Source: a virus
Taxonomy: Duplodnaviria > Caudoviricetes
Length of the DNA stretch: 64,000 nucleotides
Direction: 5' to 3' (one strand)
Virus record (IMG/VR): IMGVR_UViG_3300031993_000015
The position numbers were made by a program, and so were the translations under genes. The notes beneath the pieces are model-generated. The model did not search any database. It had not been told where the DNA came from and worked only from the letters and a program-made list of their open reading frames with translations. The stretch's first letter is position 1; every line of letters starts with the position of its first letter. This document shows positions 1-64,000 of the stretch, one piece after another.

Positions 1-30
1 ACGACGTGATCCACAAGCTGGAGGCCTGAT

Positions 31-1047
31 ATGAATTGGGCGGACATAGCTGCAATCGACAGTCCGGGCAATTACCCGGTCGGCCGCATTGAACAGGACA
101 TCGAGCCGGAGGTCAAGGAGTACCTCAATGACTACAATCTCAATGAGATGAAGTACGAGGACATCCGTGAGCTTCTGTTCAAGATCCGTCAGGACCTGCA
201 CCTCAAGCCGTGGCATCCGGTCACGCCTTATCTCCAGGCTTACGCTTTCGGCGATTGGGAATCCCGTGGCAAGCACATCAAAGGCAATCCGGTCGGATGG
301 ATCAGTTGCACCGGCAATTACAGACCTCTCAGCATGTACACGCACGACATCACCGAGAGCTATCCGGTGTATGCGTCTATCGGTTCAGGCGAGCAGGTCT
401 ATGTCGGCGAGCTCATCATGCAGATGGACGGCAAGAAGTGCTTCCGGTTCTGGGGCATTTACACCGAGCGCATGGTTGAGGACTGCTCCGGTTACGCCAG
501 ACCCATCCGGGATCCGCGCACAGGTGAGCAGTACTTCACCAGCACGGTTCTCTGCACTTGGGAGGAGCGCATCACTCTGACGGGTGACGTCGTTGTGAAG
601 GTTCAGTCCAGGAGACACAGGTTGTCAGCTGTCCGTTCCAATGGTGAACCGAAGTCCAAACAGAAGGACGAGCAGCTGGAACTCCCGCTGAAGCCTGCGG
701 AGAAAGCGCCGGCAAAACACGTGAAGCTGGTCACAGTACAGTGTCTGGCAGGGTCCGATGTCGAGAAGCGCAAGTTTATCATCGAGCTGTTTATCGGCAT
801 GTCGTCACTTGCGCGGGGTACGGTCGTTTCCCACGACAAGCTGACTGATGTTCTGACCGAGTACCTGAAGGAACTCGACAAGCCTGATGTGGGGATACAC
901 ATTCCGGACATTGTGCTGATGGCCTGCTGGTCATACTATTGCATGATGCCTGACGACGAGTCGCGCAAGACTACCAAGTACTGGTACGATGCGCTGGTTC
1001 GTACCGAGGACACTCGTGTAACACTGGAAGGAACCCGTGTGCCATGA
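31..1047 (+). CDS. hypothetical phage protein (338 aa)
   Basis: Long ORF starting just after the previous TGA (27-29), GGAGG upstream, genome-typical codon usage; stop overlaps next start (ATGA). Confidence 0.8.
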   Translation: MNWADIAAIDSPGNYPVGRIEQDIEPEVKEYLNDYNLNEMKYEDIRELLFKIRQDLHLKPWHPVTPYLQAYAFGDWESRGKHIKGNPVGWISCTGNYRPLSMYTHDITESYPVYASIGSGEQVYVGELIMQMDGKKCFRFWGIYTERMVEDCSGYARPIRDPRTGEQYFTSTVLCTWEERITLTGDVVVKVQSRRHRLSAVRSNGEPKSKQKDEQLELPLKPAEKAPAKHVKLVTVQCLAGSDVEKRKFIIELFIGMSSLARGTVVSHDKLTDVLTEYLKELDKPDVGIHIPDIVLMACWSYYCMMPDDESRKTTKYWYDALVRTEDTRVTLEGTRVP

Positions 1048-1331
1048 CAGAAGAGGAATACACACAGCTGAAAGACCGTGTAGACACGGTTGAGCAGGAA
1101 GTTGCCAATGTGAGTCGCATGTTGCAGGAAGTGCTTGTCAAGCTCGGCGTTAAGATCGAGAACTGCACAAACTGCACGCATCGCATAGGCGACTGCGAGG
1201 ATCCGTTCGACGATCCTGCGCAGAAGGTGTTCTGCGGGTTCTGGATGGACTATCATGTGCCGTCTCACCGGTGCAGGCAGTGGACTGACAAGCCGCAGGA
1301 CGACATCATTGATCTGGCGAGTTGTCCGTAG
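1044..1331 (+). CDS. small protein with coiled-coil N-terminus and Cys-rich (CxxCxH...C...C) C-terminus
   Basis: ATGA coupling with upstream gene; ENCTNCTH...FCG...RCRQW motif. Confidence 0.75.
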   Translation: MTEEEYTQLKDRVDTVEQEVANVSRMLQEVLVKLGVKIENCTNCTHRIGDCEDPFDDPAQKVFCGFWMDYHVPSHRCRQWTDKPQDDIIDLASCP

Positions 1332-1339
1332 GAGGTTCT

Positions 1340-1636
1340 ATGTTTCTCAGACACATCAGGAACTTGTTCTGTAGTCCGGAACAACGCGAAATAGACAGAC
1401 TCAATGGAAAGTTACATAACTTGCTTGATGACATGAATGAACAGCTTGATAAGATGCTTGAGCCATTCAAGAAAGACCGCGAATGCCTTAATTGCAGTCA
1501 TCATAAGTTCACAGATTTAAGCGAGCTGTGTTCACCCATTGTCTGTGTAAAACGCAGAAAGATCGTAGATCCGCAGGATTGTTGCCCCGATTTCGATAAT
1601 CTGTGGGATCATCAAAGAGAAACACCATCGGCCTGA
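1340..1636 (+). CDS. small Cys-rich hypothetical protein
   Basis: AGGAGG RBS before ATG 1340; RECLNCSH...C...C...CCPDF motif; overlaps the 3' end of the convergent sigma gene. Confidence 0.7.
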   Translation: MFLRHIRNLFCSPEQREIDRLNGKLHNLLDDMNEQLDKMLEPFKKDRECLNCSHHKFTDLSELCSPIVCVKRRKIVDPQDCCPDFDNLWDHQRETPSA

Positions 1637-2478
1637 AGGATTTCTTTGAGCTTCCCCTGAAGCCGTCTGAGCTTGATATGCAGGCGGGTGATGGGGAGGC
1701 CAGTTTCCTGGCAGATGGTGTTTTCGTCAAGTTGCTTGGCTCCGGCCAAGCCGTATAGGTGGATCAAAATGTATCTGTCCCTTTCGGGAAGGTCTTTCAT
1801 GGATTCATTCAACGCGGCAACCGCGTAGTCAACTTCACTTTTCTCTTGTGCTCCGTCGTCTAAATTCTCACCGATGAACTCACCGAACGTCGTACGACTG
1901 GAGTCGTCTTCACTCACGCTGGCCTCAATGGAGTAGACCTTGAGGTCAGCTCTTTTGATGTTTTCTAATTGTTTGTCTGACAGCCCCGTAATCCCTTTGA
2001 TTTCATCATCTGTCGGCTGTCGGTGGAATTGATTTGCGAAACTCAGTTTTACTTTTTCGAGGTTCAATACTTTTTGTGTTGCGCCACCCGGAATCCTTAT
2101 CGTATGCGTCTGTTCAGCGAGCGCCTTTCGGATTGCTTGCTTGATCCACCAGGTCGCATAACACGAGAACTTTGCTCCGTGTCCCGGCTGGAATTTGTCA
2201 GCTGCCGTCATCAGACCTCGGTTGCCTTCTGCCACGATATCGGCGAAGGTCATGCCGTAGCGCTTGAAATCATGGCTGATTTTTACGACCAGTTTGAGGT
2301 TCGAGTGAATCAGCTCTTCACGGGCTGCCTGCTTTTGCTCCTCTGTTCCGTTATGGATCAGATTTGAGAGCTCGACTTCGCGTTCTTTCGAGATTCTCTT
2401 GAAGCCATCAATGTCGTTCATGTAGCGGCTGATATCTTCTGTGAGCACGGACGCATTGCGGGTGGGACTGCAGATCAT
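1612..2478 (-). CDS. RNA polymerase sigma-70 family factor (regions 1.2-4; region 4.2 divergent)
   Basis: AAGGAG RBS before MICSP; region 1.2 (ISRYMNDI...SKEREVEL), region 2 (REELIHSNLKLVVKIS...EGNRGLMTAADKF...GAKFSCYATWWIKQAI...TIRIP), region 3 (RQPTDDEI), region 4 (LPERDRYIL..LYGL). Confidence 0.92.
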   Translation of the reverse strand: MICSPTRNASVLTEDISRYMNDIDGFKRISKEREVELSNLIHNGTEEQKQAAREELIHSNLKLVVKISHDFKRYGMTFADIVAEGNRGLMTAADKFQPGHGAKFSCYATWWIKQAIRKALAEQTHTIRIPGGATQKVLNLEKVKLSFANQFHRQPTDDEIKGITGLSDKQLENIKRADLKVYSIEASVSEDDSSRTTFGEFIGENLDDGAQEKSEVDYAVAALNESMKDLPERDRYILIHLYGLAGAKQLDENTICQETGLPITRLHIKLRRLQGKLKEILQADGVSL

Positions 2479-2512
2479 GGGTTTCTCCTTTTGGTTTTGG
2501 GTGATGCCAATC

Positions 2513-2541
2513 AATATAGCATCGGTTCCCGAATTTGTCAA
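2513..2541 (-). promoter_or_regulatory. canonical sigma70-type promoter for the phage sigma gene
   Basis: Minus strand reads TTGACA-17 nt-TATATT with an extended TG, about 35 nt upstream of the sigma start codon. Confidence 0.75.
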
Positions 2542-2578
2542 ACTCTGTTTTGCATTTTTGTGTAAATTCTTGTAAGTG

Positions 2579-2607
2579 TTTATTACTCATGCCTTTGCGG
2601 GCATAAT
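2579..2607 (+). promoter_or_regulatory. phage-type promoter copy 1 (TTTATT-N17-CATAAT)
   Basis: Same GGG-CATAAT element and 17-nt spacing as the seven copies at 37.9-44.1 kb; the -35 is degenerate. Confidence 0.55.
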
Positions 2608-2622
2608 ACAATGGAGAACTGC

Positions 2623-3708
2623 ATGCTGTCCTATGTTGGGACGACGTGGACAGTTCCCATAACATCAATGGGGGAAGTACTCCCCAGAAAGGATTGGACC
2701 ATGTTGGCGCCAATTCCCTTCAACATCGACGTCCTCCGTGGACGTGAAGCGTTACACCTCATCAACCACAACGGGGGCTTTGCGCTCAGCGCAGAACTGA
2801 AGCCGAAGCTGACAAAGGGCAAGCTGAACGTCGCTATGCCCAGCCCTAACGAAAGCAACATGTTGGTGTGCGCTTTGCTGGGCATCTTGACGGGCCGGAA
2901 GGTGATGTTCATCTTCTGTGACCGGAAAGATGATCCCCGCTTCTGTGAGTGCGATTTCGTGCTCACGCAGCAGTCACCTCTGTTCGGCTCCGACAAGGCG
3001 GATGCCATCGAGGTGTTCCTTGCCATCCTGTGGAATACGCCGTGGGTGATCGAGCTCTTCGACGAACCTGCGGCCGCTGATGGATGGCTCCAGCAGATCT
3101 GGACCTCCTGCTTCGAGGGTCTCAGTTATGTCTGGCGTATCGCAGGCATGTCCCAGTGGGATGAGAAGGAGACTGCATGGAAAGCACTCTGGTGGCTCGA
3201 CAAGCAGCTCCGTGCTATGCAGCATACTTATCTTCTTGAGGGCAACCTTATGAAGAAGCTCCGCAGTATGGTGCATGACCACAAGGGTGTCATAAAGCTC
3301 CCGCCTGGATCGGACGGTATGGGCATCGACAAGTGCATTCAGTTCATTCGGGCTGTAGAAGCCGAGACGCTCAACGCCAGGGAGCATATCCCGGTCGTCG
3401 TCATCATCGGACAGCGTAGGGGTGTCTGGCATGTCTGGCCGGCGCTCACGCTGGACGACCAGGGCAACGAAGTTCCGTGCATGAACTTTAAGGCAGCGTT
3501 GCAAACCGAGCCTGACAGCCGCAAATGGATGGCGCGGCTCTACAGCAAACTGCATTACAACAAGTTCAGCAAGACCGAAGTCATCGAGTGCGCAGAAGGC
3601 CATGCTGCCTGTATGCTGGCGGACTGGCTTTGTGCCTGTTTCCACGGCAAGGCCAAGCAGGGAGACCTGGAAGGCATTGTCGGGCTCTATGATGGAATCC
3701 CCAAATAA
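2623..3708 (+). CDS. hypothetical protein (~361 aa)
   Basis: Long ORF; ATG 2623 has GGAG upstream, whereas ATG 2611 lies only 3 nt after the putative -10 element. Confidence 0.75.
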   Translation: MLSYVGTTWTVPITSMGEVLPRKDWTMLAPIPFNIDVLRGREALHLINHNGGFALSAELKPKLTKGKLNVAMPSPNESNMLVCALLGILTGRKVMFIFCDRKDDPRFCECDFVLTQQSPLFGSDKADAIEVFLAILWNTPWVIELFDEPAAADGWLQQIWTSCFEGLSYVWRIAGMSQWDEKETAWKALWWLDKQLRAMQHTYLLEGNLMKKLRSMVHDHKGVIKLPPGSDGMGIDKCIQFIRAVEAETLNAREHIPVVVIIGQRRGVWHVWPALTLDDQGNEVPCMNFKAALQTEPDSRKWMARLYSKLHYNKFSKTEVIECAEGHAACMLADWLCACFHGKAKQGDLEGIVGLYDGIPK

Positions 3709-3717
3709 GGAGCAACC

Positions 3718-3942
3718 ATGAGCAAACTCGATAACATTGGTGCAGGCACCTGCCCGAACTGCGAGAGCGAAGACGTCGAGAACGTCGGCGTTAACTACCT
3801 CAAGGATCACAATGAGGGCGTGAGCTACCTGCGCCGCTGCAACGACTGCGGAGCCAAGTTCCGCGAAGTTTACCAACTCGAATATATCGGTTCTGAACTC
3901 GTTTCGGTTCCGAAAACGCATAATGGAAGGAAAAATCAATGA
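3718..3942 (+). CDS. zinc-ribbon protein
   Basis: AAGGAG RBS; CPNC...CNDCGAKFREVY. Confidence 0.8.
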   Translation: MSKLDNIGAGTCPNCESEDVENVGVNYLKDHNEGVSYLRRCNDCGAKFREVYQLEYIGSELVSVPKTHNGRKNQ

Positions 3943-4313
3943 TGACGAACTTTCCGAACACGCCGGGTGCTACCCCGGCAAACCCTGAGAAATACATCCA
4001 GGGTGAGAAGGCCGACAAGGTCGAAACCGTGAAGTCCATTCTGATGGGCAAACCGCAGACCGAGCAGGCCAAGCAAGTCAGCGCCCTGTTGCAGGACATC
4101 TACGACCTCCAGGGCAAAGCAAGCCGTACGCCCGTGCTGTCGGAAGACGGCGCGGTTCTGCTGAAGGGCATTCAGGACAGTCTGTCCGCGATGGCCGCCA
4201 ATCTCACGACGTCGCTTGGCATCAAGTCCGAGAACGACGTGAACCGTGCAATCAACGAAATGCGTGCCCGCGTGGTCTACTACCAGAGTGCGCTGGAAGG
4301 AGTTTACGTATGA
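3939..4313 (+). CDS. hypothetical helical protein
   Basis: Coupled to both neighbours by overlapping start/stop codons. Confidence 0.75.
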   Translation: MMTNFPNTPGATPANPEKYIQGEKADKVETVKSILMGKPQTEQAKQVSALLQDIYDLQGKASRTPVLSEDGAVLLKGIQDSLSAMAANLTTSLGIKSENDVNRAINEMRARVVYYQSALEGVYV

Positions 4314-4474
4314 CCGAAGTCTATTATGACCTGGGTCCGTGCTTCAGTATGATCTGCGCCAGTCTGTACGACTTCAGCGCATTCATCATGGAGCTCCCGC
4401 AGTTCCACCCTGTCATGACCATCCAAGGCGATGTACAGCTCGATACGCTGTTCATACAGGAGGACGCGGAATGA
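4310..4474 (+). CDS. small hypothetical protein (54 aa, MTEVYYDLG...)
   Basis: Translated by hand; AAGGAG RBS and ATGA overlaps at both ends. Confidence 0.65.
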   Translation: MTEVYYDLGPCFSMICASLYDFSAFIMELPQFHPVMTIQGDVQLDTLFIQEDAE

Positions 4475-4653
4475 CGTTCTGCAACAGTAAGGAATGTCCG
4501 AAGAAGGACAAGTGCGGAACGCACAGGGATCGCCTCACGGTACCGGAGGGAGTCAGCTGCCCAGTCTGGGAGTTCGACTTCTACAAGCTGGTCAAGGACG
4601 GCGAATGCAAAAACGAACGCAAGTTCGCAAGATACACCGTCAGAACAAACTAA
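4471..4653 (+). CDS. small Cys-rich hypothetical protein (MTFCNSKECPKKDKC...)
   Basis: AGGAGG RBS; ATGA overlap. Confidence 0.7.
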   Translation: MTFCNSKECPKKDKCGTHRDRLTVPEGVSCPVWEFDFYKLVKDGECKNERKFARYTVRTN

Positions 4654-4665
4654 GGAGAAATCCAA

Positions 4666-4911
4666 ATGTCATGCAATAGACTCGTGAAGGCTTTGACAAG
4701 CCTCATCAACATGAACAATGTCGCCGAGAAGGTCGAAGATATCTACGGCGAGGCCGACGATGAAATGAGCTGCAAGGAAATTACGGAGCTCGTAAAGTCC
4801 GGTCAGGTTCAGATCGTCATCGGAATCACCTGCTATGACCGCAACGGAGACTACGTCGGCGAAGACGAAGTCGAGTGCGAGCAGTCCGAGGATGACTACG
4901 ATGACGAATGA
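4666..4911 (+). CDS. small acidic hypothetical protein
   Basis: AAGGAG RBS; D/E-rich C-terminus. Confidence 0.75.
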   Translation: MSCNRLVKALTSLINMNNVAEKVEDIYGEADDEMSCKEITELVKSGQVQIVIGITCYDRNGDYVGEDEVECEQSEDDYDDE

Positions 4912-5578
4912 TAAGCGCACCATCACCAGCTCCAAGTACGGCGACATCATTCACCAGGGTCAGGACTGGACCTTCATCGAGAGCGGAATGCTGCATGCAG
5001 CCACTGTAGAATGTGGCGGTATCGCCAGAATCGACAGCGGCGGGTCTGCAAGCGCCTGTACAGTGGAGCAAAACGGCCAGATGTGTGTCACTGCGGGTGG
5101 TCACGTAGAATGCGTCTGCGTGGCCTCTGCAGGCCTTCTGCGCGTTTCTAAAGGAGGCTTCGCAAGTATCCTGAACACATCCAGCGGCGGACATATCGTT
5201 CTCAGCGGCGGCTTTGCGCACAACGTCATACTGTCAGGCGGCCAGATCACTGTGTCAGAAGGCCAGGCAACGGAAGTCAACCTTGCAGGCCCCAACAGTT
5301 ATCTGGCCCTGCAGGACGGTACCTACGGTGCAGAAGTCCGTATCGGTTCCGACTGCACCGCCAGGGTCGCCAATGGAGCGCTGTTGGAGCATGTGACCGT
5401 CAGCTCCGGCGGCACACTGAAACTCTATCACCAGAGCATCTGCAGAGACATCATGCTGGAGCCCGGTGGTAGAATCGTCGCAACACACTATTCAATCATC
5501 TCAGGTCTGTCGTCTGTGCGCGATTATGCGCTCAAGGTGCATGACTCTGAAATAAACATGCTTGTCATCGAGGGATGA
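4901..5578 (+). CDS. AIDA-like beta-helix repeat protein
   Basis: Repeating ~19-aa units of the type V-x-S-G-G-x-x-x-V-x-x-G-G (e.g. TVSSGGTLKL, IDSGGSA); no signal peptide. Confidence 0.7.
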   Translation: MTNDKRTITSSKYGDIIHQGQDWTFIESGMLHAATVECGGIARIDSGGSASACTVEQNGQMCVTAGGHVECVCVASAGLLRVSKGGFASILNTSSGGHIVLSGGFAHNVILSGGQITVSEGQATEVNLAGPNSYLALQDGTYGAEVRIGSDCTARVANGALLEHVTVSSGGTLKLYHQSICRDIMLEPGGRIVATHYSIISGLSSVRDYALKVHDSEINMLVIEG

Positions 5579-5594
5579 CAGAAAGGAATACACA

Positions 5595-6050
5595 ATGGAT
5601 CTCGTAACAATCACAACCGGAATTGCTGGTGTCGTCATCGCAATATTCGTCGCTTGTGCCTGCATTGGCATCATGCTGGAATACAGACGGGACGACAACT
5701 ACGACTTCAAGAGGAATCTGGGCGGTCTCATGCATCTTGCCCAGCGGTTAGAGCAGAAGGATCTGTCTCCGGAGGCCGGTTCAGAGGCACTTGCCGATCT
5801 GTTCAAGGAGATCGACAGAGACGCTGCAGCTGTCAATCAGGCCGCACTGCGCCACAGATATCACGCTCGGTGGTTCCATGTCTGGGCAATTATCTGTGTG
5901 CTGATCGCCTGTCTCGTGTTCGTCGGCGGCCTGTTCCTGGACAACCATATCCAGAATAAAGTCAACGAATCTTACCGTGCAGGAAACCAGCATGGAATGA
6001 ATGTCGCACGCGGTATCTGGGAGGCAACTCATGTCGAACAGGCAGAATGA
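5595..6050 (+). CDS. two-TM membrane protein
   Basis: AAGGA RBS; two hydrophobic stretches (IAGVVIAIFVACACIGIML; VWAIICVLIACLVFVGGLFL). Confidence 0.75.
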   Translation: MDLVTITTGIAGVVIAIFVACACIGIMLEYRRDDNYDFKRNLGGLMHLAQRLEQKDLSPEAGSEALADLFKEIDRDAAAVNQAALRHRYHARWFHVWAIICVLIACLVFVGGLFLDNHIQNKVNESYRAGNQHGMNVARGIWEATHVEQAE

Positions 6051-6309
6051 CGGTATCCAGCTTTACATCAACGGCAAGCGCACGAACATATGCAGGCTGG
6101 ATGATGAGAAGCTGGACAAGCTCATCGAAAGCTCCAGGGCGCTCGTAGGCAACTGCGAGCGCCAGCTTGCTCTTACACAGGAAATGCTGGAAGCCATCAA
6201 GCTGAAGCTCAAAGCAGCCAAGGCAGAACTCGCGAGCTGGGAAGAGCTCAAGAGCATCCGTGCGGAACGCAGCAACATCTTCGACAAGTGGGAGGAGACC
6301 GATGAGTAA
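6031..6309 (+). CDS. coiled-coil hypothetical protein
   Basis: GGAGG RBS; heptad-like Leu pattern. Confidence 0.75.
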   Translation: MSNRQNDGIQLYINGKRTNICRLDDEKLDKLIESSRALVGNCERQLALTQEMLEAIKLKLKAAKAELASWEELKSIRAERSNIFDKWEETDE

Positions 6310-6976
6310 CGCAACCATGTCGGGTTTCATCACAGTGTCGTCCGGTCGCATCGAGCTGCCGGAGGACGTCGATGTCTACATGTCAGGCTGCGCTGTGATC
6401 GGTAAAGGCGGAGAACTGATTCTGAACGGTAAAGGCCAGTCGTCCCAGTACATACATGAGTGTATTGTCGAGGAAGGTGGCTATCTGTATGCCGGCGGTA
6501 ATCTGGCGCATGTTACCAGCGCCACTATTCAGGAGTCAGGACATCTGTATGTCAGCGATGACGCACATATGTACGACGTCATGGGCGGCGGCCTTATCAT
6601 CTGCAGAGGTGCATCCAGTATCCTGCATATGGAAGTCACGGCCGGCGGCAAGGCTGTTCTGGAGAATGTGAAGCTCGCACGGAACGTTCATGTGCATCCT
6701 CGTGCAGAACTGGAAGTCGGCAGCCAGACGCATATCGAACACCTCGTTGTTCGTATGGGTGGCTATGCCAGGATCTCAGAGTCACATGCTGTGGATGTCG
6801 AGATCTGCAGCGGTGGCACGCTGTCCATTCTGGACGCCAACGTCAGCGAGATTCGGCAATCCGAGGGTGCCGTGGTCAAAATCAACGGCAAGTGCAAGGT
6901 CCACTACAACAGGCTGTCGGAAGTCGGCGGCCCTGAGTTCAAGGAGTACTCTGATGGACTCTCAAAAGAAGAGTAA
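6302..6976 (+). CDS. AIDA-like beta-helix repeat protein
   Basis: GGAGG RBS; repeated VxxGGxLxV units; paralog of 4901-5578. Confidence 0.7.
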   Translation: MSNATMSGFITVSSGRIELPEDVDVYMSGCAVIGKGGELILNGKGQSSQYIHECIVEEGGYLYAGGNLAHVTSATIQESGHLYVSDDAHMYDVMGGGLIICRGASSILHMEVTAGGKAVLENVKLARNVHVHPRAELEVGSQTHIEHLVVRMGGYARISESHAVDVEICSGGTLSILDANVSEIRQSEGAVVKINGKCKVHYNRLSEVGGPEFKEYSDGLSKEE

Positions 6977-7733
6977 GTTCAAACCTGGTAAGCTGTCGTT
7001 CCGGCCGGTAGTGGCCAGCATGTGTCCTGTCAAGGGCGACCCTGTCCATTACGGCATCGCGGCTACACGTATAACGCAGGAGGATATAGACAATGGCTGG
7101 ACCCAGCACTCGGCCGGTCCAAGCTCCTGGTCGGAACCGCTGCGTACGCTGACAGAAGCCAAGCGCATTGCACAGCGCAAGAACCGCAAGTGGGCATGGC
7201 AGGAAGCCAAGCGCGTTCGGCAGGCCAGAACCTTCCTGAGCCAATACTGGAACGCACCGTGGGATGCACCTTTCAATGTCGGTCACGTCTCTACCGTGAA
7301 GTTCCCTGGAGGATTCCACAAACCGCGCTTCAATCTGAACGAGACGGTGTTCTTTGTGAAGGTTGTGCGTGATCCGTACCTGCAGTTGTACTACGGGCGT
7401 GGTGTCATCACGGGAGTTCAGTGGGTTTACGGATACGATGCTGAGCACCCGGTTGACAATGCCAATCGTGGTGAATGGCATTGGACATATCGTTTGGACT
7501 TCCGCCGGCGCTGTAACCAGATCGACAGGGAGCACGATGACAGACTCAATCCAGCGAGCTGGGTGCCTGATTACGAGTACGTGATTGAGCGCGAGGTGTT
7601 CAGAACACTGGAAGACGCGCTTGAAGCTCTTGAGAAGTACAACAACGAGCTGGCCTGCAGATGGCACAGTATCGAGGATCGTCTTGAGAATGTTCGTACC
7701 AGGGACATGAAAGACGGCGAGGAGATCGGCTGA
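6954..7733 (+). CDS. SH3/KOW-like barrel family protein
   Basis: AAGGAG RBS; FNLNETVFFV...GRGVITGV...VFRTLEDALEAL family motif. Confidence 0.7.
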   Translation: MDSQKKSKFKPGKLSFRPVVASMCPVKGDPVHYGIAATRITQEDIDNGWTQHSAGPSSWSEPLRTLTEAKRIAQRKNRKWAWQEAKRVRQARTFLSQYWNAPWDAPFNVGHVSTVKFPGGFHKPRFNLNETVFFVKVVRDPYLQLYYGRGVITGVQWVYGYDAEHPVDNANRGEWHWTYRLDFRRRCNQIDREHDDRLNPASWVPDYEYVIEREVFRTLEDALEALEKYNNELACRWHSIEDRLENVRTRDMKDGEEIG

Positions 7734-8350
7734 TGGCTAAAAAGAAGTCAGAGAAGGAACCGATTCCTTATGGTGTTACCACCATGTGGGGCGGCGAGGA
7801 CCGTCCGTTACACGCTACAGTGACACGTGACCATGTGTACGCTCATCTCAAGTACCCCTTGAAAGAGGCCATAAAGCGTGCCAGGGAAATGAATGATGTG
7901 GAGATGAAGGACCAGGAACTCGAACATATTGAATACCTTGAGGTGTTCGATAAAGAGAGCCCATCGGATTTCAGAGTACTCCAACGCATTTCCAAACTGC
8001 CGAAGTATCGTTGCGGACAGAAAGTGTTCGTAGTGCATGCTCGTGTATGTGATCTGTTCGCTGCAAAAGGCGTGATCGTCGGTATGGAATGGGACGAAGT
8101 CCTCAGAGACTGGCAGTACACTGTCATGTATCGCGGACATGTCAAGCGGTCATTCCAGCAGGGAAAAGGACCACTGCACGAGCTAACTCTTGTGGACACT
8201 GAAGACTATATATTCCCTTACGAGCAGAAGGCGAAAGCCAAGAAGCTGTTTGTAAAAGGTATTTCCGATTGCGGAAAATGGTGGTCGAAGTTTGTCGCAA
8301 AGTTGGCAAAACTGAAGGAAGGCATGCTGGCAGAAGGCGACACGCTGTAG
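7733..8350 (+). CDS. SH3/KOW-like barrel family protein
   Basis: KYRCGQKVFVV...KGVIVGMEW...YIFPYEQKA; TGATG overlap. Confidence 0.7.
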   Translation: MAKKKSEKEPIPYGVTTMWGGEDRPLHATVTRDHVYAHLKYPLKEAIKRAREMNDVEMKDQELEHIEYLEVFDKESPSDFRVLQRISKLPKYRCGQKVFVVHARVCDLFAAKGVIVGMEWDEVLRDWQYTVMYRGHVKRSFQQGKGPLHELTLVDTEDYIFPYEQKAKAKKLFVKGISDCGKWWSKFVAKLAKLKEGMLAEGDTL

Positions 8351-8383
8351 TGACGCTGAGTCTCTTTGTAGGAGGTAATGCCT

Positions 8384-9286
8384 ATGAAGAGACTCAAAAT
8401 CGTTTGCGTGTGTGGTGGTGGCGTGTTCGGCGCAATCCCCGCACACTTTCTCAGTATGTTGCCAGATGCTCAGCAGATGTTGAAAGACGTCGATGTCATC
8501 TGCGGTACATCAATCGGTGGTATTCTCTCGTGCGCTTATGCAGTTGGTCATACATTCAAAGATGTGGACAAATGCTTCCAGGAGCGTGCGAAAGACTGCT
8601 TCAAGAAACGCACTTGGGCGAAGATCGACCCACTGGCGTGCCCTGTGTACGACAGCAAGAGTCTGTATGAAGTCATCCAGGACATGATCGGTAATAGTCT
8701 GATGCGGGATGTCAAAAAGGTATTTCCGCATCTGTCTATTGTTGTTCCTGCTTTGAACGCTACCAAGGATAAGCCGATCATATTTCAAAACATCACACAT
8801 GAGTTTGAGAATATTAAGCTGGTTGAAGTTGCGAAGATGACTTCTGCAGCTCCTTCTTATTTCGACTGTGTGGAGTTTAAGGGTGATGCCATCATTGATG
8901 GTGGACTCCTTGATGTTGATGGTGCTCTAACAGGTGTCACCACAGTGCAGGAGCTTACTGGCGTTCCGTTCGAGAATATGGATCTTATGGTCCTTGGTAC
9001 AGGACAGGACGTCGATGAGAATCCATTGACAGTGAAGGCTTATCGCAGATTGAAATTGTTCCCAGGTATGGTCTTGGGGGTACTTCGTGCGTATGCTACT
9101 CTTGGTAACAAAGAGATGTCCAAGAAGCACTTGCGTGGTCTCGGCTGTCACTGCTTTAACTACTTCAATCCAGTGGTGATCAACGGACAGCTCGACGATT
9201 GGAAGCAGGTGCCTGCCCTCGTGAAAGAAGCTGACAAGCACAAGGATGAGTTCCTTCGCTGGTGGGAAGCATGGAGAACATGCTGA
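8384..9286 (+). CDS. patatin-like phospholipase
   Basis: GGGVFG oxyanion motif, GTSIG nucleophile elbow, SAAPSYF and catalytic DGG; AGGAGG RBS. Confidence 0.93.
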   Translation: MKRLKIVCVCGGGVFGAIPAHFLSMLPDAQQMLKDVDVICGTSIGGILSCAYAVGHTFKDVDKCFQERAKDCFKKRTWAKIDPLACPVYDSKSLYEVIQDMIGNSLMRDVKKVFPHLSIVVPALNATKDKPIIFQNITHEFENIKLVEVAKMTSAAPSYFDCVEFKGDAIIDGGLLDVDGALTGVTTVQELTGVPFENMDLMVLGTGQDVDENPLTVKAYRRLKLFPGMVLGVLRAYATLGNKEMSKKHLRGLGCHCFNYFNPVVINGQLDDWKQVPALVKEADKHKDEFLRWWEAWRTC

Positions 9287-9339
9287 TACACAACAATTAA
9301 CAATTTGGTAACGAAATTATTTTCGTGACCAGCAACTAT

Positions 9340-9369
9340 AGGGTCGGTCCATATTGGTCCGGCCCTTTT
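9340..9369 (+). terminator. intrinsic terminator after the patatin gene
   Basis: GGGTCGG...CCGGCCC stem followed by TTTT; a second hairpin lies at 9306-9331. Confidence 0.55.
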
Positions 9370-9383
9370 CATTGGAGGTTATT

Positions 9384-9845
9384 ATGGGCGATAGAGCCGT
9401 AATCACAACGAATAAGGACCTGTCTGGTGTCGGGGTCTACCTGCACTGGGACGGGAACCGTAGCACGGTTGAGGCTTACCTGGCGTTCTGCGAGTGCAAG
9501 CGCTTCAGAAAGCCCGAAGACGATCCGTATGGCTGGGCGTACCTGACAGCTGTCATCGCAAATGCCTTTGCAGACGGCAACTCCGTAGGTGTTGACCTGT
9601 GCAGCCGACTCGACTGTAACAACTACGACAACGGCGTTTACGTCATCAAGGACTGGCGCATCGTTGATCGTGTCTACGCACCGGCGAGCGAGTACTATGA
9701 ACAGTACAGCCTGGTTGATATGGTTCGTGCTGTAGACGCAGAACAGCCGCCGCGCATGCGCCTGTCCACAGATGATTGGGCGCGGTTCCATGAAATCGAG
9801 GACGCAATTATCAAGGCGCGTCCTGCAGAGAAAAAGTCAACTTGA
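9384..9845 (+). CDS. conserved-type phage hypothetical protein (MGDRAVIT...GVYLHWDG)
   Basis: GGAGG RBS; the N-terminal GxRAVI...YLHWxG pattern is familiar from phage hypotheticals (recall). Confidence 0.8.
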   Translation: MGDRAVITTNKDLSGVGVYLHWDGNRSTVEAYLAFCECKRFRKPEDDPYGWAYLTAVIANAFADGNSVGVDLCSRLDCNNYDNGVYVIKDWRIVDRVYAPASEYYEQYSLVDMVRAVDAEQPPRMRLSTDDWARFHEIEDAIIKARPAEKKST

Positions 9846-9855
9846 AGTTCAAAAT
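9833..9855. repeat. 23-bp pseudo-palindrome copy 1
   Basis: AAAGTCAACTTGAAGTTCAAAAT; matches consensus ATTTTSAACTTSAAGTTSAAAAT over its last 19 nt. Confidence 0.75.
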
Positions 9856-9856
9856 C

Positions 9857-10519
9857 ATGAACAGTAATTTTCCAAAAGACAACGACGACCTGATCCGTCG
9901 CGCAGCCAGGAATGTCAGGCAGAATAACGAGGAGCCTGAGCCTTCCTTCAAGGATGCCAGCGATGACCAGGTAGCCCGGCAAAAAGCCGACTTCGAGAAG
10001 GACGAACCACCCGTCGAAGATGTACAGGTCGTGTGTGGATCTATCGACAAGGACGGCAAAGTACACGAAGTGCCTGCCGATGAGATTCCGGACAGCATTC
10101 GTGCGTTCATCGACGACCTGACCGACGGTGCGTTCTCCAAGCAAAATCCGCCGAAAGCCAAGCTGCCCAAGCGGAGTTCCAGGAAGAATCTCGACATGAA
10201 CCCGGACGGCATGGAGATGCATAAATGTTCTGACGAAGAACTCGAAGAGATCGAGAAGACCGTGGAACGGCTGCAGGAGCTCTGTGTGAAGTACAAGCTG
10301 CCGGGCACCGCTATGGTGCAGGTGTGCAACACGTTCTGGGGTTTCGGAGCCAGAGGGTTCCGGTACAAGAACAAGCGCATCAACGGCAGGCTGGACCTGT
10401 TCATGAAGGTCGGCGACATTCTGTTCAGCGACACTGTTCCGCGCCCGGAAGACCTGAAGGACTTTGCCGATGTCGTGGCGCGAATGCTTAAACACATGAA
10501 AGGAGGCAGTGATGCCTGA
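9857..10519 (+). CDS. hypothetical protein, paralog family B member 1 (charged N-terminal extension)
   Basis: C-terminal SDEELEEI...LQELCVKYKLPGTAMVQVCN shared with the next three ORFs. Confidence 0.75.
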   Translation: MNSNFPKDNDDLIRRAARNVRQNNEEPEPSFKDASDDQVARQKADFEKDEPPVEDVQVVCGSIDKDGKVHEVPADEIPDSIRAFIDDLTDGAFSKQNPPKAKLPKRSSRKNLDMNPDGMEMHKCSDEELEEIEKTVERLQELCVKYKLPGTAMVQVCNTFWGFGARGFRYKNKRINGRLDLFMKVGDILFSDTVPRPEDLKDFADVVARMLKHMKGGSDA

Positions 10520-10895
10520 AATCGTAAACGGCGTAGAGGTGGACGACATCCAGCTCACCGATATGCATTACACGATGCCCAAAGAGGTCATCGAGGAAAT
10601 CAACAAGAAGGTCCACGAGCTGTACGTGATGTGCGAGCGGCTGAAACTGCCGGCACTTTGTGTGGTTCAGACGATCAATCATCCGGACACGTACGCCACG
10701 GTGGATATCATGAGCCACCATGACGGTCGCGGCGCATATCCCATGAGCATCCTGATGGGCGCCTATGTGGTGCTCACCGATAGCGACTACACAATGGATG
10801 ACCGGCTGGCGCTCCTGAAAGCTATCGCCGACATCCAGAGAAAACACAACAAGAAAGGCAATACCGATGGAAACGCAAACGTGGGAACTCACTGA
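10512..10895 (+). CDS. hypothetical protein, paralog family B member 2
   Basis: AGGAGG RBS; HELYVMCERLKLPALCVVQTIN. Confidence 0.8.
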   Translation: MPEIVNGVEVDDIQLTDMHYTMPKEVIEEINKKVHELYVMCERLKLPALCVVQTINHPDTYATVDIMSHHDGRGAYPMSILMGAYVVLTDSDYTMDDRLALLKAIADIQRKHNKKGNTDGNANVGTH

Positions 10896-11205
10896 CGAAC
10901 AATACAATGAACTGCTGGCCAAGTCTGAAGAGCTGCACACCCTGTGCAAGAAGCTCCAGGTTCCGGCTGTCGTCGCTCTGCAGATCGCCAATGCGCCCGA
11001 TTCCTTTGGCATCGAGGGCTACTCCAGTTTCGATCTGCCGCGCATCTGCATCAACATGCTCGTGCTCGCATCCGTGTTCGATATTCTGACCGGCACGAAG
11101 GAGATCGACAGCGAGGAGATGGGACAGCTTATGCAGCTGATCCATCAGATCCATCACAAGTACTACGGCAAGGGTGAGAACGTGGAGGTGTCCAATGCCG
11201 AGTGA
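10867..11205 (+). CDS. hypothetical protein, paralog family B member 3
   Basis: EELHTLCKKLQVPAVVALQIAN. Confidence 0.8.
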   Translation: METQTWELTDEQYNELLAKSEELHTLCKKLQVPAVVALQIANAPDSFGIEGYSSFDLPRICINMLVLASVFDILTGTKEIDSEEMGQLMQLIHQIHHKYYGKGENVEVSNAE

Positions 11206-11596
11206 AGCCTTCAAGTGCACTGATGGACAGCGCGAGCACATTCACGAGCTGCTCAAAGAGCTGTATAATGCTGCTATTATCTATGATTTTCCATGCGCAT
11301 GCTTTGTACAACTCAGCAACGACAGTGAAGGCCATTTCACTGGCAGCGGATTCTGCAGCGGCAGCAAGGATCGCATGAGCATCCTGATGCAGCTTTTCGC
11401 ATGCTGTCATGCGTTGCTGTTCGGCTTCGACGGCGAAGGCACACATCTGACACGGGATGCTCTGCAGGAGTTCGCGTGCCAGGTCAGTGCCTGGATGGCC
11501 GTGTACTACCCCACCGAAACAGAGGAGAACAAAGATGAATCAGACGGAGATGACACATCTGTTCAGTCTGGAACAACTGGACAAGCTGAGCCGTGA
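11195..11596 (+). CDS. hypothetical protein, paralog family B member 4
   Basis: GGAGG RBS; KELYNAAIIYDFPCACFVQLSN. Confidence 0.75.
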   Translation: MPSEAFKCTDGQREHIHELLKELYNAAIIYDFPCACFVQLSNDSEGHFTGSGFCSGSKDRMSILMQLFACCHALLFGFDGEGTHLTRDALQEFACQVSAWMAVYYPTETEENKDESDGDDTSVQSGTTGQAEP

Positions 11597-11942
11597 CATC
11601 GTCGCCCAGGAACAGCTCCATAAGAACATGATGGACCTGGTCAAGCACCATAAGAAGTATCCGCCGAAACGTACGGATGCAGGGCTTGTGATCCAGGACA
11701 TCATATACGTGGACATCGTTGGAATTATCGGCGAGTTCATGAAGCTGTTCCCGGACTTCGATCCTGACAAGTACGAATCCACGGATGAGCACGGTGAGCG
11801 CATCAGAAAGCGCTGCAAGGACTGCGCTTATCTCAGAGACGAATGGATCTGCGACGACAACGGGATGTCAGTATATGACATCCCTGACGAAGCATGTTCC
11901 GCGAACGAAACCAGAACAATGACGGAGACCAAGAACGAATGA
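11535..11942 (+). CDS. hypothetical protein with C-terminal Cys motif
   Basis: GAGGAG RBS; RCKDCAY...WIC...ACS. Confidence 0.75.
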   Translation: MNQTEMTHLFSLEQLDKLSRDIVAQEQLHKNMMDLVKHHKKYPPKRTDAGLVIQDIIYVDIVGIIGEFMKLFPDFDPDKYESTDEHGERIRKRCKDCAYLRDEWICDDNGMSVYDIPDEACSANETRTMTETKNE

Positions 11943-12577
11943 AGCGTGCCAAGTATAAGAAGGGCGACAAGCTCTTCATTAAAGACAGGCAGTGGGGCCG
12001 TGTGTTCCCTGTGATCGTAATGGACGTCAGTGAAGTCCTTGAGCAAGACAACGAGGTCACGCTCTACAGTCTCAAGTTGCAGGACACACCGGGTGTTCGT
12101 GATGAGCTGGCCTTTCATGGAGCTGCCAAGCCCTGTCTGTTCTACCTGGATCCGACCAGGCTGTACAAGGAGCACGAGCTGTTCGAGGACAAGCAGATGG
12201 CCTACAAGTATCTGATCGGTGACTACGAGGCCGAGAAGATGGACCTGGAGGCACGTCTGAAAGTACTGCCTCAGATCATTCAGAACGCTAAGCAGCGCAT
12301 GAACGAAGCTGCCGAGCAAGCGGGATCCCAGTACAAGCTGGGATCCAAGGTCTGGGTCATCGCGGACAACAATGTCTACGAGGCAACCATCGACGAGTTC
12401 GACAGAGGAGACTTCCAGAACAGGCCGTATCACTTCAAGGAGTCCTACTCCTGGCACAGCGGCTGGATCAGGCTGTGTGACATCTTCGACACCAAACAGG
12501 CTGCAGTGGATGAGCTTCGCGCCAGGTTCCGCAAGGAGTGCGAAGAGCGCTGCGCCAAGGTAGGTGCAGAATGCTGA
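11939..12577 (+). CDS. SH3/KOW-like barrel family protein, two tandem domains
   Basis: KYKKGDKLFI...LFEDKQMA and YKLGSKVWVI...IFDTKQAA. Confidence 0.75.
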   Translation: MKRAKYKKGDKLFIKDRQWGRVFPVIVMDVSEVLEQDNEVTLYSLKLQDTPGVRDELAFHGAAKPCLFYLDPTRLYKEHELFEDKQMAYKYLIGDYEAEKMDLEARLKVLPQIIQNAKQRMNEAAEQAGSQYKLGSKVWVIADNNVYEATIDEFDRGDFQNRPYHFKESYSWHSGWIRLCDIFDTKQAAVDELRARFRKECEERCAKVGAEC

Positions 12578-12915
12578 CAAGACCTAAACCAGGTACGATT
12601 GTCTGGTGCGCTGAAAGTGGTGTTATCAAACAGCTTGAAGTGGTTCCTGAGAGCTTCGCAAAGAGTCGTAGCCGGATGCAGCACGATGAGGTATGTGTTC
12701 GTTATCCGAATGATAACATTGTGTTGCCTTGGTATTGCTGGCTGGGTTACTTGTTTGAGAAAAAAGAAGATGCTGTGAAACTCGCTATCGAACAACTAAC
12801 GCAAAGAATGGATAACAATAACTGGTTGATCCAGGATACGCGCAGTGAAAATAGGGAGTTGAAACGACAGATTCAGCAATACGAGGAGACTATCAATGGA
12901 CTGGCGAAAACTTAA
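12571..12915 (+). CDS. SH3/KOW-like barrel family protein
   Basis: PKPGTIVWCA...LFEKKEDA plus coiled coil. Confidence 0.72.
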   Translation: MLTRPKPGTIVWCAESGVIKQLEVVPESFAKSRSRMQHDEVCVRYPNDNIVLPWYCWLGYLFEKKEDAVKLAIEQLTQRMDNNNWLIQDTRSENRELKRQIQQYEETINGLAKT

Positions 12916-13252
12916 AGTCGGTCAAACTATCTGGTATGTCAACACGACCGGTCCTGACAGACTTTCAGGCACATGGCTGGAGCTCTGGAAGGGAACTGTC
13001 ATCACCATTGATCCTGATGCTACCTATCCGGTCTGTTGTAAATGGGACCGTGTTGGAGGTCATGCCAACTGGGTCAGACCGGAATTTGGCTGGCATACAG
13101 GGCTTGCGCTTCCTGGTATAATCAGAGAAGAGACAATATGGAACCCGAACGTATTCCCAACGGCCGAGGAAGCCATCGAGCATTATCTACAGGGACCACG
13201 GAAGGAGCTGATGGCTCAGGCCAAACGACTGGAGAACAACAACAATGGATAA
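12896..13252 (+). CDS. SH3/KOW-like barrel family protein
   Basis: LKVGQTIWYV...WKGTVITID...VFPTAEEA. Confidence 0.75.
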   Translation: MDWRKLKVGQTIWYVNTTGPDRLSGTWLELWKGTVITIDPDATYPVCCKWDRVGGHANWVRPEFGWHTGLALPGIIREETIWNPNVFPTAEEAIEHYLQGPRKELMAQAKRLENNNNG

Positions 13253-13418
13253 ACCTCAATTCTTGTCCTGCCCGAAATGCGGGGGCATGATCATTGACTA
13301 CAAGAAGGTACAGCCCATCACGGACCAGCAGATTGTCATCACGCAACACTGCGAGTGCTGTGGTCACGAATGGGACGACACCTTCTGGGTCGAAAGAAGC
13401 ACAAACCTGGAGGACTGA
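13245..13418 (+). CDS. zinc-ribbon protein (57 aa)
   Basis: Translated by hand: CPKCGG...HCECCGHEWDDTF; GGAG RBS. Confidence 0.75.
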   Translation: MDKPQFLSCPKCGGMIIDYKKVQPITDQQIVITQHCECCGHEWDDTFWVERSTNLED

Positions 13419-13420
13419 CA

Positions 13421-13783
13421 ATGGCTGAAATGCTAATTAACGTGGAAGGCTATCTCTCGGATATTAAGCCGGGAGACACGCTGTATTTCGCGACATCTGA
13501 CGACGAAGTCATCGAAGTCACTGTTGTCAATCTGGAGCTTACACTGGAGGAAGTAGGATACAGACCGTACTGGATTACTTGCAAGTGGTATGAGGGCGCG
13601 GAGAACGACAAGGAGATGAAAAACACGCTCTCGGTAGACTGGCTGTTCAAGACCAAAGAAGAGGCTCTCAAATACCTGATGCAGAGCTACAGGGATCACA
13701 TTAGCAGACTGAATGACCGGAAGGCCAAAGCACAGGTCAAGCTGATGGATCTTGAGGAACAGCTTACTCAACTGCATGTGTAA
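13421..13783 (+). CDS. SH3/KOW-like barrel family protein
   Basis: GGAGG RBS; IKPGDTLYFA...LFKTKEEA plus coiled coil. Confidence 0.78.
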   Translation: MAEMLINVEGYLSDIKPGDTLYFATSDDEVIEVTVVNLELTLEEVGYRPYWITCKWYEGAENDKEMKNTLSVDWLFKTKEEALKYLMQSYRDHISRLNDRKAKAQVKLMDLEEQLTQLHV

Positions 13784-13795
13784 GGAGACTGACAA

Positions 13796-14014
13796 ATGAG
13801 TTACAACATCAGATGTCCGAAATGCAACGCCCTGTGCATCGCCATCGAGGACCACCAGTTCTTCCCGCGTGCCGGCGGTGTCGTGCTGTGGCGCAGCTGT
13901 AACGAGTGCGGCTACAAATGGCGTGAGGGCTACACGTTGCAGATCATGCAGAAAGCTCTGCCGTGGACAAAGCCGCCGCACCTGGATGACGACGGAGAGG
14001 AGTTGGACGAATGA
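13796..14014 (+). CDS. zinc-ribbon protein
   Basis: AAGGAG RBS; CPKC...WRSCNECGYKWREGY...PWTKPP. Confidence 0.8.
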   Translation: MSYNIRCPKCNALCIAIEDHQFFPRAGGVVLWRSCNECGYKWREGYTLQIMQKALPWTKPPHLDDDGEELDE

Positions 14015-14241
14015 CCAAGCTCTATCCGTCACGGTTCAGAAGCAATCCGGCAATACGAGAGGCTTTCCTGGATGCTGTCGAGGACGAGGATGACTACGAA
14101 GTGGCTCAGATGATGGCAGAGTTCGCTGACAGCTTCGTAGCAGACAATCATCCGTCTATTCGGGAAGAGCATGCAATCTACGATCAGAACAGGGAACGGG
14201 ACCGGCGCGGGCGCCGGTCTTATCACAGGAAAGGAGCCTGA
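14011..14241 (+). CDS. small hypothetical protein
   Basis: GAGGAG RBS; ATGA overlap. Confidence 0.7.
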   Translation: MTKLYPSRFRSNPAIREAFLDAVEDEDDYEVAQMMAEFADSFVADNHPSIREEHAIYDQNRERDRRGRRSYHRKGA

Positions 14242-14244
14242 CAG

Positions 14245-14463
14245 ATGGCTGACGTCATCAAGAACAAGATCAACAGGTCCTACGCAAGGTCCTTCAAGAC
14301 GAATATAGAGAAAAGAAATCCTCTGATCGGCTTGAGGGTACACAGAGCAGCACAGAAGCTCGCCAGCATGTCACACCGGGATACATGCAGAGATGGTAAA
14401 CCGAAACATGTGGCCGGTACTGGCGGCTTCGGCGTCACCAGGCACAGCAAGAAAGGAGCCTGA
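14245..14463 (+). CDS. small basic hypothetical protein
   Basis: AAGGAG RBS; K/R-rich. Confidence 0.65.
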   Translation: MADVIKNKINRSYARSFKTNIEKRNPLIGLRVHRAAQKLASMSHRDTCRDGKPKHVAGTGGFGVTRHSKKGA

Positions 14464-14464
14464 C

Positions 14465-14695
14465 ATGCAGTCACAGAAAGGAGCAACGAAACCTGGACTG
14501 AACAGAAAATGCCCGAAGTGCGGCCGTTCCCGGATCGAACTTGTTGATCACAATTTCACAGGCGATTGGAACGGTGTCATTTTCTGGCGTGTATGCGAAT
14601 GGTGCGGTCATAAATGGAAGGAACATTATGACTTTCACCTGAAAACATCAGACATGCCATGGAAGAAACCGCCGAATACTAAGGAGTGGATCTGA
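14465..14695 (+). CDS. zinc-ribbon protein
   Basis: AAGGAG RBS; CPKCG...WRVCEWCGHKWKEHY...PWKKPP (close paralog of 13796). Confidence 0.8.
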   Translation: MQSQKGATKPGLNRKCPKCGRSRIELVDHNFTGDWNGVIFWRVCEWCGHKWKEHYDFHLKTSDMPWKKPPNTKEWI

Positions 14696-14696
14696 C

Positions 14697-14876
14697 ATGC
14701 AGTTACAACATACATGTCCTGAGTGCGGGGAACACGATAATATCAATGTACACATCACGGTGTTCTTGTGGAGTAACGGTGAACCACAGCGCCTGATATT
14801 CACATTCACGTGTTTCGCCTGCAGGCATCAGTGGACAACAGAAACAGACGACTTCGACACAGACGAGGATCCCTGA
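14697..14876 (+). CDS. zinc-ribbon protein (59 aa)
   Basis: Translated by hand: CPECG...FTCFACRHQW; AAGGAG RBS. Confidence 0.75.
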   Translation: MQLQHTCPECGEHDNINVHITVFLWSNGEPQRLIFTFTCFACRHQWTTETDDFDTDEDP

Positions 14877-14878
14877 CA

Positions 14879-15088
14879 ATGGCAACAGACGGATGTCCTA
14901 AATGTCATGGATTGTGGGTATGGGCGCGAGCTGTCTGGCACATGATACCCAGGTTCTCCAGGATACCGGCAGGTACCGTGTACATCGACTACGAGTGTGC
15001 CAGTTGCGGTCACATGTGGCAGGAATCCTATGAGCTGCAGGATCCGGTGGCAACCACTGGTAAACAGCAGGAGTTCTGTCATGAGTGA
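14879..15088 (+). CDS. zinc-ribbon protein
   Basis: CPKCHG...YECASCGHMWQESY. Confidence 0.75.
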   Translation: MATDGCPKCHGLWVWARAVWHMIPRFSRIPAGTVYIDYECASCGHMWQESYELQDPVATTGKQQEFCHE

Positions 15089-15206
15089 CCGCTGTAATAA
15101 GTGCCGTTTCTACAGCAAGCTGAAGTTCTGCAACAAGCACAAGCGCGAGGCGCACTCACGGGATCATGTATGCCGTGAGTTCAAACCAAAGAAACCTGAC
15201 AAATGA
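15081..15206 (+). CDS. very small Cys-rich protein (41 aa)
   Basis: AGGAG RBS; RCNKCRFY...FC...VCREF. Confidence 0.65.
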   Translation: MSDRCNKCRFYSKLKFCNKHKREAHSRDHVCREFKPKKPDK

Positions 15207-15442
15207 GCAAGCAACAAACCAAATACTGGATCGCCACGCACTCTATCGAGCGCTGTCTCCTGTACCCTACCAGGATTGAGCCGATACTGAAGCGCTGCAC
15301 AGTTGTCAAGAAGAATCGTCACAATCTGGTGGAGGTTTTGAACGACAACGACTGTACCAGTTTCGTCCCGCCGGACAAACTGTTCAACACACCGGAGGAG
15401 GCCTGGGCAGACTACAAGAAGTCAGTGGAGCCTGACAAATGA
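15203..15442 (+). CDS. SH3/KOW-like barrel family protein (short)
   Basis: YWIA...RCTVV...LFNTPEEAW. Confidence 0.7.
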   Translation: MSKQQTKYWIATHSIERCLLYPTRIEPILKRCTVVKKNRHNLVEVLNDNDCTSFVPPDKLFNTPEEAWADYKKSVEPDK

Positions 15443-15639
15443 TTAAACCACAAGTCTGCTCCCGTTGCGGAAGCGAGAACATCTGGCGGGTCTTCAGCCA
15501 TAAGGAAGGAGACGACGAATACGCCATGATGGTGACTTGCAAGAGCTGCGGCTACGACTGGCTGGAGCATTACGAAACCAGGCTGGTCCGTATCGAGCTG
15601 GTGCATTTCAACAGAAAGGAACCCGACAATGGGACTTGA
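15439..15639 (+). CDS. zinc-ribbon protein
   Basis: CSRCGSENI...TCKSCGYDWLEHY. Confidence 0.78.
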   Translation: MIKPQVCSRCGSENIWRVFSHKEGDDEYAMMVTCKSCGYDWLEHYETRLVRIELVHFNRKEPDNGT

Positions 15640-16195
15640 TATCGGGGTGTTTCCCTTTGTGGAGATACCGGAAAACATTCATACAGAGGACGAACTCAAT
15701 GACTGGTGTGAGAAGACAGAAAACGAATGGTGCGAACCGCGTGCATCTGAAGCTGTCCCTGAGAAATGGCTCAGAAAGATCAGGTTCAAAGTTCTGGACA
15801 AGTACGAGATGTTCAGGCGTCGCGGCTTGGATCACACGAAGTACGAACTGTACGAGTTCACTAAGCAGTACGTAATCTATGAGCCGGTGGATTCCGATTC
15901 AGACGATGACTATGTGCAGTTCCAGCCGAATGAGTTCGTTTATGCCTATGAGCTGATACCGGTCTACGCCTACGGCGAAGAGATCGGTTATCAGCGGAAA
16001 GGTGCGAATGCCGCTTTCTACGATGATGGCTTATGGGGGACCAACGTGTTCACCAAGGAGATGCTTCTGGAGCACTGGGACAAGTATTTCTCGGATCCCA
16101 ATAACGAGAGATACAAGAAACATACCAGATCCGTGTTCGGTAATAACATCATCAAGCACTTCAAGGAAGGCGAGACGTTCGTGTCCTATTACTGA
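15629..16195 (+). CDS. hypothetical phage protein (MGLD N-terminus)
   Basis: AAGGA RBS; MGLD start and YxRK motif resemble a common phage hypothetical family (recall). Confidence 0.8.
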   Translation: MGLDIGVFPFVEIPENIHTEDELNDWCEKTENEWCEPRASEAVPEKWLRKIRFKVLDKYEMFRRRGLDHTKYELYEFTKQYVIYEPVDSDSDDDYVQFQPNEFVYAYELIPVYAYGEEIGYQRKGANAAFYDDGLWGTNVFTKEMLLEHWDKYFSDPNNERYKKHTRSVFGNNIIKHFKEGETFVSYY

Positions 16196-16221
16196 CACAC
16201 ACAGCCAAAGGAGTCTGACAG

Positions 16222-16452
16222 ATGACCAAGCAACAGGCCGATGAGTTCTTCGATGCACTGCATAGACTGGAGAAAGCGGCCAACGAAATCTTCGGTGACG
16301 GATGGGGCGGCCGTATAGTTCAGTATGTGCAGTGGACACAGATTCTTGAAAACGAGGACAAGTGGCGCGAGCTCACGTCACTGTATGATGGAGCTGAGCC
16401 GGCTGACGCACAGCCATCAGAGGACCCATCCAACCAAAACAACCAACCATAG
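16222..16452 (+). CDS. small hypothetical protein
   Basis: AAGGAG RBS. Confidence 0.7.
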   Translation: MTKQQADEFFDALHRLEKAANEIFGDGWGGRIVQYVQWTQILENEDKWRELTSLYDGAEPADAQPSEDPSNQNNQP

Positions 16453-16461
16453 GAGTAACAC

Positions 16462-16710
16462 ATGAGCATCACGCTGTATGGTCTCGTATTCGAGCAAACA
16501 CACGACGCCTGCCCTGAGAGCTACGTGGTCTACGACAACGGCAAGCAAGTAGCCACTGTCGAGTTCCACTGGGGCAAACTGACCTGCCACAAAAATGGCA
16601 AGTCCGTCTACGAGCGCACTGCGGAGTACGACTGGATGTCCAGATTCCGCAATGAAAAGGAGCGCACGGAATGGCTCGAAGACGCAGCCCGCCACATCAA
16701 GGCGGCATGA
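16462..16710 (+). CDS. small hypothetical phage protein (ACPESY motif)
   Basis: AGGAG RBS; TxxACPESYxV...G.QVA. Confidence 0.75.
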   Translation: MSITLYGLVFEQTHDACPESYVVYDNGKQVATVEFHWGKLTCHKNGKSVYERTAEYDWMSRFRNEKERTEWLEDAARHIKAA

Positions 16711-16769
16711 CCACTGCAGCGCGGGTCACGCTACAGACCAGACCAGACCCTGACGACACAATGATCTCA

Positions 16770-16807
16770 AAGACCGGGCAGCCCAATAAGCCCCCGGTCT
16801 TCTTTTT
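16770..16807 (+). terminator. intrinsic terminator ending the small-gene block
   Basis: AAGACCGGG...CCCGGTCTT stem followed by CTTTTT. Confidence 0.75.
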
Positions 16808-16810
16808 ACA

Positions 16811-17012
16811 GTTGACTCGGCTATTGTAACGCAGGACTGTCCGAGGGTCTTTTTCCCGTACGGGGTGGTCTCCATGTTGTTCCCCGTGCGGCCGTTTTTC
16901 ACCCGTGGGGCGGACGGTCCAGTCCACAATAAACGCCTGGCCCTGCAACAGCTAAGCACGGCGTTTTGGCGGAGCCGGTCTTTTACTCCTTTCTGGCCGG
17001 CTCCGTCTTTTT
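16811..17012 (+). ncRNA. candidate structured non-coding RNA ending in a terminator
   Basis: ORF-free; nested stems 16822-27/16926-31, 16834-43/16911-20 and 16856-65/16882-91; hairpin 16931-37/16960-66; 13-bp stem from 16968 followed by a T run; wobble pairs are G-U on the + strand. Confidence 0.5.
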
Positions 17013-17030
17013 GAACTTCAAGTTGAAAAT
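17008..17030. repeat. 23-bp pseudo-palindrome copy 2
   Basis: TTTTTGAACTTCAAGTTGAAAAT. Confidence 0.8.
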
Positions 17031-17063
17031 TGGACGAGCCCTCTTTATCAAGGAGTCACGACT

Positions 17064-17231
17064 ATGGCGTCTGCAAAGTACAGGGAGATACCGGTCTATA
17101 CAAAGACGGAAGTCGATGAGTGGCGCAGGAACTTCCTGATCGTAGCACTCGTCACGGTTATCCTTGCGTTCTGCCTGGGCTACATCATAGGACACTTCAG
17201 CATGGACGACATACTCAGAACACTTGATTAA
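17064..17231 (+). CDS. small single-TM membrane protein (55 aa)
   Basis: Translated by hand; AAGGAG RBS; FLIVALVTVILAFCLGYIIG helix. Confidence 0.7.
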   Translation: MASAKYREIPVYTKTEVDEWRRNFLIVALVTVILAFCLGYIIGHFSMDDILRTLD

Positions 17232-17250
17232 CACATAGGAGGACACAACC

Positions 17251-17595
17251 ATGTCTCAATACCAGATCATACAGCTCAAGGACCCGGCCAGTCCGTCAAC
17301 ACTGCAGTTTCCGGTCACACCTGCGGAATCACTGGTGCAGTCAATCAACGCAAGAACAACTCCCCTGATCATCATGCTGTCCCAGTGGAACGACACGCTG
17401 ACGACGCCGACAGAGGCGAACCAGTACGCATACAAGCCCACAGCCAAGCTGGTCTGTGTCAGTTCTGCATCCGGCAGTTCTTTCGTGTGGTCAGCAGGTA
17501 CAGCGCCTGTTGCAGGTAAGCTGTATATGCACGAGGGCACTCTTTATGTAAAGAGTGCCGCTTCAGGCAGTTTGAGCATTTTGCAGATGCCCTGA
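17251..17595 (+). CDS. putative small structural/fibre-associated protein
   Basis: AGGAGG RBS; S/T/A-rich; N-terminus (LQFPVTPAESLV) resembles that of the 1730-aa fibre (IVYPQISLDNIV). Confidence 0.7.
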   Translation: MSQYQIIQLKDPASPSTLQFPVTPAESLVQSINARTTPLIIMLSQWNDTLTTPTEANQYAYKPTAKLVCVSSASGSSFVWSAGTAPVAGKLYMHEGTLYVKSAASGSLSILQMP

Positions 17596-17713
17596 GCCAG
17601 TAACACAGTGAGTAACGAGAGCCTGTTCCCGTGTGGGTGCAGGCTCTTTTCCTGTATAGTAAGCCAGTGCACAATGACGTGCACGTAACCAAAACACAAA
17701 GGAGTAACACGTT

Positions 17714-18781
17714 ATGGATTTCGCATGGGTTGTGGACGCACTGCGTCGTGGTCTCAAGGTCACACGCAAGGACTGGCTGCTGGCCAATCCACCGATGTAC
17801 CTGTACATGGTGACGGAGAAGAAGCCGGATGGCAAGCACATCATCAAGATGCACCCAGGAACGGGTCCAGACTTCGAGTGGACTCCTACTGCAGAGCAGC
17901 TGCTCATTGTGGACGACTGGGAGGAATACGTGGAGCCGAAGAAGAAGCCTATGTTCGGTAACACCAAGCTGACCCTCGATGAGAACGGTCCCCGCATGGG
18001 CGACACCATGACCGTCGAGGAGTACCTGAAGGTGCACAGCGGTGAGAAGCACACATTCAAGGATCTGTGCGACGACTACCTGGAGCAGCAGAAGGGCAAG
18101 GTCCAGATCAACGAGCTGCCCTGGGTCACGACAAATGGGTTGCACGGCGGGGAGCCCGTCGGTGAGTCCTGGCCTGCGCTCAAGAAGGTCTGGACCACGT
18201 ACTGGGACCTGGACATCCAGATCACAGGTGCACTGATCGACAAGGCAGACTATCCCTATACATTGTGTGAGCGCGATGTGGTCGAGCAGAAACGCGACAA
18301 GCTCGTTGTCCTCGCAGAGCCCGGTTTCTCCCAGCGCACTGTCACGTTGCACCTGGATGAGAACTGCTGGACAGACGCCAAAGCCGCATCCGCCAGTCTG
18401 ATCCACAGACTCACCACCAGGTTCGGCTGGAACACTGAGTTCTTCATCAGCCTGCTCAACGGTATCGAGCACACGGACGGAGACTGGTGCAAGCCCTGCT
18501 TTGAGGGCGACAACAGATCACTCGGCGATCTGTTCACGGAGGACATGGAGTTCCTGGCGCAGGAACAGGCGAGAGTCGCGCACACCTTCTACTACATCAT
18601 CAATCAGTATCTCAGGCTGGTGCAGACAACGGCTCCGGAGAGACAGCGCAAAGCACTGCTGGCGGCAGTCGAAGATCAGATGGAGCACAAAAGGAACGTG
18701 CTGTCTGCACTTGGTATCAAGGTGCCTGCTCCGCAGAAGACGGACGTCACGCTGCCCAAAGAGGACACCAACCATGTGTGA
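17714..18781 (+). CDS. DUF2829/Tad2-like N-terminal domain fused to an unknown C-terminal domain
   Basis: AAGGAG RBS; MDFAWVVDALRRGLKVTRKDW...MYLYM...WTPTAEQLLIVDDWE follows the DUF2829 pattern (F..A..A.K.G..V.R.GW...WxP...L.A.DW). Confidence 0.7.
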   Translation: MDFAWVVDALRRGLKVTRKDWLLANPPMYLYMVTEKKPDGKHIIKMHPGTGPDFEWTPTAEQLLIVDDWEEYVEPKKKPMFGNTKLTLDENGPRMGDTMTVEEYLKVHSGEKHTFKDLCDDYLEQQKGKVQINELPWVTTNGLHGGEPVGESWPALKKVWTTYWDLDIQITGALIDKADYPYTLCERDVVEQKRDKLVVLAEPGFSQRTVTLHLDENCWTDAKAASASLIHRLTTRFGWNTEFFISLLNGIEHTDGDWCKPCFEGDNRSLGDLFTEDMEFLAQEQARVAHTFYYIINQYLRLVQTTAPERQRKALLAAVEDQMEHKRNVLSALGIKVPAPQKTDVTLPKEDTNHV

Positions 18782-19631
18782 GAAAGAGCCCAAGCGCAGG
18801 AGCTGCACCACATGCCCGCAGTACGACGGCATGAAGTGCACGGCTACGGACTTCACACTGGGAGCTCGTGACGAGGTTCTGCAGCAGGAGCACCGCCGTG
18901 GGTTCATCTGCCTGGACACAGGCGAGGCTGAGCTGAAGGGTGACGCTGCAATCCAGTGGACAGCAGAGCAAGAGCGCCTAAGTCAGGAGAAAGGTTACAA
19001 GTCCTGCGTGGAGATGTGGGCCGCAGAGGGCAAGCAGGTCAAGTCAGGTTTCCTTATCGACGAGGACAACGAGCATCTGGAGCCTTTGCTGCAGGTGTCC
19101 TGTTCCCCTTCCTCGGAGAGTCCATCCCTACGGGATGGACCTCCTCAGAAGGGGAAAATCACGGAAAACAGACATCTACACAACACACTTCGCACGGCTC
19201 TCGTCAGGAATCCGGAAATACACTGCGGCAACTGTAAAAAGAGCCATAAGGAGGGAAATCGGTTGGTCTGCGACAAATGGGGCATCCAGAACATCTTGAT
19301 GCCACAGCGCACCTGTGAGAAGTGGGCGTTCAGAGCGACGACCGATTTGTCCAGCCTGCTGGTACACGACCATAACGAAGCACCTTCCTTATATAAGGAA
19401 GGTGTGTCTTCCAAACCGAAAGCCGGAGATCTGGTGATTGTTCCGGGCAACAGCATCTGCACTGCAGACAATGTGTCGATTAACAAGCGACCCGCTGAAG
19501 ACAACTGTATTACTTACATAAGTAATACACCTGATTCAAATGCAGTGTTCACAGATGAAGAAATCTCACAACTGACCGATGCGTTGCGCACCATGCAGCG
19601 CATCCTGGGACAACACGGAGTAACACTATGA
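18774..19631 (+). CDS. hypothetical protein with two Cys-rich motifs
   Basis: GAGGA RBS; SCTTCPQY...KC and HCGNCKK...VCDKW...TCEKW. Confidence 0.7.
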   Translation: MCEKEPKRRSCTTCPQYDGMKCTATDFTLGARDEVLQQEHRRGFICLDTGEAELKGDAAIQWTAEQERLSQEKGYKSCVEMWAAEGKQVKSGFLIDEDNEHLEPLLQVSCSPSSESPSLRDGPPQKGKITENRHLHNTLRTALVRNPEIHCGNCKKSHKEGNRLVCDKWGIQNILMPQRTCEKWAFRATTDLSSLLVHDHNEAPSLYKEGVSSKPKAGDLVIVPGNSICTADNVSINKRPAEDNCITYISNTPDSNAVFTDEEISQLTDALRTMQRILGQHGVTL

Positions 19632-22288
19632 CCATCACTATCGCGAGCACTGTAACGAACGATTGGATCCGGTTTTTGTATGTCCTCATGGGTTCCATCA
19701 AGGGGCACAAGAAAACGGATACCACAATCGAGTACCACGTGTTTGTTCCGTACACTGCAGACAAGGACAGCGCCTATTACGATGGGTATTTCGGCGATCT
19801 GCAGTCAGACACATTCCATGTGCACCTGATGGATGCGCAGCCGCTTGTTCAGAGAGTAGGCAGCGATCTGCCAGGCGCACATATCATGTACATCAGATAT
19901 CTATTCCCGGAGGTGTTCCCGGATCTGGACCGTATCCTGTTCCTGGACGCGGATGTTCTGTGTTACAACAGCGGCATAGAGGATATCTGGGAGACGGACA
20001 TTACCGACTGCTACGCAGCCGTCGCTGCAGATCCTGTTATTGAACGAGCGCCTGAGTGCCAAGCAGAGCGCTACATGGTGGGGAGCTCTAAGTATTTCAA
20101 CGACGGAGTCAGCTTGCTCAATCTGAAATACATGCGAGAGACCGGTATGGACAAGCGGTTGGCTACCTGGTTGACAAACTGGGATTACAGCAGGCTGCAA
20201 CCAAACTACTTTGCGCAGACACTGGCAAATTACCTGTTTCGGGATCATGTCAGATGGTTTTCCAGTTTGTATAACAACATGCTGCTCGCCGCGTGGGGCT
20301 ATAGTGTGAACGCGCATAAAGACAATGCAGCAGAGCTTGGTTACGCAGCACCATTGGATACCGTGAAGGACACCGTATTCCTGCACTTCTGCGATCACTG
20401 CAAGCCATGGCTTGAGACTTTGCCGAACCCGGAAGATATGTACCCGTACATACAGGAGTCACGTACTATCTGGGCGGAGGCTGAAAAGGCATACGGCAAA
20501 ATAAGCAACCATGATATACAGTGTACAGCAATAAAGATTGCCAGTGCGTTCACAGTGGACAGATTGTCTGTCTTTTATGTGTTGCTGAACAGCATTAAGC
20601 ACAACAAGAAACCGGATACCACGGTTGACTACTATGTGTTTGTGCCGTACGCAACCGCCAAGGGACAGGACTATTACGAGAACTACTTCGCAGAACTGCA
20701 GGATGACATGTTCCATGTGCATGTTTTGGATATACTGCCCGTGCTCCAGCAGATGGGAGATCTGTATGGCGGCCGCATCTACTACACCAGGTGTATGTTC
20801 CCCATGGTATTTCCAGAATTGGATCGTCTTCTGTATCTGGACGCGGATGTACTATGCTGCAGAGCCGGCATCGAGGAGTTCTGGGAGACAGATCTGACAG
20901 ATTGTTATGCGGCTGTTGTTCCGGATCCTCCTATTATGTGGGCGGATCGCTACAAGTTCGAAAGGGAAAATACAGGCCTTTCCAAATACTTCAACAGCGG
21001 TGTCATGCTGTTCAATTTCACGGAGATCAGGAAGCAGGGTATGGACGCGAAGCTGGTCGAGTGGTGCAGGAGGTGGGACAATGATAAGCTGAAGCCGTAC
21101 CACCATGACCAGACACTGATGAACTGGCTGTTCCAGGATCATGTCAAATGGCTGCCCTGGCTGTACAACAACCAGGTGCTGACCTCTTGGGGCTACAAGG
21201 TTGCGTCTTACGAACAGCAGGCTGCAGAGGATGGCTACAAAACACCGCTGGATACCGTGAAGGACACACTGTTCCTGCACTTCTGTGACCATGTGAAACC
21301 CTGGGCTTCCAAACTACCATACCCGGAGGTCACATATCCGTATCTCAAGGAAGCGCGTATGGTCTGGCGTGATGCAGTCACCAAATACGCCAAGCAGCCG
21401 GACGCCATGCAGGATACCATTACCATCGCCACGACTGCCACGCTGGACCGCAAGGAGAACGTCTACATCCTGATGAACGGCATCCGCGAGAATAAGCGGA
21501 TGGACACGTTGATCATGTTCTACCTATTTGTGCCAAAGACCGAGATCCCGGAGTTCCAGCGCTACCTGACAGGCATCCCGTCCGAAACGTTCAAGGTAAC
21601 TATTATGGATGTGGACTGGTTCGCCGACAAGGTTGACACCAGAGGCACCATACGGAATCACCTGTACTACGCCAGATGCCTGTTCCCGCAGGTGTTCCTG
21701 ACGACAGACAAGCTGCTGTACATGGACATAGACATGGCCTGCATCGGCCCAGGCATCGAAGAGCTGTGGAACGAGGACATCGAGGGATGCTGGGTAGGTG
21801 CCTGCATCGACCCGACCTGGCAGTACTGCCCGTACTTCAGCCACGATCCGATCAACACCGGGACGGACCACTACTTCAACAACGGCATGATGCTGATGAA
21901 CCTGAAGCAGATCCGCAAGGACGGCAAGGACAAGGAGTTCGCAGAGTGGTGCCTGCACTGGGACAAGACCAAGCTGGTCTGCCATTGCTTCGACCAGACG
22001 TTGTGTAACTACTTGCTGAAGGACAAGGTGCGGCTGCTGAACACCAGGTACAACAACAGCCTGCTGGTGTCTCTGGGTGTCGCAGAGGACGCCTATGCGC
22101 TGTACATGGAGGAACAGGGCTACGACGAGCCGCTGGACAGCCTGCGCGACGCCGTGTTCCTACACTTTTGCGGCAGCAAGAAGCCGTGGGACCAGAAGGC
22201 GCTGGCCTGCAGCAAGGACGAGTACCCGTTCAAGGACGAGGCCGTGGATCTGTGGCGGCAGATCAAGGAACGATTCGGCAAGAAGTAA
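19628..22288 (+). CDS. glycosyltransferase family 8 protein with three tandem GT-A domains
   Basis: Three copies of DRILFLDAD/DRLLYLDAD/DKLLYMDID, YFN(D/S/N)G, (A/D)QTLxN and LHFC..KPW motifs. Confidence 0.9.
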   Translation: MTITIASTVTNDWIRFLYVLMGSIKGHKKTDTTIEYHVFVPYTADKDSAYYDGYFGDLQSDTFHVHLMDAQPLVQRVGSDLPGAHIMYIRYLFPEVFPDLDRILFLDADVLCYNSGIEDIWETDITDCYAAVAADPVIERAPECQAERYMVGSSKYFNDGVSLLNLKYMRETGMDKRLATWLTNWDYSRLQPNYFAQTLANYLFRDHVRWFSSLYNNMLLAAWGYSVNAHKDNAAELGYAAPLDTVKDTVFLHFCDHCKPWLETLPNPEDMYPYIQESRTIWAEAEKAYGKISNHDIQCTAIKIASAFTVDRLSVFYVLLNSIKHNKKPDTTVDYYVFVPYATAKGQDYYENYFAELQDDMFHVHVLDILPVLQQMGDLYGGRIYYTRCMFPMVFPELDRLLYLDADVLCCRAGIEEFWETDLTDCYAAVVPDPPIMWADRYKFERENTGLSKYFNSGVMLFNFTEIRKQGMDAKLVEWCRRWDNDKLKPYHHDQTLMNWLFQDHVKWLPWLYNNQVLTSWGYKVASYEQQAAEDGYKTPLDTVKDTLFLHFCDHVKPWASKLPYPEVTYPYLKEARMVWRDAVTKYAKQPDAMQDTITIATTATLDRKENVYILMNGIRENKRMDTLIMFYLFVPKTEIPEFQRYLTGIPSETFKVTIMDVDWFADKVDTRGTIRNHLYYARCLFPQVFLTTDKLLYMDIDMACIGPGIEELWNEDIEGCWVGACIDPTWQYCPYFSHDPINTGTDHYFNNGMMLMNLKQIRKDGKDKEFAEWCLHWDKTKLVCHCFDQTLCNYLLKDKVRLLNTRYNNSLLVSLGVAEDAYALYMEEQGYDEPLDSLRDAVFLHFCGSKKPWDQKALACSKDEYPFKDEAVDLWRQIKERFGKK

Positions 22289-22294
22289 GACGCC

Positions 22295-22325
22295 AGGGCG
22301 CTCCGGATGGGGCGCCTTTAATTTT
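22295..22325 (+). terminator. intrinsic terminator after the GT8 gene
   Basis: AGGGCGCTCC/GGGGCGCCTT stem plus T-rich tail. Confidence 0.65.
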
Positions 22326-22343
22326 GTACTTGAAGTTGAAAAT
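22321..22343. repeat. 23-bp pseudo-palindrome copy 3
   Basis: ATTTTGTACTTGAAGTTGAAAAT. Confidence 0.8.
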
Positions 22344-22480
22344 CGTACAACCTGATTATGCAACTTGGGTTGTATGATATGTTGTATAAACGGTTCGGCT
22401 GATTGGGTCATCATGTTGTTACGCCGCGCCTATGGTAACGATATCACTCTCTTTAATGGTTGCAACCCAGGAGATTCACT

Positions 22481-22783
22481 ATGTACGAAACAAAGCCCGA
22501 AATCATCGGCATGTACAACAATGGCCTGAAAGGCGGCGGTGGCGGAGGCGGTGGCGGCACCGGCCCAACCATCACGATTACCATTCCGAGTGCCACGCTG
22601 TCGTCCGAAGGCGTTGTCATTACAGGCAATACAACGAACAGCTCACTGACCGCCGAGGACGTGACACATGTCCCGACCCAGTGGTTTTTCCAGAACGAGA
22701 TCGCAAGGCTGGATCAGCGCATCGACGATGTGCCCGGCACGATCCAGTACACCAAAATCGCACAATACCCACCTGAGAACTAA
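22481..22783 (+). CDS. small Gly/Thr-rich protein upstream of the fibre gene
   Basis: AGGAG RBS; poly-Gly linker. Confidence 0.7.
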   Translation: MYETKPEIIGMYNNGLKGGGGGGGGGTGPTITITIPSATLSSEGVVITGNTTNSSLTAEDVTHVPTQWFFQNEIARLDQRIDDVPGTIQYTKIAQYPPEN

Positions 22784-22794
22784 GGAGCACCCAC

Positions 22795-25700
22795 ATGGCT
22801 ACTCAGACTTATATGACCGCCAAGCTCAACCTCGCTGACGGCACTATCGTTTATCCGCAGATCTCCCTGGACAACATTGTCAAGAGCATCAGCGATCCCA
22901 CGCTGGTCACTGTGGCAACACTGGATGGAAGCAGCAAGGTTTCCATCAATAATCTGCCTGTCACGACATCTGTGACCGATTCGAACAGCACGGTTCCGAC
23001 CAACGGCGCTGTCTATGGCGCACTGAACACCAAGCAGAACACGCTCGTGGAGGGCGACAACATCATTCATATCATCGGCGGGAGCACCATCATGGCAGAC
23101 ATCACCAATCTTGACGTGGCCGGCATCGACCAGACAGCCACCAACGGCGTCTATCTGGTCCTCGATGGCAACACGATCAGTGCGGCGGCCGATCTCGCTG
23201 CCACAAACGCTGCTGGTGTGATCGCCGGTGGCAACAACAGTGTCGCGATCACCAACGGCGTCATTCAGGGCGCGACTCCAGAAGAGATCCGTGGCGGTAC
23301 AGGTAGCATCGTCACAGCCGAGCAGCTGCAGGTCGCTCTGTATGAAGGCTGGAAGACTGAGGACATCCTGGATCCCACGATCCACAAGAGCACATTCAAC
23401 GGCTGCTGCTATGAACTGGATCCTGTGAACAACGAGATCATCTGCGGTGGTACAGTCGGTTCTGAGGGCGCTTTCATGACCTTCGACTTCTGGCAGCCTG
23501 TGCGCTACCTGTCCACGATCAATGCCAAATGGATCGTTACTTGCGAAGTCTGGAACAACACTCCTGCTGTTCCGATCAACCTGGGCATCGGAGAGGGCGG
23601 CTCGATCATAACCGGTGTTCCGACCAGGACAAGCTCCTCCGGTACATGGGAACGTCTTGCTATTGCTGTGGACACAACGACGCAGCTTGAACGCTACTAT
23701 CTCCGCTGGCAGACGGCTAACACGACCGCAGGTACGGTCTGCAGCTGGAAGATCCGCAATGTCGCGTTCATCAATGCCAATGCTCTGAACAGCCGCGCCA
23801 AATGGGCCGAGATTGTGAACAATCCCGGTGAACTGTATAAGTCTGGCGCCGGTATCCGGATCAACTGCGATACAATCGGCGTTGATGAAGCGTCTGTCGA
23901 AGATATCGTCGGCGGCGACGCGATTGGCAACAAGACCATTACCCCCAGAGCTCTCCAGGGTGCTTTCAGCGCAGGCAAGGCTGTCGATGTCACATGCACA
24001 CCATACAACAATTATGGCACGCTCGTGAATATCATCGCCGGCGTGGTGCAGACTTCCATCACGGACCCCAAGGGCACTCTCCAGTGGTCCACTACCTCAG
24101 CGCTTGCCAATCAAGTCAAGATCGGCTTCTATGACACCAGTACGCATGCGTTTCCGGCTTATGCTGAGTCCTCTCCCGGTGTCGGCCTTTATTATCTGCT
24201 GTTTGCTGACATCAAGAACACCGGAACCACTAATCTCTGGATAACCACAGGCGGAACAGACACTGCTGGTTCCGCTTATGGCCAGCCGAGATTCCTCGCC
24301 CCTGGCAAAAGTGGCAGATTCGTCATGCTGTTCCATACCAAGGATTCCGCATACTTCCAGCTGACTACACCGGCTGCCGGATCACAGATCGAGATCACCA
24401 ACATGCGCGAATACGAGGTGAACGGTTGCTCCGACGCGGCCCGTGCCTATATTGGCAGCCTGCCCAATCCGGATGACTTCAACGCTTACTACGCAGTGGG
24501 TACCGAGGAAGTGAATCCCTGGATTCCGATCATCAACATGAAGTCCAGCCCTTCGACCACGATTGCCAGTGGCCTGGACTACAAGCTCCTCGCCAACGAC
24601 GGCGCCACGCATACGCTGACTGTGGATACATGCCCGACCGGCTACTACGGCCGCGATGCCCACATGAGCCTCTTCGTCGGCGCCACTGACAAGATCCAGG
24701 TAGAAGCGCCGCTGGTGCTCATGCAGCCGCTGACGGCAAACGCTGTCAACAACTGCACGATTAAGTTCCGCGACGGTGAAGCCCGCATGTACGTGGACGA
24801 CACTGCGTATGGCTACACCGTGATCCTGACATCCGGTACAGACAACGGCAGTCTCAATTACGGCATCTGGAACAGCACGGCCGAGTATATTACTTTCAGT
24901 GCTGTCACGGATGGTCAGGACGTGCTGATCGACAGCGGTACCATCAGCCGCAACATGAATGTGCTGGGCAACGGTCCGGAGAATACGAAGATCACCGGCG
25001 GCACGGTCAAGTTCTATCAATGCTCGCCGACGTTCAACAATCTGACAGTGTCTGCCAGGTTCCAGGACTATGCGTATAGTCAGAACCCATATGGCTGGTC
25101 TCCGCAGTTCTATAACTGCCTTTTCGTGGATGTCAACGGCATCACCACATCGGAAGGATCTGGTAGCGGTATATCCCTTGGCTATCTGACCGCTCGTATG
25201 TATGATTGCGAGATCACCGGATGTACCAGCTACATATTCGCAAAGAGCCCGTTCGCCGGCCTTTATATTCAGAACTGCTGGTTCCATGACAACAGCATTG
25301 TGAGTCGTATTGCCATCGGCCGTAATTGCACCGTAAAGGGTTCCACGTTCTCGGATGCGTGCAATGGAATATGGATGGAGATCACTGGCGGCACTATGAC
25401 AGACTGTGTGTTCCCGACTACTGGGACGGCAGTGAGGGCGCTTGAAGTCGGAACAAAGGGCTACTATGCAAGCACCACGCTGGTGTCCGGTTCGACGTTC
25501 GGACAGAACCGTAACATTGCTGTCTGGAATGGCGGTACCGATGCAACTACAGGTGTTGTAAACGAGTCCTACCTGAAATTCAGTGGCACCAACTACATCG
25601 ACAGCACGATTGATGGCAGCGGCAGAGTCTCTACCCAGGCTTTCTCAACGACGAACTTCGGCGAGCACTTCTCCATTAACCTGAGTACGCTGAAGATATT

Positions 25701-27987
25701 TGAGATTTCAGCCGGCAGCACCCTGAACAACCTCCGTGTCCAGAACAACAATAATACGCAGAGGACCCGTATCATGCAGTTCTACGGCGGTACGGACGGC
25801 ATTCAGGTCAACAACGCCATTATCACGGGAAACACGAACACCAATAACTCCGCCGGACATATCAGCGCTGCAGGCATCGTCTACTTCACAGGCAGCACGA
25901 TTGCCAATAACGTTGGTAACAGTGGATACGGTCTATATTTCACTAGCGGCAGCCGTATCTACTTCGATAATGTCACATACGGCGATGGCAGTCCGTACTG
26001 CGAGAGCAACGTAACGCTCACAATCACCGGCAATCTGAATCTGGTTAGTGCAGGCAGTCTGTTCGCTACTTACATCTATGTCAAGAGCGGCGCTGTCATT
26101 ACTACAAAAGATAACACCAAGGCAGCCAATGCGTTTGTTCTGGGGCATACGATATCCTCGGTTCTTCCGTCTCTGGAGGACAATGTGTCAATCGTTTATG
26201 CTTCCGGTACGACGGCCACGGTCGATGCAATGGAGTTTGGGTATATCACGAAAGACGGCACACTGATGGAAAACGTCGGGCGTCCGCTCAGAATCACCGG
26301 TTCTACCGTGGATACCTGGACGGCATCCAAGGCGATCTTCGGTACACCAGTTGACGGCAGCGAGGCCGCTACGGTCAAGCTGTCCGGCTCCACACTGACT
26401 GGAACTTCCACGCTGACTACAAGACGCATCCAGCTCCCGGCCAGTACCACGATCAACATTGCCGGAAACAGCAATGTTGCCAACACCAAGATCCTACAGG
26501 CTGGTCTGATCGTCGTTGGCAACGATCCCGCCAGCCCCAGCGGCAGCGCTTCCGTCGTGACCGCGACCGGTACCACTGCCTACTCCGGCATCGGCACCTA
26601 CATCGACAAGGAAGGTGACAGCGACTTCGTTGCCGCCAACAAGGTCGTTTCTGTCAGCACGGATGCGGCATTTGCCACGGCTCTTACGGCGACCACAGGA
26701 TCCGACGGAACCAACCGGTTCATCGAGGTTCCTGCGGGCAGTGCTATTACAGCGGCATATGCGGATACCACAGCGGCTGTGAACAAGAACGTAATGACAG
26801 CGGACTTCGAGCCTGTTATCGGCGGCACGTGGTCTATGGTTACAGGGGACGCCCGTGTAGACTCCGAGACCGTATCCCAGACGCCAAGCCTGACGATAAC
26901 CGGTACGACGGCCACGTGGACCGGAGTTCTCCAGTTTACAGGCAACTGTGTTGTATCTGGTGTTATGGATGGTCGTTATCAGAACTGGATCGATATGACC
27001 AGCGGTGCCTCAATTACAGGCGGCACATTTGCGAACATGGGTATCATAAGCCACCAATATGGCGGCTTCCATCCTACCACAAACACAACGCTGCGAAATG
27101 TTACGATTACGAACGATAGCTATGTGCAGGGCTATGGTTATATTGGCAGACTTTACTATGCTTCTAACGTGCTGTATGATAACTGCCGCTTCCTGAATGC
27201 GTATGATGGCGGTTGCCCATTCTATATCAGTAATGGTCATCCGACATTCAAGGACTGCTACTTCTCGGCGAACGCCAATATCCATATGCAGAACGCTAAT
27301 AATAGCGTTGTTTTCAGTAGCACAAACAAGTTCCTTGCGGCACTTTTCCCGATCTGGGATGGAAGTGGTGAGTCTGGAACTGTAACGTTGGCGGACAACA
27401 GCGTGCTCGATATACGCGATAACGCCCACAGCACGGTCCTTAAACAGCCAGGCGGCATCATTTTCGGCAACAACGTCAAGATCTTCTATAACAGTAATGG
27501 TACCACCGTGTTGCGCACGGCTACCATCAGCGGTGCTACTGTTACATCTGTAAGCAATACAGGCACGCTTGGTACCACGAGCAACATCAACGGCAGCTTC
27601 AGTAGCTTGACACTTACGTTCACAGATTCCCTTGTTTATGTGAACTCCATAACCCTGGCGAGTGTCACGCTGTCCGGCGGATGGATCTTTCTGAATGATA
27701 ACGCCACGATGAACCTGTCTGGTAACAATGATGTATCTCACAGCATCACTTACTCAGACGGTGGCACAGGCAACAAGGTGACGTTTGCTGCAAATACTAC
27801 CCTGCGTATCAGGACAGCGAACAGCAACTGGGACTGGGTTGTCAAGACAAATGACCTTACCATCGGAGCGAACTGCAAGATTATCCTGCCGAGCGGTTCC
27901 ACTGTCAGTCTGAATGGCGGCGTTGCCGGACACTGGACAACGGCGCAGATCAAGACAGATGGTACGATTACAGGTACCCCGGCCTAA
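22795..27987 (+). CDS. tail fibre / tailspike-like adhesin with beta-helix regions (1730 aa)
   Basis: AAGGAG RBS; fibre-type repeats (ATPEEIRGGTG..VTAEQL; ASVEDIVGG...TITPRAL); long T/S/G/N-rich parallel beta-helix-like segments (FYNCLF, IQNCWFHDN, ITGNTN). Confidence 0.7.
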   Translation: MATQTYMTAKLNLADGTIVYPQISLDNIVKSISDPTLVTVATLDGSSKVSINNLPVTTSVTDSNSTVPTNGAVYGALNTKQNTLVEGDNIIHIIGGSTIMADITNLDVAGIDQTATNGVYLVLDGNTISAAADLAATNAAGVIAGGNNSVAITNGVIQGATPEEIRGGTGSIVTAEQLQVALYEGWKTEDILDPTIHKSTFNGCCYELDPVNNEIICGGTVGSEGAFMTFDFWQPVRYLSTINAKWIVTCEVWNNTPAVPINLGIGEGGSIITGVPTRTSSSGTWERLAIAVDTTTQLERYYLRWQTANTTAGTVCSWKIRNVAFINANALNSRAKWAEIVNNPGELYKSGAGIRINCDTIGVDEASVEDIVGGDAIGNKTITPRALQGAFSAGKAVDVTCTPYNNYGTLVNIIAGVVQTSITDPKGTLQWSTTSALANQVKIGFYDTSTHAFPAYAESSPGVGLYYLLFADIKNTGTTNLWITTGGTDTAGSAYGQPRFLAPGKSGRFVMLFHTKDSAYFQLTTPAAGSQIEITNMREYEVNGCSDAARAYIGSLPNPDDFNAYYAVGTEEVNPWIPIINMKSSPSTTIASGLDYKLLANDGATHTLTVDTCPTGYYGRDAHMSLFVGATDKIQVEAPLVLMQPLTANAVNNCTIKFRDGEARMYVDDTAYGYTVILTSGTDNGSLNYGIWNSTAEYITFSAVTDGQDVLIDSGTISRNMNVLGNGPENTKITGGTVKFYQCSPTFNNLTVSARFQDYAYSQNPYGWSPQFYNCLFVDVNGITTSEGSGSGISLGYLTARMYDCEITGCTSYIFAKSPFAGLYIQNCWFHDNSIVSRIAIGRNCTVKGSTFSDACNGIWMEITGGTMTDCVFPTTGTAVRALEVGTKGYYASTTLVSGSTFGQNRNIAVWNGGTDATTGVVNESYLKFSGTNYIDSTIDGSGRVSTQAFSTTNFGEHFSINLSTLKIFEISAGSTLNNLRVQNNNNTQRTRIMQFYGGTDGIQVNNAIITGNTNTNNSAGHISAAGIVYFTGSTIANNVGNSGYGLYFTSGSRIYFDNVTYGDGSPYCESNVTLTITGNLNLVSAGSLFATYIYVKSGAVITTKDNTKAANAFVLGHTISSVLPSLEDNVSIVYASGTTATVDAMEFGYITKDGTLMENVGRPLRITGSTVDTWTASKAIFGTPVDGSEAATVKLSGSTLTGTSTLTTRRIQLPASTTINIAGNSNVANTKILQAGLIVVGNDPASPSGSASVVTATGTTAYSGIGTYIDKEGDSDFVAANKVVSVSTDAAFATALTATTGSDGTNRFIEVPAGSAITAAYADTTAAVNKNVMTADFEPVIGGTWSMVTGDARVDSETVSQTPSLTITGTTATWTGVLQFTGNCVVSGVMDGRYQNWIDMTSGASITGGTFANMGIISHQYGGFHPTTNTTLRNVTITNDSYVQGYGYIGRLYYASNVLYDNCRFLNAYDGGCPFYISNGHPTFKDCYFSANANIHMQNANNSVVFSSTNKFLAALFPIWDGSGESGTVTLADNSVLDIRDNAHSTVLKQPGGIIFGNNVKIFYNSNGTTVLRTATISGATVTSVSNTGTLGTTSNINGSFSSLTLTFTDSLVYVNSITLASVTLSGGWIFLNDNATMNLSGNNDVSHSITYSDGGTGNKVTFAANTTLRIRTANSNWDWVVKTNDLTIGANCKIILPSGSTVSLNGGVAGHWTTAQIKTDGTITGTPA

Positions 27988-28004
27988 CAGCAACAAGAAT
28001 AACC

Positions 28005-28040
28005 AGCCCCTCCTGCCCCAGTGGTAGCGAGGGGCTTTTT
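28005..28040 (+). terminator. intrinsic terminator after the fibre gene
   Basis: AGCCCCTC...GAGGGGCT followed by TTTT. Confidence 0.8.
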
Positions 28041-28088
28041 CATGCCCGTATTGTAAGACAACCCACCAACCACAAAGGAGCAGCCACC

Positions 28089-28310
28089 ATGTCCACCGTT
28101 GTCACTGTCTTACTCTGTCTCGCCGCCGTCAGCCTTTTGCCTGCACTTGTCACTGGTGTGCTCGCTTGGTGCCAGGAGATCCTCAGATTGGTATGCGATG
28201 TCATCGAGGAGCGCAGCGCGGACGCTGTATTAGCCTGTTCTATATACATGGCGATCAGCCTGGGCCTTATGGCGCTGATTGTGCATCTTGGGATCAAGTA
28301 TCTGGTGTAA
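28089..28310 (+). CDS. small two-TM membrane protein
   Basis: AAGGAG RBS; two hydrophobic helices. Confidence 0.75.
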   Translation: MSTVVTVLLCLAAVSLLPALVTGVLAWCQEILRLVCDVIEERSADAVLACSIYMAISLGLMALIVHLGIKYLV

Positions 28311-28322
28311 GGAGAAGGCATT

Positions 28323-28670
28323 ATGTCACGTTTCAAGAGAGTTATCATACGAGGCGAGCAAGCCATAAATGCCTTCCAGCGGTTCTACGCAGACTGGAAA
28401 GCAGAATGGGAAGGCGATCATGCTGCCCGTGATATGAACGCACCTTTGCGATCTATTGACAACATACCGCCGTATGATCTCAGCATCGAGGATGCCAGTA
28501 CACCTGGTAAGCTGGTTGTCTGCCTGAGTATGACAATATGGTCACTGAGCAATACCGTTGATATGTTCGTGCAGAATATGATTGACCACGGCATTCTCAA
28601 CTACGAGTTTGACCTGAAGTCTGTAATTCCAGCCAAGCCTGATCCAGTAGTACATGCGAGGTTCAAATGA
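28323..28670 (+). CDS. hypothetical protein
   Basis: AAGGAG RBS. Confidence 0.72.
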   Translation: MSRFKRVIIRGEQAINAFQRFYADWKAEWEGDHAARDMNAPLRSIDNIPPYDLSIEDASTPGKLVVCLSMTIWSLSNTVDMFVQNMIDHGILNYEFDLKSVIPAKPDPVVHARFK

Positions 28671-29095
28671 CCCACGCAGAACTCGTCCAAGCCGCTGTTG
28701 CCCAGCTCAAGCGCTGGCGCTGCCTGCCGATCATCTCGGAGATGCACTGCGCCAACACCTACGGCGAGATCCCGGACGCCATCGGATGGCTGTCCAGGGC
28801 GTCTATCCTGATCGAGTGCAAGACCTCCAGAGCAGACTTCCTGCGGGACCGCGAGAAGCTCTTTCGGCAGGAACCTGCGTTTGGTATGGGCGACATCCGA
28901 CTGTACTTCACCAATCCAGGCGTGATCTGGAATGACTTGCCGGAGGGCTGGGGTCACTACGTGGTCTTCGACGGCAAGCCCAAGTACATGTCCGGCCTGC
29001 GCTACAGCAATGCCTGTAAGATCCCGTTCCAGGGTAACAAGCGTGAGGAGATGTACCTCATGCGTTCCTATATCAGACGAAAGGAGTCCGTATGA
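28667..29095 (+). CDS. PD-(D/E)xK-fold (MmcB-like) putative nuclease
   Basis: E...GEIPDAIGW...SILIECKTSRADFLRD motif. Confidence 0.7.
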   Translation: MTHAELVQAAVAQLKRWRCLPIISEMHCANTYGEIPDAIGWLSRASILIECKTSRADFLRDREKLFRQEPAFGMGDIRLYFTNPGVIWNDLPEGWGHYVVFDGKPKYMSGLRYSNACKIPFQGNKREEMYLMRSYIRRKESV

Positions 29096-29487
29096 AACCC
29101 GACACAGTTCAAGTCAATCGCACCTACTGGACCATCATGACGAACCAGTACGGTGACAGCACCACAGCCGATAGCATCCTGCTGGCGCCTGTGTTTGTGC
29201 TCTACATCGAGCCTGACATGGGGCCCGGAGAGTCTGGTCACATGTGCGCCTGCGCCATGCTGGACTGCAAGGGCAACATTCCGTGCCCGATGCCGATCCG
29301 CAAGGTGCGTGAGGCGTTCCTGTATGAGGACTTCGACGAAGCCTGGGACATGCTGCACAAGGACATGCAGGACGGTCTGAAGGCGCTTGACAAGATGCGG
29401 GCGGATGCGCAGGCTGAAGGTTACGATCTGGACAAGAAGGACCACCTCCTGCTTATCCAGCTGAACTCACTGGAGAAGAAGCCATGA
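29092..29487 (+). CDS. divergent SH3/KOW-like barrel family protein
   Basis: AAGGAG RBS; VQVNRTYWTI...FLYEDFDEAWDML plus helix. Confidence 0.65.
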   Translation: MKPDTVQVNRTYWTIMTNQYGDSTTADSILLAPVFVLYIEPDMGPGESGHMCACAMLDCKGNIPCPMPIRKVREAFLYEDFDEAWDMLHKDMQDGLKALDKMRADAQAEGYDLDKKDHLLLIQLNSLEKKP

Positions 29488-29696
29488 GTGAAGGTACGAT
29501 GATCCTGCTGATGCTCATCGGGTGTCTGTCACTGGGAGCTATTATGGCGTACCTGGATGAGAAGTACCCGCTTGCATTCAATCTCACCATGTGCTTTATC
29601 CTGTTCACCATACTGCTCTATGTTTGCATCAAGAAGTATGACCAAGCATGTGCCAGACTGGAGAAGTCGCAGCAGACCCAGGAGGTGCAGCCGTGA
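29484..29696 (+). CDS. small two-TM membrane protein
   Basis: GGAG RBS; two hydrophobic segments. Confidence 0.72.
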   Translation: MSEGTMILLMLIGCLSLGAIMAYLDEKYPLAFNLTMCFILFTILLYVCIKKYDQACARLEKSQQTQEVQP

Positions 29697-29905
29697 CCAC
29701 AGTGTTCGTTCTTTTAGGCTTTGGCTGTCTGTTCCTGTTGCCAGTTGCAATCATGCTGGTGCTTGGCTTTGTACATCTCCTGGAGGACGTCGCCAAGGGC
29801 TACATCGACGAGTGCAACGAGCTGGCTCTTGCGCTGGTCAGCATAGCCGGCGTTATCTGCCTGATCGCTGCACTGATCCTGTATCACCAGGGAGGCACAC
29901 CATGA
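29693..29905 (+). CDS. small two-TM membrane protein (GTG start)
   Basis: AGGAGG RBS; GTGA overlap; similar to 28089. Confidence 0.72.
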   Translation: MTTVFVLLGFGCLFLLPVAIMLVLGFVHLLEDVAKGYIDECNELALALVSIAGVICLIAALILYHQGGTP

Positions 29906-30129
29906 GCACCATCAGCATCATCCTGTTCACCATTGCGGGCACCCTGTTCATTCCAGGTCTCGTTTCTGTCCTTATTGCTGGCGCAATTCAGGTGTACAAG
30001 CTATTGGATCGGTTCGGTGAACATGGCTTTGCATGGGCTGTTATCGGTCTGTGGGCTGCTGTGGTCTTTATCCTGTTCATGCTGGGGTTCTGCTGGATGG
30101 ACGGCTTTCCTGAGATTCATCCGCACTGA
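29902..30129 (+). CDS. small two-TM membrane protein
   Basis: GGAGG RBS; ATGA overlap. Confidence 0.72.
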   Translation: MSTISIILFTIAGTLFIPGLVSVLIAGAIQVYKLLDRFGEHGFAWAVIGLWAAVVFILFMLGFCWMDGFPEIHPH

Positions 30130-30172
30130 CGCAACGGCTTTTGTAAACAACAATCTCCATAGGAGGACTACT

Positions 30173-30604
30173 ATGAAATACTACAACTGGCATGGCCAGA
30201 TCTACAAGAACAATCCGCCCGATCCACTGTACACTGACGACGGCCGCTCCATTTCGCCAGTCGATGATGCGACCTTCGAGGCCGAAGGCGGCGTCATCAC
30301 CACGGACGAGAAGCCGACTCCTGAGCAGGAAGCGCATGCTGCCTGGAAGCAGTTCCGCAAGGCGGTCTATGCCCTTCAGGCTTTCCTACATGATCCGACA
30401 TTCATGGGCAGTTTTGATGAGGATGACAAGGTGAGGGAGTCTCCTTATACCAAGGCAGACAAGCTGACAGCGCTTGAGCTTACGGAGGAATGGCATGGTG
30501 CCAACGATAAGGCTGTATATCGCTCTAAGCTGATTGGTCTCGGTCAGCCAGACTGGTACTTCGAGTGCTGGAAGCACACGGACGAGGACGATCCGGAGGA
30601 ATAA
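30173..30604 (+). CDS. hypothetical protein (possible fibre-assembly chaperone-like)
   Basis: AGGAGG RBS; the function is a guess from size and neighbourhood only. Confidence 0.7.
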   Translation: MKYYNWHGQIYKNNPPDPLYTDDGRSISPVDDATFEAEGGVITTDEKPTPEQEAHAAWKQFRKAVYALQAFLHDPTFMGSFDEDDKVRESPYTKADKLTALELTEEWHGANDKAVYRSKLIGLGQPDWYFECWKHTDEDDPEE

Positions 30605-30607
30605 GCC

Positions 30608-31681
30608 ATGAACGTCCGGACAGTACAGCACAGCATGCTGAAGTGTGCGGCTATGACATACGGCGGTACTGCACCTGCTGGTACCGGTTCGTGGCGAAAC
30701 ATATTCAGGCCGCCGACACAGCCGCAGTGGAACCCGATGGGACAGGTACCTGGAGCTGTAAGGCGCTGGTTTGACAGTGTCGGCAAGCCCCAGGGCCAGT
30801 CCGGTTCTTATTTCGGTGGTTCATGGCAGAACAACCCGGTCCGCAACATCCAGGGTGATAATCAGTCCTGGCGCAGAGGCTTCCAGTCTCCGGTTACATC
30901 TGTCAGAGACATACAGGCGGATAACCAGACATGGCAACGCAAACCCTGGTTACGGCAGCAGCCGTCCATAAGGGACATGCAGGCTGACAATCAGACATGG
31001 CAGCGCAGACCCTGGGCAAACAATATCAACACAACGGCTCTGTTCCGGAAGCAGGCCGGGCTCTTCGGCAATACAATGGTCGGGCGCTGGATCACGGACA
31101 CGATGGGTCCGCACACGTTCGTGTCTGATGCGCTCGGTGCATCACCACTGGACATGATCGACTACCAGGCGCAGAAAGAGCTTGGCTGGCACAAGCCGAC
31201 TGGTGGCAGCCCTAACGACACCTACGGCCAGGAATACGCAAGGGCGCAGCAGCGTCTGGACGAAGGTCTTGCAAAGGCACAGCAGCGCCAGGCAGAGGCT
31301 CGCCAGAAACAGCTGGCGCAACAGCAGGCCCAGGCTTCGCGCAACAACGAGCGCCTGATGGCGGACTACATGGCCGGCAACAATCAGCAGCTCGCAAAAC
31401 AGAACCAGCGTGCGGCGCAGGGTCGGGCGATCACCAACAAGCAGCTGACGGATGCGAGAGGCATGGCACAGCTGAAGGTGGATGCTACCAGGCGCAACAT
31501 CGCAGGCATGCAGCAGGAGTTCGACCGCCAGGACGCCGTGAACCGCAATGTGCAAGGCATGGCCCGTGCTTTCATGCAGAGCGGCCAGGCACCGTTCGTA
31601 CAGCCTTCGCAGAGAACGCCGCAGCAGGTCGCGATGGACACCAAGTACAAGGAACTGTACGGTGGAACAAGGCCGGCCTGA
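30608..31681 (+). CDS. Q/R-rich putative internal virion protein with N-terminal SMLKxA leader
   Basis: MNVRTVQHSMLKCAA leader; three internal repeats VRNIQGDNQSWRR / VRDIQADNQTWQR / IRDMQADNQTWQR; internal FRKQAG. Confidence 0.7.
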   Translation: MNVRTVQHSMLKCAAMTYGGTAPAGTGSWRNIFRPPTQPQWNPMGQVPGAVRRWFDSVGKPQGQSGSYFGGSWQNNPVRNIQGDNQSWRRGFQSPVTSVRDIQADNQTWQRKPWLRQQPSIRDMQADNQTWQRRPWANNINTTALFRKQAGLFGNTMVGRWITDTMGPHTFVSDALGASPLDMIDYQAQKELGWHKPTGGSPNDTYGQEYARAQQRLDEGLAKAQQRQAEARQKQLAQQQAQASRNNERLMADYMAGNNQQLAKQNQRAAQGRAITNKQLTDARGMAQLKVDATRRNIAGMQQEFDRQDAVNRNVQGMARAFMQSGQAPFVQPSQRTPQQVAMDTKYKELYGGTRPA

Positions 31682-31702
31682 TCCGCAGCACACCGCAAGA
31701 AC

Positions 31703-31730
31703 AGCCCCTGCAACCCAGGGGCTTTATTTT
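31703..31730 (+). terminator. intrinsic terminator
   Basis: AGCCCCTG/CAGGGGCT stem plus TTATTTT. Confidence 0.75.
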
Positions 31731-31760
31731 ATATAGTGGAACAACAAAGGAGAACGCGAC

Positions 31761-34700
31761 ATGTCCTGGAAGAACACAACGGCTGGCAAAGAGTTTGATT
31801 TGGATGATCCACACTTTACGACCCCCATGTCAGTCATATCGGGGCTGGCCAGCGGTCTATGTGAGCGGAAGGCGGCTGTGGATGCGACTTTCAATACGCA
31901 GAGCTGGGGCGCCAATCAGACTGGGCAGCAGAAGCTGAACACGCAGTCTGCAACGGTATCCAACATGGCTGCCAATATTGCGATTACGCACAGCACGACT
32001 GAGACGTCTGCTTATGCAGCAAACGCGGAGACATTTGCGGCTCCTACGAGTTGGACGCAAGGCGGGCAGACAAAGACATACCTGGATTATTTTGATAACG
32101 CTCTGGTGAATGTCGCCAATCTGTATGTGAATCGTGGTGGCGTTGCTTACAACGGTTTTGATGGGCTTGCTGCGGCCGCATCTGCCAGGGCAGACAGTGA
32201 TGTGAACGTGAGCCATTATGCAGGCTACACGGTCGATACAACGGCGACATCCGGCGGTTCCGGTGTTGCAGGTGATGCGGGTCGCCCGGCGTATGTCGGC
32301 ACGTTTACACCAATGTTCCGCGCAGACTGGGCAGTCGAGCGCAGAGACATGCTGGAGGAGCTGCGATATGTGCATACAACAGGAGCCATATCTGATTTGA
32401 CATATACAGGAAAAGACTTGTCTATTGGTGTTACTAACAGAGTGATATATAAAGGAGACGATAAGTTTGACAGATACCCAGCTATAGATGCACCGAGGGT
32501 TCCGTATCATGATCATGTTTACGTAGGATGGAAGAGCGGAACACAGCTTGTATATACTGATGACGATTCTCCGAGTGTAGGCTCGAACATATATGATTCA
32601 TCGTACCACACGTATACGCGAGATAAGGCAGACGACAATGTAGGAAACGACAGATATGCTTGGAGTAACACAAACGAGACACCTCCAGTTGTATATACGG
32701 ATACGCCATATAATCTTGGAGAGGATAGATCCTCTGAAACTCGTCTTCCAAATGACTCTTTTGGTGGAATAGTTATAGAGTGCGGTCCTCTTGATATGAC
32801 TTGTGAGTATCGTGCTCTTTCCTTTAGCTCCGGTGGCGTAATTGAACAAGACTTTATAAGAGACCCAGCCAGAGACAATACCAGTATACCTCGTTATTGC
32901 TGGTCTTCCGGAACATCCAGGATCTGGGTAGGCTATGAGAACAATCTTGATCCGGGTGATGCCATTTACAAGTCTGTCACAGGAAATTCAGCAGGCTATG
33001 TCTATCAGTTGTATAGATTACCTTCGGACGATGTGTTTAACAGATATCCAGAAGGCGATTCAGACCATTATTATGCCTGGTCTTCCGGTACGACCTTTTT
33101 ATGGGCCTATGACAACTATGTAGACTACGATTTATATCATAGTCCAGGCGGCACCAGTATGGGTATAATAAGGACTTTGGATGCCCAGTATTTGACAGCG
33201 TTTACAGTGATAAGTTATGTTGCCGGTGAGTACAGTCATGATTATAAATTCGAAAGTATAGAAGAAATAATAACCGTTGGCGGAGTTAATTATAATAGAG
33301 ACGCCTCTAAGGATTCTACCGATGGCTATGCGTGGGTCAGCGGTGTGAACACTGTATATACGACGGTGCAACGTGTGTGGACCGGGAATTACACAGTTGG
33401 GGGCGCTGCGATAACAGGTACTACAGTGAATGTGATGCCTTTGTCGGAATCTATGCAGATAGCCGGAGATGCCAGTCATGCTGCTCCTTTCACGGATCGA
33501 CCTGTTGATAATTACTGCAGTGTAATAGAAAGGGAGCTGTGGGGGCTGTATGAACATGCCACATCAATAAGGACAATCACGCCAGACGCATGGCTTAGAG
33601 CACCTGCTGCTGATGCTACTACAGGCACAGCCAAATTACCCGCCACAGGCTCTGTTACTATTACAGATTTCTCCCAAGGCGGATCATCTATTGATTTAAT
33701 TACTTGTCCTTACTATCTATTGGCGGACTGTCATACAAAGGAAGACGATACAGACTATCCTTATGAAGTTCGTGTAATGGCAGGTCATGTCATATCATCT
33801 GACACAGCAAACGGACTAATACAGTCGTTGGATATGCACGGAGAATCTATTGGTGGAAAAACGCTTACTGTCAGTATATATTTAGGCATGCCGCACATAC
33901 TGCGTAATATGCCATTCGTCAGCTCATATCTGAACGAAACATCAATAAAGACATCGGCTGTTGTTACATATGGGGCAGCAGATGTAGCGGCTATGCAGGC
34001 AGGTGGAGGCACTCTTATAGTGCTATCAGGAGGAACAGTCACGCTGACAAACTGCTCAATCAATAGAGCTATAGTCGAGCCTACAGGGAGTCTTGTGTTA
34101 GGGACAGACGATGCGCGTGTCAGTGACTGTTGTATTTTGACAGGCATAAAGAACAATGCTCCTATAAGTGGAGCTATTGTAAGCGCCTATACAGAAAATC
34201 TTAACGCCGATAAAGTGTCATCCAGTTATATTGATTTTGATCTTGTTCGTACATATCAAACATCGAATACACTTGTAACAGCCGATGTGCAGTATACGAA
34301 CGGCCAAAGGCCGCCAAGGTCCAGTGTTATAGTGCAATCCGGTGCGACTTGTACGGTACAAGGCATGAACTGGGATAGTTGCTTTTTCCTTGTAAGCAGT
34401 GGCTGCTCTCTCATTGTAACAGAAGATTCTATATTAAGCGGCGTGACGCTATTGCCAGGAGCGCAGGCAACGATCTCCTCCAGCTATATAAAAAGTGCCT
34501 GCATACATAGCGGCGCTATTTGTCACGCATCAGGTGAGTGGTCTGAATCTGAAGGCAGTGCCCATTTAACTGCAATCACGTCATTATGTGTTTTATCAGG
34601 CGGAAAAGTTACACTCAATGAGTATGCTGACTATGGAGGGTATATCGAAGGTTTGTCTCTTGTTGATTATTGTTCCTTCGATACGGGGGCGGTTATGCAG

Positions 34701-35102
34701 TTGTACTCAGCTGGTACTCTGGTCAGCAAACCTATTGATTTATACGACTATAAACAGGCAAGGACCAGACCTACACGATCCATAGTTTGCACATTCTTCA
34801 ATCATAATTTGTCAGCCAACAATACGGCGCTTGTGGCAGGTTGGAATGTGATAACAGTGACAGTACCGGCAGGTGCTACATCTGTGTCTCTTGCAACAGG
34901 CAATGGGAACGCAGCGGATATTCCCCCTGTTAGAGAAATTTTGTTTACAGGTGTCGTAGGTGACGAGTTTCGAGGTAATTGGGATGCTGGTACGACACAG
35001 TGGGCAGGCTTCGTTATCGGCACGATAAAGGTAGATGGGCTTGATCTAACTGATAAGTATCCCCAGTTCACCTACCGCAAGTTCGGTGACGACCACAAGT
35101 GA
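31761..35102 (+). CDS. putative receptor-binding/adhesin protein with internal repeats and AIDA-like C-terminal repeats (1113 aa)
   Basis: AAGGAG RBS; five R-x-P/x-x-D...YAWxSGT-type repeats; VxSGxxxxV repeats near the C-terminus; AT-rich central part. Confidence 0.65.
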   Translation: MSWKNTTAGKEFDLDDPHFTTPMSVISGLASGLCERKAAVDATFNTQSWGANQTGQQKLNTQSATVSNMAANIAITHSTTETSAYAANAETFAAPTSWTQGGQTKTYLDYFDNALVNVANLYVNRGGVAYNGFDGLAAAASARADSDVNVSHYAGYTVDTTATSGGSGVAGDAGRPAYVGTFTPMFRADWAVERRDMLEELRYVHTTGAISDLTYTGKDLSIGVTNRVIYKGDDKFDRYPAIDAPRVPYHDHVYVGWKSGTQLVYTDDDSPSVGSNIYDSSYHTYTRDKADDNVGNDRYAWSNTNETPPVVYTDTPYNLGEDRSSETRLPNDSFGGIVIECGPLDMTCEYRALSFSSGGVIEQDFIRDPARDNTSIPRYCWSSGTSRIWVGYENNLDPGDAIYKSVTGNSAGYVYQLYRLPSDDVFNRYPEGDSDHYYAWSSGTTFLWAYDNYVDYDLYHSPGGTSMGIIRTLDAQYLTAFTVISYVAGEYSHDYKFESIEEIITVGGVNYNRDASKDSTDGYAWVSGVNTVYTTVQRVWTGNYTVGGAAITGTTVNVMPLSESMQIAGDASHAAPFTDRPVDNYCSVIERELWGLYEHATSIRTITPDAWLRAPAADATTGTAKLPATGSVTITDFSQGGSSIDLITCPYYLLADCHTKEDDTDYPYEVRVMAGHVISSDTANGLIQSLDMHGESIGGKTLTVSIYLGMPHILRNMPFVSSYLNETSIKTSAVVTYGAADVAAMQAGGGTLIVLSGGTVTLTNCSINRAIVEPTGSLVLGTDDARVSDCCILTGIKNNAPISGAIVSAYTENLNADKVSSSYIDFDLVRTYQTSNTLVTADVQYTNGQRPPRSSVIVQSGATCTVQGMNWDSCFFLVSSGCSLIVTEDSILSGVTLLPGAQATISSSYIKSACIHSGAICHASGEWSESEGSAHLTAITSLCVLSGGKVTLNEYADYGGYIEGLSLVDYCSFDTGAVMQLYSAGTLVSKPIDLYDYKQARTRPTRSIVCTFFNHNLSANNTALVAGWNVITVTVPAGATSVSLATGNGNAADIPPVREILFTGVVGDEFRGNWDAGTTQWAGFVIGTIKVDGLDLTDKYPQFTYRKFGDDHK

Positions 35103-35147
35103 CGCCTGACCCTCCTGCTCTTATAACTAGAACCCACGGAAGAACCA

Positions 35148-36449
35148 ATGCCAGACTTCGCTCCAGGAATCCCAAACAAGCTCAACAAAGGCCGCCTCAT
35201 GGACCTGCCCACCGATGTGCTGCTCACGCTCGTGCGCCAGCACCACCAGGCACGCAGGGCCGGCGACCACACAGACATGCGGATCGGCAACGAATCCGGG
35301 CTCTTTTCATGGGCGCTCCCGAAACACATGCCGGAGCAGCCAGGTCAGTACAGGCTCGCTGTTCCCACCAGTCTGCACAGGTATGCCTACAAGGACTTCG
35401 AGGGCACCATCCCGGAGGGCAAGTACGGTGCCGGCACTGTGACCAAGACCGAGGAGTCTCCTGTCATTCTTCTCAAGAACACGCCCAGCTACATCGAGTT
35501 TACCAGGGGCACCAGCAAGGACTCCAACGTATACCGCATGGTGCGCACAGGCAAAGGCAACTGGCTGATGTCCATCAAGGAACCCGGCCAGCCTGAGCCA
35601 GTAACCCAGTACCAGAAGGAGCACCTAAAGTCGGTTCCCATTGAGGACGCGCAGAAGCTCATAGACCAGGGCGCTACAGTGGTGCCCAAAGTGGACGGCG
35701 CAGGCGCTATAGCGTATCTTGGCAGACACGGCATCAATGTCTATGGTATACGGCCGGACAAGTCTGGGCTCAAGCCGGACTACACGGCGCACATCGGCGG
35801 TCTGTCCCAGGTGCAGGTACCGGAGGACCTGCAGGGCCAGCTCATCAGGGGCGAGCTCTATGGCATGAGGAACGGCCGCGTGATTCCAGCCAACGAACTG
35901 TCGGGTTATCTCAACAGCACGCTCCAGAACGCCATCCAGAAGCGCCAGCGCGGGCTCCGGCTCATGGTTGCGGCCCTGGCCATGAATAAGGGCAGGGACG
36001 ATTACGGGGCGCCCATGCAGGACATCGTGCGCAGACTCCACAGTCCTTCTTTTACAGTCCTGCCGAGCGCCAAGGGTTCCAGAGCCAAGCGCATGCTGAA
36101 GAACATCATGGAAGGCCGTGATCCGTACACCGGAGAGGGCGTCGTGCTGCATCTGCCTGGGAAGCGCCCCATCAAGAGCAAGATCCGGCCGGACTATGAC
36201 GTGGTCGTCCAGGACGTGTTCCAAGCTGATACCAAGGCCGCGCCGAGAGCAGGTGGCTTCACCTACAGCCTGCCTGGATCTGACAAAGTGGTCGGCCGCG
36301 TGGGAACAGGCTTCGATCACCGGATGTTGCGCGACATGCTGGAACACCCGGAAGCCTACCGTGGCCGGACGGCTCGTATCCAGGCGCAGGAACAGTACCC
36401 GACGGGTGCATACAGAGCACCCAGCTTTATTGCAATGAAGGAAGACTGA
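35148..36449 (+). CDS. ATP-dependent DNA ligase with N-terminal LigD 3'-phosphoesterase domain
   Basis: PE motifs QHHQARR..HTDMR...SWALPK...RLAV...H...YKDFEGTIPEGKYGAGTV; ligase motifs PKVDG, GEL, EGVV, KSK and OB-fold GRVGTGF. Confidence 0.88.
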   Translation: MPDFAPGIPNKLNKGRLMDLPTDVLLTLVRQHHQARRAGDHTDMRIGNESGLFSWALPKHMPEQPGQYRLAVPTSLHRYAYKDFEGTIPEGKYGAGTVTKTEESPVILLKNTPSYIEFTRGTSKDSNVYRMVRTGKGNWLMSIKEPGQPEPVTQYQKEHLKSVPIEDAQKLIDQGATVVPKVDGAGAIAYLGRHGINVYGIRPDKSGLKPDYTAHIGGLSQVQVPEDLQGQLIRGELYGMRNGRVIPANELSGYLNSTLQNAIQKRQRGLRLMVAALAMNKGRDDYGAPMQDIVRRLHSPSFTVLPSAKGSRAKRMLKNIMEGRDPYTGEGVVLHLPGKRPIKSKIRPDYDVVVQDVFQADTKAAPRAGGFTYSLPGSDKVVGRVGTGFDHRMLRDMLEHPEAYRGRTARIQAQEQYPTGAYRAPSFIAMKED

Positions 36450-37663
36450 TGGCTAAGCACAACCTCTATACATATGTTCCCAAGAAGAACACACTGAAGA
36501 CGGACGGCCTCTACGGTCCAATCGGTGACTCTGAGGAGAACCTGGCCAGGCGTTACGGCTACAGGGCTGGCTCCAAGGACAAGCTGGACATCCTGAACTG
36601 GCTGGAATCCACAGCGCCCGGTCGCTCCAGAGTCATCAGTGTTCTGACTGAGCCAATACCTGCGGATGTTTCGGAGAACATGCGTGCCTTCCGTAATTCC
36701 AGTGTGCAGGTCACGTTGCCGCCGTACACAGAGTTGCTGGACGCTGGGGTTATCGAGCGGCCGATCTATAGGAGCAACGTGCATGGTCCTGGTCTGATCC
36801 CTGCGAAGCGGATTTCTTACAGGAAGCTCCAGTGGAAGAGGCCGAACAACACGCCGCTGGTGTTCAAGGGCATTCGGCATTACATGCTGCCTACAGTGGA
36901 CGGACATATTCCGCCGGAATATCTGCTGGCGATTGCTGTGATGAGCCAGGAGGACGGCATGCAGAAGGATGCCTCCATGTCTCCTGACGAGCGCAGGTTG
37001 CGGCGCCTTGCCCGGCCGTTCTATCCAGCTGTTGGACGCCGTTCTTGGGAGCATGTCAACCAGGTGAAGCAGAACGCCGAGATGATGACCCAGGGCCTGG
37101 AGCACCGGCCGCTGACCCTGCAGGAGAAGGCCGCCATCTATTTCCACGACTGCGCCATCCGTCAGCGCGGTACAGGCAAGGAGCACGGCAAGTATGGCCG
37201 GGAGACGGCCATTCCGCTTTTGCTGTCTACCGGTATCTTCAACGACAAGCAGCTGAAAGAGATCGGGCAGGCCATTCTGGAGCACGACACACTGAATGCC
37301 ACCGGGAAGAAGTTCTCCAATAGAACAGGCGAGGTGCTGGCATCTGGTGACGCGAATACGCCGGACCTGCCGTGGCTGTTGAACAAGTTCTACAACTGGC
37401 AGCTCCAGAACAATCCGGACAAGGACACGTGGCCGGCGGATATCTACGAGACGGCCATCGAGGAGTTCGGCAACAAGTCCACGGAGAAATTCCCTGCGCT
37501 GTACAACAAGTTCCACGGGGACCGTGTCCAGAAGCTGCGTGACCAGATCGACAGCATGTCCCAGGATGATATGTGGAACATGGTGCAGAAGTACCGCCGT
37601 AAGCACCACCTGAGCGAGTTGGATGAGCGGCTGGGCAAGCCACCGATGTTCCAGCCGGTGTAA
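36449..37663 (+). CDS. two-domain protein with C-terminal HD-family phosphohydrolase domain
   Basis: H...FHDC...EHG...AILEHD...GDA metal-binding pattern; MQKDAS linker between the domains. Confidence 0.7.
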   Translation: MAKHNLYTYVPKKNTLKTDGLYGPIGDSEENLARRYGYRAGSKDKLDILNWLESTAPGRSRVISVLTEPIPADVSENMRAFRNSSVQVTLPPYTELLDAGVIERPIYRSNVHGPGLIPAKRISYRKLQWKRPNNTPLVFKGIRHYMLPTVDGHIPPEYLLAIAVMSQEDGMQKDASMSPDERRLRRLARPFYPAVGRRSWEHVNQVKQNAEMMTQGLEHRPLTLQEKAAIYFHDCAIRQRGTGKEHGKYGRETAIPLLLSTGIFNDKQLKEIGQAILEHDTLNATGKKFSNRTGEVLASGDANTPDLPWLLNKFYNWQLQNNPDKDTWPADIYETAIEEFGNKSTEKFPALYNKFHGDRVQKLRDQIDSMSQDDMWNMVQKYRRKHHLSELDERLGKPPMFQPV

Positions 37664-37759
37664 GGGTTAATTTCTGTTTCTGCAGTTTTGTTGCAGATTT
37701 ACGAGTTAACCCTGCTCGTACTGCAAACTTTGCGCCGGTTGCCGCAAAGTTCTCAGTAG

Positions 37760-37782
37760 ATTTTCAACCTGAAGTTCAAAAT
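37760..37782. repeat. 23-bp pseudo-palindrome copy 4
   Basis: ATTTTCAACCTGAAGTTCAAAAT. Confidence 0.8.
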
Positions 37783-37873
37783 CCGGTTCCCACATTTTCA
37801 TAGGGACTTTTGGGGCACTTACGCCATTTTTCTGAGGCACTTTTGTAAGTGCCTATTTTTGTGTAGTTTAGGG

Positions 37874-37902
37874 CTTAAAATAGGGGGAAAATGCGGCATA
37901 GT
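37874..37902 (+). promoter_or_regulatory. phage-type promoter copy 2 (CTTAAA-N17-CATAGT)
   Basis: Matches the repeated motif; upstream of ORF 37949. Confidence 0.65.
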
Positions 37903-37948
37903 AAGATGTCCCTGTATTTCGTAAACCCAACTGCAAAGGAGGTGTCAC

Positions 37949-38125
37949 ATGACACGAAAAGAGTACTTACAGGAAAAGCTGGCGCGTGTCGAGCGCGACA
38001 TCGAAGCAGTGAACTCCAATCCAAATCGCGGTTTCCGCGATGACGAGAGTCTCTGCTACGAGGCCGCTGCTATTCAGAAGGAGATCGACGAGCTTGAAAA
38101 GCAGGAGGCGCAGGATGAAAACTAA
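37949..38125 (+). CDS. small coiled-coil protein (58 aa, MTRKEYLQEK...)
   Basis: Translated by hand; AAGGAGGT RBS. Confidence 0.75.
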   Translation: MTRKEYLQEKLARVERDIEAVNSNPNRGFRDDESLCYEAAAIQKEIDELEKQEAQDEN

Positions 38126-38390
38126 GTTCTGTGTGTACTGCCGTGCATTGCCGCCGTCTTGTGACTGGAGAAAGCCGCTCTGCCAGTGTGACAAGAAACT
38201 CATTGATGATCCTGATTGCGATGATTGCAAGGAGTTTCTGGCTTTAGACCCGGATCAGTGCAAAGGCTGCTCTCATTACAGCCCAGACGGCGTAACTAAT
38301 GGTCGTTGGGGGAAGTGCTCAGAAAAGGGCACGGTGCTGTACGGAGCAGATTGCCCTAAGTACGATCCGAAACAGGAGCAGGCCGACTGA
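38115..38390 (+). CDS. small Cys-rich protein
   Basis: AGGAGG RBS; multiple CxxC motifs. Confidence 0.72.
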   Translation: MKTKFCVYCRALPPSCDWRKPLCQCDKKLIDDPDCDDCKEFLALDPDQCKGCSHYSPDGVTNGRWGKCSEKGTVLYGADCPKYDPKQEQAD

Positions 38391-38412
38391 GGTCTCGTTC
38401 CAAAGACAAACA

Positions 38413-38449
38413 GGGCCCGATGTAGTGGAGAAACATCGGGCTCTTTTTT
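38413..38449 (+). terminator. intrinsic terminator
   Basis: GGGCCCGATGT/ACATCGGGCTC stem plus TTTTTT. Confidence 0.8.
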
Positions 38450-38461
38450 AGCCTGTTTGAG

Positions 38462-38490
38462 CTTAATTATAGGGTTTTTTAGGGCAGTAT
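38462..38490 (+). promoter_or_regulatory. phage-type promoter copy 3 (CTTAAT-N17-CAGTAT)
   Basis: Directly follows the terminator; matches the motif. Confidence 0.7.
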
Positions 38491-38494
38491 ATAA

Positions 38495-38750
38495 TGACGT
38501 AAAAACCAATTACGTTGACTACCATCCAGGGTGAAAATCCCCTTGCAGGCCGGGCTGTGTGGCGAACGGTGCCCTTAGCATTGACGGATGGATTGGTCGC
38601 CGGGGTTCGGTAATGACCCGTGAGTCTGGGACGCTCACAAAGCCGATTTGCTGCCAGGTTCTGGGGAGAGTGCCCTATACCAGACACTTGGCAGCGCTTG
38701 TTGATTTCCTGTTCATGTTCACCAATAATAACCATCCCAGAAGGGATAGA
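38495..38750 (+). ncRNA. candidate structured RNA / long structured 5' leader
   Basis: About 270 nt between promoter and ATG with many stems: CCATCC/GGATGG, GGGTGAAAATCCC, GGGC/GCCC, GGGTT/GACCC, GTGAG/CTCAC, GCTGCCAGGT/ACTTGGCAGC. Confidence 0.45.
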
Positions 38751-38763
38751 AAGGATCGTAATC

Positions 38764-39294
38764 ATGAACATCAGCAACATCCTCACCACCGCCCTCAAGA
38801 CCCTCAATGAGATCGCACCGGGTTTCGACCCGTTGAAAGATCATCGTGCCGGTGACACGGTCAAGGGTTCGAGCCGCTTTAACGACACGATCAAAGACAT
38901 CAATGATGTCATCGTGTTGGCTGAGCACGCAGATTTCTATGCGATGCAGCCTGGCTTCGGCGGTGCCGTCTGCTTGATCTTCCAGGCAGCTGGCGTGGTT
39001 GGTGTCGCGACAACTGTTGAAACCATCGAAGATGAAGATTATGAATTGCGTCTTCATCATGGTTGCCTGCAGCCCTTCGGGGATGTGCAGGAGGTTCGTC
39101 GAGATGCCAAACTCTTCAGCATCGTGCTGACGCCTGAGAAGACAGCGAACGGAATCGAGTATGCGCTCGCAAGCGCATATCCCGGTCGTCCTGACGAACC
39201 GCCCAAAGATGAGGACCGCGAGGGACTCTCTGAGGGTCAGCGTCTCAGTGCTGCCGAAGTGAAGCGGCGCGGCTTGCGTCCGAAACAGGCATAA
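38764..39294 (+). CDS. hypothetical protein
   Basis: AAAGGA RBS before MNISNIL. Confidence 0.78.
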   Translation: MNISNILTTALKTLNEIAPGFDPLKDHRAGDTVKGSSRFNDTIKDINDVIVLAEHADFYAMQPGFGGAVCLIFQAAGVVGVATTVETIEDEDYELRLHHGCLQPFGDVQEVRRDAKLFSIVLTPEKTANGIEYALASAYPGRPDEPPKDEDREGLSEGQRLSAAEVKRRGLRPKQA

Positions 39295-39326
39295 GTCTGT
39301 TCGGCGTAGGCATGCCCATCCGGGGC

Positions 39327-39375
39327 AAAGAAAACACAGTACAAACTGAAAGGAGGAATCCCTGTGTTTTCTTTT
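39327..39375 (+). terminator. probable terminator / inverted repeat
   Basis: AAAGAAAACACAG...CTGTGTTTTCTTT 13-bp inverted repeat. Confidence 0.55.
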
Positions 39376-39383
39376 AGTCTGTA

Positions 39384-39412
39384 CTTAATCTGCCCATGTG
39401 CGGGGGCATAAT
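39384..39412 (+). promoter_or_regulatory. phage-type promoter copy 4 (CTTAAT-N17-CATAAT)
   Basis: Consensus copy; no ORF follows before the next promoter. Confidence 0.7.
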
Positions 39413-39515
39413 AGCCTGGCAACGATTATTTACTTATAGCTAACTTGAAATTTTTTAGGCTGTAGTTGTCTATTTTCAGCCTTCTGCGCAGCGCCCGTTT
39501 TGGCCTCGTTTTGAG

Positions 39516-39544
39516 CTTAATTTTGAGGCTTTTGCAGGCAGTAT
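39516..39544 (+). promoter_or_regulatory. phage-type promoter copy 5 (CTTAAT-N17-CAGTAT)
   Basis: TTGAGCTTAATT...GGCAGTATA, nearly identical to copy 3. Confidence 0.7.
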
Positions 39545-39611
39545 AAAATGAGGTTGAATCTTATCCACAACACAAACCGGAGCACAGCTCCAGAAAGGTA
39601 TCATCATCATC

Positions 39612-39920
39612 ATGAAGATTCACAAGCTCACCATCCGCAAAGACTGGCTCGCTGGAACCGTCACCGCTGCAATCTACAAGGACCACCTTGTGATTGTCAA
39701 CAAGCTCGCGTCCCGTGAAGACGAACAGTTCCTCGACAAGGAGCTCGCCAAAGAGTTCGCTGACGCGGATACCGTCATCAGCACGGGCGCCAAGGGCCTC
39801 GTGATCGACTTCGGCGGAAAGATCTACGATCTGCCCGACGAGAGCGACACGGAGGATGCCGACAGCAGCGATGACAGCGACGACGCCGAAGACGAAACCG
39901 ATAACAACAGCAATGACTGA
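39612..39920 (+). CDS. small protein with acidic tail
   Basis: AAAGG RBS; D/E/S-rich C-terminus. Confidence 0.78.
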   Translation: MKIHKLTIRKDWLAGTVTAAIYKDHLVIVNKLASREDEQFLDKELAKEFADADTVISTGAKGLVIDFGGKIYDLPDESDTEDADSSDDSDDAEDETDNNSND

Positions 39921-39930
39921 GAGGTGACAC

Positions 39931-40320
39931 ATGAGACAAATCGTGTTAACACCTGCCGGCCGTTCCGTTGTGAAGGCTTCGATCTTCGTCGCCATCTTTG
40001 CGTTCGTCGTCGGAGTCATGACGGTGATGCTGATGGATGACAACGGGTGGGGTTTCGTCCCTGCCGCGTTGGCGTCTGTCGGCATCATCGTCGCAAGTAC
40101 GCTGGCTCTCCTGGCCGGCGTGTTCGCAACTTGCTGGGCAGCGGTGACGCTGAAGGAGCGATACGACAACTGGTATATGCGCAAGGGCTTCAAGAAAGAC
40201 CTTGAGAAGCTCGCCAGGAAAGGACTCATCAACCCGAAGCATGCGAAGGTTGGCACGTCCGGTCGTAAAACCACAACAAAGAAAACCACCAAGCGGACAA
40301 GCAAGAAGTCCGCGAAGTGA
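39931..40320 (+). CDS. two-TM membrane protein with Lys-rich tail
   Basis: GAGGTG RBS; two hydrophobic helices followed by a K/T-rich tail. Confidence 0.78.
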   Translation: MRQIVLTPAGRSVVKASIFVAIFAFVVGVMTVMLMDDNGWGFVPAALASVGIIVASTLALLAGVFATCWAAVTLKERYDNWYMRKGFKKDLEKLARKGLINPKHAKVGTSGRKTTTKKTTKRTSKKSAK

Positions 40321-40323
40321 CTT

Positions 40324-40357
40324 GCGTGGGGCCGTAATGGCCCCCGCGTTTTCTTTT
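40324..40357 (+). terminator. intrinsic terminator
   Basis: GGGGCC-GTAAT-GGCCCC stem plus TTTTCTTTT. Confidence 0.75.
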
Positions 40358-40366
40358 ACAATCCAC

Positions 40367-40396
40367 CTGAAATCACCCATGTGTTGCGGGCATAAT
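40367..40396 (+). promoter_or_regulatory. phage-type promoter copy 6 (CTGAAA-N18-CATAAT)
   Basis: GCGGGCATAAT element after the terminator; weaker -35. Confidence 0.6.
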
Positions 40397-40477
40397 CATA
40401 TGAGAGCTCTTACGCTGCAACCAGTGCATTCGGCACTGACCAGCAACAAGCGTACCTAACCTATAGGAGGCACGATT

Positions 40478-42046
40478 ATGAGCATCACAAAAGAAGACAT
40501 CGGGGAACTCCGGAACGCCCTGATCAGTCTCAACGGGGTCGTCCTGCGGCTACTGGACAAGCTGCCCGGCGACCATGAACCCACTCACAACAAGCGAGAC
40601 TTCCGCGAGGAACTGGACAGGCTGTTCCACAGCTCCTCGACGGGCAGCATGGGCATCGCTGACAGCAAAGCGCCAGAGCCGCTGCATGGCTCTGCGTTCG
40701 TCGAGAATCTGCAGAGGAAGTCAGACAACCTGGATGCTCTCCGCGAAGCCAAGCAGAGTCGCATGGTGCGTACACTCATCACCAGCGACACGCCTGGCTG
40801 CGAATGGTCCGGCAACAAGAACCAGGTCCGTATCTACGGTCCCATCAAGGACGGCATCCTGGAAGGTGACGAGTTCATCGTCACGGAGTCCGGCAGTCTC
40901 AGCGACTGCATAATCAAGACGGGCGGCAGTGTCCACAACGCCAGCATCACTAACTGCCAGCTGGCTATGGGCAGTGTCACGGTGCACGGCTCCAAGGCTG
41001 TCATGTCGGACTGCTGCATCAACTCCGGCGGCAAGCTGCAGATCTGGTCCAGCGGCGCGTCGGCCGTGCACACTACGGTCTATGGCGGTGGCTACTTCAG
41101 TATCGCACATGGAGCCAGCGCTGACTTCGTGGATATCAAGGGCGGCGGCAGTGTCTGCGTCTCGGATACCGGCTGTCTTACCAGTGCCGTTGTGTCTTCC
41201 GGCGGCAACCTGTTTGTTACCAGTGCAGGCAAGCCAGTCCAGCATATCAACGTACTCAAGTATGGCAATGCGCATGTCGGCGACTGTACGGTCGGTGCCA
41301 TGAACGGCTACGGAGTTGGCAACAAGCTGACAGTCGGCTCCGGCGCCACAGTGTGTCACATGACATGCAACGACGGCGATGTTCGTGTGCTGGGTAAAGT
41401 ACAGAACTGCAACCTGCAGAACGCTGATCTGGAATTATTACGGGACGCGCATGTCTACTCGGCGCTGGCCGACAGCGGCGCACGGATCGACATAGGCTGG
41501 CATGCCAGTTCCTGGCGCTGCAGCGTGCGCACCGGCGCGAAGATCTACATTGGTACATCAGGTTCGCTGACCGAGCTGGCTGCCACAGACGCGAACACGT
41601 CTGTCTATGTGTCCTCCGGTGGGTACATAAATGGCGGCCGCATTGGCGAGAAAGCAACCTGTGTCAATGATGGGCACATCAACTCCATTGATGTTTCCGG
41701 TTACGGGACCAAGATGTCAGTTACGTCCGGCGGCACGGTCAACATCACCAGGGTCTACCAGAGCGGCTTCGTGGAGGTACAGGGAGGCGCTGGCATGAAC
41801 GCCATCGACGTTTTCGACGGAGACATCGTGGTTCACTCTGGCGGCAGCGTCGCGGAGGTCACACTTCGTGAGGGCTGGCTTCATGTGATGTCCGGCGCCG
41901 TGGTCAACAAGTGCATCCAGAGCGGCGGCACCATCATTGTCAGCTCCGATGGGATTTGCAAGGTGGAAAATCGCGGCAGCGGCTCCATCGAGACACTCAG
42001 GGGCGGCTACAGCTATGTCATGCACACAAAGGAGAACGACGAATGA
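40478..42046 (+). CDS. AIDA-like beta-helix repeat protein with N-terminal helical domain
   Basis: AGGAGG RBS; many units such as INSGGKLQIWSSGASAVHTTVYGGG and VVSSGGNLFV. Confidence 0.78.
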   Translation: MSITKEDIGELRNALISLNGVVLRLLDKLPGDHEPTHNKRDFREELDRLFHSSSTGSMGIADSKAPEPLHGSAFVENLQRKSDNLDALREAKQSRMVRTLITSDTPGCEWSGNKNQVRIYGPIKDGILEGDEFIVTESGSLSDCIIKTGGSVHNASITNCQLAMGSVTVHGSKAVMSDCCINSGGKLQIWSSGASAVHTTVYGGGYFSIAHGASADFVDIKGGGSVCVSDTGCLTSAVVSSGGNLFVTSAGKPVQHINVLKYGNAHVGDCTVGAMNGYGVGNKLTVGSGATVCHMTCNDGDVRVLGKVQNCNLQNADLELLRDAHVYSALADSGARIDIGWHASSWRCSVRTGAKIYIGTSGSLTELAATDANTSVYVSSGGYINGGRIGEKATCVNDGHINSIDVSGYGTKMSVTSGGTVNITRVYQSGFVEVQGGAGMNAIDVFDGDIVVHSGGSVAEVTLREGWLHVMSGAVVNKCIQSGGTIIVSSDGICKVENRGSGSIETLRGGYSYVMHTKENDE

Positions 42047-43428
42047 AACTTACAGCTGATACTCTGAGAGAATGCATTGAGCTCAAGAGTTGCACCAACG
42101 AAGAACTGGCGAAGCTTCAGAATGTCTTCGATGAACTCAGCAAAGGCATCAATGACATCCTGGACGAACGTACTGGATGGGACGAGATCCTGAACGACAA
42201 GCCGCATGAACCTCCCAAGATGGAACACATCTGGAATGCAGAGCCCAAAGGGAGACAACTCGATGAGCACATCTGTGGTTGCCTCAAACGGCCTGGTTTT
42301 GCTGTCTATGAGCTTCGTGAAGGATACAGCAACTGGACCATTCAGCGTCCCGCCTGGACTACAATGCATCCTGAATTTATGAGCACGCGGAATGGCATCA
42401 TGATTTCCTGCTGTGACATCAAGGATGCTACACTCGTGCTCTCCAAGTCCTACAACTTTGCAGACTCCTGTTCTGTTTGCAGTGCTGGCAGATTGGTCGT
42501 TGGTGGCAGCGCTAAGGCGAACAACACGGTTGTGCACAGCGCTGGTGATCTCCTTGTCAAGCAGGGAGGTTACGCATACGGCACGGAAGTCATGAGCGGC
42601 GGTACGCTTGAACTCAACAGCGGAGGCACTGCGAGCGGCACTGATGTCAGACGTGGTGCGCTTATGCGCGTTATTCGTAACAGCGGTGGCTGTGCATACG
42701 ATACACAGTTGACGGGTAATATGCATGTTACTGATGCCACAGTCTCTGGTGTTACTATGAGCGAAGCCCGTCTGTATGTCAACAGTGGCGCTCATGTTGA
42801 CAACGTCTGGGCCGGTTCAGACGGCTATCTGTCTATAAGCGCAGGTGTCGCATGCAACGTTGTTCTGGATCACTGCGGTGCAAAGTGTGCTGTCTGGAGT
42901 GGCGGTCGTCTGATCAACACAAGCGTTGGCCCTGACTGCAGTGTGACGGTCTACGTAAGTGGCTATGTGAACAACATAGTTATCTCCAGTGGTGCGAGCG
43001 TACACGTTCTGAATGGCGGCATTGTGAATGATGCTCGTGTTCTCCCTGGCGGGATTCTCAATGTGGACTCTGGTGGTTCCGTTCTGTCCAATGGAAAGCC
43101 TTTGAAAGGCATCTATGGATACGACTCGGAAGGCAGGAGCGTTGATCATACTTCTGATGAGTGCAAGGATGTTCACGTCTACAACATTTCCTGTGGCTGT
43201 CTCCAGGTACATAACAGTGAATCCCTGATAATTTCCAGTGGTGGCTGTGTGTATGATACGCAGATATATACAGATGGATCTGCATTCGTACATGCCGGTG
43301 GTACTCTTATACGTCCTACAGTGTTCAGTGGCGGCGCTGTTTATGTATATTCCGGTGGTGTTGTAAAACATCCCAACATAGTTGCAGGAGGCCGTATCAT
43401 CGTAAATGAAGGCGGCATTGTAAAATGA
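42043..43428 (+). CDS. AIDA-like beta-helix repeat protein with N-terminal helical domain
   Basis: AAGGAG RBS; TEVMSGGTLELNSGGTASGTDV-type repeats. Confidence 0.8.
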   Translation: MKLTADTLRECIELKSCTNEELAKLQNVFDELSKGINDILDERTGWDEILNDKPHEPPKMEHIWNAEPKGRQLDEHICGCLKRPGFAVYELREGYSNWTIQRPAWTTMHPEFMSTRNGIMISCCDIKDATLVLSKSYNFADSCSVCSAGRLVVGGSAKANNTVVHSAGDLLVKQGGYAYGTEVMSGGTLELNSGGTASGTDVRRGALMRVIRNSGGCAYDTQLTGNMHVTDATVSGVTMSEARLYVNSGAHVDNVWAGSDGYLSISAGVACNVVLDHCGAKCAVWSGGRLINTSVGPDCSVTVYVSGYVNNIVISSGASVHVLNGGIVNDARVLPGGILNVDSGGSVLSNGKPLKGIYGYDSEGRSVDHTSDECKDVHVYNISCGCLQVHNSESLIISSGGCVYDTQIYTDGSAFVHAGGTLIRPTVFSGGAVYVYSGGVVKHPNIVAGGRIIVNEGGIVK

Positions 43429-43433
43429 ACCTT

Positions 43434-43468
43434 GCGAGGGCTCCGAAAGGGGCTCTCGCTTTTCTTTT
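43434..43468 (+). terminator. intrinsic terminator
   Basis: GCGAGGGCTCC-GAAA-GGGGCTCTCGC followed by TTTTCTTTT. Confidence 0.85.
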
Positions 43469-43476
43469 AGAATGGC

Positions 43477-43505
43477 CTTAATTTGAGCTGGTTTTCGGGC
43501 ATACT
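43477..43505 (+). promoter_or_regulatory. phage-type promoter copy 7 (CTTAAT-N17-CATACT)
   Basis: Directly follows the terminator; matches the motif. Confidence 0.7.
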
Positions 43506-43602
43506 AAGATGAAGCGGTTATCGCATAGGACCGACTTCTGCGGGCTGCTGTGTCACGGTGATACAGGGCTGAAGAAACCTCCAAAAAGAAAGGAGATAAA
43601 CT

Positions 43603-44037
43603 ATGAAAGTTATCACTACTTACCAGTTCGATTTCATGTTTGATTTTGACAAGAACTTTGTTTTTCTCGAAGACATCGCTACGGCTATTCAGAATGATGC
43701 CAGCTTGAAGAGGGCTGTTGAAATCTACAACATGGACGGAAAACCGGAAGAGCATTTTTCGTGGTTCCCTGTCAGGTATACGGCTGCAGAGCGCAAAGCA
43801 GCCAAAGATAACGATATAGAACTTCCGGCATGGATTCCTCTCTATTATGAGGAAAATTCCTATGACGATAAGTGGTCTGATATCGACTTCTTCCAAGGGA
43901 ATGTTCGGGTTGCTCTTCATTGGCCATTCGGTGATAACATCAGTTATCGCGTCACGGGGCAAGATAACTGGTGCCATGAGGCCTGGAGTGAATGCCAGGC
44001 CTTGTGGAACGAGCGCCAGAAAAAGAAAATGGCCTGA
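43603..44037 (+). CDS. hypothetical protein (single-gene cassette)
   Basis: AAGGAG RBS; bounded by promoter and terminator; AT-richer codons. Confidence 0.8.
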   Translation: MKVITTYQFDFMFDFDKNFVFLEDIATAIQNDASLKRAVEIYNMDGKPEEHFSWFPVRYTAAERKAAKDNDIELPAWIPLYYEENSYDDKWSDIDFFQGNVRVALHWPFGDNISYRVTGQDNWCHEAWSECQALWNERQKKKMA

Positions 44038-44045
44038 AAAGATTT

Positions 44046-44081
44046 GACTGGAAGCCCTCCGGGCAACCAGTCTTTTCTTTT
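44046..44081 (+). terminator. intrinsic terminator
   Basis: GACTGG..GCCC/GGGC..CCAGTC plus TTTTCTTTT. Confidence 0.75.
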
Positions 44082-44089
44082 AGAATGTA

Positions 44090-44119
44090 CTTGAATACGC
44101 GCATAAATGAGGGCATAAT
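44090..44119 (+). promoter_or_regulatory. phage-type promoter copy 8 (CTTGAA-N18-CATAAT)
   Basis: Directly follows the terminator; heads the 44.2-52 kb operon. Confidence 0.65.
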
Positions 44120-44212
44120 CTACTGAGGGACTATATAACCAACCGACTGGAGCAGCGAATGGGTCGCTGTCTCTGATAGTCACCAACGGTTCCTCAGAAA
44201 GGATGGCCTCTA

Positions 44213-44551
44213 ATGGAGGAAATCACAAAGTATAAAAGACCGAGAAACGAGGTAATGGCGCAGGCTCTTAGCGTCATGCTGAAAGTGCAGGAACTCCTGC
44301 AGTCGCACATCAGGTGGTTCGAGTCCATGCGGCCCGATCAGCCTGTGGCCGGCGCACTCGTCAACCTGTCCAAGCAGATCCGCGCTGCGGACGAAGAGAA
44401 AGACCCGGAGCACTCCATCATCGGAGGCTCGTTCTATTTCTTCGTGACGCGGAAGTGCCCGCACACGGCGCAGTCCGCGAGCCTCGCCCTGGCTGAGAAG
44501 TTGTTCGACGTGAACTGCGGTATCGAGCAGCTCAAGTCCCAGCTGATCTGA
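44213..44551 (+). CDS. hypothetical protein
   Basis: AAAGGA RBS. Confidence 0.72.
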   Translation: MEEITKYKRPRNEVMAQALSVMLKVQELLQSHIRWFESMRPDQPVAGALVNLSKQIRAADEEKDPEHSIIGGSFYFFVTRKCPHTAQSASLALAEKLFDVNCGIEQLKSQLI

Positions 44552-44558
44552 GGTGCCT

Positions 44559-44933
44559 ATGAAAGAAGAAACAAGACAGGCACTGTCGGATCTCAGCCGG
44601 CAGGTTGAGAAGCTCCAGAACACGATGATCGTCATGATGCGCTTCATGCGAGTGCTATACGATCACACGAGGGCCGACATCTATCTCACCAGTGACAATG
44701 TGCACGACAAGATGTTCGGTGATGTCTGCGACACTGACTGCAAGTACGCGGACAAGGCGTTCCTGGAATGGCTCAGGCATGAGGCTGTGTATGACATCGA
44801 CAGCGACGTCGTGCGCCCCTTCCTGACTATCGACCAGGAGCTCTACGGTCTTGACGGCGACAAGACCAAAGACTACAAGGACACCGTGTACAAAGACGGT
44901 GCATTCATCGCCGATCTCATGAACTTTAACTGA
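44559..44933 (+). CDS. hypothetical protein
   Basis: GAGGTG RBS. Confidence 0.75.
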   Translation: MKEETRQALSDLSRQVEKLQNTMIVMMRFMRVLYDHTRADIYLTSDNVHDKMFGDVCDTDCKYADKAFLEWLRHEAVYDIDSDVVRPFLTIDQELYGLDGDKTKDYKDTVYKDGAFIADLMNFN

Positions 44934-44944
44934 AGGAAATCAAA

Positions 44945-45370
44945 ATGGACGACAACAAGAAAATCAATATCAACCCCGCCATGCGCGAACAGCTGGACGC
45001 CGCGAAGAAACTGCTCGACTCTGACCCTGAACTGAATGAAGCCTTCGAGCTCTTCAAGTTCAAACAGGATATCTCCATCATCTTAGAGCGCTGCGTGAAG
45101 TATCAGGACATCATCGTCGCGCTGAACAAGGTGGACGCCCTGAAGACGCACCCGCAGGTCATGGTCGAGTACGCGAACAAGGGCGAGGAAGCCAACGCAG
45201 AGTTCCACAAGCGTGTCGAAGAAGCGCACGACAGCGGTGTTCTCGACGACAAGCACTACGAAGAACTGAACACGATGTATCGGGTGTTCCAGCTCGGTAT
45301 CATGCTTATCAAGCTGTTCGACAACAAGAAGGAGTCTGACGATGGATCTGAAGACGAAAATCAGAACTGA
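44945..45370 (+). CDS. hypothetical helical protein
   Basis: AAGGA RBS; strong codon bias. Confidence 0.78.
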   Translation: MDDNKKININPAMREQLDAAKKLLDSDPELNEAFELFKFKQDISIILERCVKYQDIIVALNKVDALKTHPQVMVEYANKGEEANAEFHKRVEEAHDSGVLDDKHYEELNTMYRVFQLGIMLIKLFDNKKESDDGSEDENQN

Positions 45371-45665
45371 GCTGGAGAAGGCTCACTGCGCCGCCCTGAA
45401 AACGGGCGGCACGGTGGATTCCGCCGCAGCCGACGTCATCGCGGCCGGCTGCATCTTCAAGCATGTCACCGGTGCGGACTTCAGCAAGTCCATCCAGTGG
45501 ACGCGCAACAACGACAACGCCGTCACCGGCGGCGTGCTGTATATCAAGGGCATCAAGATATGCATTGGCGGGTCCAGCAAAAAGACAATCACAAGGGAGC
45601 TGGCTTTCCACGTGCACAAGCTGCTGCCCTATTTCATCGGAGAGGAGCTTGTGGCAAATGGCTAA
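45342..45665 (+). CDS. hypothetical protein
   Basis: AAGGAG RBS. Confidence 0.72.
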   Translation: MDLKTKIRTELEKAHCAALKTGGTVDSAAADVIAAGCIFKHVTGADFSKSIQWTRNNDNAVTGGVLYIKGIKICIGGSSKKTITRELAFHVHKLLPYFIGEELVANG

Positions 45666-46176
45666 CTGCTGCGACATTTCGGTTCATATCGTGATCCCGG
45701 ACAAGGAACAGGCGAAGGCCTGCTACCAGTGGCTGGAAGACGCCCGCATGGAAGCTGACAAGAAAGGCGAAGGCTTCCAGCTTGGAAACGCCAAGCAGTG
45801 GGTGTTCGACAGCGACGTTGAAATCGACAGCAACGACGTATCCATCTACGGGTGGATCAAGTGGGGCTGGGATGACAACGTCCCGGAGGACTTCGTGAAG
45901 ACCATGCTGGACAAAGGCTGGAACATTGCGGAAGTCAACTGCGAGTTCCACGAGCAGTCCAACCTGTATCATGGTGAGTGGAGCTACGACGGCGGCACGG
46001 GTGTGCTGGAGATCCGCGTTCTGAAGAGTGCATACGTGGACAAGTTCTACGAGGGGCTCACAGAAAAGGACCTCGATGCTGATGACCACTACGACAAACT
46101 GATGGCATACATCGAAGCTGCGCCCGATGACCAGTTCGAAATCTGGACAACACAACTCAAGGAGGTGTCTGAGTGA
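45658..46176 (+). CDS. hypothetical protein, possibly YubB/DUF1281-like ferredoxin fold
   Basis: GAGGAG RBS; MANCCxI...KW...FHEQ...GEW pattern loosely resembles that family. Confidence 0.6.
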   Translation: MANCCDISVHIVIPDKEQAKACYQWLEDARMEADKKGEGFQLGNAKQWVFDSDVEIDSNDVSIYGWIKWGWDDNVPEDFVKTMLDKGWNIAEVNCEFHEQSNLYHGEWSYDGGTGVLEIRVLKSAYVDKFYEGLTEKDLDADDHYDKLMAYIEAAPDDQFEIWTTQLKEVSE

Positions 46177-46871
46177 AAGACTATGATGCGACACTCATGG
46201 AAGCGCTGCGTGTTAGCACTGTCAACAACGACATCTGTACGATGTCTATTATGGACAATGAGAAGCACATCCAGAAGCTCGTCACTATCCTGGATAAGCT
46301 GGACAGCTTTGTCAAAGCTCCATGCGTACTGGACGCGATCTATGCCGAGATGCGTGGTCGGCGTTATCAAATCGAACTCAACATGCGTGCTATGCGCGAC
46401 CAGCTGGCGGATAGCTACGAGAATGGCGCTATGACGGATGAGAGCTATGCCGCCTGGACCAAGTGGCTGGACATCGTGCAGCGTGATTATCTTCATGTGG
46501 ATCGTGCGAAGTGCAGGTTCAAGAATGGTGACAGATGTCTGGTGGCAGACGCGACCGGCGTGGTCAAGGCAACGATTGTCGGGCTCCCGGATGAGTTCGA
46601 TGAGACAACGTATTTCGTGAAATACGACAGCAATCACGCCAAGAGCAACAATGTCATCGTCATCGAGGAGCGCATAGAAGACAGCCAGCTGTTCCGTGAA
46701 ACAGAAACGGATGAAGCACTCAATAAGGCACAAGAACTGAACGCAGTGGAGTTGCACATCAGTGAATGCGCCGAAAGGGCAGCACAGAACAATCGCTTCT
46801 TCTACCAGGGGCGACAGCGTGCGCTGCAGAAGCAGCAGGAAACACTCAACAAATTGGAGAAACAACAATGA
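46173..46871 (+). CDS. helical domain plus SH3/KOW-like barrel family protein (GTG start)
   Basis: AAGGAGGTG RBS; FKNGDRCLVA...KATIVG...LFRETE. Confidence 0.72.
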   Translation: MKDYDATLMEALRVSTVNNDICTMSIMDNEKHIQKLVTILDKLDSFVKAPCVLDAIYAEMRGRRYQIELNMRAMRDQLADSYENGAMTDESYAAWTKWLDIVQRDYLHVDRAKCRFKNGDRCLVADATGVVKATIVGLPDEFDETTYFVKYDSNHAKSNNVIVIEERIEDSQLFRETETDEALNKAQELNAVELHISECAERAAQNNRFFYQGRQRALQKQQETLNKLEKQQ

Positions 46872-47227
46872 ACGGAACTGACAAATACGTCGTTTTCCCG
46901 CCTGAAAACAATTCCATGCCGTTCCAGTGCGGTGAGAAGGTCTGGTTCGCCAGCCTTGTGTACGAGAGACCTATCCTGGTCGAGATCGTGGACATTGGTG
47001 TGGACACTGATACGCCTGGTAATGCCTACCTGGTCTTCAAACTGAACGACACACAGGGCACCTTCGTGGACCAGGACGTCACGGAGGATTGGCTGTTCCG
47101 GTCGAAGGACATGGCCTGGGGTATGCTCATCCAGCACGAGCAGAAGAAGGTCGATGCGCTGCGCGACGAGATCATGAAGATCGAGTGCAAGATCGCCGAC
47201 TTCCGCAACCAGCAGGCGGAGATCTGA
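46868..47227 (+). CDS. SH3/KOW-like barrel family protein
   Basis: FQCGEKVWFA...LFRSKDMAW plus coiled coil. Confidence 0.75.
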   Translation: MNGTDKYVVFPPENNSMPFQCGEKVWFASLVYERPILVEIVDIGVDTDTPGNAYLVFKLNDTQGTFVDQDVTEDWLFRSKDMAWGMLIQHEQKKVDALRDEIMKIECKIADFRNQQAEI

Positions 47228-47228
47228 C

Positions 47229-47576
47229 ATGGGCAACACGCCAAAACAGAACCATCTGTATCTTGCATTTGCGCTTCGTAGATTAGCCAGGGAACTCGAT
47301 GCACTTCATGTCGAGTTCCTTGTGTCGCCTATCAGCGGTATCAGTATCAATCATCAGACGTCCTGGAATCCTGTCAGCATTCATGAGTTTGATGAATCTG
47401 AGGAAGATGGTAGCGTCTGGCACCATATAGATGGTGATCAGTTGAGAACTGCAGCCGCTGTGATACAGCAGAAGGCAGAATTTATGGGACCTGACATGCA
47501 GGAGCCTATCAACCCGCTTGACCAGGATGTTGACGACGATCTTGGTCGTTTCAGTCAGGAGGACAAAAATGAGTAA
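47229..47576 (+). CDS. hypothetical protein
   Basis: GGAG RBS. Confidence 0.7.
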   Translation: MGNTPKQNHLYLAFALRRLARELDALHVEFLVSPISGISINHQTSWNPVSIHEFDESEEDGSVWHHIDGDQLRTAAAVIQQKAEFMGPDMQEPINPLDQDVDDDLGRFSQEDKNE

Positions 47577-47919
47577 GTTGAAACTCAAACCAGGCGATGT
47601 CGTCTGGGTAGTCGAGTCGAGTACACGCATCCGGCGTGCTACTGTTATCAAGCCCAGGAATGGCGAGCGCATGTATGGGTTCGACTACCTGTTCCAGTTT
47701 GATGACAGCACGAACCCTGAACTGTACTCGGACGACGCCACCAATGTCTACAAGAGTCCGGCGAGGGCCTGGAACTCTCTGATCCGTAACGCGGATGCCA
47801 GAGTGCGCAAAGCGCGTTACGCATGGGAGGATGCTCGTGCTTTCCGGTATAGGCTGCAGTGCGCCAAGAAGGATGCGCTGGAAGCAGAAAGGAGACGCGT
47901 CCATGAGCACCAGGCGTAA
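47569..47919 (+). CDS. SH3/KOW-like barrel family protein
   Basis: AGGAGG RBS; LKPGDVVWVV...VYKSPARAW. Confidence 0.75.
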   Translation: MSKLKLKPGDVVWVVESSTRIRRATVIKPRNGERMYGFDYLFQFDDSTNPELYSDDATNVYKSPARAWNSLIRNADARVRKARYAWEDARAFRYRLQCAKKDALEAERRRVHEHQA

Positions 47920-48271
47920 ACCCCTGCAGGTCGGTCAGCACCTCTACAAGACGGCATACTGGAAGGTTGTCCACATCGAAGTGGTCGCTTATCACAGTAC
48001 CTGGCGTGGGCGTTACTACGATGTCAAGTATGATAACGGCTATGTCTCAACCTGGACCAAGATCGACAGGGAAGTCTGGTTGGACAATCCGGTGGCTGCC
48101 TGGAAGAAGCTGGTCGAGGATAATGAACGGTCGATCAGATGGTACAAGGAGTGCATCCGTGATATCCGGAAAGACATGCCCAAGTACAGGCGGGCGCTGG
48201 CTCGTGCCGAACGCCTGCAGGCCGCCGGCAAGGTCATGCACGACATCAAGGAAAGGAAGCCCAAGAAATGA
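47903..48271 (+). CDS. SH3/KOW-like barrel family protein
   Basis: AAGGAG RBS; LQVGQHLY...YDVKY...LDNPVAAW. Confidence 0.72.
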   Translation: MSTRRKPLQVGQHLYKTAYWKVVHIEVVAYHSTWRGRYYDVKYDNGYVSTWTKIDREVWLDNPVAAWKKLVEDNERSIRWYKECIRDIRKDMPKYRRALARAERLQAAGKVMHDIKERKPKK

Positions 48272-48474
48272 CACTTGATGACCTGCTGGGAAACCCAGCC
48301 TACGTCGGGTTATCCGAGAAGGAGAAGCTGGTTCACACCATCAACCGGCTGATCGACAAAATCATGCACGGCAAGTATGTCGGGCGCAACATGGACCACG
48401 AACGTGCGCTTCTGGACGAGGCGCACGAACGGGTCCGCAAATTGGAGAACAACAATGAAACTCAAACCAGGTGA
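48268..48474 (+). CDS. small hypothetical protein
   Basis: ATGA overlap; AAGGA RBS. Confidence 0.68.
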   Translation: MTLDDLLGNPAYVGLSEKEKLVHTINRLIDKIMHGKYVGRNMDHERALLDEAHERVRKLENNNETQTR

Positions 48475-49063
48475 CGAGCGGTGGCTCGTTGTCGAGTACT
48501 TCGACGGAGACGGTAACGTTTATCCTGTGAAGATCACATCGGACGCCTGTGATGCGGATGGTAACAAATACGGCATACAGTCTTTGCGCAGTGATGTCAG
48601 TCTGCGCGACACGGCGGCCGAGAGCGATCTCTACATCTCGGAGCTGGAAGCATACCAGAGTCTTGTGGCTCGCATGGAGAACAATGCTGAGACATTCATG
48701 GAACACCGTCGCAGGCTGCTGCGCAATCATATACCGGCTGCACGCAAGAGGCTCGAACAGCTGATGTCCGAAAAGGTAGGACAAATGCCGAAGTTCCCAC
48801 GAATCGGAGACACTGTATATCTCATACGTTGGAACATGTGCAGGTCTGCCGAAGTCATCAGCTTGTTCTATCAGGATGGCAAGTTACGTTGCAAACTTCG
48901 TGTCACTTACGGCTATGGAAGCACGGATTTCGAAGATGCCGAAACTGTGTATCCGACTAAGCGTCAGTGCATTAACACTCTGATACGGAAGCTCCGTAAG
49001 ACAAACAAGGACTACATCGACAACCTCAAGAAACAACTGGAGGAAGACAAAAATGGCAAATGA
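48455..49063 (+). CDS. SH3/KOW-like barrel family protein, two fused domains
   Basis: LKPGDERWLV...LYISELEAY and PRIGDTVYLI...VYPTKRQC. Confidence 0.72.
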   Translation: MKLKPGDERWLVVEYFDGDGNVYPVKITSDACDADGNKYGIQSLRSDVSLRDTAAESDLYISELEAYQSLVARMENNAETFMEHRRRLLRNHIPAARKRLEQLMSEKVGQMPKFPRIGDTVYLIRWNMCRSAEVISLFYQDGKLRCKLRVTYGYGSTDFEDAETVYPTKRQCINTLIRKLRKTNKDYIDNLKKQLEEDKNGK

Positions 49064-49433
49064 AGCCAATGCCTATGGGAACCGTGAGGAGCACTGGGAC
49101 GGCTACAAGATTGGCGACCATGCCTGGTTCGTTCCTGACTGCACCGGTACGGTTGCGTTCGGCGTCGTGACCGAAGTGCGCCTGCAGCTGGCGCCCGGCG
49201 GTCATTGTGTTGTGCCGTATCAGTATGAGTTTACTTTCGATGATCCCGAAGTAGGCGAGCGTACGTGCAATGTGGAGGCCGGTCATGTCTTCGACACAGA
49301 GGTGGAAGCCGTTCGTTGCGCGGAAGCCCTGTGCTTCGACGAAGAACGTGACTACGCCAAGTTGACACATGATCTGCACGAGACACGTGTTGAACTGTCA
49401 ATCCGCAGGGAAGAACTGGAGGAAGCGAAATGA
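49053..49433 (+). CDS. SH3/KOW-like barrel family protein
   Basis: GGAGG RBS; YKIGDHAWFV...VFDTEVEA. Confidence 0.75.
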   Translation: MANEANAYGNREEHWDGYKIGDHAWFVPDCTGTVAFGVVTEVRLQLAPGGHCVVPYQYEFTFDDPEVGERTCNVEAGHVFDTEVEAVRCAEALCFDEERDYAKLTHDLHETRVELSIRREELEEAK

Positions 49434-49711
49434 GTGTCGTTATTCTTAGCGACGGTCGCTTGTTCGACGATCACAAGCAGTTGATGATTTCTTGTCCGAA
49501 GGCACCAAACTCCTACTGCTGTGTGGATTGTGCTTTGTGTGCGCTGGATACAGACAAACCGGAAGACAACAGGCTTGTGTTTCTGTGCGGTTGTCGTCCA
49601 GGGTTCAGGCTTTTGTCAGAGCCTTACAAACCGCCTGTCGATCTGCAGCGTGAGCAGGGTATCATCCAGGATGACCAGAAAGGAGCTGACAATGAAGTTC
49701 CAGAAGGGTGA
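49430..49711 (+). CDS. small Cys-rich protein
   Basis: GGAGG RBS; CP...YCCVDCALC...LCGC. Confidence 0.7.
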   Translation: MSVVILSDGRLFDDHKQLMISCPKAPNSYCCVDCALCALDTDKPEDNRLVFLCGCRPGFRLLSEPYKPPVDLQREQGIIQDDQKGADNEVPEG

Positions 49712-49994
49712 CATCGTCTATCTCGTTGACATCGAGACACTGGAAGAGAATCCGAGTCTCGATTCAGACACGTATCCTGTGATCTGGCGCGGTAAGGTCA
49801 CGGACATTGACGAGAACGGAAACATGCACGTCGATCTGGAGCCCAACGGGTTGTCTCCTGCAGTCGGTGTCGAAGGTACGAACATAGAGGATCTCTTCTA
49901 CAGAACACCGGAGGAGGCTGTGTGCGAGTTCTTGTCGGACATGCGCCAAAAGCTCGAAGAACAAATCAAGGAACTGAGAGGAGGCTCCAAATGA
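49692..49994 (+). CDS. SH3/KOW-like barrel family protein
   Basis: AAGGAG RBS; FQKGDIVYLV...WRGKVTDID...FYRTPEEA. Confidence 0.78.
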   Translation: MKFQKGDIVYLVDIETLEENPSLDSDTYPVIWRGKVTDIDENGNMHVDLEPNGLSPAVGVEGTNIEDLFYRTPEEAVCEFLSDMRQKLEEQIKELRGGSK

Positions 49995-50410
49995 GCAACT
50001 ATCTCGAACCTGGCCAGAAAGTCTGGTTCTGGTATCTGCGCTATAACAAGAACGACGTGCTTGAGATCACTGTGATGCATGGCACGGTTCTGCAGTCAAT
50101 CGAAAGCGTGTGGGGCAAGGATGCCTATGCTATCATTCCGGACGGTGCAGAGGACACAAGCCCGTGCAATGTAAATATCCTGCGTTCCCATATTGCTGAG
50201 ACCAAGCAGGGCGTCTACGAGAGCCTTGTACACGGCCTTGATGATTTGATCTGGGACCTGGAGAAGAACATGGATAGCAAGGTCGATGACCTGCGGGACC
50301 AGATCCGGAAGGTCAGCGCAAAGCTCAAGCAGGCAACTGCAGCCTATGCACACAATCGAGATCTGCTGGAAGGTCTCAGAAAGGAACAAAATGGCAACCA
50401 GGACAAGTAA
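49991..50410 (+). CDS. SH3/KOW-like barrel family protein
   Basis: GGAGG RBS; LEPGQKVWFW...HGTV...IAETKQG plus coiled coil. Confidence 0.75.
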   Translation: MSNYLEPGQKVWFWYLRYNKNDVLEITVMHGTVLQSIESVWGKDAYAIIPDGAEDTSPCNVNILRSHIAETKQGVYESLVHGLDDLIWDLEKNMDSKVDDLRDQIRKVSAKLKQATAAYAHNRDLLEGLRKEQNGNQDK

Positions 50411-50792
50411 GCCGAAGGAATCGGTTCCACGCTGGTACAATCTGATGAAGATTCATGAGAGACTGGCATCGTCTGAGAAACCAAAGATCAAGAAGGGCGA
50501 TACCGTTTACTGGATCAACACGGAGTGCGGCGACTGGTGGAACAAGCACTATGAGACCAATCCTGTACTGTTTCGCGGCACTGTCAAGACGAAACACAGG
50601 GACGGCATGGTGCTCGTTGTCTGGGAACCCAATGAGTGGACAGACGACGAGAACTGCAGCGAAATTCCAATGTCCCCAACGGATCTGTACAAGGATCCTA
50701 TGAAGTGCATCCAGGACTGGCTTCAGGAGAACCGTAAGGAGCTTGAAACACAGCTGCAGATCATACAGGAGGCAGTCGATGAAAACGGTTAA
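50391..50792 (+). CDS. SH3/KOW-like barrel family protein
   Basis: IKKGDTVYWI...FRGTV...LYKDPMKC; close paralog of 49692. Confidence 0.75.
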   Translation: MATRTSKPKESVPRWYNLMKIHERLASSEKPKIKKGDTVYWINTECGDWWNKHYETNPVLFRGTVKTKHRDGMVLVVWEPNEWTDDENCSEIPMSPTDLYKDPMKCIQDWLQENRKELETQLQIIQEAVDENG

Positions 50793-51999
50793 AGGTGCTT
50801 ATGGCGAGGCACTTATCTACACAGATCTGGTAGACGACAAGAGCATTGACCAGGTCAAGCTCCTGATGGACCAGCCGTTCGTCAAGGGTCAGCAGGTTCG
50901 TATGATGCCGGATATTCACGCGGGTGTCGGCTGTACGATAGGAACCACCATGACCGTAAACGACAAGATCTGTCCAAACCTCGTCGGCGTCGATATCGGG
51001 TGCGGGATGCTGGCCGCGAACATCGGCAAGGTCGATGTTGATTTCGATAAGTTCGACAAAGCGGTTCGCGCCCTGATTCCCAGCGGTATGAATATCCGCA
51101 GTTGGGTGTCACCGGACATGTTCAAGTACATGGAGATGCTGCGCATCGACACATCGCTCTGGTGCAGTGACAGCATTGATGTGGATCGCGCCGAGCTGTC
51201 CATGGGAACACTTGGAGGTGGCAACCACTTCATCGAGCTCAACCGTGCGCAGAGCAACGATGCTGTATGGCTGGTCATACATACCGGCTCCCGGCACCTG
51301 GGTCTGGAAGTGGCGAATTACTATCAGAAGCTCGCCATAAAGGAACTCAAGGGATGTAAGTGGTCCAGTTCGGCAATCATCGAAGAACTGAAGCGCCAGG
51401 GCAGGCAGCGCGAGATACAGGCGACTCTGCAGAAGATGAAAGCGGAGGCGTGCAATATCCCAGATGCGCTGTGCTACCTGGAGCACGAGTCTTTCCAGCA
51501 CTATATGCATGATATCGAGATTGTGCAGAACTATGCAGAGTTCAATCGCGATTGCATCATGTACACACTGTGCGCCGCAATGGGTTGGAAGCCGCGCTTC
51601 TCGTTCCATACCAAGCACAATTACGTGAGTATGCGCAGACGCATTCTGCGCAAAGGAGCCGTGTCCGCTGAGCGGGGTGATATGCTTGTCATTCCTATGA
51701 ACATGCGAGATGGCAGCCTGTTGTGCCAAGGAAAGAGCAACCCGGACTGGAACTACTCGGCGCCGCATGGCGCAGGTCGCATCATGTCCCGTGCCCAGGC
51801 CAGGAACAACATCGACTTGGGGGACTACGCACGGACGATGGAGGATGCAGGCATCTGGACTTCTTCGGTCAATCTTGGCACACTCGATGAAGCGCCCCAG
51901 GCTTACAAGCCCATGGAGAGCATCGTCGAGAATATCCAGGATACTGTGAAGGTTCTGGATATCCTGAAACCGATCTACAACTTCAAAGCATCGGAGTGA
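50779..51999 (+). CDS. rtcB: RtcB-family 3'-phosphate/5'-OH RNA ligase
   Basis: MPDIHAGVGCTIG, VGVDIGCGM, GTLGGGNHFIE, IHTGSR, HNY, RKGA, SAPHGAGR, DEAPQAYK; AGGAGG RBS. Confidence 0.95.
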   Translation: MKTVKGAYGEALIYTDLVDDKSIDQVKLLMDQPFVKGQQVRMMPDIHAGVGCTIGTTMTVNDKICPNLVGVDIGCGMLAANIGKVDVDFDKFDKAVRALIPSGMNIRSWVSPDMFKYMEMLRIDTSLWCSDSIDVDRAELSMGTLGGGNHFIELNRAQSNDAVWLVIHTGSRHLGLEVANYYQKLAIKELKGCKWSSSAIIEELKRQGRQREIQATLQKMKAEACNIPDALCYLEHESFQHYMHDIEIVQNYAEFNRDCIMYTLCAAMGWKPRFSFHTKHNYVSMRRRILRKGAVSAERGDMLVIPMNMRDGSLLCQGKSNPDWNYSAPHGAGRIMSRAQARNNIDLGDYARTMEDAGIWTSSVNLGTLDEAPQAYKPMESIVENIQDTVKVLDILKPIYNFKASE

Positions 52000-52006
52000 T
52001 GCATGG

Positions 52007-52040
52007 GAGCTCCTGGCCGTAAGGCCGGGGGCTTCTTTTT
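52007..52040 (+). terminator. intrinsic terminator between convergent genes
   Basis: GGAGCTCCTGGCC-GTAA-GGCCGGGGGCTTC plus TTTTT. Confidence 0.8.
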
Positions 52041-52320
52041 ACACTTTAGGTGGACCGAACTGGATCAGGCGCTCGATGTCTTTCTTATCGTAGAACCTGT
52101 TGGCGTGGCTGATCTTGATTTCCCGGATCCATCCCTTGTTCACATACCGGCGCAGCGTCGGCCGGCTGCATCCCAGCATCCGAAGTGCCGCAAGGGGTCT
52201 CACTGTCTCGCATTCTCTGATATCGAAAACGACATCCAGGATCGCCTTGGATTCTGCCTTGGTCACTGTCTTGTCCCATGCGAGAACCCTGCAGATGACC
52301 CATTTGGTGATATTCTTCAT
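52039..52320 (-). CDS. excisionase/MerR-like helix-turn-helix DNA-binding protein
   Basis: AAGGAGGTG RBS; AALRMLGCSRPTLRRYVNKGWI...RFYDKKDIERLI. Confidence 0.8.
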   Translation of the reverse strand: MKNITKWVICRVLAWDKTVTKAESKAILDVVFDIRECETVRPLAALRMLGCSRPTLRRYVNKGWIREIKISHANRFYDKKDIERLIQFGPPKV

Positions 52321-52528
52321 AGAGCACCTCCTTATAGTAAGGAAGAGCGGTCACACAATGGCGCAAGGCTCCGGGGAAGTTCCCATAGCTCTCACCCGGC
52401 AGCGGAAAACCATGCCTCTCCCACCAGTGATGTGCGTCTGCAGGGCCGGTCACTGGTCTTCCCAAGAATCCGGATTCTCCAAACGGATTCAGCCCCAGGC
52501 CTGGATGCCTCCAACTGGGGCTCTTTTG

Positions 52529-52600
52529 TTATTCCTCGTAGAACAAGCGGATCAGTTCCTGATAGAACTCGACGGTACCCTGTACGTATGTCTCAATCAT
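52529..52600 (-). CDS. 23-aa peptide (MIETYVQGTVEFYQELIRLFYEE)
   Basis: Perfect AAGGAGG RBS; lies upstream of a hairpin-rich interval and the HTH gene. Confidence 0.45.
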   Translation of the reverse strand: MIETYVQGTVEFYQELIRLFYEE

Positions 52601-52663
52601 AGGAGCCTCCTTGGTATCTGATGTACTGTAAGCAAGAAACACCATAACAAAGAGGACATTCCC

Positions 52664-53242
52664 ATGAAACATACCGACTTCTTCAACATGATAGTCCAGG
52701 AAAGCGGCGTCATCAAGACAGACGACGAAGGCAACAGCGTTTGCACATCCTGTCACGGCACAGGCAAGCACTACGAAGCATCTGTCCAGCATCATAAGAA
52801 TTGCGCCTTCATGAAGGCTGTCAATCAGCTCACGAAACTGATGCCCGACAAAAATGAACTTCAAGTTGAAAATTCGATCACGGTCGGCATGATGCTCCCG
52901 TATCTGTCCGAGATGTGCCCGGAAGAGATCGAGAAAGCCAAGGATCTGGCCGACTGCATGCAGGCCGCCGAGAACCCGGCGCAGCGTGCCCATGTCGCCG
53001 ATTTGGTCACGTCCTGGTGCCGGTCTGTGAAGCAGGGAATCCTGGCGGCTGTCATCCAGAGTGGATTACCGGACAGCAAGGCGCTTCTGACGTTCCGCAA
53101 CTATCTGATCTTCGAGAAGAGCAACACCAACGAGTCTCTGCGGATCGCCCTGGCGCTGTTGTCGCTGAACAAAAACATCGAGGCGCTCCTGCCGACGTTT
53201 TATAAGCTGCTGACAGGCAAGTACCCGAATTACAAGCGCTGA
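52664..53242 (+). CDS. hypothetical protein with CxxC...H..C motif
   Basis: GAGGA RBS; VCTSCHG...HHKNC. Confidence 0.75.
   Translation: MKHTDFFNMIVQESGVIKTDDEGNSVCTSCHGTGKHYEASVQHHKNCAFMKAVNQLTKLMPDKNELQVENSITVGMMLPYLSEMCPEEIEKAKDLADCMQAAENPAQRAHVADLVTSWCRSVKQGILAAVIQSGLPDSKALLTFRNYLIFEKSNTNESLRIALALLSLNKNIEALLPTFYKLLTGKYPNYKR
52851..52873. repeat. 23-bp pseudo-palindrome copy 5 (intragenic)
   Basis: AAAATGAACTTCAAGTTGAAAAT; an AT-rich island inside a CDS. Confidence 0.75.
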
Positions 53243-53278
53243 CGCTGGTCCTTCTATAAGATTATATAGGAGACAGTC

Positions 53279-55162
53279 ATGGCTTATTACGATCTTTCAG
53301 GTGGCGCACCCTTCGGCGGAAGGATGAACCCCTTCCGTACATACAGCAACTACATATACCCCAAGAACATAGACCAGGTTCTCATCTGGGCCGAGTGGTT
53401 CTGGGAGCGCAACGCCAAGTACCGCACCTGCATCCAGAAGTGCATCAGCTACTTCGTATCCGGCATCAATGTGATCCAGATGGACAAGAAGGAAGCTGCC
53501 GATTCGCAGGCTGTCGAGTCCCTGCATGACATGCTGGTTGACGAATACGACCTGTTGAATCTCATCAATACGGTCGGTGTGGAACTGGCTGCGATGGGCA
53601 ACGTATTTGTCTCCTGTGAACGCCCGATCAGCCGTTGGCTGCTGTGCCCTGAGTGCGACTGGATGATGGCGCTGCGGCAGCTGACCAGGGGCGTCGAGTT
53701 CGAGTGGGACGGAAAGCAGTTCACGGGAACCTGCCCGAAGTGCGGTCGCAAGGTCGTCTACAACATCCACGACGATCCGACCACGGACGAATACGGCCGC
53801 AAGGTCCGGTTCATCTTCCGTGCTCCGCAGGACATGTTCGTCCAGTACAACCGCCTGACCGACTCTTTCCAGTACTTCTACAAGATTCCGGATGATATCA
53901 AGAACGCCATCAAGCGCGGTGAGATGGCTTATCTGCTGAATACCCCGAAGGCGTTCCTGGATGCCGTGCATCAGGATGGCCTGGTCAAGTTCCCGGAGGA
54001 CATGTTCTTCGCGGCGCGTACCAGAACGCTGACCCCGCTGGACGAACGGTACAAGGGCTGGGGCGTTCCGCTGTTTATGACCAGCTTCGACAATTTCATC
54101 CGGCTGCAGCATCTCGACAAATTCAATGAGGCCGTCACGATGGACTACATCGCGCCGGTCCGTATCATCAGTCCCAGACCGCAGAACATTGCGGCGTCCG
54201 CACACGATCCCAACAGGCTGCCCATCGGCGGCGGTCAGTTCATGTCCTTTATCCAGAACGGCATTCGTCGTGTCAAGGACAACCCGACGACCTGGCTGGT
54301 CAGCCCGACGCCTGTCGAGTACCAACTGATCGGTGGCGAAGCCAAAGAGCTGACACCCGTGGACCTGATGGAATGGTATGTGACCCAGATCCTGTCCGAT
54401 ATGGGGATCCCGCAGGAGTTCCGCCAGACGACTTTCCAGGTCGTTGCGCCGTCTATGGGCATGCGCATGTTCGAGCGCCAGTGGCGGCCGAACACGAAGC
54501 CGATGGATGCGTTCACGCGGTGGGCCGGCGAGAAGATCTGCGACTACGAGAAGTTCGCCAACATGCGTGTCACGCTGGATGTCACCAGCTTCGTCGAAGA
54601 CGACATGAACAAGCAGATGCTGTTCCAGCTGATGACCGGCGGCCAGATCTCCAAGACGAACGTTCTGAAGACACTCGGTGTGGACTTCGAGGAAGATCTC
54701 AAGATGCGCATCAACGAGATGAAGAAAGAGCGCGAGCAGTTCACCAAGGAAGACAAGGCACAGCAGGACCAGGAGATGGTCGGCTCGGTGTTCCCGCCGC
54801 AGGGTATCGCCGGCGTTATGCAGGCGCAGGGTGTCATGGATGCCCAGATGGCTGCGCTGCAGCCACAACAGCCACAGCAGCCCGGAGCCCCGATGGGTCC
54901 TGGCGCACCGGCTGCACCTGCGCCGGTTCCGGCCAGCGACACGGAAGGTGGCGGACAGCCGCTGGGCAGTGTCTGGGAACAGGGTGCGCAGGAAGCGCAG
55001 AGACTCTACAACGCGCCGCCTAACGTCCGCCGTCAGGAACTGGTCAACATGAAGGCGACCAATCCTGAACTGCATGCGGCTGTCACACAGCAGCTCCAGA
55101 ACATGCGCCAGCAGGTCGCTTCGGATGCCGTGGCCCAGTCCCAGATGCCACAGCCGCAGTGA
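53279..55162 (+). CDS. probable portal protein with zinc-ribbon insertion
   Basis: AGGAG RBS; 627 aa; portal-like pattern (helical N-terminus, MGNVFV, GWGVPLF...L..L...DYIAP.RII, GIPQEF, ISK..VL..LGVDFEE); heads the virion gene cluster. Confidence 0.62.
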   Translation: MAYYDLSGGAPFGGRMNPFRTYSNYIYPKNIDQVLIWAEWFWERNAKYRTCIQKCISYFVSGINVIQMDKKEAADSQAVESLHDMLVDEYDLLNLINTVGVELAAMGNVFVSCERPISRWLLCPECDWMMALRQLTRGVEFEWDGKQFTGTCPKCGRKVVYNIHDDPTTDEYGRKVRFIFRAPQDMFVQYNRLTDSFQYFYKIPDDIKNAIKRGEMAYLLNTPKAFLDAVHQDGLVKFPEDMFFAARTRTLTPLDERYKGWGVPLFMTSFDNFIRLQHLDKFNEAVTMDYIAPVRIISPRPQNIAASAHDPNRLPIGGGQFMSFIQNGIRRVKDNPTTWLVSPTPVEYQLIGGEAKELTPVDLMEWYVTQILSDMGIPQEFRQTTFQVVAPSMGMRMFERQWRPNTKPMDAFTRWAGEKICDYEKFANMRVTLDVTSFVEDDMNKQMLFQLMTGGQISKTNVLKTLGVDFEEDLKMRINEMKKEREQFTKEDKAQQDQEMVGSVFPPQGIAGVMQAQGVMDAQMAALQPQQPQQPGAPMGPGAPAAPAPVPASDTEGGGQPLGSVWEQGAQEAQRLYNAPPNVRRQELVNMKATNPELHAAVTQQLQNMRQQVASDAVAQSQMPQPQ

Positions 55163-55170
55163 GGTCTGCC

Positions 55171-57306
55171 ATGACACTGAATGAACTCATCAAGCTCGCC
55201 AACGCCAATCAGGTCCAGCCGATTCAGCCACAACAGCCCCAGCAGCCGCAGCCTCCGAAACCGACAGCTGCGGCTCAGCCATATAACGCGCAGCAGGGTC
55301 AGCCTACTCCGCAGAAGAACGGTTACGGGTACACACGCAGTACATATACTATTCCGCAACAGTATGCCCAGCATCAGAACGCGGACGGCTCGCTCACGAA
55401 GTTCAATCAGCAGGAATACAACGACTGGCAGAATAACGTCAAGAATTGGGAAGCACAGCGCAAGGCTGATCTGGAAGCCCAGGGTATCCAGCTGACGGAT
55501 CAGAACAAGCATCTGTGGAATCATGCGGCGGCTTGGAACTATATCAATCAGAAACGTACCGATGCGCAGGATACCGGTCGTCATTGGTGGAAACCCTGGA
55601 CATGGTTCCAGGATGCTCCGGAGCAGTTCAGGCAGGCAACCAACAACTGGGATCCTGTGGAGATGGAAGCTGCGAAGGCCAGCAGTCAGGGCTATCAGAT
55701 TGGTACGCAGCAGGATATTATGCTGAACCGTGCTGAGCATGCGAAGGTAGCAGATCATTATATCAATAGCCTTGCAAATAAGTTTGTTCTTGGTGATTAT
55801 AAAAATCAAGCCAATAAGGAGTTTGCAAATAGTCTTGTTGATATGGGCGTGGATCCACATGATGCTATAGATACTGTTTTCAAAAGCAATGCCGAAGTCA
55901 TGTTCCAGGATAACACACCTGGTAATGAAAACAGCTGGCGTAATATTCTGCTGCGGGAAGGTGTCGGTCTCGGCGAAGCGTTTTATGGTGCGGATGCGCC
56001 ACAGACATATCTGCTTATGAAGGGTATGGGGCAAATTCCATATGTTGGCAAACACCCATTAGCAGCTACGATAGGTCTCGGTGCTGGTATTCCGTTTGGT
56101 TCCCGTATGGTACAAGCCTATATGACAAACGGGAATCCGCAGGCCGGTCTTTTCTTAGGCATGAACAGTAATAGAGAATACGAGAATCTGTATAGAGACT
56201 GGTACGGTGATGATGCTGCAAATGCGACATTCCAGCTTGGCATGCTACAGAATCAGAACGGAGAATATACAAATGCCTGGGATGTAGAGCACGGCGGTAA
56301 TAATCCTGCAAACTATGCGGAATATACATCATGGGCGGCTGGCAAAGGCTACAGCGGAGATCAGCTCCAGGATCCAGCTGTCATGAAGCAGTGGGTGCAG
56401 CGTTCCATAGACCAGGGAACGCCTGTAGCTGCTATCATGGAAACACCTATGTTCCAGAATCTGACTCCTACTGACAAGGCGCAGTTTGCGGTTGACATGC
56501 TGAAGAACCGTGTGCTTGGTGATACGGGTATGTTCAAGCTGTTGAAACAGAAGTACTGGGATAATATGTCCGAGGCAGAGATGCTCGCGGATGCTATGCG
56601 TAATGACAAGTCCGGTGTTATAGCAGATACCATTGGTGAGTTCTTTGCTATGAACGACACAGCTACTGTTCTCAAGTTCATTGAGATGAACGCTGGTGAT
56701 GGTACTGGTGGATCGGTGGCAGACACGAGTAACCTGTTCAAAGCCTTCCAGGATGGCATGGTTCAGAATCTGAAGAACAACCCAGATCAGACGGGTGCCA
56801 TGATGCAGGGTCTTCTGAATCTTCAGGCAGCGAAGAGTGAAGCAGGTGGTGCAACGCTTGCAAATGACTCACAGGGTGTTGCAGCCATAAAGAAAGCGTT
56901 TACACAGGCGCTTGCAGATCCTGATTTTGTAAACGAGATGTCAGATGACAAATTACTGGAACTTGCTGAACTTTTTGCAAATAACGGTAGCGCTGCTGGT
57001 GGTATGGATATGCTGGGAGATGAATGGGTTGAGCTTGCGAACACAGCCGAAACCAATATCCGAAATAGAGTCAGCGAAGCCTTCTTCAACAATCCACTCA
57101 AGAACGGCCCGAAGATTGCCGGTCTCTGGTTGGCATCCAAAGGTTTCGGCGGGATGGGACAGTTCGCCAGCAACCCGTGGATCTTCTACAGCGTTGCGCT
57201 GTCTTTGCTTCTCGGCGGTGCGCTTATGCTGACCAGTGGCATCGACGAAGATGACGAGGAAGAGGATGACTACCACAGGGCTCTTAAAGACAATCCCTGG
57301 TCATGA
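55171..57306 (+). CDS. putative internal virion/ejection protein with hydrophobic segments
   Basis: GAGGT RBS; MTLNELIKLA leader, Q/P-rich N-terminus, Gly-rich hydrophobic segments and a C-terminal TM-like helix. Confidence 0.65.
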   Translation: MTLNELIKLANANQVQPIQPQQPQQPQPPKPTAAAQPYNAQQGQPTPQKNGYGYTRSTYTIPQQYAQHQNADGSLTKFNQQEYNDWQNNVKNWEAQRKADLEAQGIQLTDQNKHLWNHAAAWNYINQKRTDAQDTGRHWWKPWTWFQDAPEQFRQATNNWDPVEMEAAKASSQGYQIGTQQDIMLNRAEHAKVADHYINSLANKFVLGDYKNQANKEFANSLVDMGVDPHDAIDTVFKSNAEVMFQDNTPGNENSWRNILLREGVGLGEAFYGADAPQTYLLMKGMGQIPYVGKHPLAATIGLGAGIPFGSRMVQAYMTNGNPQAGLFLGMNSNREYENLYRDWYGDDAANATFQLGMLQNQNGEYTNAWDVEHGGNNPANYAEYTSWAAGKGYSGDQLQDPAVMKQWVQRSIDQGTPVAAIMETPMFQNLTPTDKAQFAVDMLKNRVLGDTGMFKLLKQKYWDNMSEAEMLADAMRNDKSGVIADTIGEFFAMNDTATVLKFIEMNAGDGTGGSVADTSNLFKAFQDGMVQNLKNNPDQTGAMMQGLLNLQAAKSEAGGATLANDSQGVAAIKKAFTQALADPDFVNEMSDDKLLELAELFANNGSAAGGMDMLGDEWVELANTAETNIRNRVSEAFFNNPLKNGPKIAGLWLASKGFGGMGQFASNPWIFYSVALSLLLGGALMLTSGIDEDDEEEDDYHRALKDNPWS

Positions 57307-57337
57307 CGCGGAACCTTTTATACATGAGGTATAAATA

Positions 57338-58186
57338 ATGGCACATAATCCGATTTCGACAGGACTTCAGAGATACAAGGCAGTGACCCTCAACCCGATT
57401 GGCCACTCTGCCCTTATGGGCACGACCGCGTTTGGTCTTGGTGCTCTCGGTTGGAATCGCGCCACGGAAACAGCGCGTTCCCTGCTTCGTACTCCGATCC
57501 ATTACATGACAGGCATATCGTACGAGGACTTCGACAAGGAAGTCGATGACATCAAGAAAGACAAGAAGATGAGATACATCATACCAGGCTCTGTCGGGCT
57601 CGGCGTGCTTGGTCTCAGTCTTGCTTTTTGTCACAGACCGAATGAAGAATGGGGCGGTCTTCTTCGCTGGAACGCCAAGCCGAATGGCAAGATGGAGTCC
57701 CACGACATGGGTGGCGGCTACGGATACGTGATGCCCGGCTCCCAGAACCTGACCAAGACAGCATCTGCCATGAACAAGCTGGCGAGCGACATCTTCAATT
57801 ACAGCGGCTATGTTCCGCCTTTCGATTTCAGCCAGCAGGTCAATGTCCCGTACGCCAAACAGGAGTTCTTCTCGAATGATCCGTTCCTGAAGAACGATCC
57901 GTATGCGATGAACTTCGGCAAAGCCATTCTTACCAGTGCTCAGATGCAGAACGGCGCGGCTAATGTACCAATGGGAACCATTTACGACACAGCCGTGGAC
58001 AAGTTCAAGACTAAATTCAGCCTTGGCGGTGTCGTCGGCGTAGCTGCGAAGACGATGTTCGCCAACACTGCAGCGAGACTGTTCACGACTGCTCTCGGAG
58101 CCGTAACAGGTCTGTCCAAGGAGAACCAGGACAGGATCGTTGAAGCCGGAACCTGGGCCGGTGCCATCAAGTCAATTATCAGTTGA
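57338..58186 (+). CDS. putative virion protein with Gly-rich hydrophobic helices
   Basis: GAGGT RBS; internal TKTAS and NKLAS motifs. Confidence 0.7.
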   Translation: MAHNPISTGLQRYKAVTLNPIGHSALMGTTAFGLGALGWNRATETARSLLRTPIHYMTGISYEDFDKEVDDIKKDKKMRYIIPGSVGLGVLGLSLAFCHRPNEEWGGLLRWNAKPNGKMESHDMGGGYGYVMPGSQNLTKTASAMNKLASDIFNYSGYVPPFDFSQQVNVPYAKQEFFSNDPFLKNDPYAMNFGKAILTSAQMQNGAANVPMGTIYDTAVDKFKTKFSLGGVVGVAAKTMFANTAARLFTTALGAVTGLSKENQDRIVEAGTWAGAIKSIIS

Positions 58187-58195
58187 GGAGACGAT

Positions 58196-58540
58196 ATGAA
58201 CATACAAACAGTACGAGATTCGATGGTCAAGCGGGCTGCTATTCCTGGCGTTACTTATGTCGGGAAGCTACTTGGCAGTATGTTTGCTACGGGTTCCGAT
58301 GCAGTTACAAACGGTGCTTTGTATCTGCTCGGTGCTGCTGCAGCATCCGGTATAGGTATCGGCGCCTTTGGTGCGCACATCACGTCCCACGGAAAACAGG
58401 ACGAGGATACGGTAAAGAAAGAGTACGAGAACGAGCGTCTGAAAGCGGATGTCGGCTATGTTGCCAGCCGTCTGGAGGACGAATACAACCGTTCCAAGAC
58501 CGCAACCAAACCGAAAGCCGCGAGAGTCCTGAATGTCTGA
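58196..58540 (+). CDS. putative virion protein with SMVKRA leader and one hydrophobic helix
   Basis: GAGGAG RBS; MNIQTVRDSMVKRAA. Confidence 0.75.
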   Translation: MNIQTVRDSMVKRAAIPGVTYVGKLLGSMFATGSDAVTNGALYLLGAAAASGIGIGAFGAHITSHGKQDEDTVKKEYENERLKADVGYVASRLEDEYNRSKTATKPKAARVLNV

Positions 58541-58994
58541 TACCGTTGATGAACCTATCTGCATAAGCGCAGCCGGTGCGCGACTGCTCACAGAGGATGA
58601 CCTGCCGGGTCGTGAGAAAGAAGACGACGGCAGCATCAAGCTGAGCAACAGCGACGCGCTCTGGTCCTATAGGGAAGAACACAAGATCCAGAATGTGCAG
58701 GTTAAGCAGTCCGATTGCAACCTGCCCATCGCGGATGATGAGACGCTGGCGAAGGCATTCCGGCTGAGTACCGTGCCACACTCCGAGATGTTCTGGCTCT
58801 CACCGGAGGACACGGAAGCACTGGAAAAGTACAACCAGATCATTCAGGCTGCCTATGACGGAAAAGTTATCATAGTAGACGAACAGAAACAATATGATCA
58901 GAGCAAGGGCAAGTTCATGGTGTGGCTCCGTTACGACGAGGTCGGCTGGGAACTCCATCCGCGCTTTGAGTTTATACGAGAGGAGCGAAAATGA
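58533..58994 (+). CDS. hypothetical protein in the virion cluster
   Basis: Overlaps both neighbours; typical codon usage. Confidence 0.72.
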   Translation: MSDTVDEPICISAAGARLLTEDDLPGREKEDDGSIKLSNSDALWSYREEHKIQNVQVKQSDCNLPIADDETLAKAFRLSTVPHSEMFWLSPEDTEALEKYNQIIQAAYDGKVIIVDEQKQYDQSKGKFMVWLRYDEVGWELHPRFEFIREERK

Positions 58995-60034
58995 GCAATC
59001 CAGCTGCAGCATGGGGCGATAGCCGCCAGGGCTCATGGTTCAACACGTTCAACCCGCTCTCGCAGGTCTTTCATCAGACTGACAGGATTCCTGCGTGGTG
59101 GGTCAACAATATGTTTCCGCATACGAAGGGCGGCCAGCGTGCTGCCCATCTGACTTTCAAGGCGGGCGCCGATGCTCTGATGGCCGCCGGCCTGATTGCG
59201 CTGTGGCGCGGGATGTCCCATGTGAATCGTATGTCGGAACTCGCCAAGAGCGATAATCCGGCGAACGGCATGAAATCTCAACTGTCCACAACGTTTGCAG
59301 GATCTCTTGATCCAGAGAAGCAGACGAAGGAGGCATCGGCGGATGCTCCGAATACACTGGGCCAGCCTGCCATTTTCTCAGCAGCTAATGCACTTAGCAC
59401 AGCTCTTCCTATCGGAGCTGTGCTTCTGGCTACCAGCCTTGCTTATAAGGCGACTGATGACTATCTGGACAGCAAGCGGAACAAGGCGCTGGATGCCGCT
59501 ATCGGCAGCAAGGAGAACATTCTGAAGCGCCTTATCAAGACACGTTCCAGACTTGCCAAGGGAAATGCCTCTGATTCCGAGGTTCGCAGAGCGCTCGGTG
59601 GTATGACCAATGAGGATCTGTATGTGAAGCAGGCGGCTCTTGGTAAGCAGGCTGATGGTTTTGTCAGTGGCGCCAAGGATACGATGCGCGGTACAGTTGG
59701 CGGATTCGCTGCTCTGAGCTGTTTGGTTCTGGGTGCCGCTGCGGTCGGTTCCTACTATTACTTCAGCAAGGCGGATGAGAATAACATCCGGTATCGTGCC
59801 ATGAAGAAGGGCCTCAAGGAGTATTCCCGTATGAAGTCTGGATTCACGCCGGTCGCGATCATTCCGACAAAGTCCCGCAAGTTCTTCGCAGACATCGACG
59901 AAGAAACTCCACAGCGCAAGAAGAAAGAAGTTGCGGCGGCACCTGCGCAGGTCACAGCTCCTGTCGAGAGCGTCCGTACGGAACAGCCTGTTCTGACTGA
60001 GACATACAACAAGCCAATTTCACTTACACTGTAA
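58991..60034 (+). CDS. putative virion protein with three hydrophobic helices separated by KxA motifs
   Basis: GAGGAG RBS; TKEAS, VKQAA and GKQAD lie between repeated hydrophobic-helix units. Confidence 0.72.
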   Translation: MSNPAAAWGDSRQGSWFNTFNPLSQVFHQTDRIPAWWVNNMFPHTKGGQRAAHLTFKAGADALMAAGLIALWRGMSHVNRMSELAKSDNPANGMKSQLSTTFAGSLDPEKQTKEASADAPNTLGQPAIFSAANALSTALPIGAVLLATSLAYKATDDYLDSKRNKALDAAIGSKENILKRLIKTRSRLAKGNASDSEVRRALGGMTNEDLYVKQAALGKQADGFVSGAKDTMRGTVGGFAALSCLVLGAAAVGSYYYFSKADENNIRYRAMKKGLKEYSRMKSGFTPVAIIPTKSRKFFADIDEETPQRKKKEVAAAPAQVTAPVESVRTEQPVLTETYNKPISLTL

Positions 60035-60052
60035 ATATAGGAGTTACAACTC

Positions 60053-61747
60053 ATGAATCTCAATCGCATTCACAAGAGCATGCTCAAGCGGGCAGACTTT
60101 CTCGATGAGCTGAAATATTATGCCAAAGGTCTTGGCATGTTGAGCAGCGATGACGTCGCTGATGCTTACAAGAACTCAATCGACAATCTCAGTACTGGCA
60201 TGGCGAATGCGTATACTGGGACTCGTGACGCAATCAACAATGGTGCGCAGGCCGTCGCCAATACATACAACGGCGCTGTCGATAACCTGGCGACTGGTAT
60301 GGCGAATGCCTACACGGGAACTCGCGATGCTGTGAACCGTGCTGGCCAGGCTATCGCTGACACTTACAATGGCGCGGTTGATAACCTGTCCACTGGCATG
60401 GCGAACGCATACATCGGCGGCCGTGATGCGATTAACCGTGGAGCCCAGGCTGTCGGCGATGCATACAACGGAGCCGTGGACAACCTTTCCACCGGAATGG
60501 CGAATGCCTATCTTGGCGGCCGCGACATGGTCAACCAGGCTGGTCAGGCCATCAACAACGGAATCAATGCCGCCAAGCAGACAGGTCAACAGATCGCTGA
60601 TGAAGCCAAGTATTATGGCAAAGGTCTTGGCATGATGGATGCCAATGACATGACGGCGGGTATCAACCAGTTCTACAACGCGGCCAGCGATGCGGCTGCT
60701 CCCGCAATCAACGCCGGACAGCAGGCTGTTCAGGCTGGTCGTACTGCCGTCGGAAACGCCAGAGATGCCGCCGGTCAGGCGATCAATCGTGGCGCACAGG
60801 CTGTGAACAATACCTACAACAGCATGATGAACAGAGGTCAGCAGCTCTGGGATTCCGCGAAGCAGAAAGGTCAGCAGATCGCTGATGATCTGCGATACAC
60901 CGGCCAGGGCCTCGCGATGGATGCCCAGGATACCTGGAATGATATGAAGCGCACTGGTCAGGATGTCCGCAGAATGGCTGGAAACGAAGCCAGAGCGGCG
61001 GGCCAGGCCATCAACAATGGTGTGCAGGCTGTGAATAACGGCATGCAGGCTGTGAACAATGGTATCCAGGCTGGTGTCAATGCCGGTGTCAACGCCGGTC
61101 GTGCTGCTGGCCAGGCTGTCCAGAACGGTGTCCAGGCTGCAGGTAACGCCGTCGGCAACGCCTACGACAAGGCTTCCGACTGGATGTCCGGCGCCATGTA
61201 CGGCAACACCTACCGCAACGCGATGAACTCCATGCAGGATGCGCAGAACGCTCGTGTCAATCCGAGCTACGCTGACAACCCGGCCATCCGCCGTCGCGCC
61301 TCTGACGAAAACGTCCGTCAGATGCAGCAGTACATGCAGCCGCAGATCGCGGCCGAGAACAACGATCAGGCGATGCAGCAGTGGGCGCAGGGCATGCAGC
61401 AGATGCAGCGCAACGGCGTCCAGGGTGCCAACCAGTACTCTGCGAACCCGGCTCCCGCTATGGGACGTCTCGGCGGCGCCGGACAGTACATGCAGCAGCG
61501 CCAGAACGCCAACACGAACCTCGGTGGCGCCGGCCAGTACTTCGCCAACCGCGCTCAGGGCATGCGCCGCGACAACGCCAGACAGGGCATGCAGCAGTTC
61601 TGGGGCGGCATGAACCGCCAGATGCAGAACCTGCGCACTCCGCAGCCCGGCGCCAACACGACCGGCAGCTACATGCCTCCGCGCATGGCCAATAACAACA
61701 TGCAGCAGCGCATGAGAAACTTCCAGAACAGCATGCGCCAGTTCTGA
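60053..61747 (+). CDS. low-complexity repeat protein with SMLKRA leader (putative internal virion protein)
   Basis: AGGAG RBS; 33-aa repeats and a Q/N/M/G/A-rich C-terminus. Confidence 0.8.
   Translation: MNLNRIHKSMLKRADFLDELKYYAKGLGMLSSDDVADAYKNSIDNLSTGMANAYTGTRDAINNGAQAVANTYNGAVDNLATGMANAYTGTRDAVNRAGQAIADTYNGAVDNLSTGMANAYIGGRDAINRGAQAVGDAYNGAVDNLSTGMANAYLGGRDMVNQAGQAINNGINAAKQTGQQIADEAKYYGKGLGMMDANDMTAGINQFYNAASDAAAPAINAGQQAVQAGRTAVGNARDAAGQAINRGAQAVNNTYNSMMNRGQQLWDSAKQKGQQIADDLRYTGQGLAMDAQDTWNDMKRTGQDVRRMAGNEARAAGQAINNGVQAVNNGMQAVNNGIQAGVNAGVNAGRAAGQAVQNGVQAAGNAVGNAYDKASDWMSGAMYGNTYRNAMNSMQDAQNARVNPSYADNPAIRRRASDENVRQMQQYMQPQIAAENNDQAMQQWAQGMQQMQRNGVQGANQYSANPAPAMGRLGGAGQYMQQRQNANTNLGGAGQYFANRAQGMRRDNARQGMQQFWGGMNRQMQNLRTPQPGANTTGSYMPPRMANNNMQQRMRNFQNSMRQF
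60165..60560 (+). repeat. four 99-bp (33-codon) coding tandem repeats
   Basis: DNL(S/A)TGMANAY units recur at about 60184, 60283, 60382 and 60481. Confidence 0.85.
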
Positions 61748-61759
61748 TTGGAGGTTCCT

Positions 61760-61867
61760 ATGAATCTTCCAGTCGTTTATACACACATGTCTGTGGTCTC
61801 CAAGGAGATCCCGGACAAGGTCATAAAATCCAAAGTGCGCAACTTCAACGATATTGCGCCAGAGTAA
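61760..61867 (+). CDS. 35-aa hypothetical protein
   Basis: Translated by hand; GGAGGT RBS; fills the gap between virion genes. Confidence 0.5.
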   Translation: MNLPVVYTHMSVVSKEIPDKVIKSKVRNFNDIAPE

Positions 61868-61878
61868 GGAGACTCAAG

Positions 61879-62817
61879 ATGAATATCGAACGAATTAAAA
61901 ATTCGATGCTCAAGACAGCTGCAGCTCATGTCAGCATTTCGTATCCCTGGGTTATCCATAGTGATGGTCGTGTCGAGGGGTATGGACAGGCCCCTACCAT
62001 AACGACAACTGGAATGCCTGACATATCCAATGGTTTTGGTGGTAACACCCAGGACAGTGGAAAATACGATTACGAAGGCAACTACCAATTGCAACGGGCA
62101 GCAGAAGCGGCGGATCGTGCAAGACAGCTGGAACTTTATGGTCCAGCCGACAACATGTCCAAGTACAATGAGATATACAATTCCGCAGTTCCAATGGAGA
62201 AAGCACGTCAGATCAATCAGATCAACGAGATGTCTCTGCAAAATCCCGTTGCAGCTGCTTACAATAAACAGCAGTCATCCAGTATGCTGTCGCCACGACA
62301 GCGTGCTTATAATAACGGTGCGAGGGTTTTGAATACTCTCGGAAGTATGATGGACAGAGGTCTCAATCGTATCGGCGAAATGTACGATGCCAATCTGACC
62401 AGAGCTAAAGAAGCGCAAGGTCTTACACCTGCTCAGATCCATGGACCGTCAGCAGCCGAATATCAAAAGGGTCACGAGATCTACGGCCCAAATGATACTA
62501 CGGGCTTCATGACACCGGTACGCAACTCACCGCTGTGGGAGAAGACACCACAGGACTACGCAAGAGATGCTGAAATGGCCAAGCGCAACAAGAAATGGGA
62601 TGCCCAGAGTAAGAAACGCAGAGCTATTTGGGATGCGCAATCAAGGGCTCGTCAGTTCAAGAGAAACCAAGAACGCTTCGGTAGTTACCTGGATGATGCA
62701 CGCAATGCATGGTCGCCCGAAGAACGTGATCGCGCTTTGATGAAGGCACGTCTCCTGCCCCCAAGAGATGCATCTGATGAGTTTACGCAGCATGTTTGGT
62801 TCCCTGGAGAAATTTGA
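61879..62817 (+). CDS. putative internal virion protein with SMLKTA leader
   Basis: AAGGAG RBS; MNIERIKNSMLKTAA. Confidence 0.75.
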   Translation: MNIERIKNSMLKTAAAHVSISYPWVIHSDGRVEGYGQAPTITTTGMPDISNGFGGNTQDSGKYDYEGNYQLQRAAEAADRARQLELYGPADNMSKYNEIYNSAVPMEKARQINQINEMSLQNPVAAAYNKQQSSSMLSPRQRAYNNGARVLNTLGSMMDRGLNRIGEMYDANLTRAKEAQGLTPAQIHGPSAAEYQKGHEIYGPNDTTGFMTPVRNSPLWEKTPQDYARDAEMAKRNKKWDAQSKKRRAIWDAQSRARQFKRNQERFGSYLDDARNAWSPEERDRALMKARLLPPRDASDEFTQHVWFPGEI

Positions 62818-63539
62818 TGCCAGACACCACCGGTACACTCAACAATCTCGTCAGGGCTCAGCAGAAGTTCATCGCGAACGTTCTGGATGAGAAGCCCACA
62901 CAGATCTACAGGCTGGACGATTACAAGCAGATCAGGAATGCGCTGTTCGACAACGTGAAGAACGCTGTGCAGAAGCGCTTCCCTCTGTTCAATGATCGCT
63001 ACACCTTGGCTGTTGAGGACATCGACTATGATGACCCTGACGAGATCGACATCACGAAGCAGAAACAGTGCATCCTGGAAGGCAAGTCCTGCGACCGTCG
63101 CCTTCGCGGATCCTGGGTGCTTCGTGATGCAGCGACTGACAAGGTCGTGAGTAAGACCAAGCGCATGACTCTGATGCGCGTGCCCTACATGACAGACCGT
63201 GGAACTTTTATCCGCAATGGCCACGAGTACGCCTTCACGAATATCATGCGCCTGGAACCCGGTGTGTACACGAAGAAGCGCGACGACGAGATCTCCGCAC
63301 AGTTCAACGTGCAGAAAGGGACCGGCGCTGGCTTCAATATGTTCCTGACACCGGAAACAGGCATCTTCAAGATCAAACGAGGAACTACCAGCTGTCCTGC
63401 TTACACGGTATTCAAAGACCTCGGTGTGACCGACGACCAGATGCAGGAAGCCTGGGGACAGGAACTGTTTGAGAAGAACAAGAAGGCAGGCACGGACGAG
63501 AAAGCTCGTCAGGCTGCCTCCAAGATCTACAACATGTGA
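62817..63539 (+). CDS. DNA-directed RNA polymerase beta subunit, stand-alone N-terminal fragment (240 aa)
   Basis: LMRVPYMTDRGTFIRNGHEYAFTNIMRLEPGVY matches the RpoB block IPLMTxxGTFxINGxERVxVSQLxRSPGV; upstream QCILEGKS..RRLRG matches the beta N-terminal block; the ORF stops at 63539. Confidence 0.82.
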   Translation: MPDTTGTLNNLVRAQQKFIANVLDEKPTQIYRLDDYKQIRNALFDNVKNAVQKRFPLFNDRYTLAVEDIDYDDPDEIDITKQKQCILEGKSCDRRLRGSWVLRDAATDKVVSKTKRMTLMRVPYMTDRGTFIRNGHEYAFTNIMRLEPGVYTKKRDDEISAQFNVQKGTGAGFNMFLTPETGIFKIKRGTTSCPAYTVFKDLGVTDDQMQEAWGQELFEKNKKAGTDEKARQAASKIYNM

Positions 63540-63546
63540 GAACATC

Positions 63547-64000
63547 ATGCAGACATACGCAGAGTTCAGAAAGACAGCACAGACTGTGACGGACGTGTGG
63601 ACGCCTGGTATGATGACGCCTCAAGAGGCTGCTGATTACCACAAGTCTGTGCAGGAAGCCAACAAGATCAGCGACGCATACACATACACTGTTCCAGACG
63701 ATTCAGATTTCGATGACGGCGGTCCGACCTATTTCGATTTGAAGAGACAGGAAATGGAAGATGCGCGTGCTGCTCGTTTTGGCGAAGAACACAGGTTTGC
63801 AGAAGATGCATCGGACATACTGTCTGATGATGGTCCTGGCGAGTTCGGTGAAGATCTCGGAGCACCTGCTGAGCCGCCATCTGTTCCCAAGACACCGATT
63901 CCGCCTAAGCCGCCGACGGTGCAGACCAGGACTACGCCGAATGTGTTTGTAGCCACGAATACAGGTGCTGATCTGAATAAGATGTATCAGAATGCAACGA
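63547..64000 (+). CDS. partial putative internal virion protein (MQTYAEFRKTA leader), runs off the window
   Basis: Translated by hand; open to the window end; acidic and Pro-rich. Confidence 0.7.
   Translation, partial: MQTYAEFRKTAQTVTDVWTPGMMTPQEAADYHKSVQEANKISDAYTYTVPDDSDFDDGGPTYFDLKRQEMEDARAARFGEEHRFAEDASDILSDDGPGEFGEDLGAPAEPPSVPKTPIPPKPPTVQTRTTPNVFVATNTGADLNKMYQNAT

Follow-up and report, generated by a model that had tools for sequence, protein, structure and literature searches.

A hydrophobic-x-K-x-A motif in leaders and head proteins of an uncultured 178-kb phage as a probable cleavage site of its gp21-fold prohead protease

In the genome of an uncultured 178-kb phage (178,489 bp), we found that otherwise unrelated proteins begin with short leaders whose core is hydrophobic-x-K-x-A, and that the same motif recurs inside the head proteins. 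The best reading of this pattern is a proteolytic maturation code in the style of T4 and phiKZ but with a new specificity, in which [M/L/F]-x-K-x-A-[A/S/G] is probably (at about 0.77) the sequence that the phage's own prohead protease, of the gp21/assemblin fold, recognises and cuts. From the observed distribution and conservation of the motif, together with the protease's fold and its homology to known enzymes, we infer that cutting occurs. An earlier note on the window (the whole 64,000-nucleotide stretch of DNA that was analysed) had proposed that a portable amphipathic tag loads cargo into the head and that a protease specific for K-x-A releases it; overall, our analysis supports this interpretation, with its capsid-targeting half drawn by analogy with T4. 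The N-termini quoted in that note, the variants at 55171 and 63547, and the internal sites are all present in the genes listed here, where positions beyond the window are given as window-equivalent coordinates.

30608..31681, plus strand: class-1 leader gene outside the head module; leader 30608-30652, second site F-R-K-Q-A-G at 31043-31060
36449..37663, plus strand: 404-aa protein; single internal site M-Q-K-D-A-S at 36959-36976
53279..55162, plus strand: portal homologue, with which the head module is taken to begin; BLASTP match to Arash gp204 portal, E 1.7e-45
55171..57306, plus strand: 711-aa head-module protein; 10-residue leader ending L-I-K-L-A, 55171-55203
57338..58186, plus strand: 282-aa protein; adjacent internal sites L-T-K-T-A-S and M-N-K-L-A-S, 57749-57787
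58196..58540, plus strand: 114-aa Gly/Ala-rich protein; class-1 leader 58196-58240
58991..60034, plus strand: 347-aa protein; internal sites 59321-59338, 59621-59638 and 59639-59656
60053..61747, plus strand: 564-aa protein; class-1 leader 60053-60097
61879..62817, plus strand: 312-aa protein; class-1 leader 61879-61923
62817..63539, plus strand: N-terminal fragment of the RNA polymerase beta subunit; conserved landmark, 73-86% identity in relatives
63547..64000, continuing to window-equivalent 64179, plus strand: first variable-slot gene; class-2 leader M-Q-T-Y-A-E-F-R-K-T-A, site 63565-63582
window-equivalent 79309-80766 (L001:3235-4692, minus strand of L001): predicted prohead protease; T4 gp21 fold match, homology to phage G gp19

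One 15-residue leader, termed class 1, is common to four unrelated ORFs (30608, 58196, 60053, and 61879) and reads M-N-[VIL]-x-x-[VI]-x-x-S-M-[LV]-K-x-A-[AD], with the Lys at position 12 in all four and a hydrophobic pattern fixed at positions 1, 3, 6, 10, and 11. When a strict regular expression for this leader was run in six frames over the whole genome, only those four ORF starts were returned, and past the leader the four proteins gave no significant mutual BLASTP match (best E 0.004). Because the leader codons vary synonymously and the DNA upstream is not conserved, the conservation is at the protein level. Besides the variants at 55171 and 63547, further ones lie beyond the window at window-equivalent 64278, 64913, 70778, 71741, and 74421.

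The excess of the motif is confirmed and lies far above chance. We delimited the head module, from window position 53279 to window-equivalent 84068, by gene position and by homology to Arash virion proteins, and shuffled each protein separately with its composition kept. Here, 48 copies of [LMFIV]-x-K-x-A were counted in the 24 head-module proteins, where the shuffles yield 15.3±3.9, while the remaining 175 proteins are at the chance level (47 against 51±6.6), and the enrichment that the earlier note had expected for head proteins is thus confined to them. Moreover, the motif falls within residues 1-25 in 12/24 head proteins and in 4/175 others (Fisher p 7e-10), in a count that required a small or polar residue to follow the Ala and admitted Gln at -2. 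Among the 400 gap-1 X-x-Y pairs in the head proteins, K-x-A is the strongest outlier (103 vs 62.7) and L-x-K the next; K-x-A, L-x-K, and M-x-K are all within the six strongest, which include no x-E pair except P-x-E. The K-x-A core claimed from the sequence is real but incomplete, since an additional hydrophobic position stands two residues before the Lys. As for conservation, motif Lys and Ala residues occupy invariant columns in 33/76 cases against 100/356 for other Lys and Ala residues (p 0.007); column by column, the sites are conserved only about twofold, and the number of sites is similar between orthologues. Most head-module proteins gave no PHROGs or Pfam matches, and megablast of 53279-61747 against phage records found none.

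It could be argued that such a pattern is biochemically meaningless and arises from gene duplication, from the composition of Lys/Ala-rich helices, or from an mRNA signal at gene starts. In fact, the scaffold-like proteins are Ala/Glu/Lys-rich helices, and residues 234-280 of the protease match designed coiled coils. Nevertheless, a 3- to 5-fold excess is left over composition-keeping shuffles, and the reverse pair A-x-K is not enriched in the head proteins. Nor are the leader proteins detectable paralogues, and the synonymous leader codons and unconserved upstream DNA speak against an mRNA signal. The motif is, moreover, enriched in the head blocks, and not in the tail blocks, of phages with a protease just ~26-28% identical to the present one, and we regard this explanation as highly improbable.

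The existence of a prohead protease, which the earlier note had left to be identified, is borne out by a gene at window-equivalent 79309-80766. The AlphaFold2 model of its product (domain pLDDT 80-92) superposes on T4 gp21 (PDB ID: 5JBL) with Z 11.0 and a rmsd of 3.2 Å for 149/164 residues, whereas the next unrelated fold scores Z 4.5 and the proteases of EBV, HCMV, and KSHV Z 3.7-4.0. By profile comparison (hhalign 98.5%), it is related to gp19 of phage G, which is annotated as a head maturation protease (PMC12484599). Invariant in 20 protease homologues are H57, H120, S172, and H198, and these columns provide the candidate catalytic Ser and His residues. Pfam (Peptidase_S77, S80, and S78) gave no hit in any of the 20 homologues, hhalign against T4 gp21 was negative, and a single-sequence PDB search with the protease returned nothing relevant; the sole sequence leads are a weak match to PHROG 18299 (E 0.004) and a language-model score of 0.92. 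A PDB profile search was set aside, as it found only designed coiled coils through the Lys/Ala-rich helix at residues 234-280. The protease carries motif sites of its own at residues 27-38 and in low-confidence, disordered linkers (233-273 and 418-442), and the N-terminal site (residues 16-50) is kept in 87/96 diverse full-length representatives.

In gene order, the protease comes after the portal, at some distance, and is followed directly by the acidic multi-site protein and further on by the capsid protein; the order is the same at the Arash locus. The acidic protein directly after the protease has 8 motif sites, and the scaffold-like multi-site proteins at window-equivalent 74421 and 77524 have 9 each. 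In their many sites, these proteins are reminiscent of T4 gp22 and of the inner-body proteins of phiKZ. The major capsid protein matches Arash gp226 (E 2.7e-14) and the solved capsid protein of phage G (PDB ID: 6WKK; E 7e-12, hhalign 97%), and its site, at an invariant Lys-28, lies just N-terminal of the region homologous to the solved protein; the equivalent site in the capsid proteins of Arash and Vibrio phage D181 is at residue 27. The motif thus marks the capsid N-terminus and is repeated in scaffold-like proteins, in distant relatives as well. Against a cleavage reading, the capsid site in the present genome reads K-Q-G rather than K-x-A. The identity of the capsid protein is taken from sequence and profile matches, and an AlphaFold2 model of it (4-sequence alignment, mean pLDDT 28.8) was discarded.

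On the cleavage reading, the protease would trim a ~30-residue N-terminal piece off the major capsid protein during head assembly, reduce the acidic scaffold-like proteins to small fragments by cuts at 6-11 sites, and free itself by cuts at its own N-terminus and inter-domain linkers. It would likewise strip leaders of 5, 10, or 13-14 residues from the variable internal proteins whose genes are interspersed with those of the predicted virion RNA polymerase, and it would separate the modules of composite proteins. Alternatively, the motif may be a docking peptide by which scaffold and cargo bind the inner shell, the portal, or the core, much as encapsulin cargo-loading peptides do, with multiple copies giving multivalency and nothing being removed. 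The many copies in each scaffold-like protein and the occurrence of minimal 5-residue leaders would suit docking, as would the virion proteome of Arash, obtained with trypsin only from a preparation with 116 proteins (PMC10585845), in which coverage reaches 86.64% for the capsid protein and 100%, that is in full, for several multi-site proteins. However, tryptic coverage is blind to cuts next to the motif Lys because trypsin itself cuts there, and these values are compatible both with processing and with no processing. Docking also sits poorly with motifs inside the protease itself, at domain boundaries and in disordered linkers, at the start of the capsid protein, which itself makes up the shell, and on the borders of an inserted module in gene 30608, while the whole layout equals, item by item, that of the known substrates of T4 gp21 and phiKZ gp175. 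We therefore consider docking in place of cleavage unlikely, though one motif could do both loading and cutting, so that the two explanations partly overlap.

Leader lengths group at 5, 10, and 13-14 residues, that is in at least three length classes, and the commonest leader in relatives is the minimal M-x-K-x-A (19/120 ORFs), which is too short to form an amphipathic helix. Hence, of the proposed amphipathic leader, the sharing of long leaders among proteins held up, whereas a helix common to all of them did not. As a separate observation that counts against cleavage, such minimal leaders would lose merely 3-5 residues. Class-2 leaders have the form M-(Q)-T-Y-x-E-F…K-x-A and mirror the T4 tag; N-termini of the type M-Q-T-Y-x-E-F were seen twice in the proteome (63547 and window-equivalent 71741) where ~0.002 would be expected by chance, and 20 leaders related to class 2 occur in relatives. 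Distinct leader families recur between genomes, with the distant relative L015 having a shared family of its own.

Orthologues, in turn, exchange leader classes. For the 58196 protein, the leader is class 1 in L010, of the class-2 M-T-Y-x-E-F-K-K-Q-A type in L013, and shorter in L012, L014, and L032, yet the motif ends the leader in every orthologue. Orthologues of the 55171 protein in L010, L012, L013, and L014 all start with a leader ending in hydrophobic-x-K-x-A, and the homologue of the 61879 protein in L010 (200 aa) has another leader that is likewise motif-ended. The 58991 protein has no N-terminal motif, though its orthologues begin M-[NR]-K-x-A; the portal homologue at 53279 also lacks one, and for the 60053 protein no relatives were found in the viral contigs searched. 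The RNA polymerase genes sit within the head module, and directly after the beta fragment there is a hypervariable slot, for which we counted 73 distinct ORFs that fall into 47 families; an N-terminal motif is present in 51 of the ORFs. The RNA polymerase fusion site is missing from some relatives, an observation that runs counter to a cleavage reading.

These leader data bear on whether the leaders might be mere disposable propeptides, cut off as spacers or activity masks, with packaging set by the mature parts. Such a role would be in keeping with a 5-residue motif as the sole universal element, with the frequency of M-x-K-x-A in relatives, and with the leaderless 58991 protein in the present genome, and we see it as a possibility of some substance, albeit not the favoured one. 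What it explains less well is that unrelated proteins of one genome share 13-15 residues, well past the motif, with a fixed hydrophobic pattern, and that leader lengths cluster and leader families recur in several genomes. Moreover, class 2 retains both residues that T4 requires for targeting. By analogy with the T4 capsid-targeting sequence, the longer leaders (class 1 and class 2) may also direct their proteins into the prohead, and here we regard the chances as evenly balanced.

The likeness of MQTYAEFRKTA to the T4 tag, noticed earlier, proved genuine when the IPII and IPIII sequences were read from NC_000866. As in IPII and IPIII (MKTYQEFIAE), a short leader ending in the head-protease motif precedes unrelated, fast-evolving proteins, and the class-2 leaders share with these T-Y-x-E-F, including the targeting positions 4 and 7, at the same 10-residue length. 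In T4, Tyr-4 and Phe-7 of the leader are required for targeting (PMC9026906). T4 gp21 has the same protease fold, and its sites are found, as here, in the capsid protein, the scaffold (many), the protease, and the internal proteins. In contrast, the present motif is hydrophobic-x-K-x-A rather than [L/I]-x-E, several leader classes coexist, the putative cargo genes are interspersed with those of the predicted virion RNA polymerase, and the system is known from sequence and a model. The present protease also differs from T4 gp21 in having a C-terminal extension of ~250 residues and no detectable sequence relationship.

The present phage may resemble the phiKZ-like phages in that the head would carry a multisubunit, split RNA polymerase along with numerous internal or ejection proteins, and also in N-terminal propeptides with several motif copies and a self-cutting protease (PMC10052503). 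Their enzymes (phiKZ gp175, 201phi2-1, and SPN3US gp245) cut after [S/A/G]-x-E or A-x-E, whereas A-x-E is not enriched in the present head proteins (75 vs 62.4 expected); the present genome (178 kb) is smaller, its RNA polymerase is a beta/beta-prime fusion, and phiKZ Peptidase_S80 has no sequence match to the present protease except the language-model lead. Herpesvirus assemblin, which cuts [V/L/I]-x-A before S, is a member of the same fold superfamily. Should the cut in the phage fall after Ala, the two enzymes would share an Ala at P1, a small residue (Ser/Ala) at P1', and a second determinant at P3, although this would be a Lys and not aliphatic, and the present virus is a bacterial one. 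We somewhat favour a cut after Ala, which would place Lys at P3 and Ala at P1, because P3 and P1 are likewise the determining positions in T4 (h-x-E), in phiKZ ([SAG]-x-E), and, ahead of S, in herpesviruses (h-x-A); a cut after Lys is the alternative.

True homologues of the protease include Salmonella phage Arash gp222 and Vibrio phage D181 VPHD181_0277 (26-28% identity by tblastn) as well as phage G gp19, and the phage records call them just 'structural protein', 'hypothetical protein', or 'gp19'. In Arash, 38 sites fall in the head block where shuffles give 5.9±2.3, and in D181 36 where they give 5.9±2.4, while the motif is at chance level in the tail blocks of both; phage G gp9-gp21 show a weaker pattern (14 against 3.8±1.9). 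In Arash, mass spectrometry ranks the homologous RNA polymerase subunits, gp206 and gp216, with the most abundant proteins of the virion, and the paper mentions neither a protease nor cleavage (PMC10585845). No specificity of cleavage is stated in the phage G paper (PMC12484599), no phage G cleavage data were found in the literature searched, and a search for 'KXA' together with 'prohead' found no paper.

The protease branch comprises ~2,500 clusters at 50% identity (E ≤ 1e-10). It is conceivable, though we hold it doubtful, that hydrophobic-x-Lys-x-Ala is the specificity of this entire, very large and uncharacterised gp21/assemblin branch, from gut phages to Arash, the Vibrio phages, and megaphage G, and that the T-Y-x-E-F leader shares its ancestry with the T4 capsid-targeting sequence. 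Were this so, leader-directed loading of exchangeable cargo would be ancient, and in these cultured phages the leader could serve directly to tag proteins for packaging.

The motif offers a concrete cleavage rule for a family of head-maturation proteases that has no Pfam model or described specificity, is abundant in metagenomes, and counts among its cultured members Arash, Vibrio phage D181 and relatives, and phage G. Such a rule predicts the ends of mature capsid proteins, the identity of scaffolds, and which fast-evolving genes encode head-carried proteins. Anti-defence functions usually reside in proteins of this last kind. A Lys/Ala specificity would be added to those of the Glu-specific (T4 and phiKZ) and Ala-specific (herpesvirus) enzymes of the fold, and, with one leader class nearly identical to the T4 tag, one may ask whether capsid targeting predates these lineages. 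As a tool, the leader may serve like the T4 CTS as a packaging tag for other phage chassis, for which T4 provides the precedent.

Two of the listed motif-bearing genes lie outside the head module. The 36449 protein is a weak candidate substrate, because it has a single site and the non-head proteome is unenriched overall. Gene 30608 bears on the idea that K-x-A sites release modules from polyproteins, for which it is the one fitting case. Here, residues ~15-147 form a 136-residue insert with a K-x-A site on either side, and in the alignment with relatives P0122 and P0123 a leader of the 30608 type is fused straight to the downstream module, such that the extra module appears to have been inserted exactly between the two sites.

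The window corresponds to the reverse strand of positions 73226-137225 in a single 178,489-bp contig (53.6% G+C), and nearly all genes lie on its plus strand; one related contig carries the label human gut metagenome. For positions past 64000, numbered here as window-equivalent by running the window numbering on, the sequence was taken from the whole genome and from three loci (L001, L002, and L052). Judging by gene position and homology to the virion proteins of Salmonella phage Arash, the genes from 53279 onward are assigned to a head module, in the order listed below.

Main-strand genes of the head module (genes are named by start coordinate)
53279: portal homologue (match to Arash portal, E 1.7e-45)
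After the portal homologue: several proteins without known family
62817-63539: RNA polymerase beta N-fragment, the first of three pieces of a multisubunit RNA polymerase
Window-equivalent 66017-70741: RNA polymerase beta/beta-prime fusion, the second piece
Window-equivalent 72563-74410: RNA polymerase beta-prime C-part, the third piece
Window-equivalent 79309-80766: putative protease
Directly after the protease: acidic multi-site protein of 381 aa with 8 K-x-A sites
Window-equivalent 83109-84068: putative major capsid protein, identified by its matches to Arash gp226 and the solved phage G capsid protein (PDB ID: 6WKK)

The window also holds two nucleic-acid repair genes, one with a LigD-type 3'-phosphoesterase domain and a ligase-like C-terminus (35148-36449; Pfam E 1.5e-17; PHROG 114) and the other for an RtcB-type RNA ligase (50779-51999; PHROG 1075, E 1.7e-130).

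The earlier note had described a leader (class 1 below) shared by four otherwise unrelated proteins and ending in a Lys-x-Ala (K-x-A) motif, which recurs inside other proteins; the four leaders, two variants, and all quoted internal sites were recovered in place. In all six frames of the whole genome, the strict class-1 pattern is found at these four ORF starts only, and outside the leader the four proteins show no significant match among themselves. Since synonymous positions vary between the leaders and conservation does not extend into the upstream DNA, selection acts on the leader peptide. Moreover, an N-terminal hydrophobic-x-K-x-A sequence occurs in five further head-module proteins encoded just beyond the window end.

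To gauge enrichment, we used a simple set of 199 main-strand genes (24 head-module and 175 others) and per-protein shuffles. Here, the K-x-A enrichment that the earlier note had proposed to check in virion against non-virion genes was borne out for the head module: the 24 head-module proteins hold 48 copies of [LMFIV]-x-K-x-A (15.3±3.9 shuffled) and 46 of a longer form that accepts Gln at -2 as well and in which Ala is followed by a small or polar residue (9.0±2.9 shuffled), whereas the other 175 proteins show no excess of either (47 vs 51 and 25 vs 25.6, respectively). Within the first 25 residues, the longer form is present in 12 of 24 head proteins and 4 of 175 others (p 7e-10). In a scan of all 400 gap-1 residue pairs made without a prior motif, K-x-A ranks first in the head proteins (103 vs 62.7 expected), with L-x-K next and M-x-K sixth, while no enrichment is seen there for A-x-K, R-x-A, K-x-S, or A-x-E; the same scan finds K-x-A unremarkable in non-head proteins. 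Residues enriched around the head K-x-A are Met, Phe, and Leu at -2, Thr at +1, and Ser, Ala, and Gly at +3.

As to the prohead protease, whose identification the earlier note had called for, the candidate is the 485-aa product of window-equivalent 79309-80766. A Pfam search assigned it to no family, but it matches Bacillus phage G gp19 (hhalign 98.5%), which is listed as a head maturation protease (PMC12484599). In its AlphaFold model, residues ~50-230 form a confidently predicted domain, and comparison of this domain with the T4 gp21 prohead protease structure (PDB ID: 5JBL) gave a Z of 11.0 and a rmsd of 3.2 Å over 149 of 164 residues, as against Z 4.5 for the next unrelated fold and 3.7-4.0 for herpesvirus proteases. 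Metagenomic contigs of 150-195 kb carry more than 120 clusters of homologues, and a profile built from 20 of these retrieved 3,234 representatives (50% identity), with E ≤ 1e-10 for 2,472. The alignment reveals an invariant double site at residues 27-38 (G-L-D-K-T-A, then M-x-K-R-A-S), 87 of 96 full-length representatives carry a site at residues 16-50, and two linkers modelled with low confidence (233-273 and 418-442) contain more K-x-A-S sites; this layout is as would be expected of a self-processing prohead protease. A candidate catalytic serine lies in an invariant L-S-x-G sequence. Because the K-x-A sites mirror the substrate range of T4 gp21 and of phiKZ gp175/SPN3US gp245 (PMC9026906, PMC10052503), and the modelled enzyme has the same fold, we regard the motif as the probable cleavage code of the head protease, with a probability of roughly three in four.

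Among relatives, TAG appears to be read as Gln in some members of the clade: for the protease gene of locus L048 (ENA ERZ27280627 k141_410147), translation yields the protein in the database only if TAG=Q, and the ORFs of L008 (IMGVR_UViG_3300045988_176357) are fragmented under the standard code. Inteins or homing-endonuclease domains (Hint, LAGLIDADG) interrupt the protease (proteins P0009, P0020, P0032-P0037, P0072, and P0104) and RNA polymerase genes (loci L006, L007, L047, L048, and L049) of many relatives, the polymerase fusion with insertions reaching 1,965-2,575 aa there and 1,574 aa in this phage.

Three head proteins are especially rich in sites: besides the acidic protein after the protease, window-equivalent 74421 (730 aa) has nine, six of them within residues 146-269, and window-equivalent 77524 (590 aa) has nine in its N-terminal half. 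Their orthologues, which are 29-72% identical, retain 6-11 sites over the same regions, and in the acidic 381-aa protein the motif Lys and Ala make up several of its few invariant residues. Invariant columns comprise 33 of 76 motif Lys/Ala and 100 of 356 other Lys/Ala (p 0.007), and this only modest excess suggests that single sites are gained and lost without a change in their number. Such multi-copy proteins would also be accounted for if K-x-A were a docking motif without cleavage, the main rival explanation, yet docking leaves unexplained both the sites inside the protease and the N-terminal site of the capsid protein, where Lys-28, set in the sequence D-[ML]-x-K-x-[AG]-G-L, is invariant and stands immediately before the region with homology to the solved phage G capsid protein.

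Docking likewise fails to explain the sites around the inserted module of gene 30608, located 22 kb upstream of the head module. Here, the leader with a first K-x-A is followed by 136 Gln/Trp/Arg-rich repeat residues, a second K-x-A, and then a G-L-F-G-N-T… module, to which the same leader is joined straight in two relatives. The insert (window 30650-31050), with internal repeats of the type Q-A-D-N-Q-T-W-Q-R-[KR]-P-W, is not in these two known relatives. Under cleavage at K-x-A, an insert with the motif at both ends would be the expected appearance of a polyprotein that is cut apart. Cutting after Ala is mildly favoured, given that the shared module begins right after this residue with and without the insert.

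Leaders were surveyed at loci around the conserved beta N-fragment in viral and metagenome contigs. Of 253 distinct ORFs, 120 have the motif within the first ~30 residues, the Lys preferring position 3, 8, or 11-12 and thus giving leaders of 5, 10, or 13-14 residues. Class 1 (M-N-h-x-x-h-x-x-[SA]-M-x-K-x-A) is found in 13 further ORFs and class 2 (M-(Q)-T-Y-x-E-F…K-x-A) in 20, while a distant relative (L015) has a shared leader family of its own with two motif copies. Orthologues of the small protein 58196 bear class-1, class-2, or short leaders, depending on the genome. T4 IPII and IPIII start with MKTYQEFIAE (NC_000866), where positions 4 and 7 are important for targeting, and positions 8 and 10 for processing (PMC9026906). 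Class-2 leaders retain Tyr-4 and Phe-7, but the I-A-E end is replaced by K-x-A. Two class-2-like T4-type N-termini occur in this proteome (0.002 expected by composition), and since the comparison was made after the fact, the likeness is only suggestive of common descent or convergence.

Between the beta fragment and the polymerase fusion lies a hypervariable slot (window 62817 to window-equivalent 66017; also in loci L010-L046), which recalls the variable loci for internal proteins in T4-like phages. Across relatives, its 73 distinct ORFs form 47 families, the motif is N-terminal in 51 of the 73, and gene content varies even where the genomes' polymerases are 82% identical. In L012 (IMGVR_UViG_3300045988_174965), no homologue of the polymerase fusion was found within ~10 kb after the beta N-fragment, which is followed instead by a pair of ORFs with leaders and by a protein of 1,707 aa without known family, so the module is rearranged.

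With the protease as query, tblastn matched Vibrio phages D181, D148, and D69 (187 kb), Salmonella phage Arash (181 kb), and phage G. Arash shares the order portal, polymerase fusion, second polymerase gene, protease homologue gp222, and capsid protein gp226. Sites number 38 vs 5.9±2.3 in the Arash head block gp218-gp226 (tail block, 7 vs 4.5), 36 vs 5.9±2.4 in D181 (tail block, 2 vs 2.2), and 14 vs 3.8±1.9 in phage G gp9-gp21, and G-L-x-K-E-A-G-A is found at residue 27 in the capsid proteins of Arash and D181. The tryptic virion proteome of Arash, which is neutral on cleavage, includes the polymerase subunits and gp218-gp226 (PMC10585845), and the paper makes no mention of a protease or cleavage.

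T4 already offers an example of shared leaders that end in a head-protease motif, and our literature search found no paper that reports a K-x-A head-protease motif. What is new is a likely specificity in which Lys and Ala, spaced two residues apart, follow Met, Leu, or Phe; a very large protease family, undescribed in sequence terms; the reach, which takes in cultured phages of Salmonella, Vibrio, and Bacillus; and a T4-like leader in a lineage whose protease belongs to another sequence family. These cultured relatives make the cleavage prediction testable at once.

Outside the head module, the 36449 protein (one site) is a candidate substrate. The 310-aa protein at window-equivalent 121260-122192, far from the module, has K-x-A-S at residues 107, 194, and 244 and may be another; its homologues adjoin the beta fragment in two relatives (L041 and L045).
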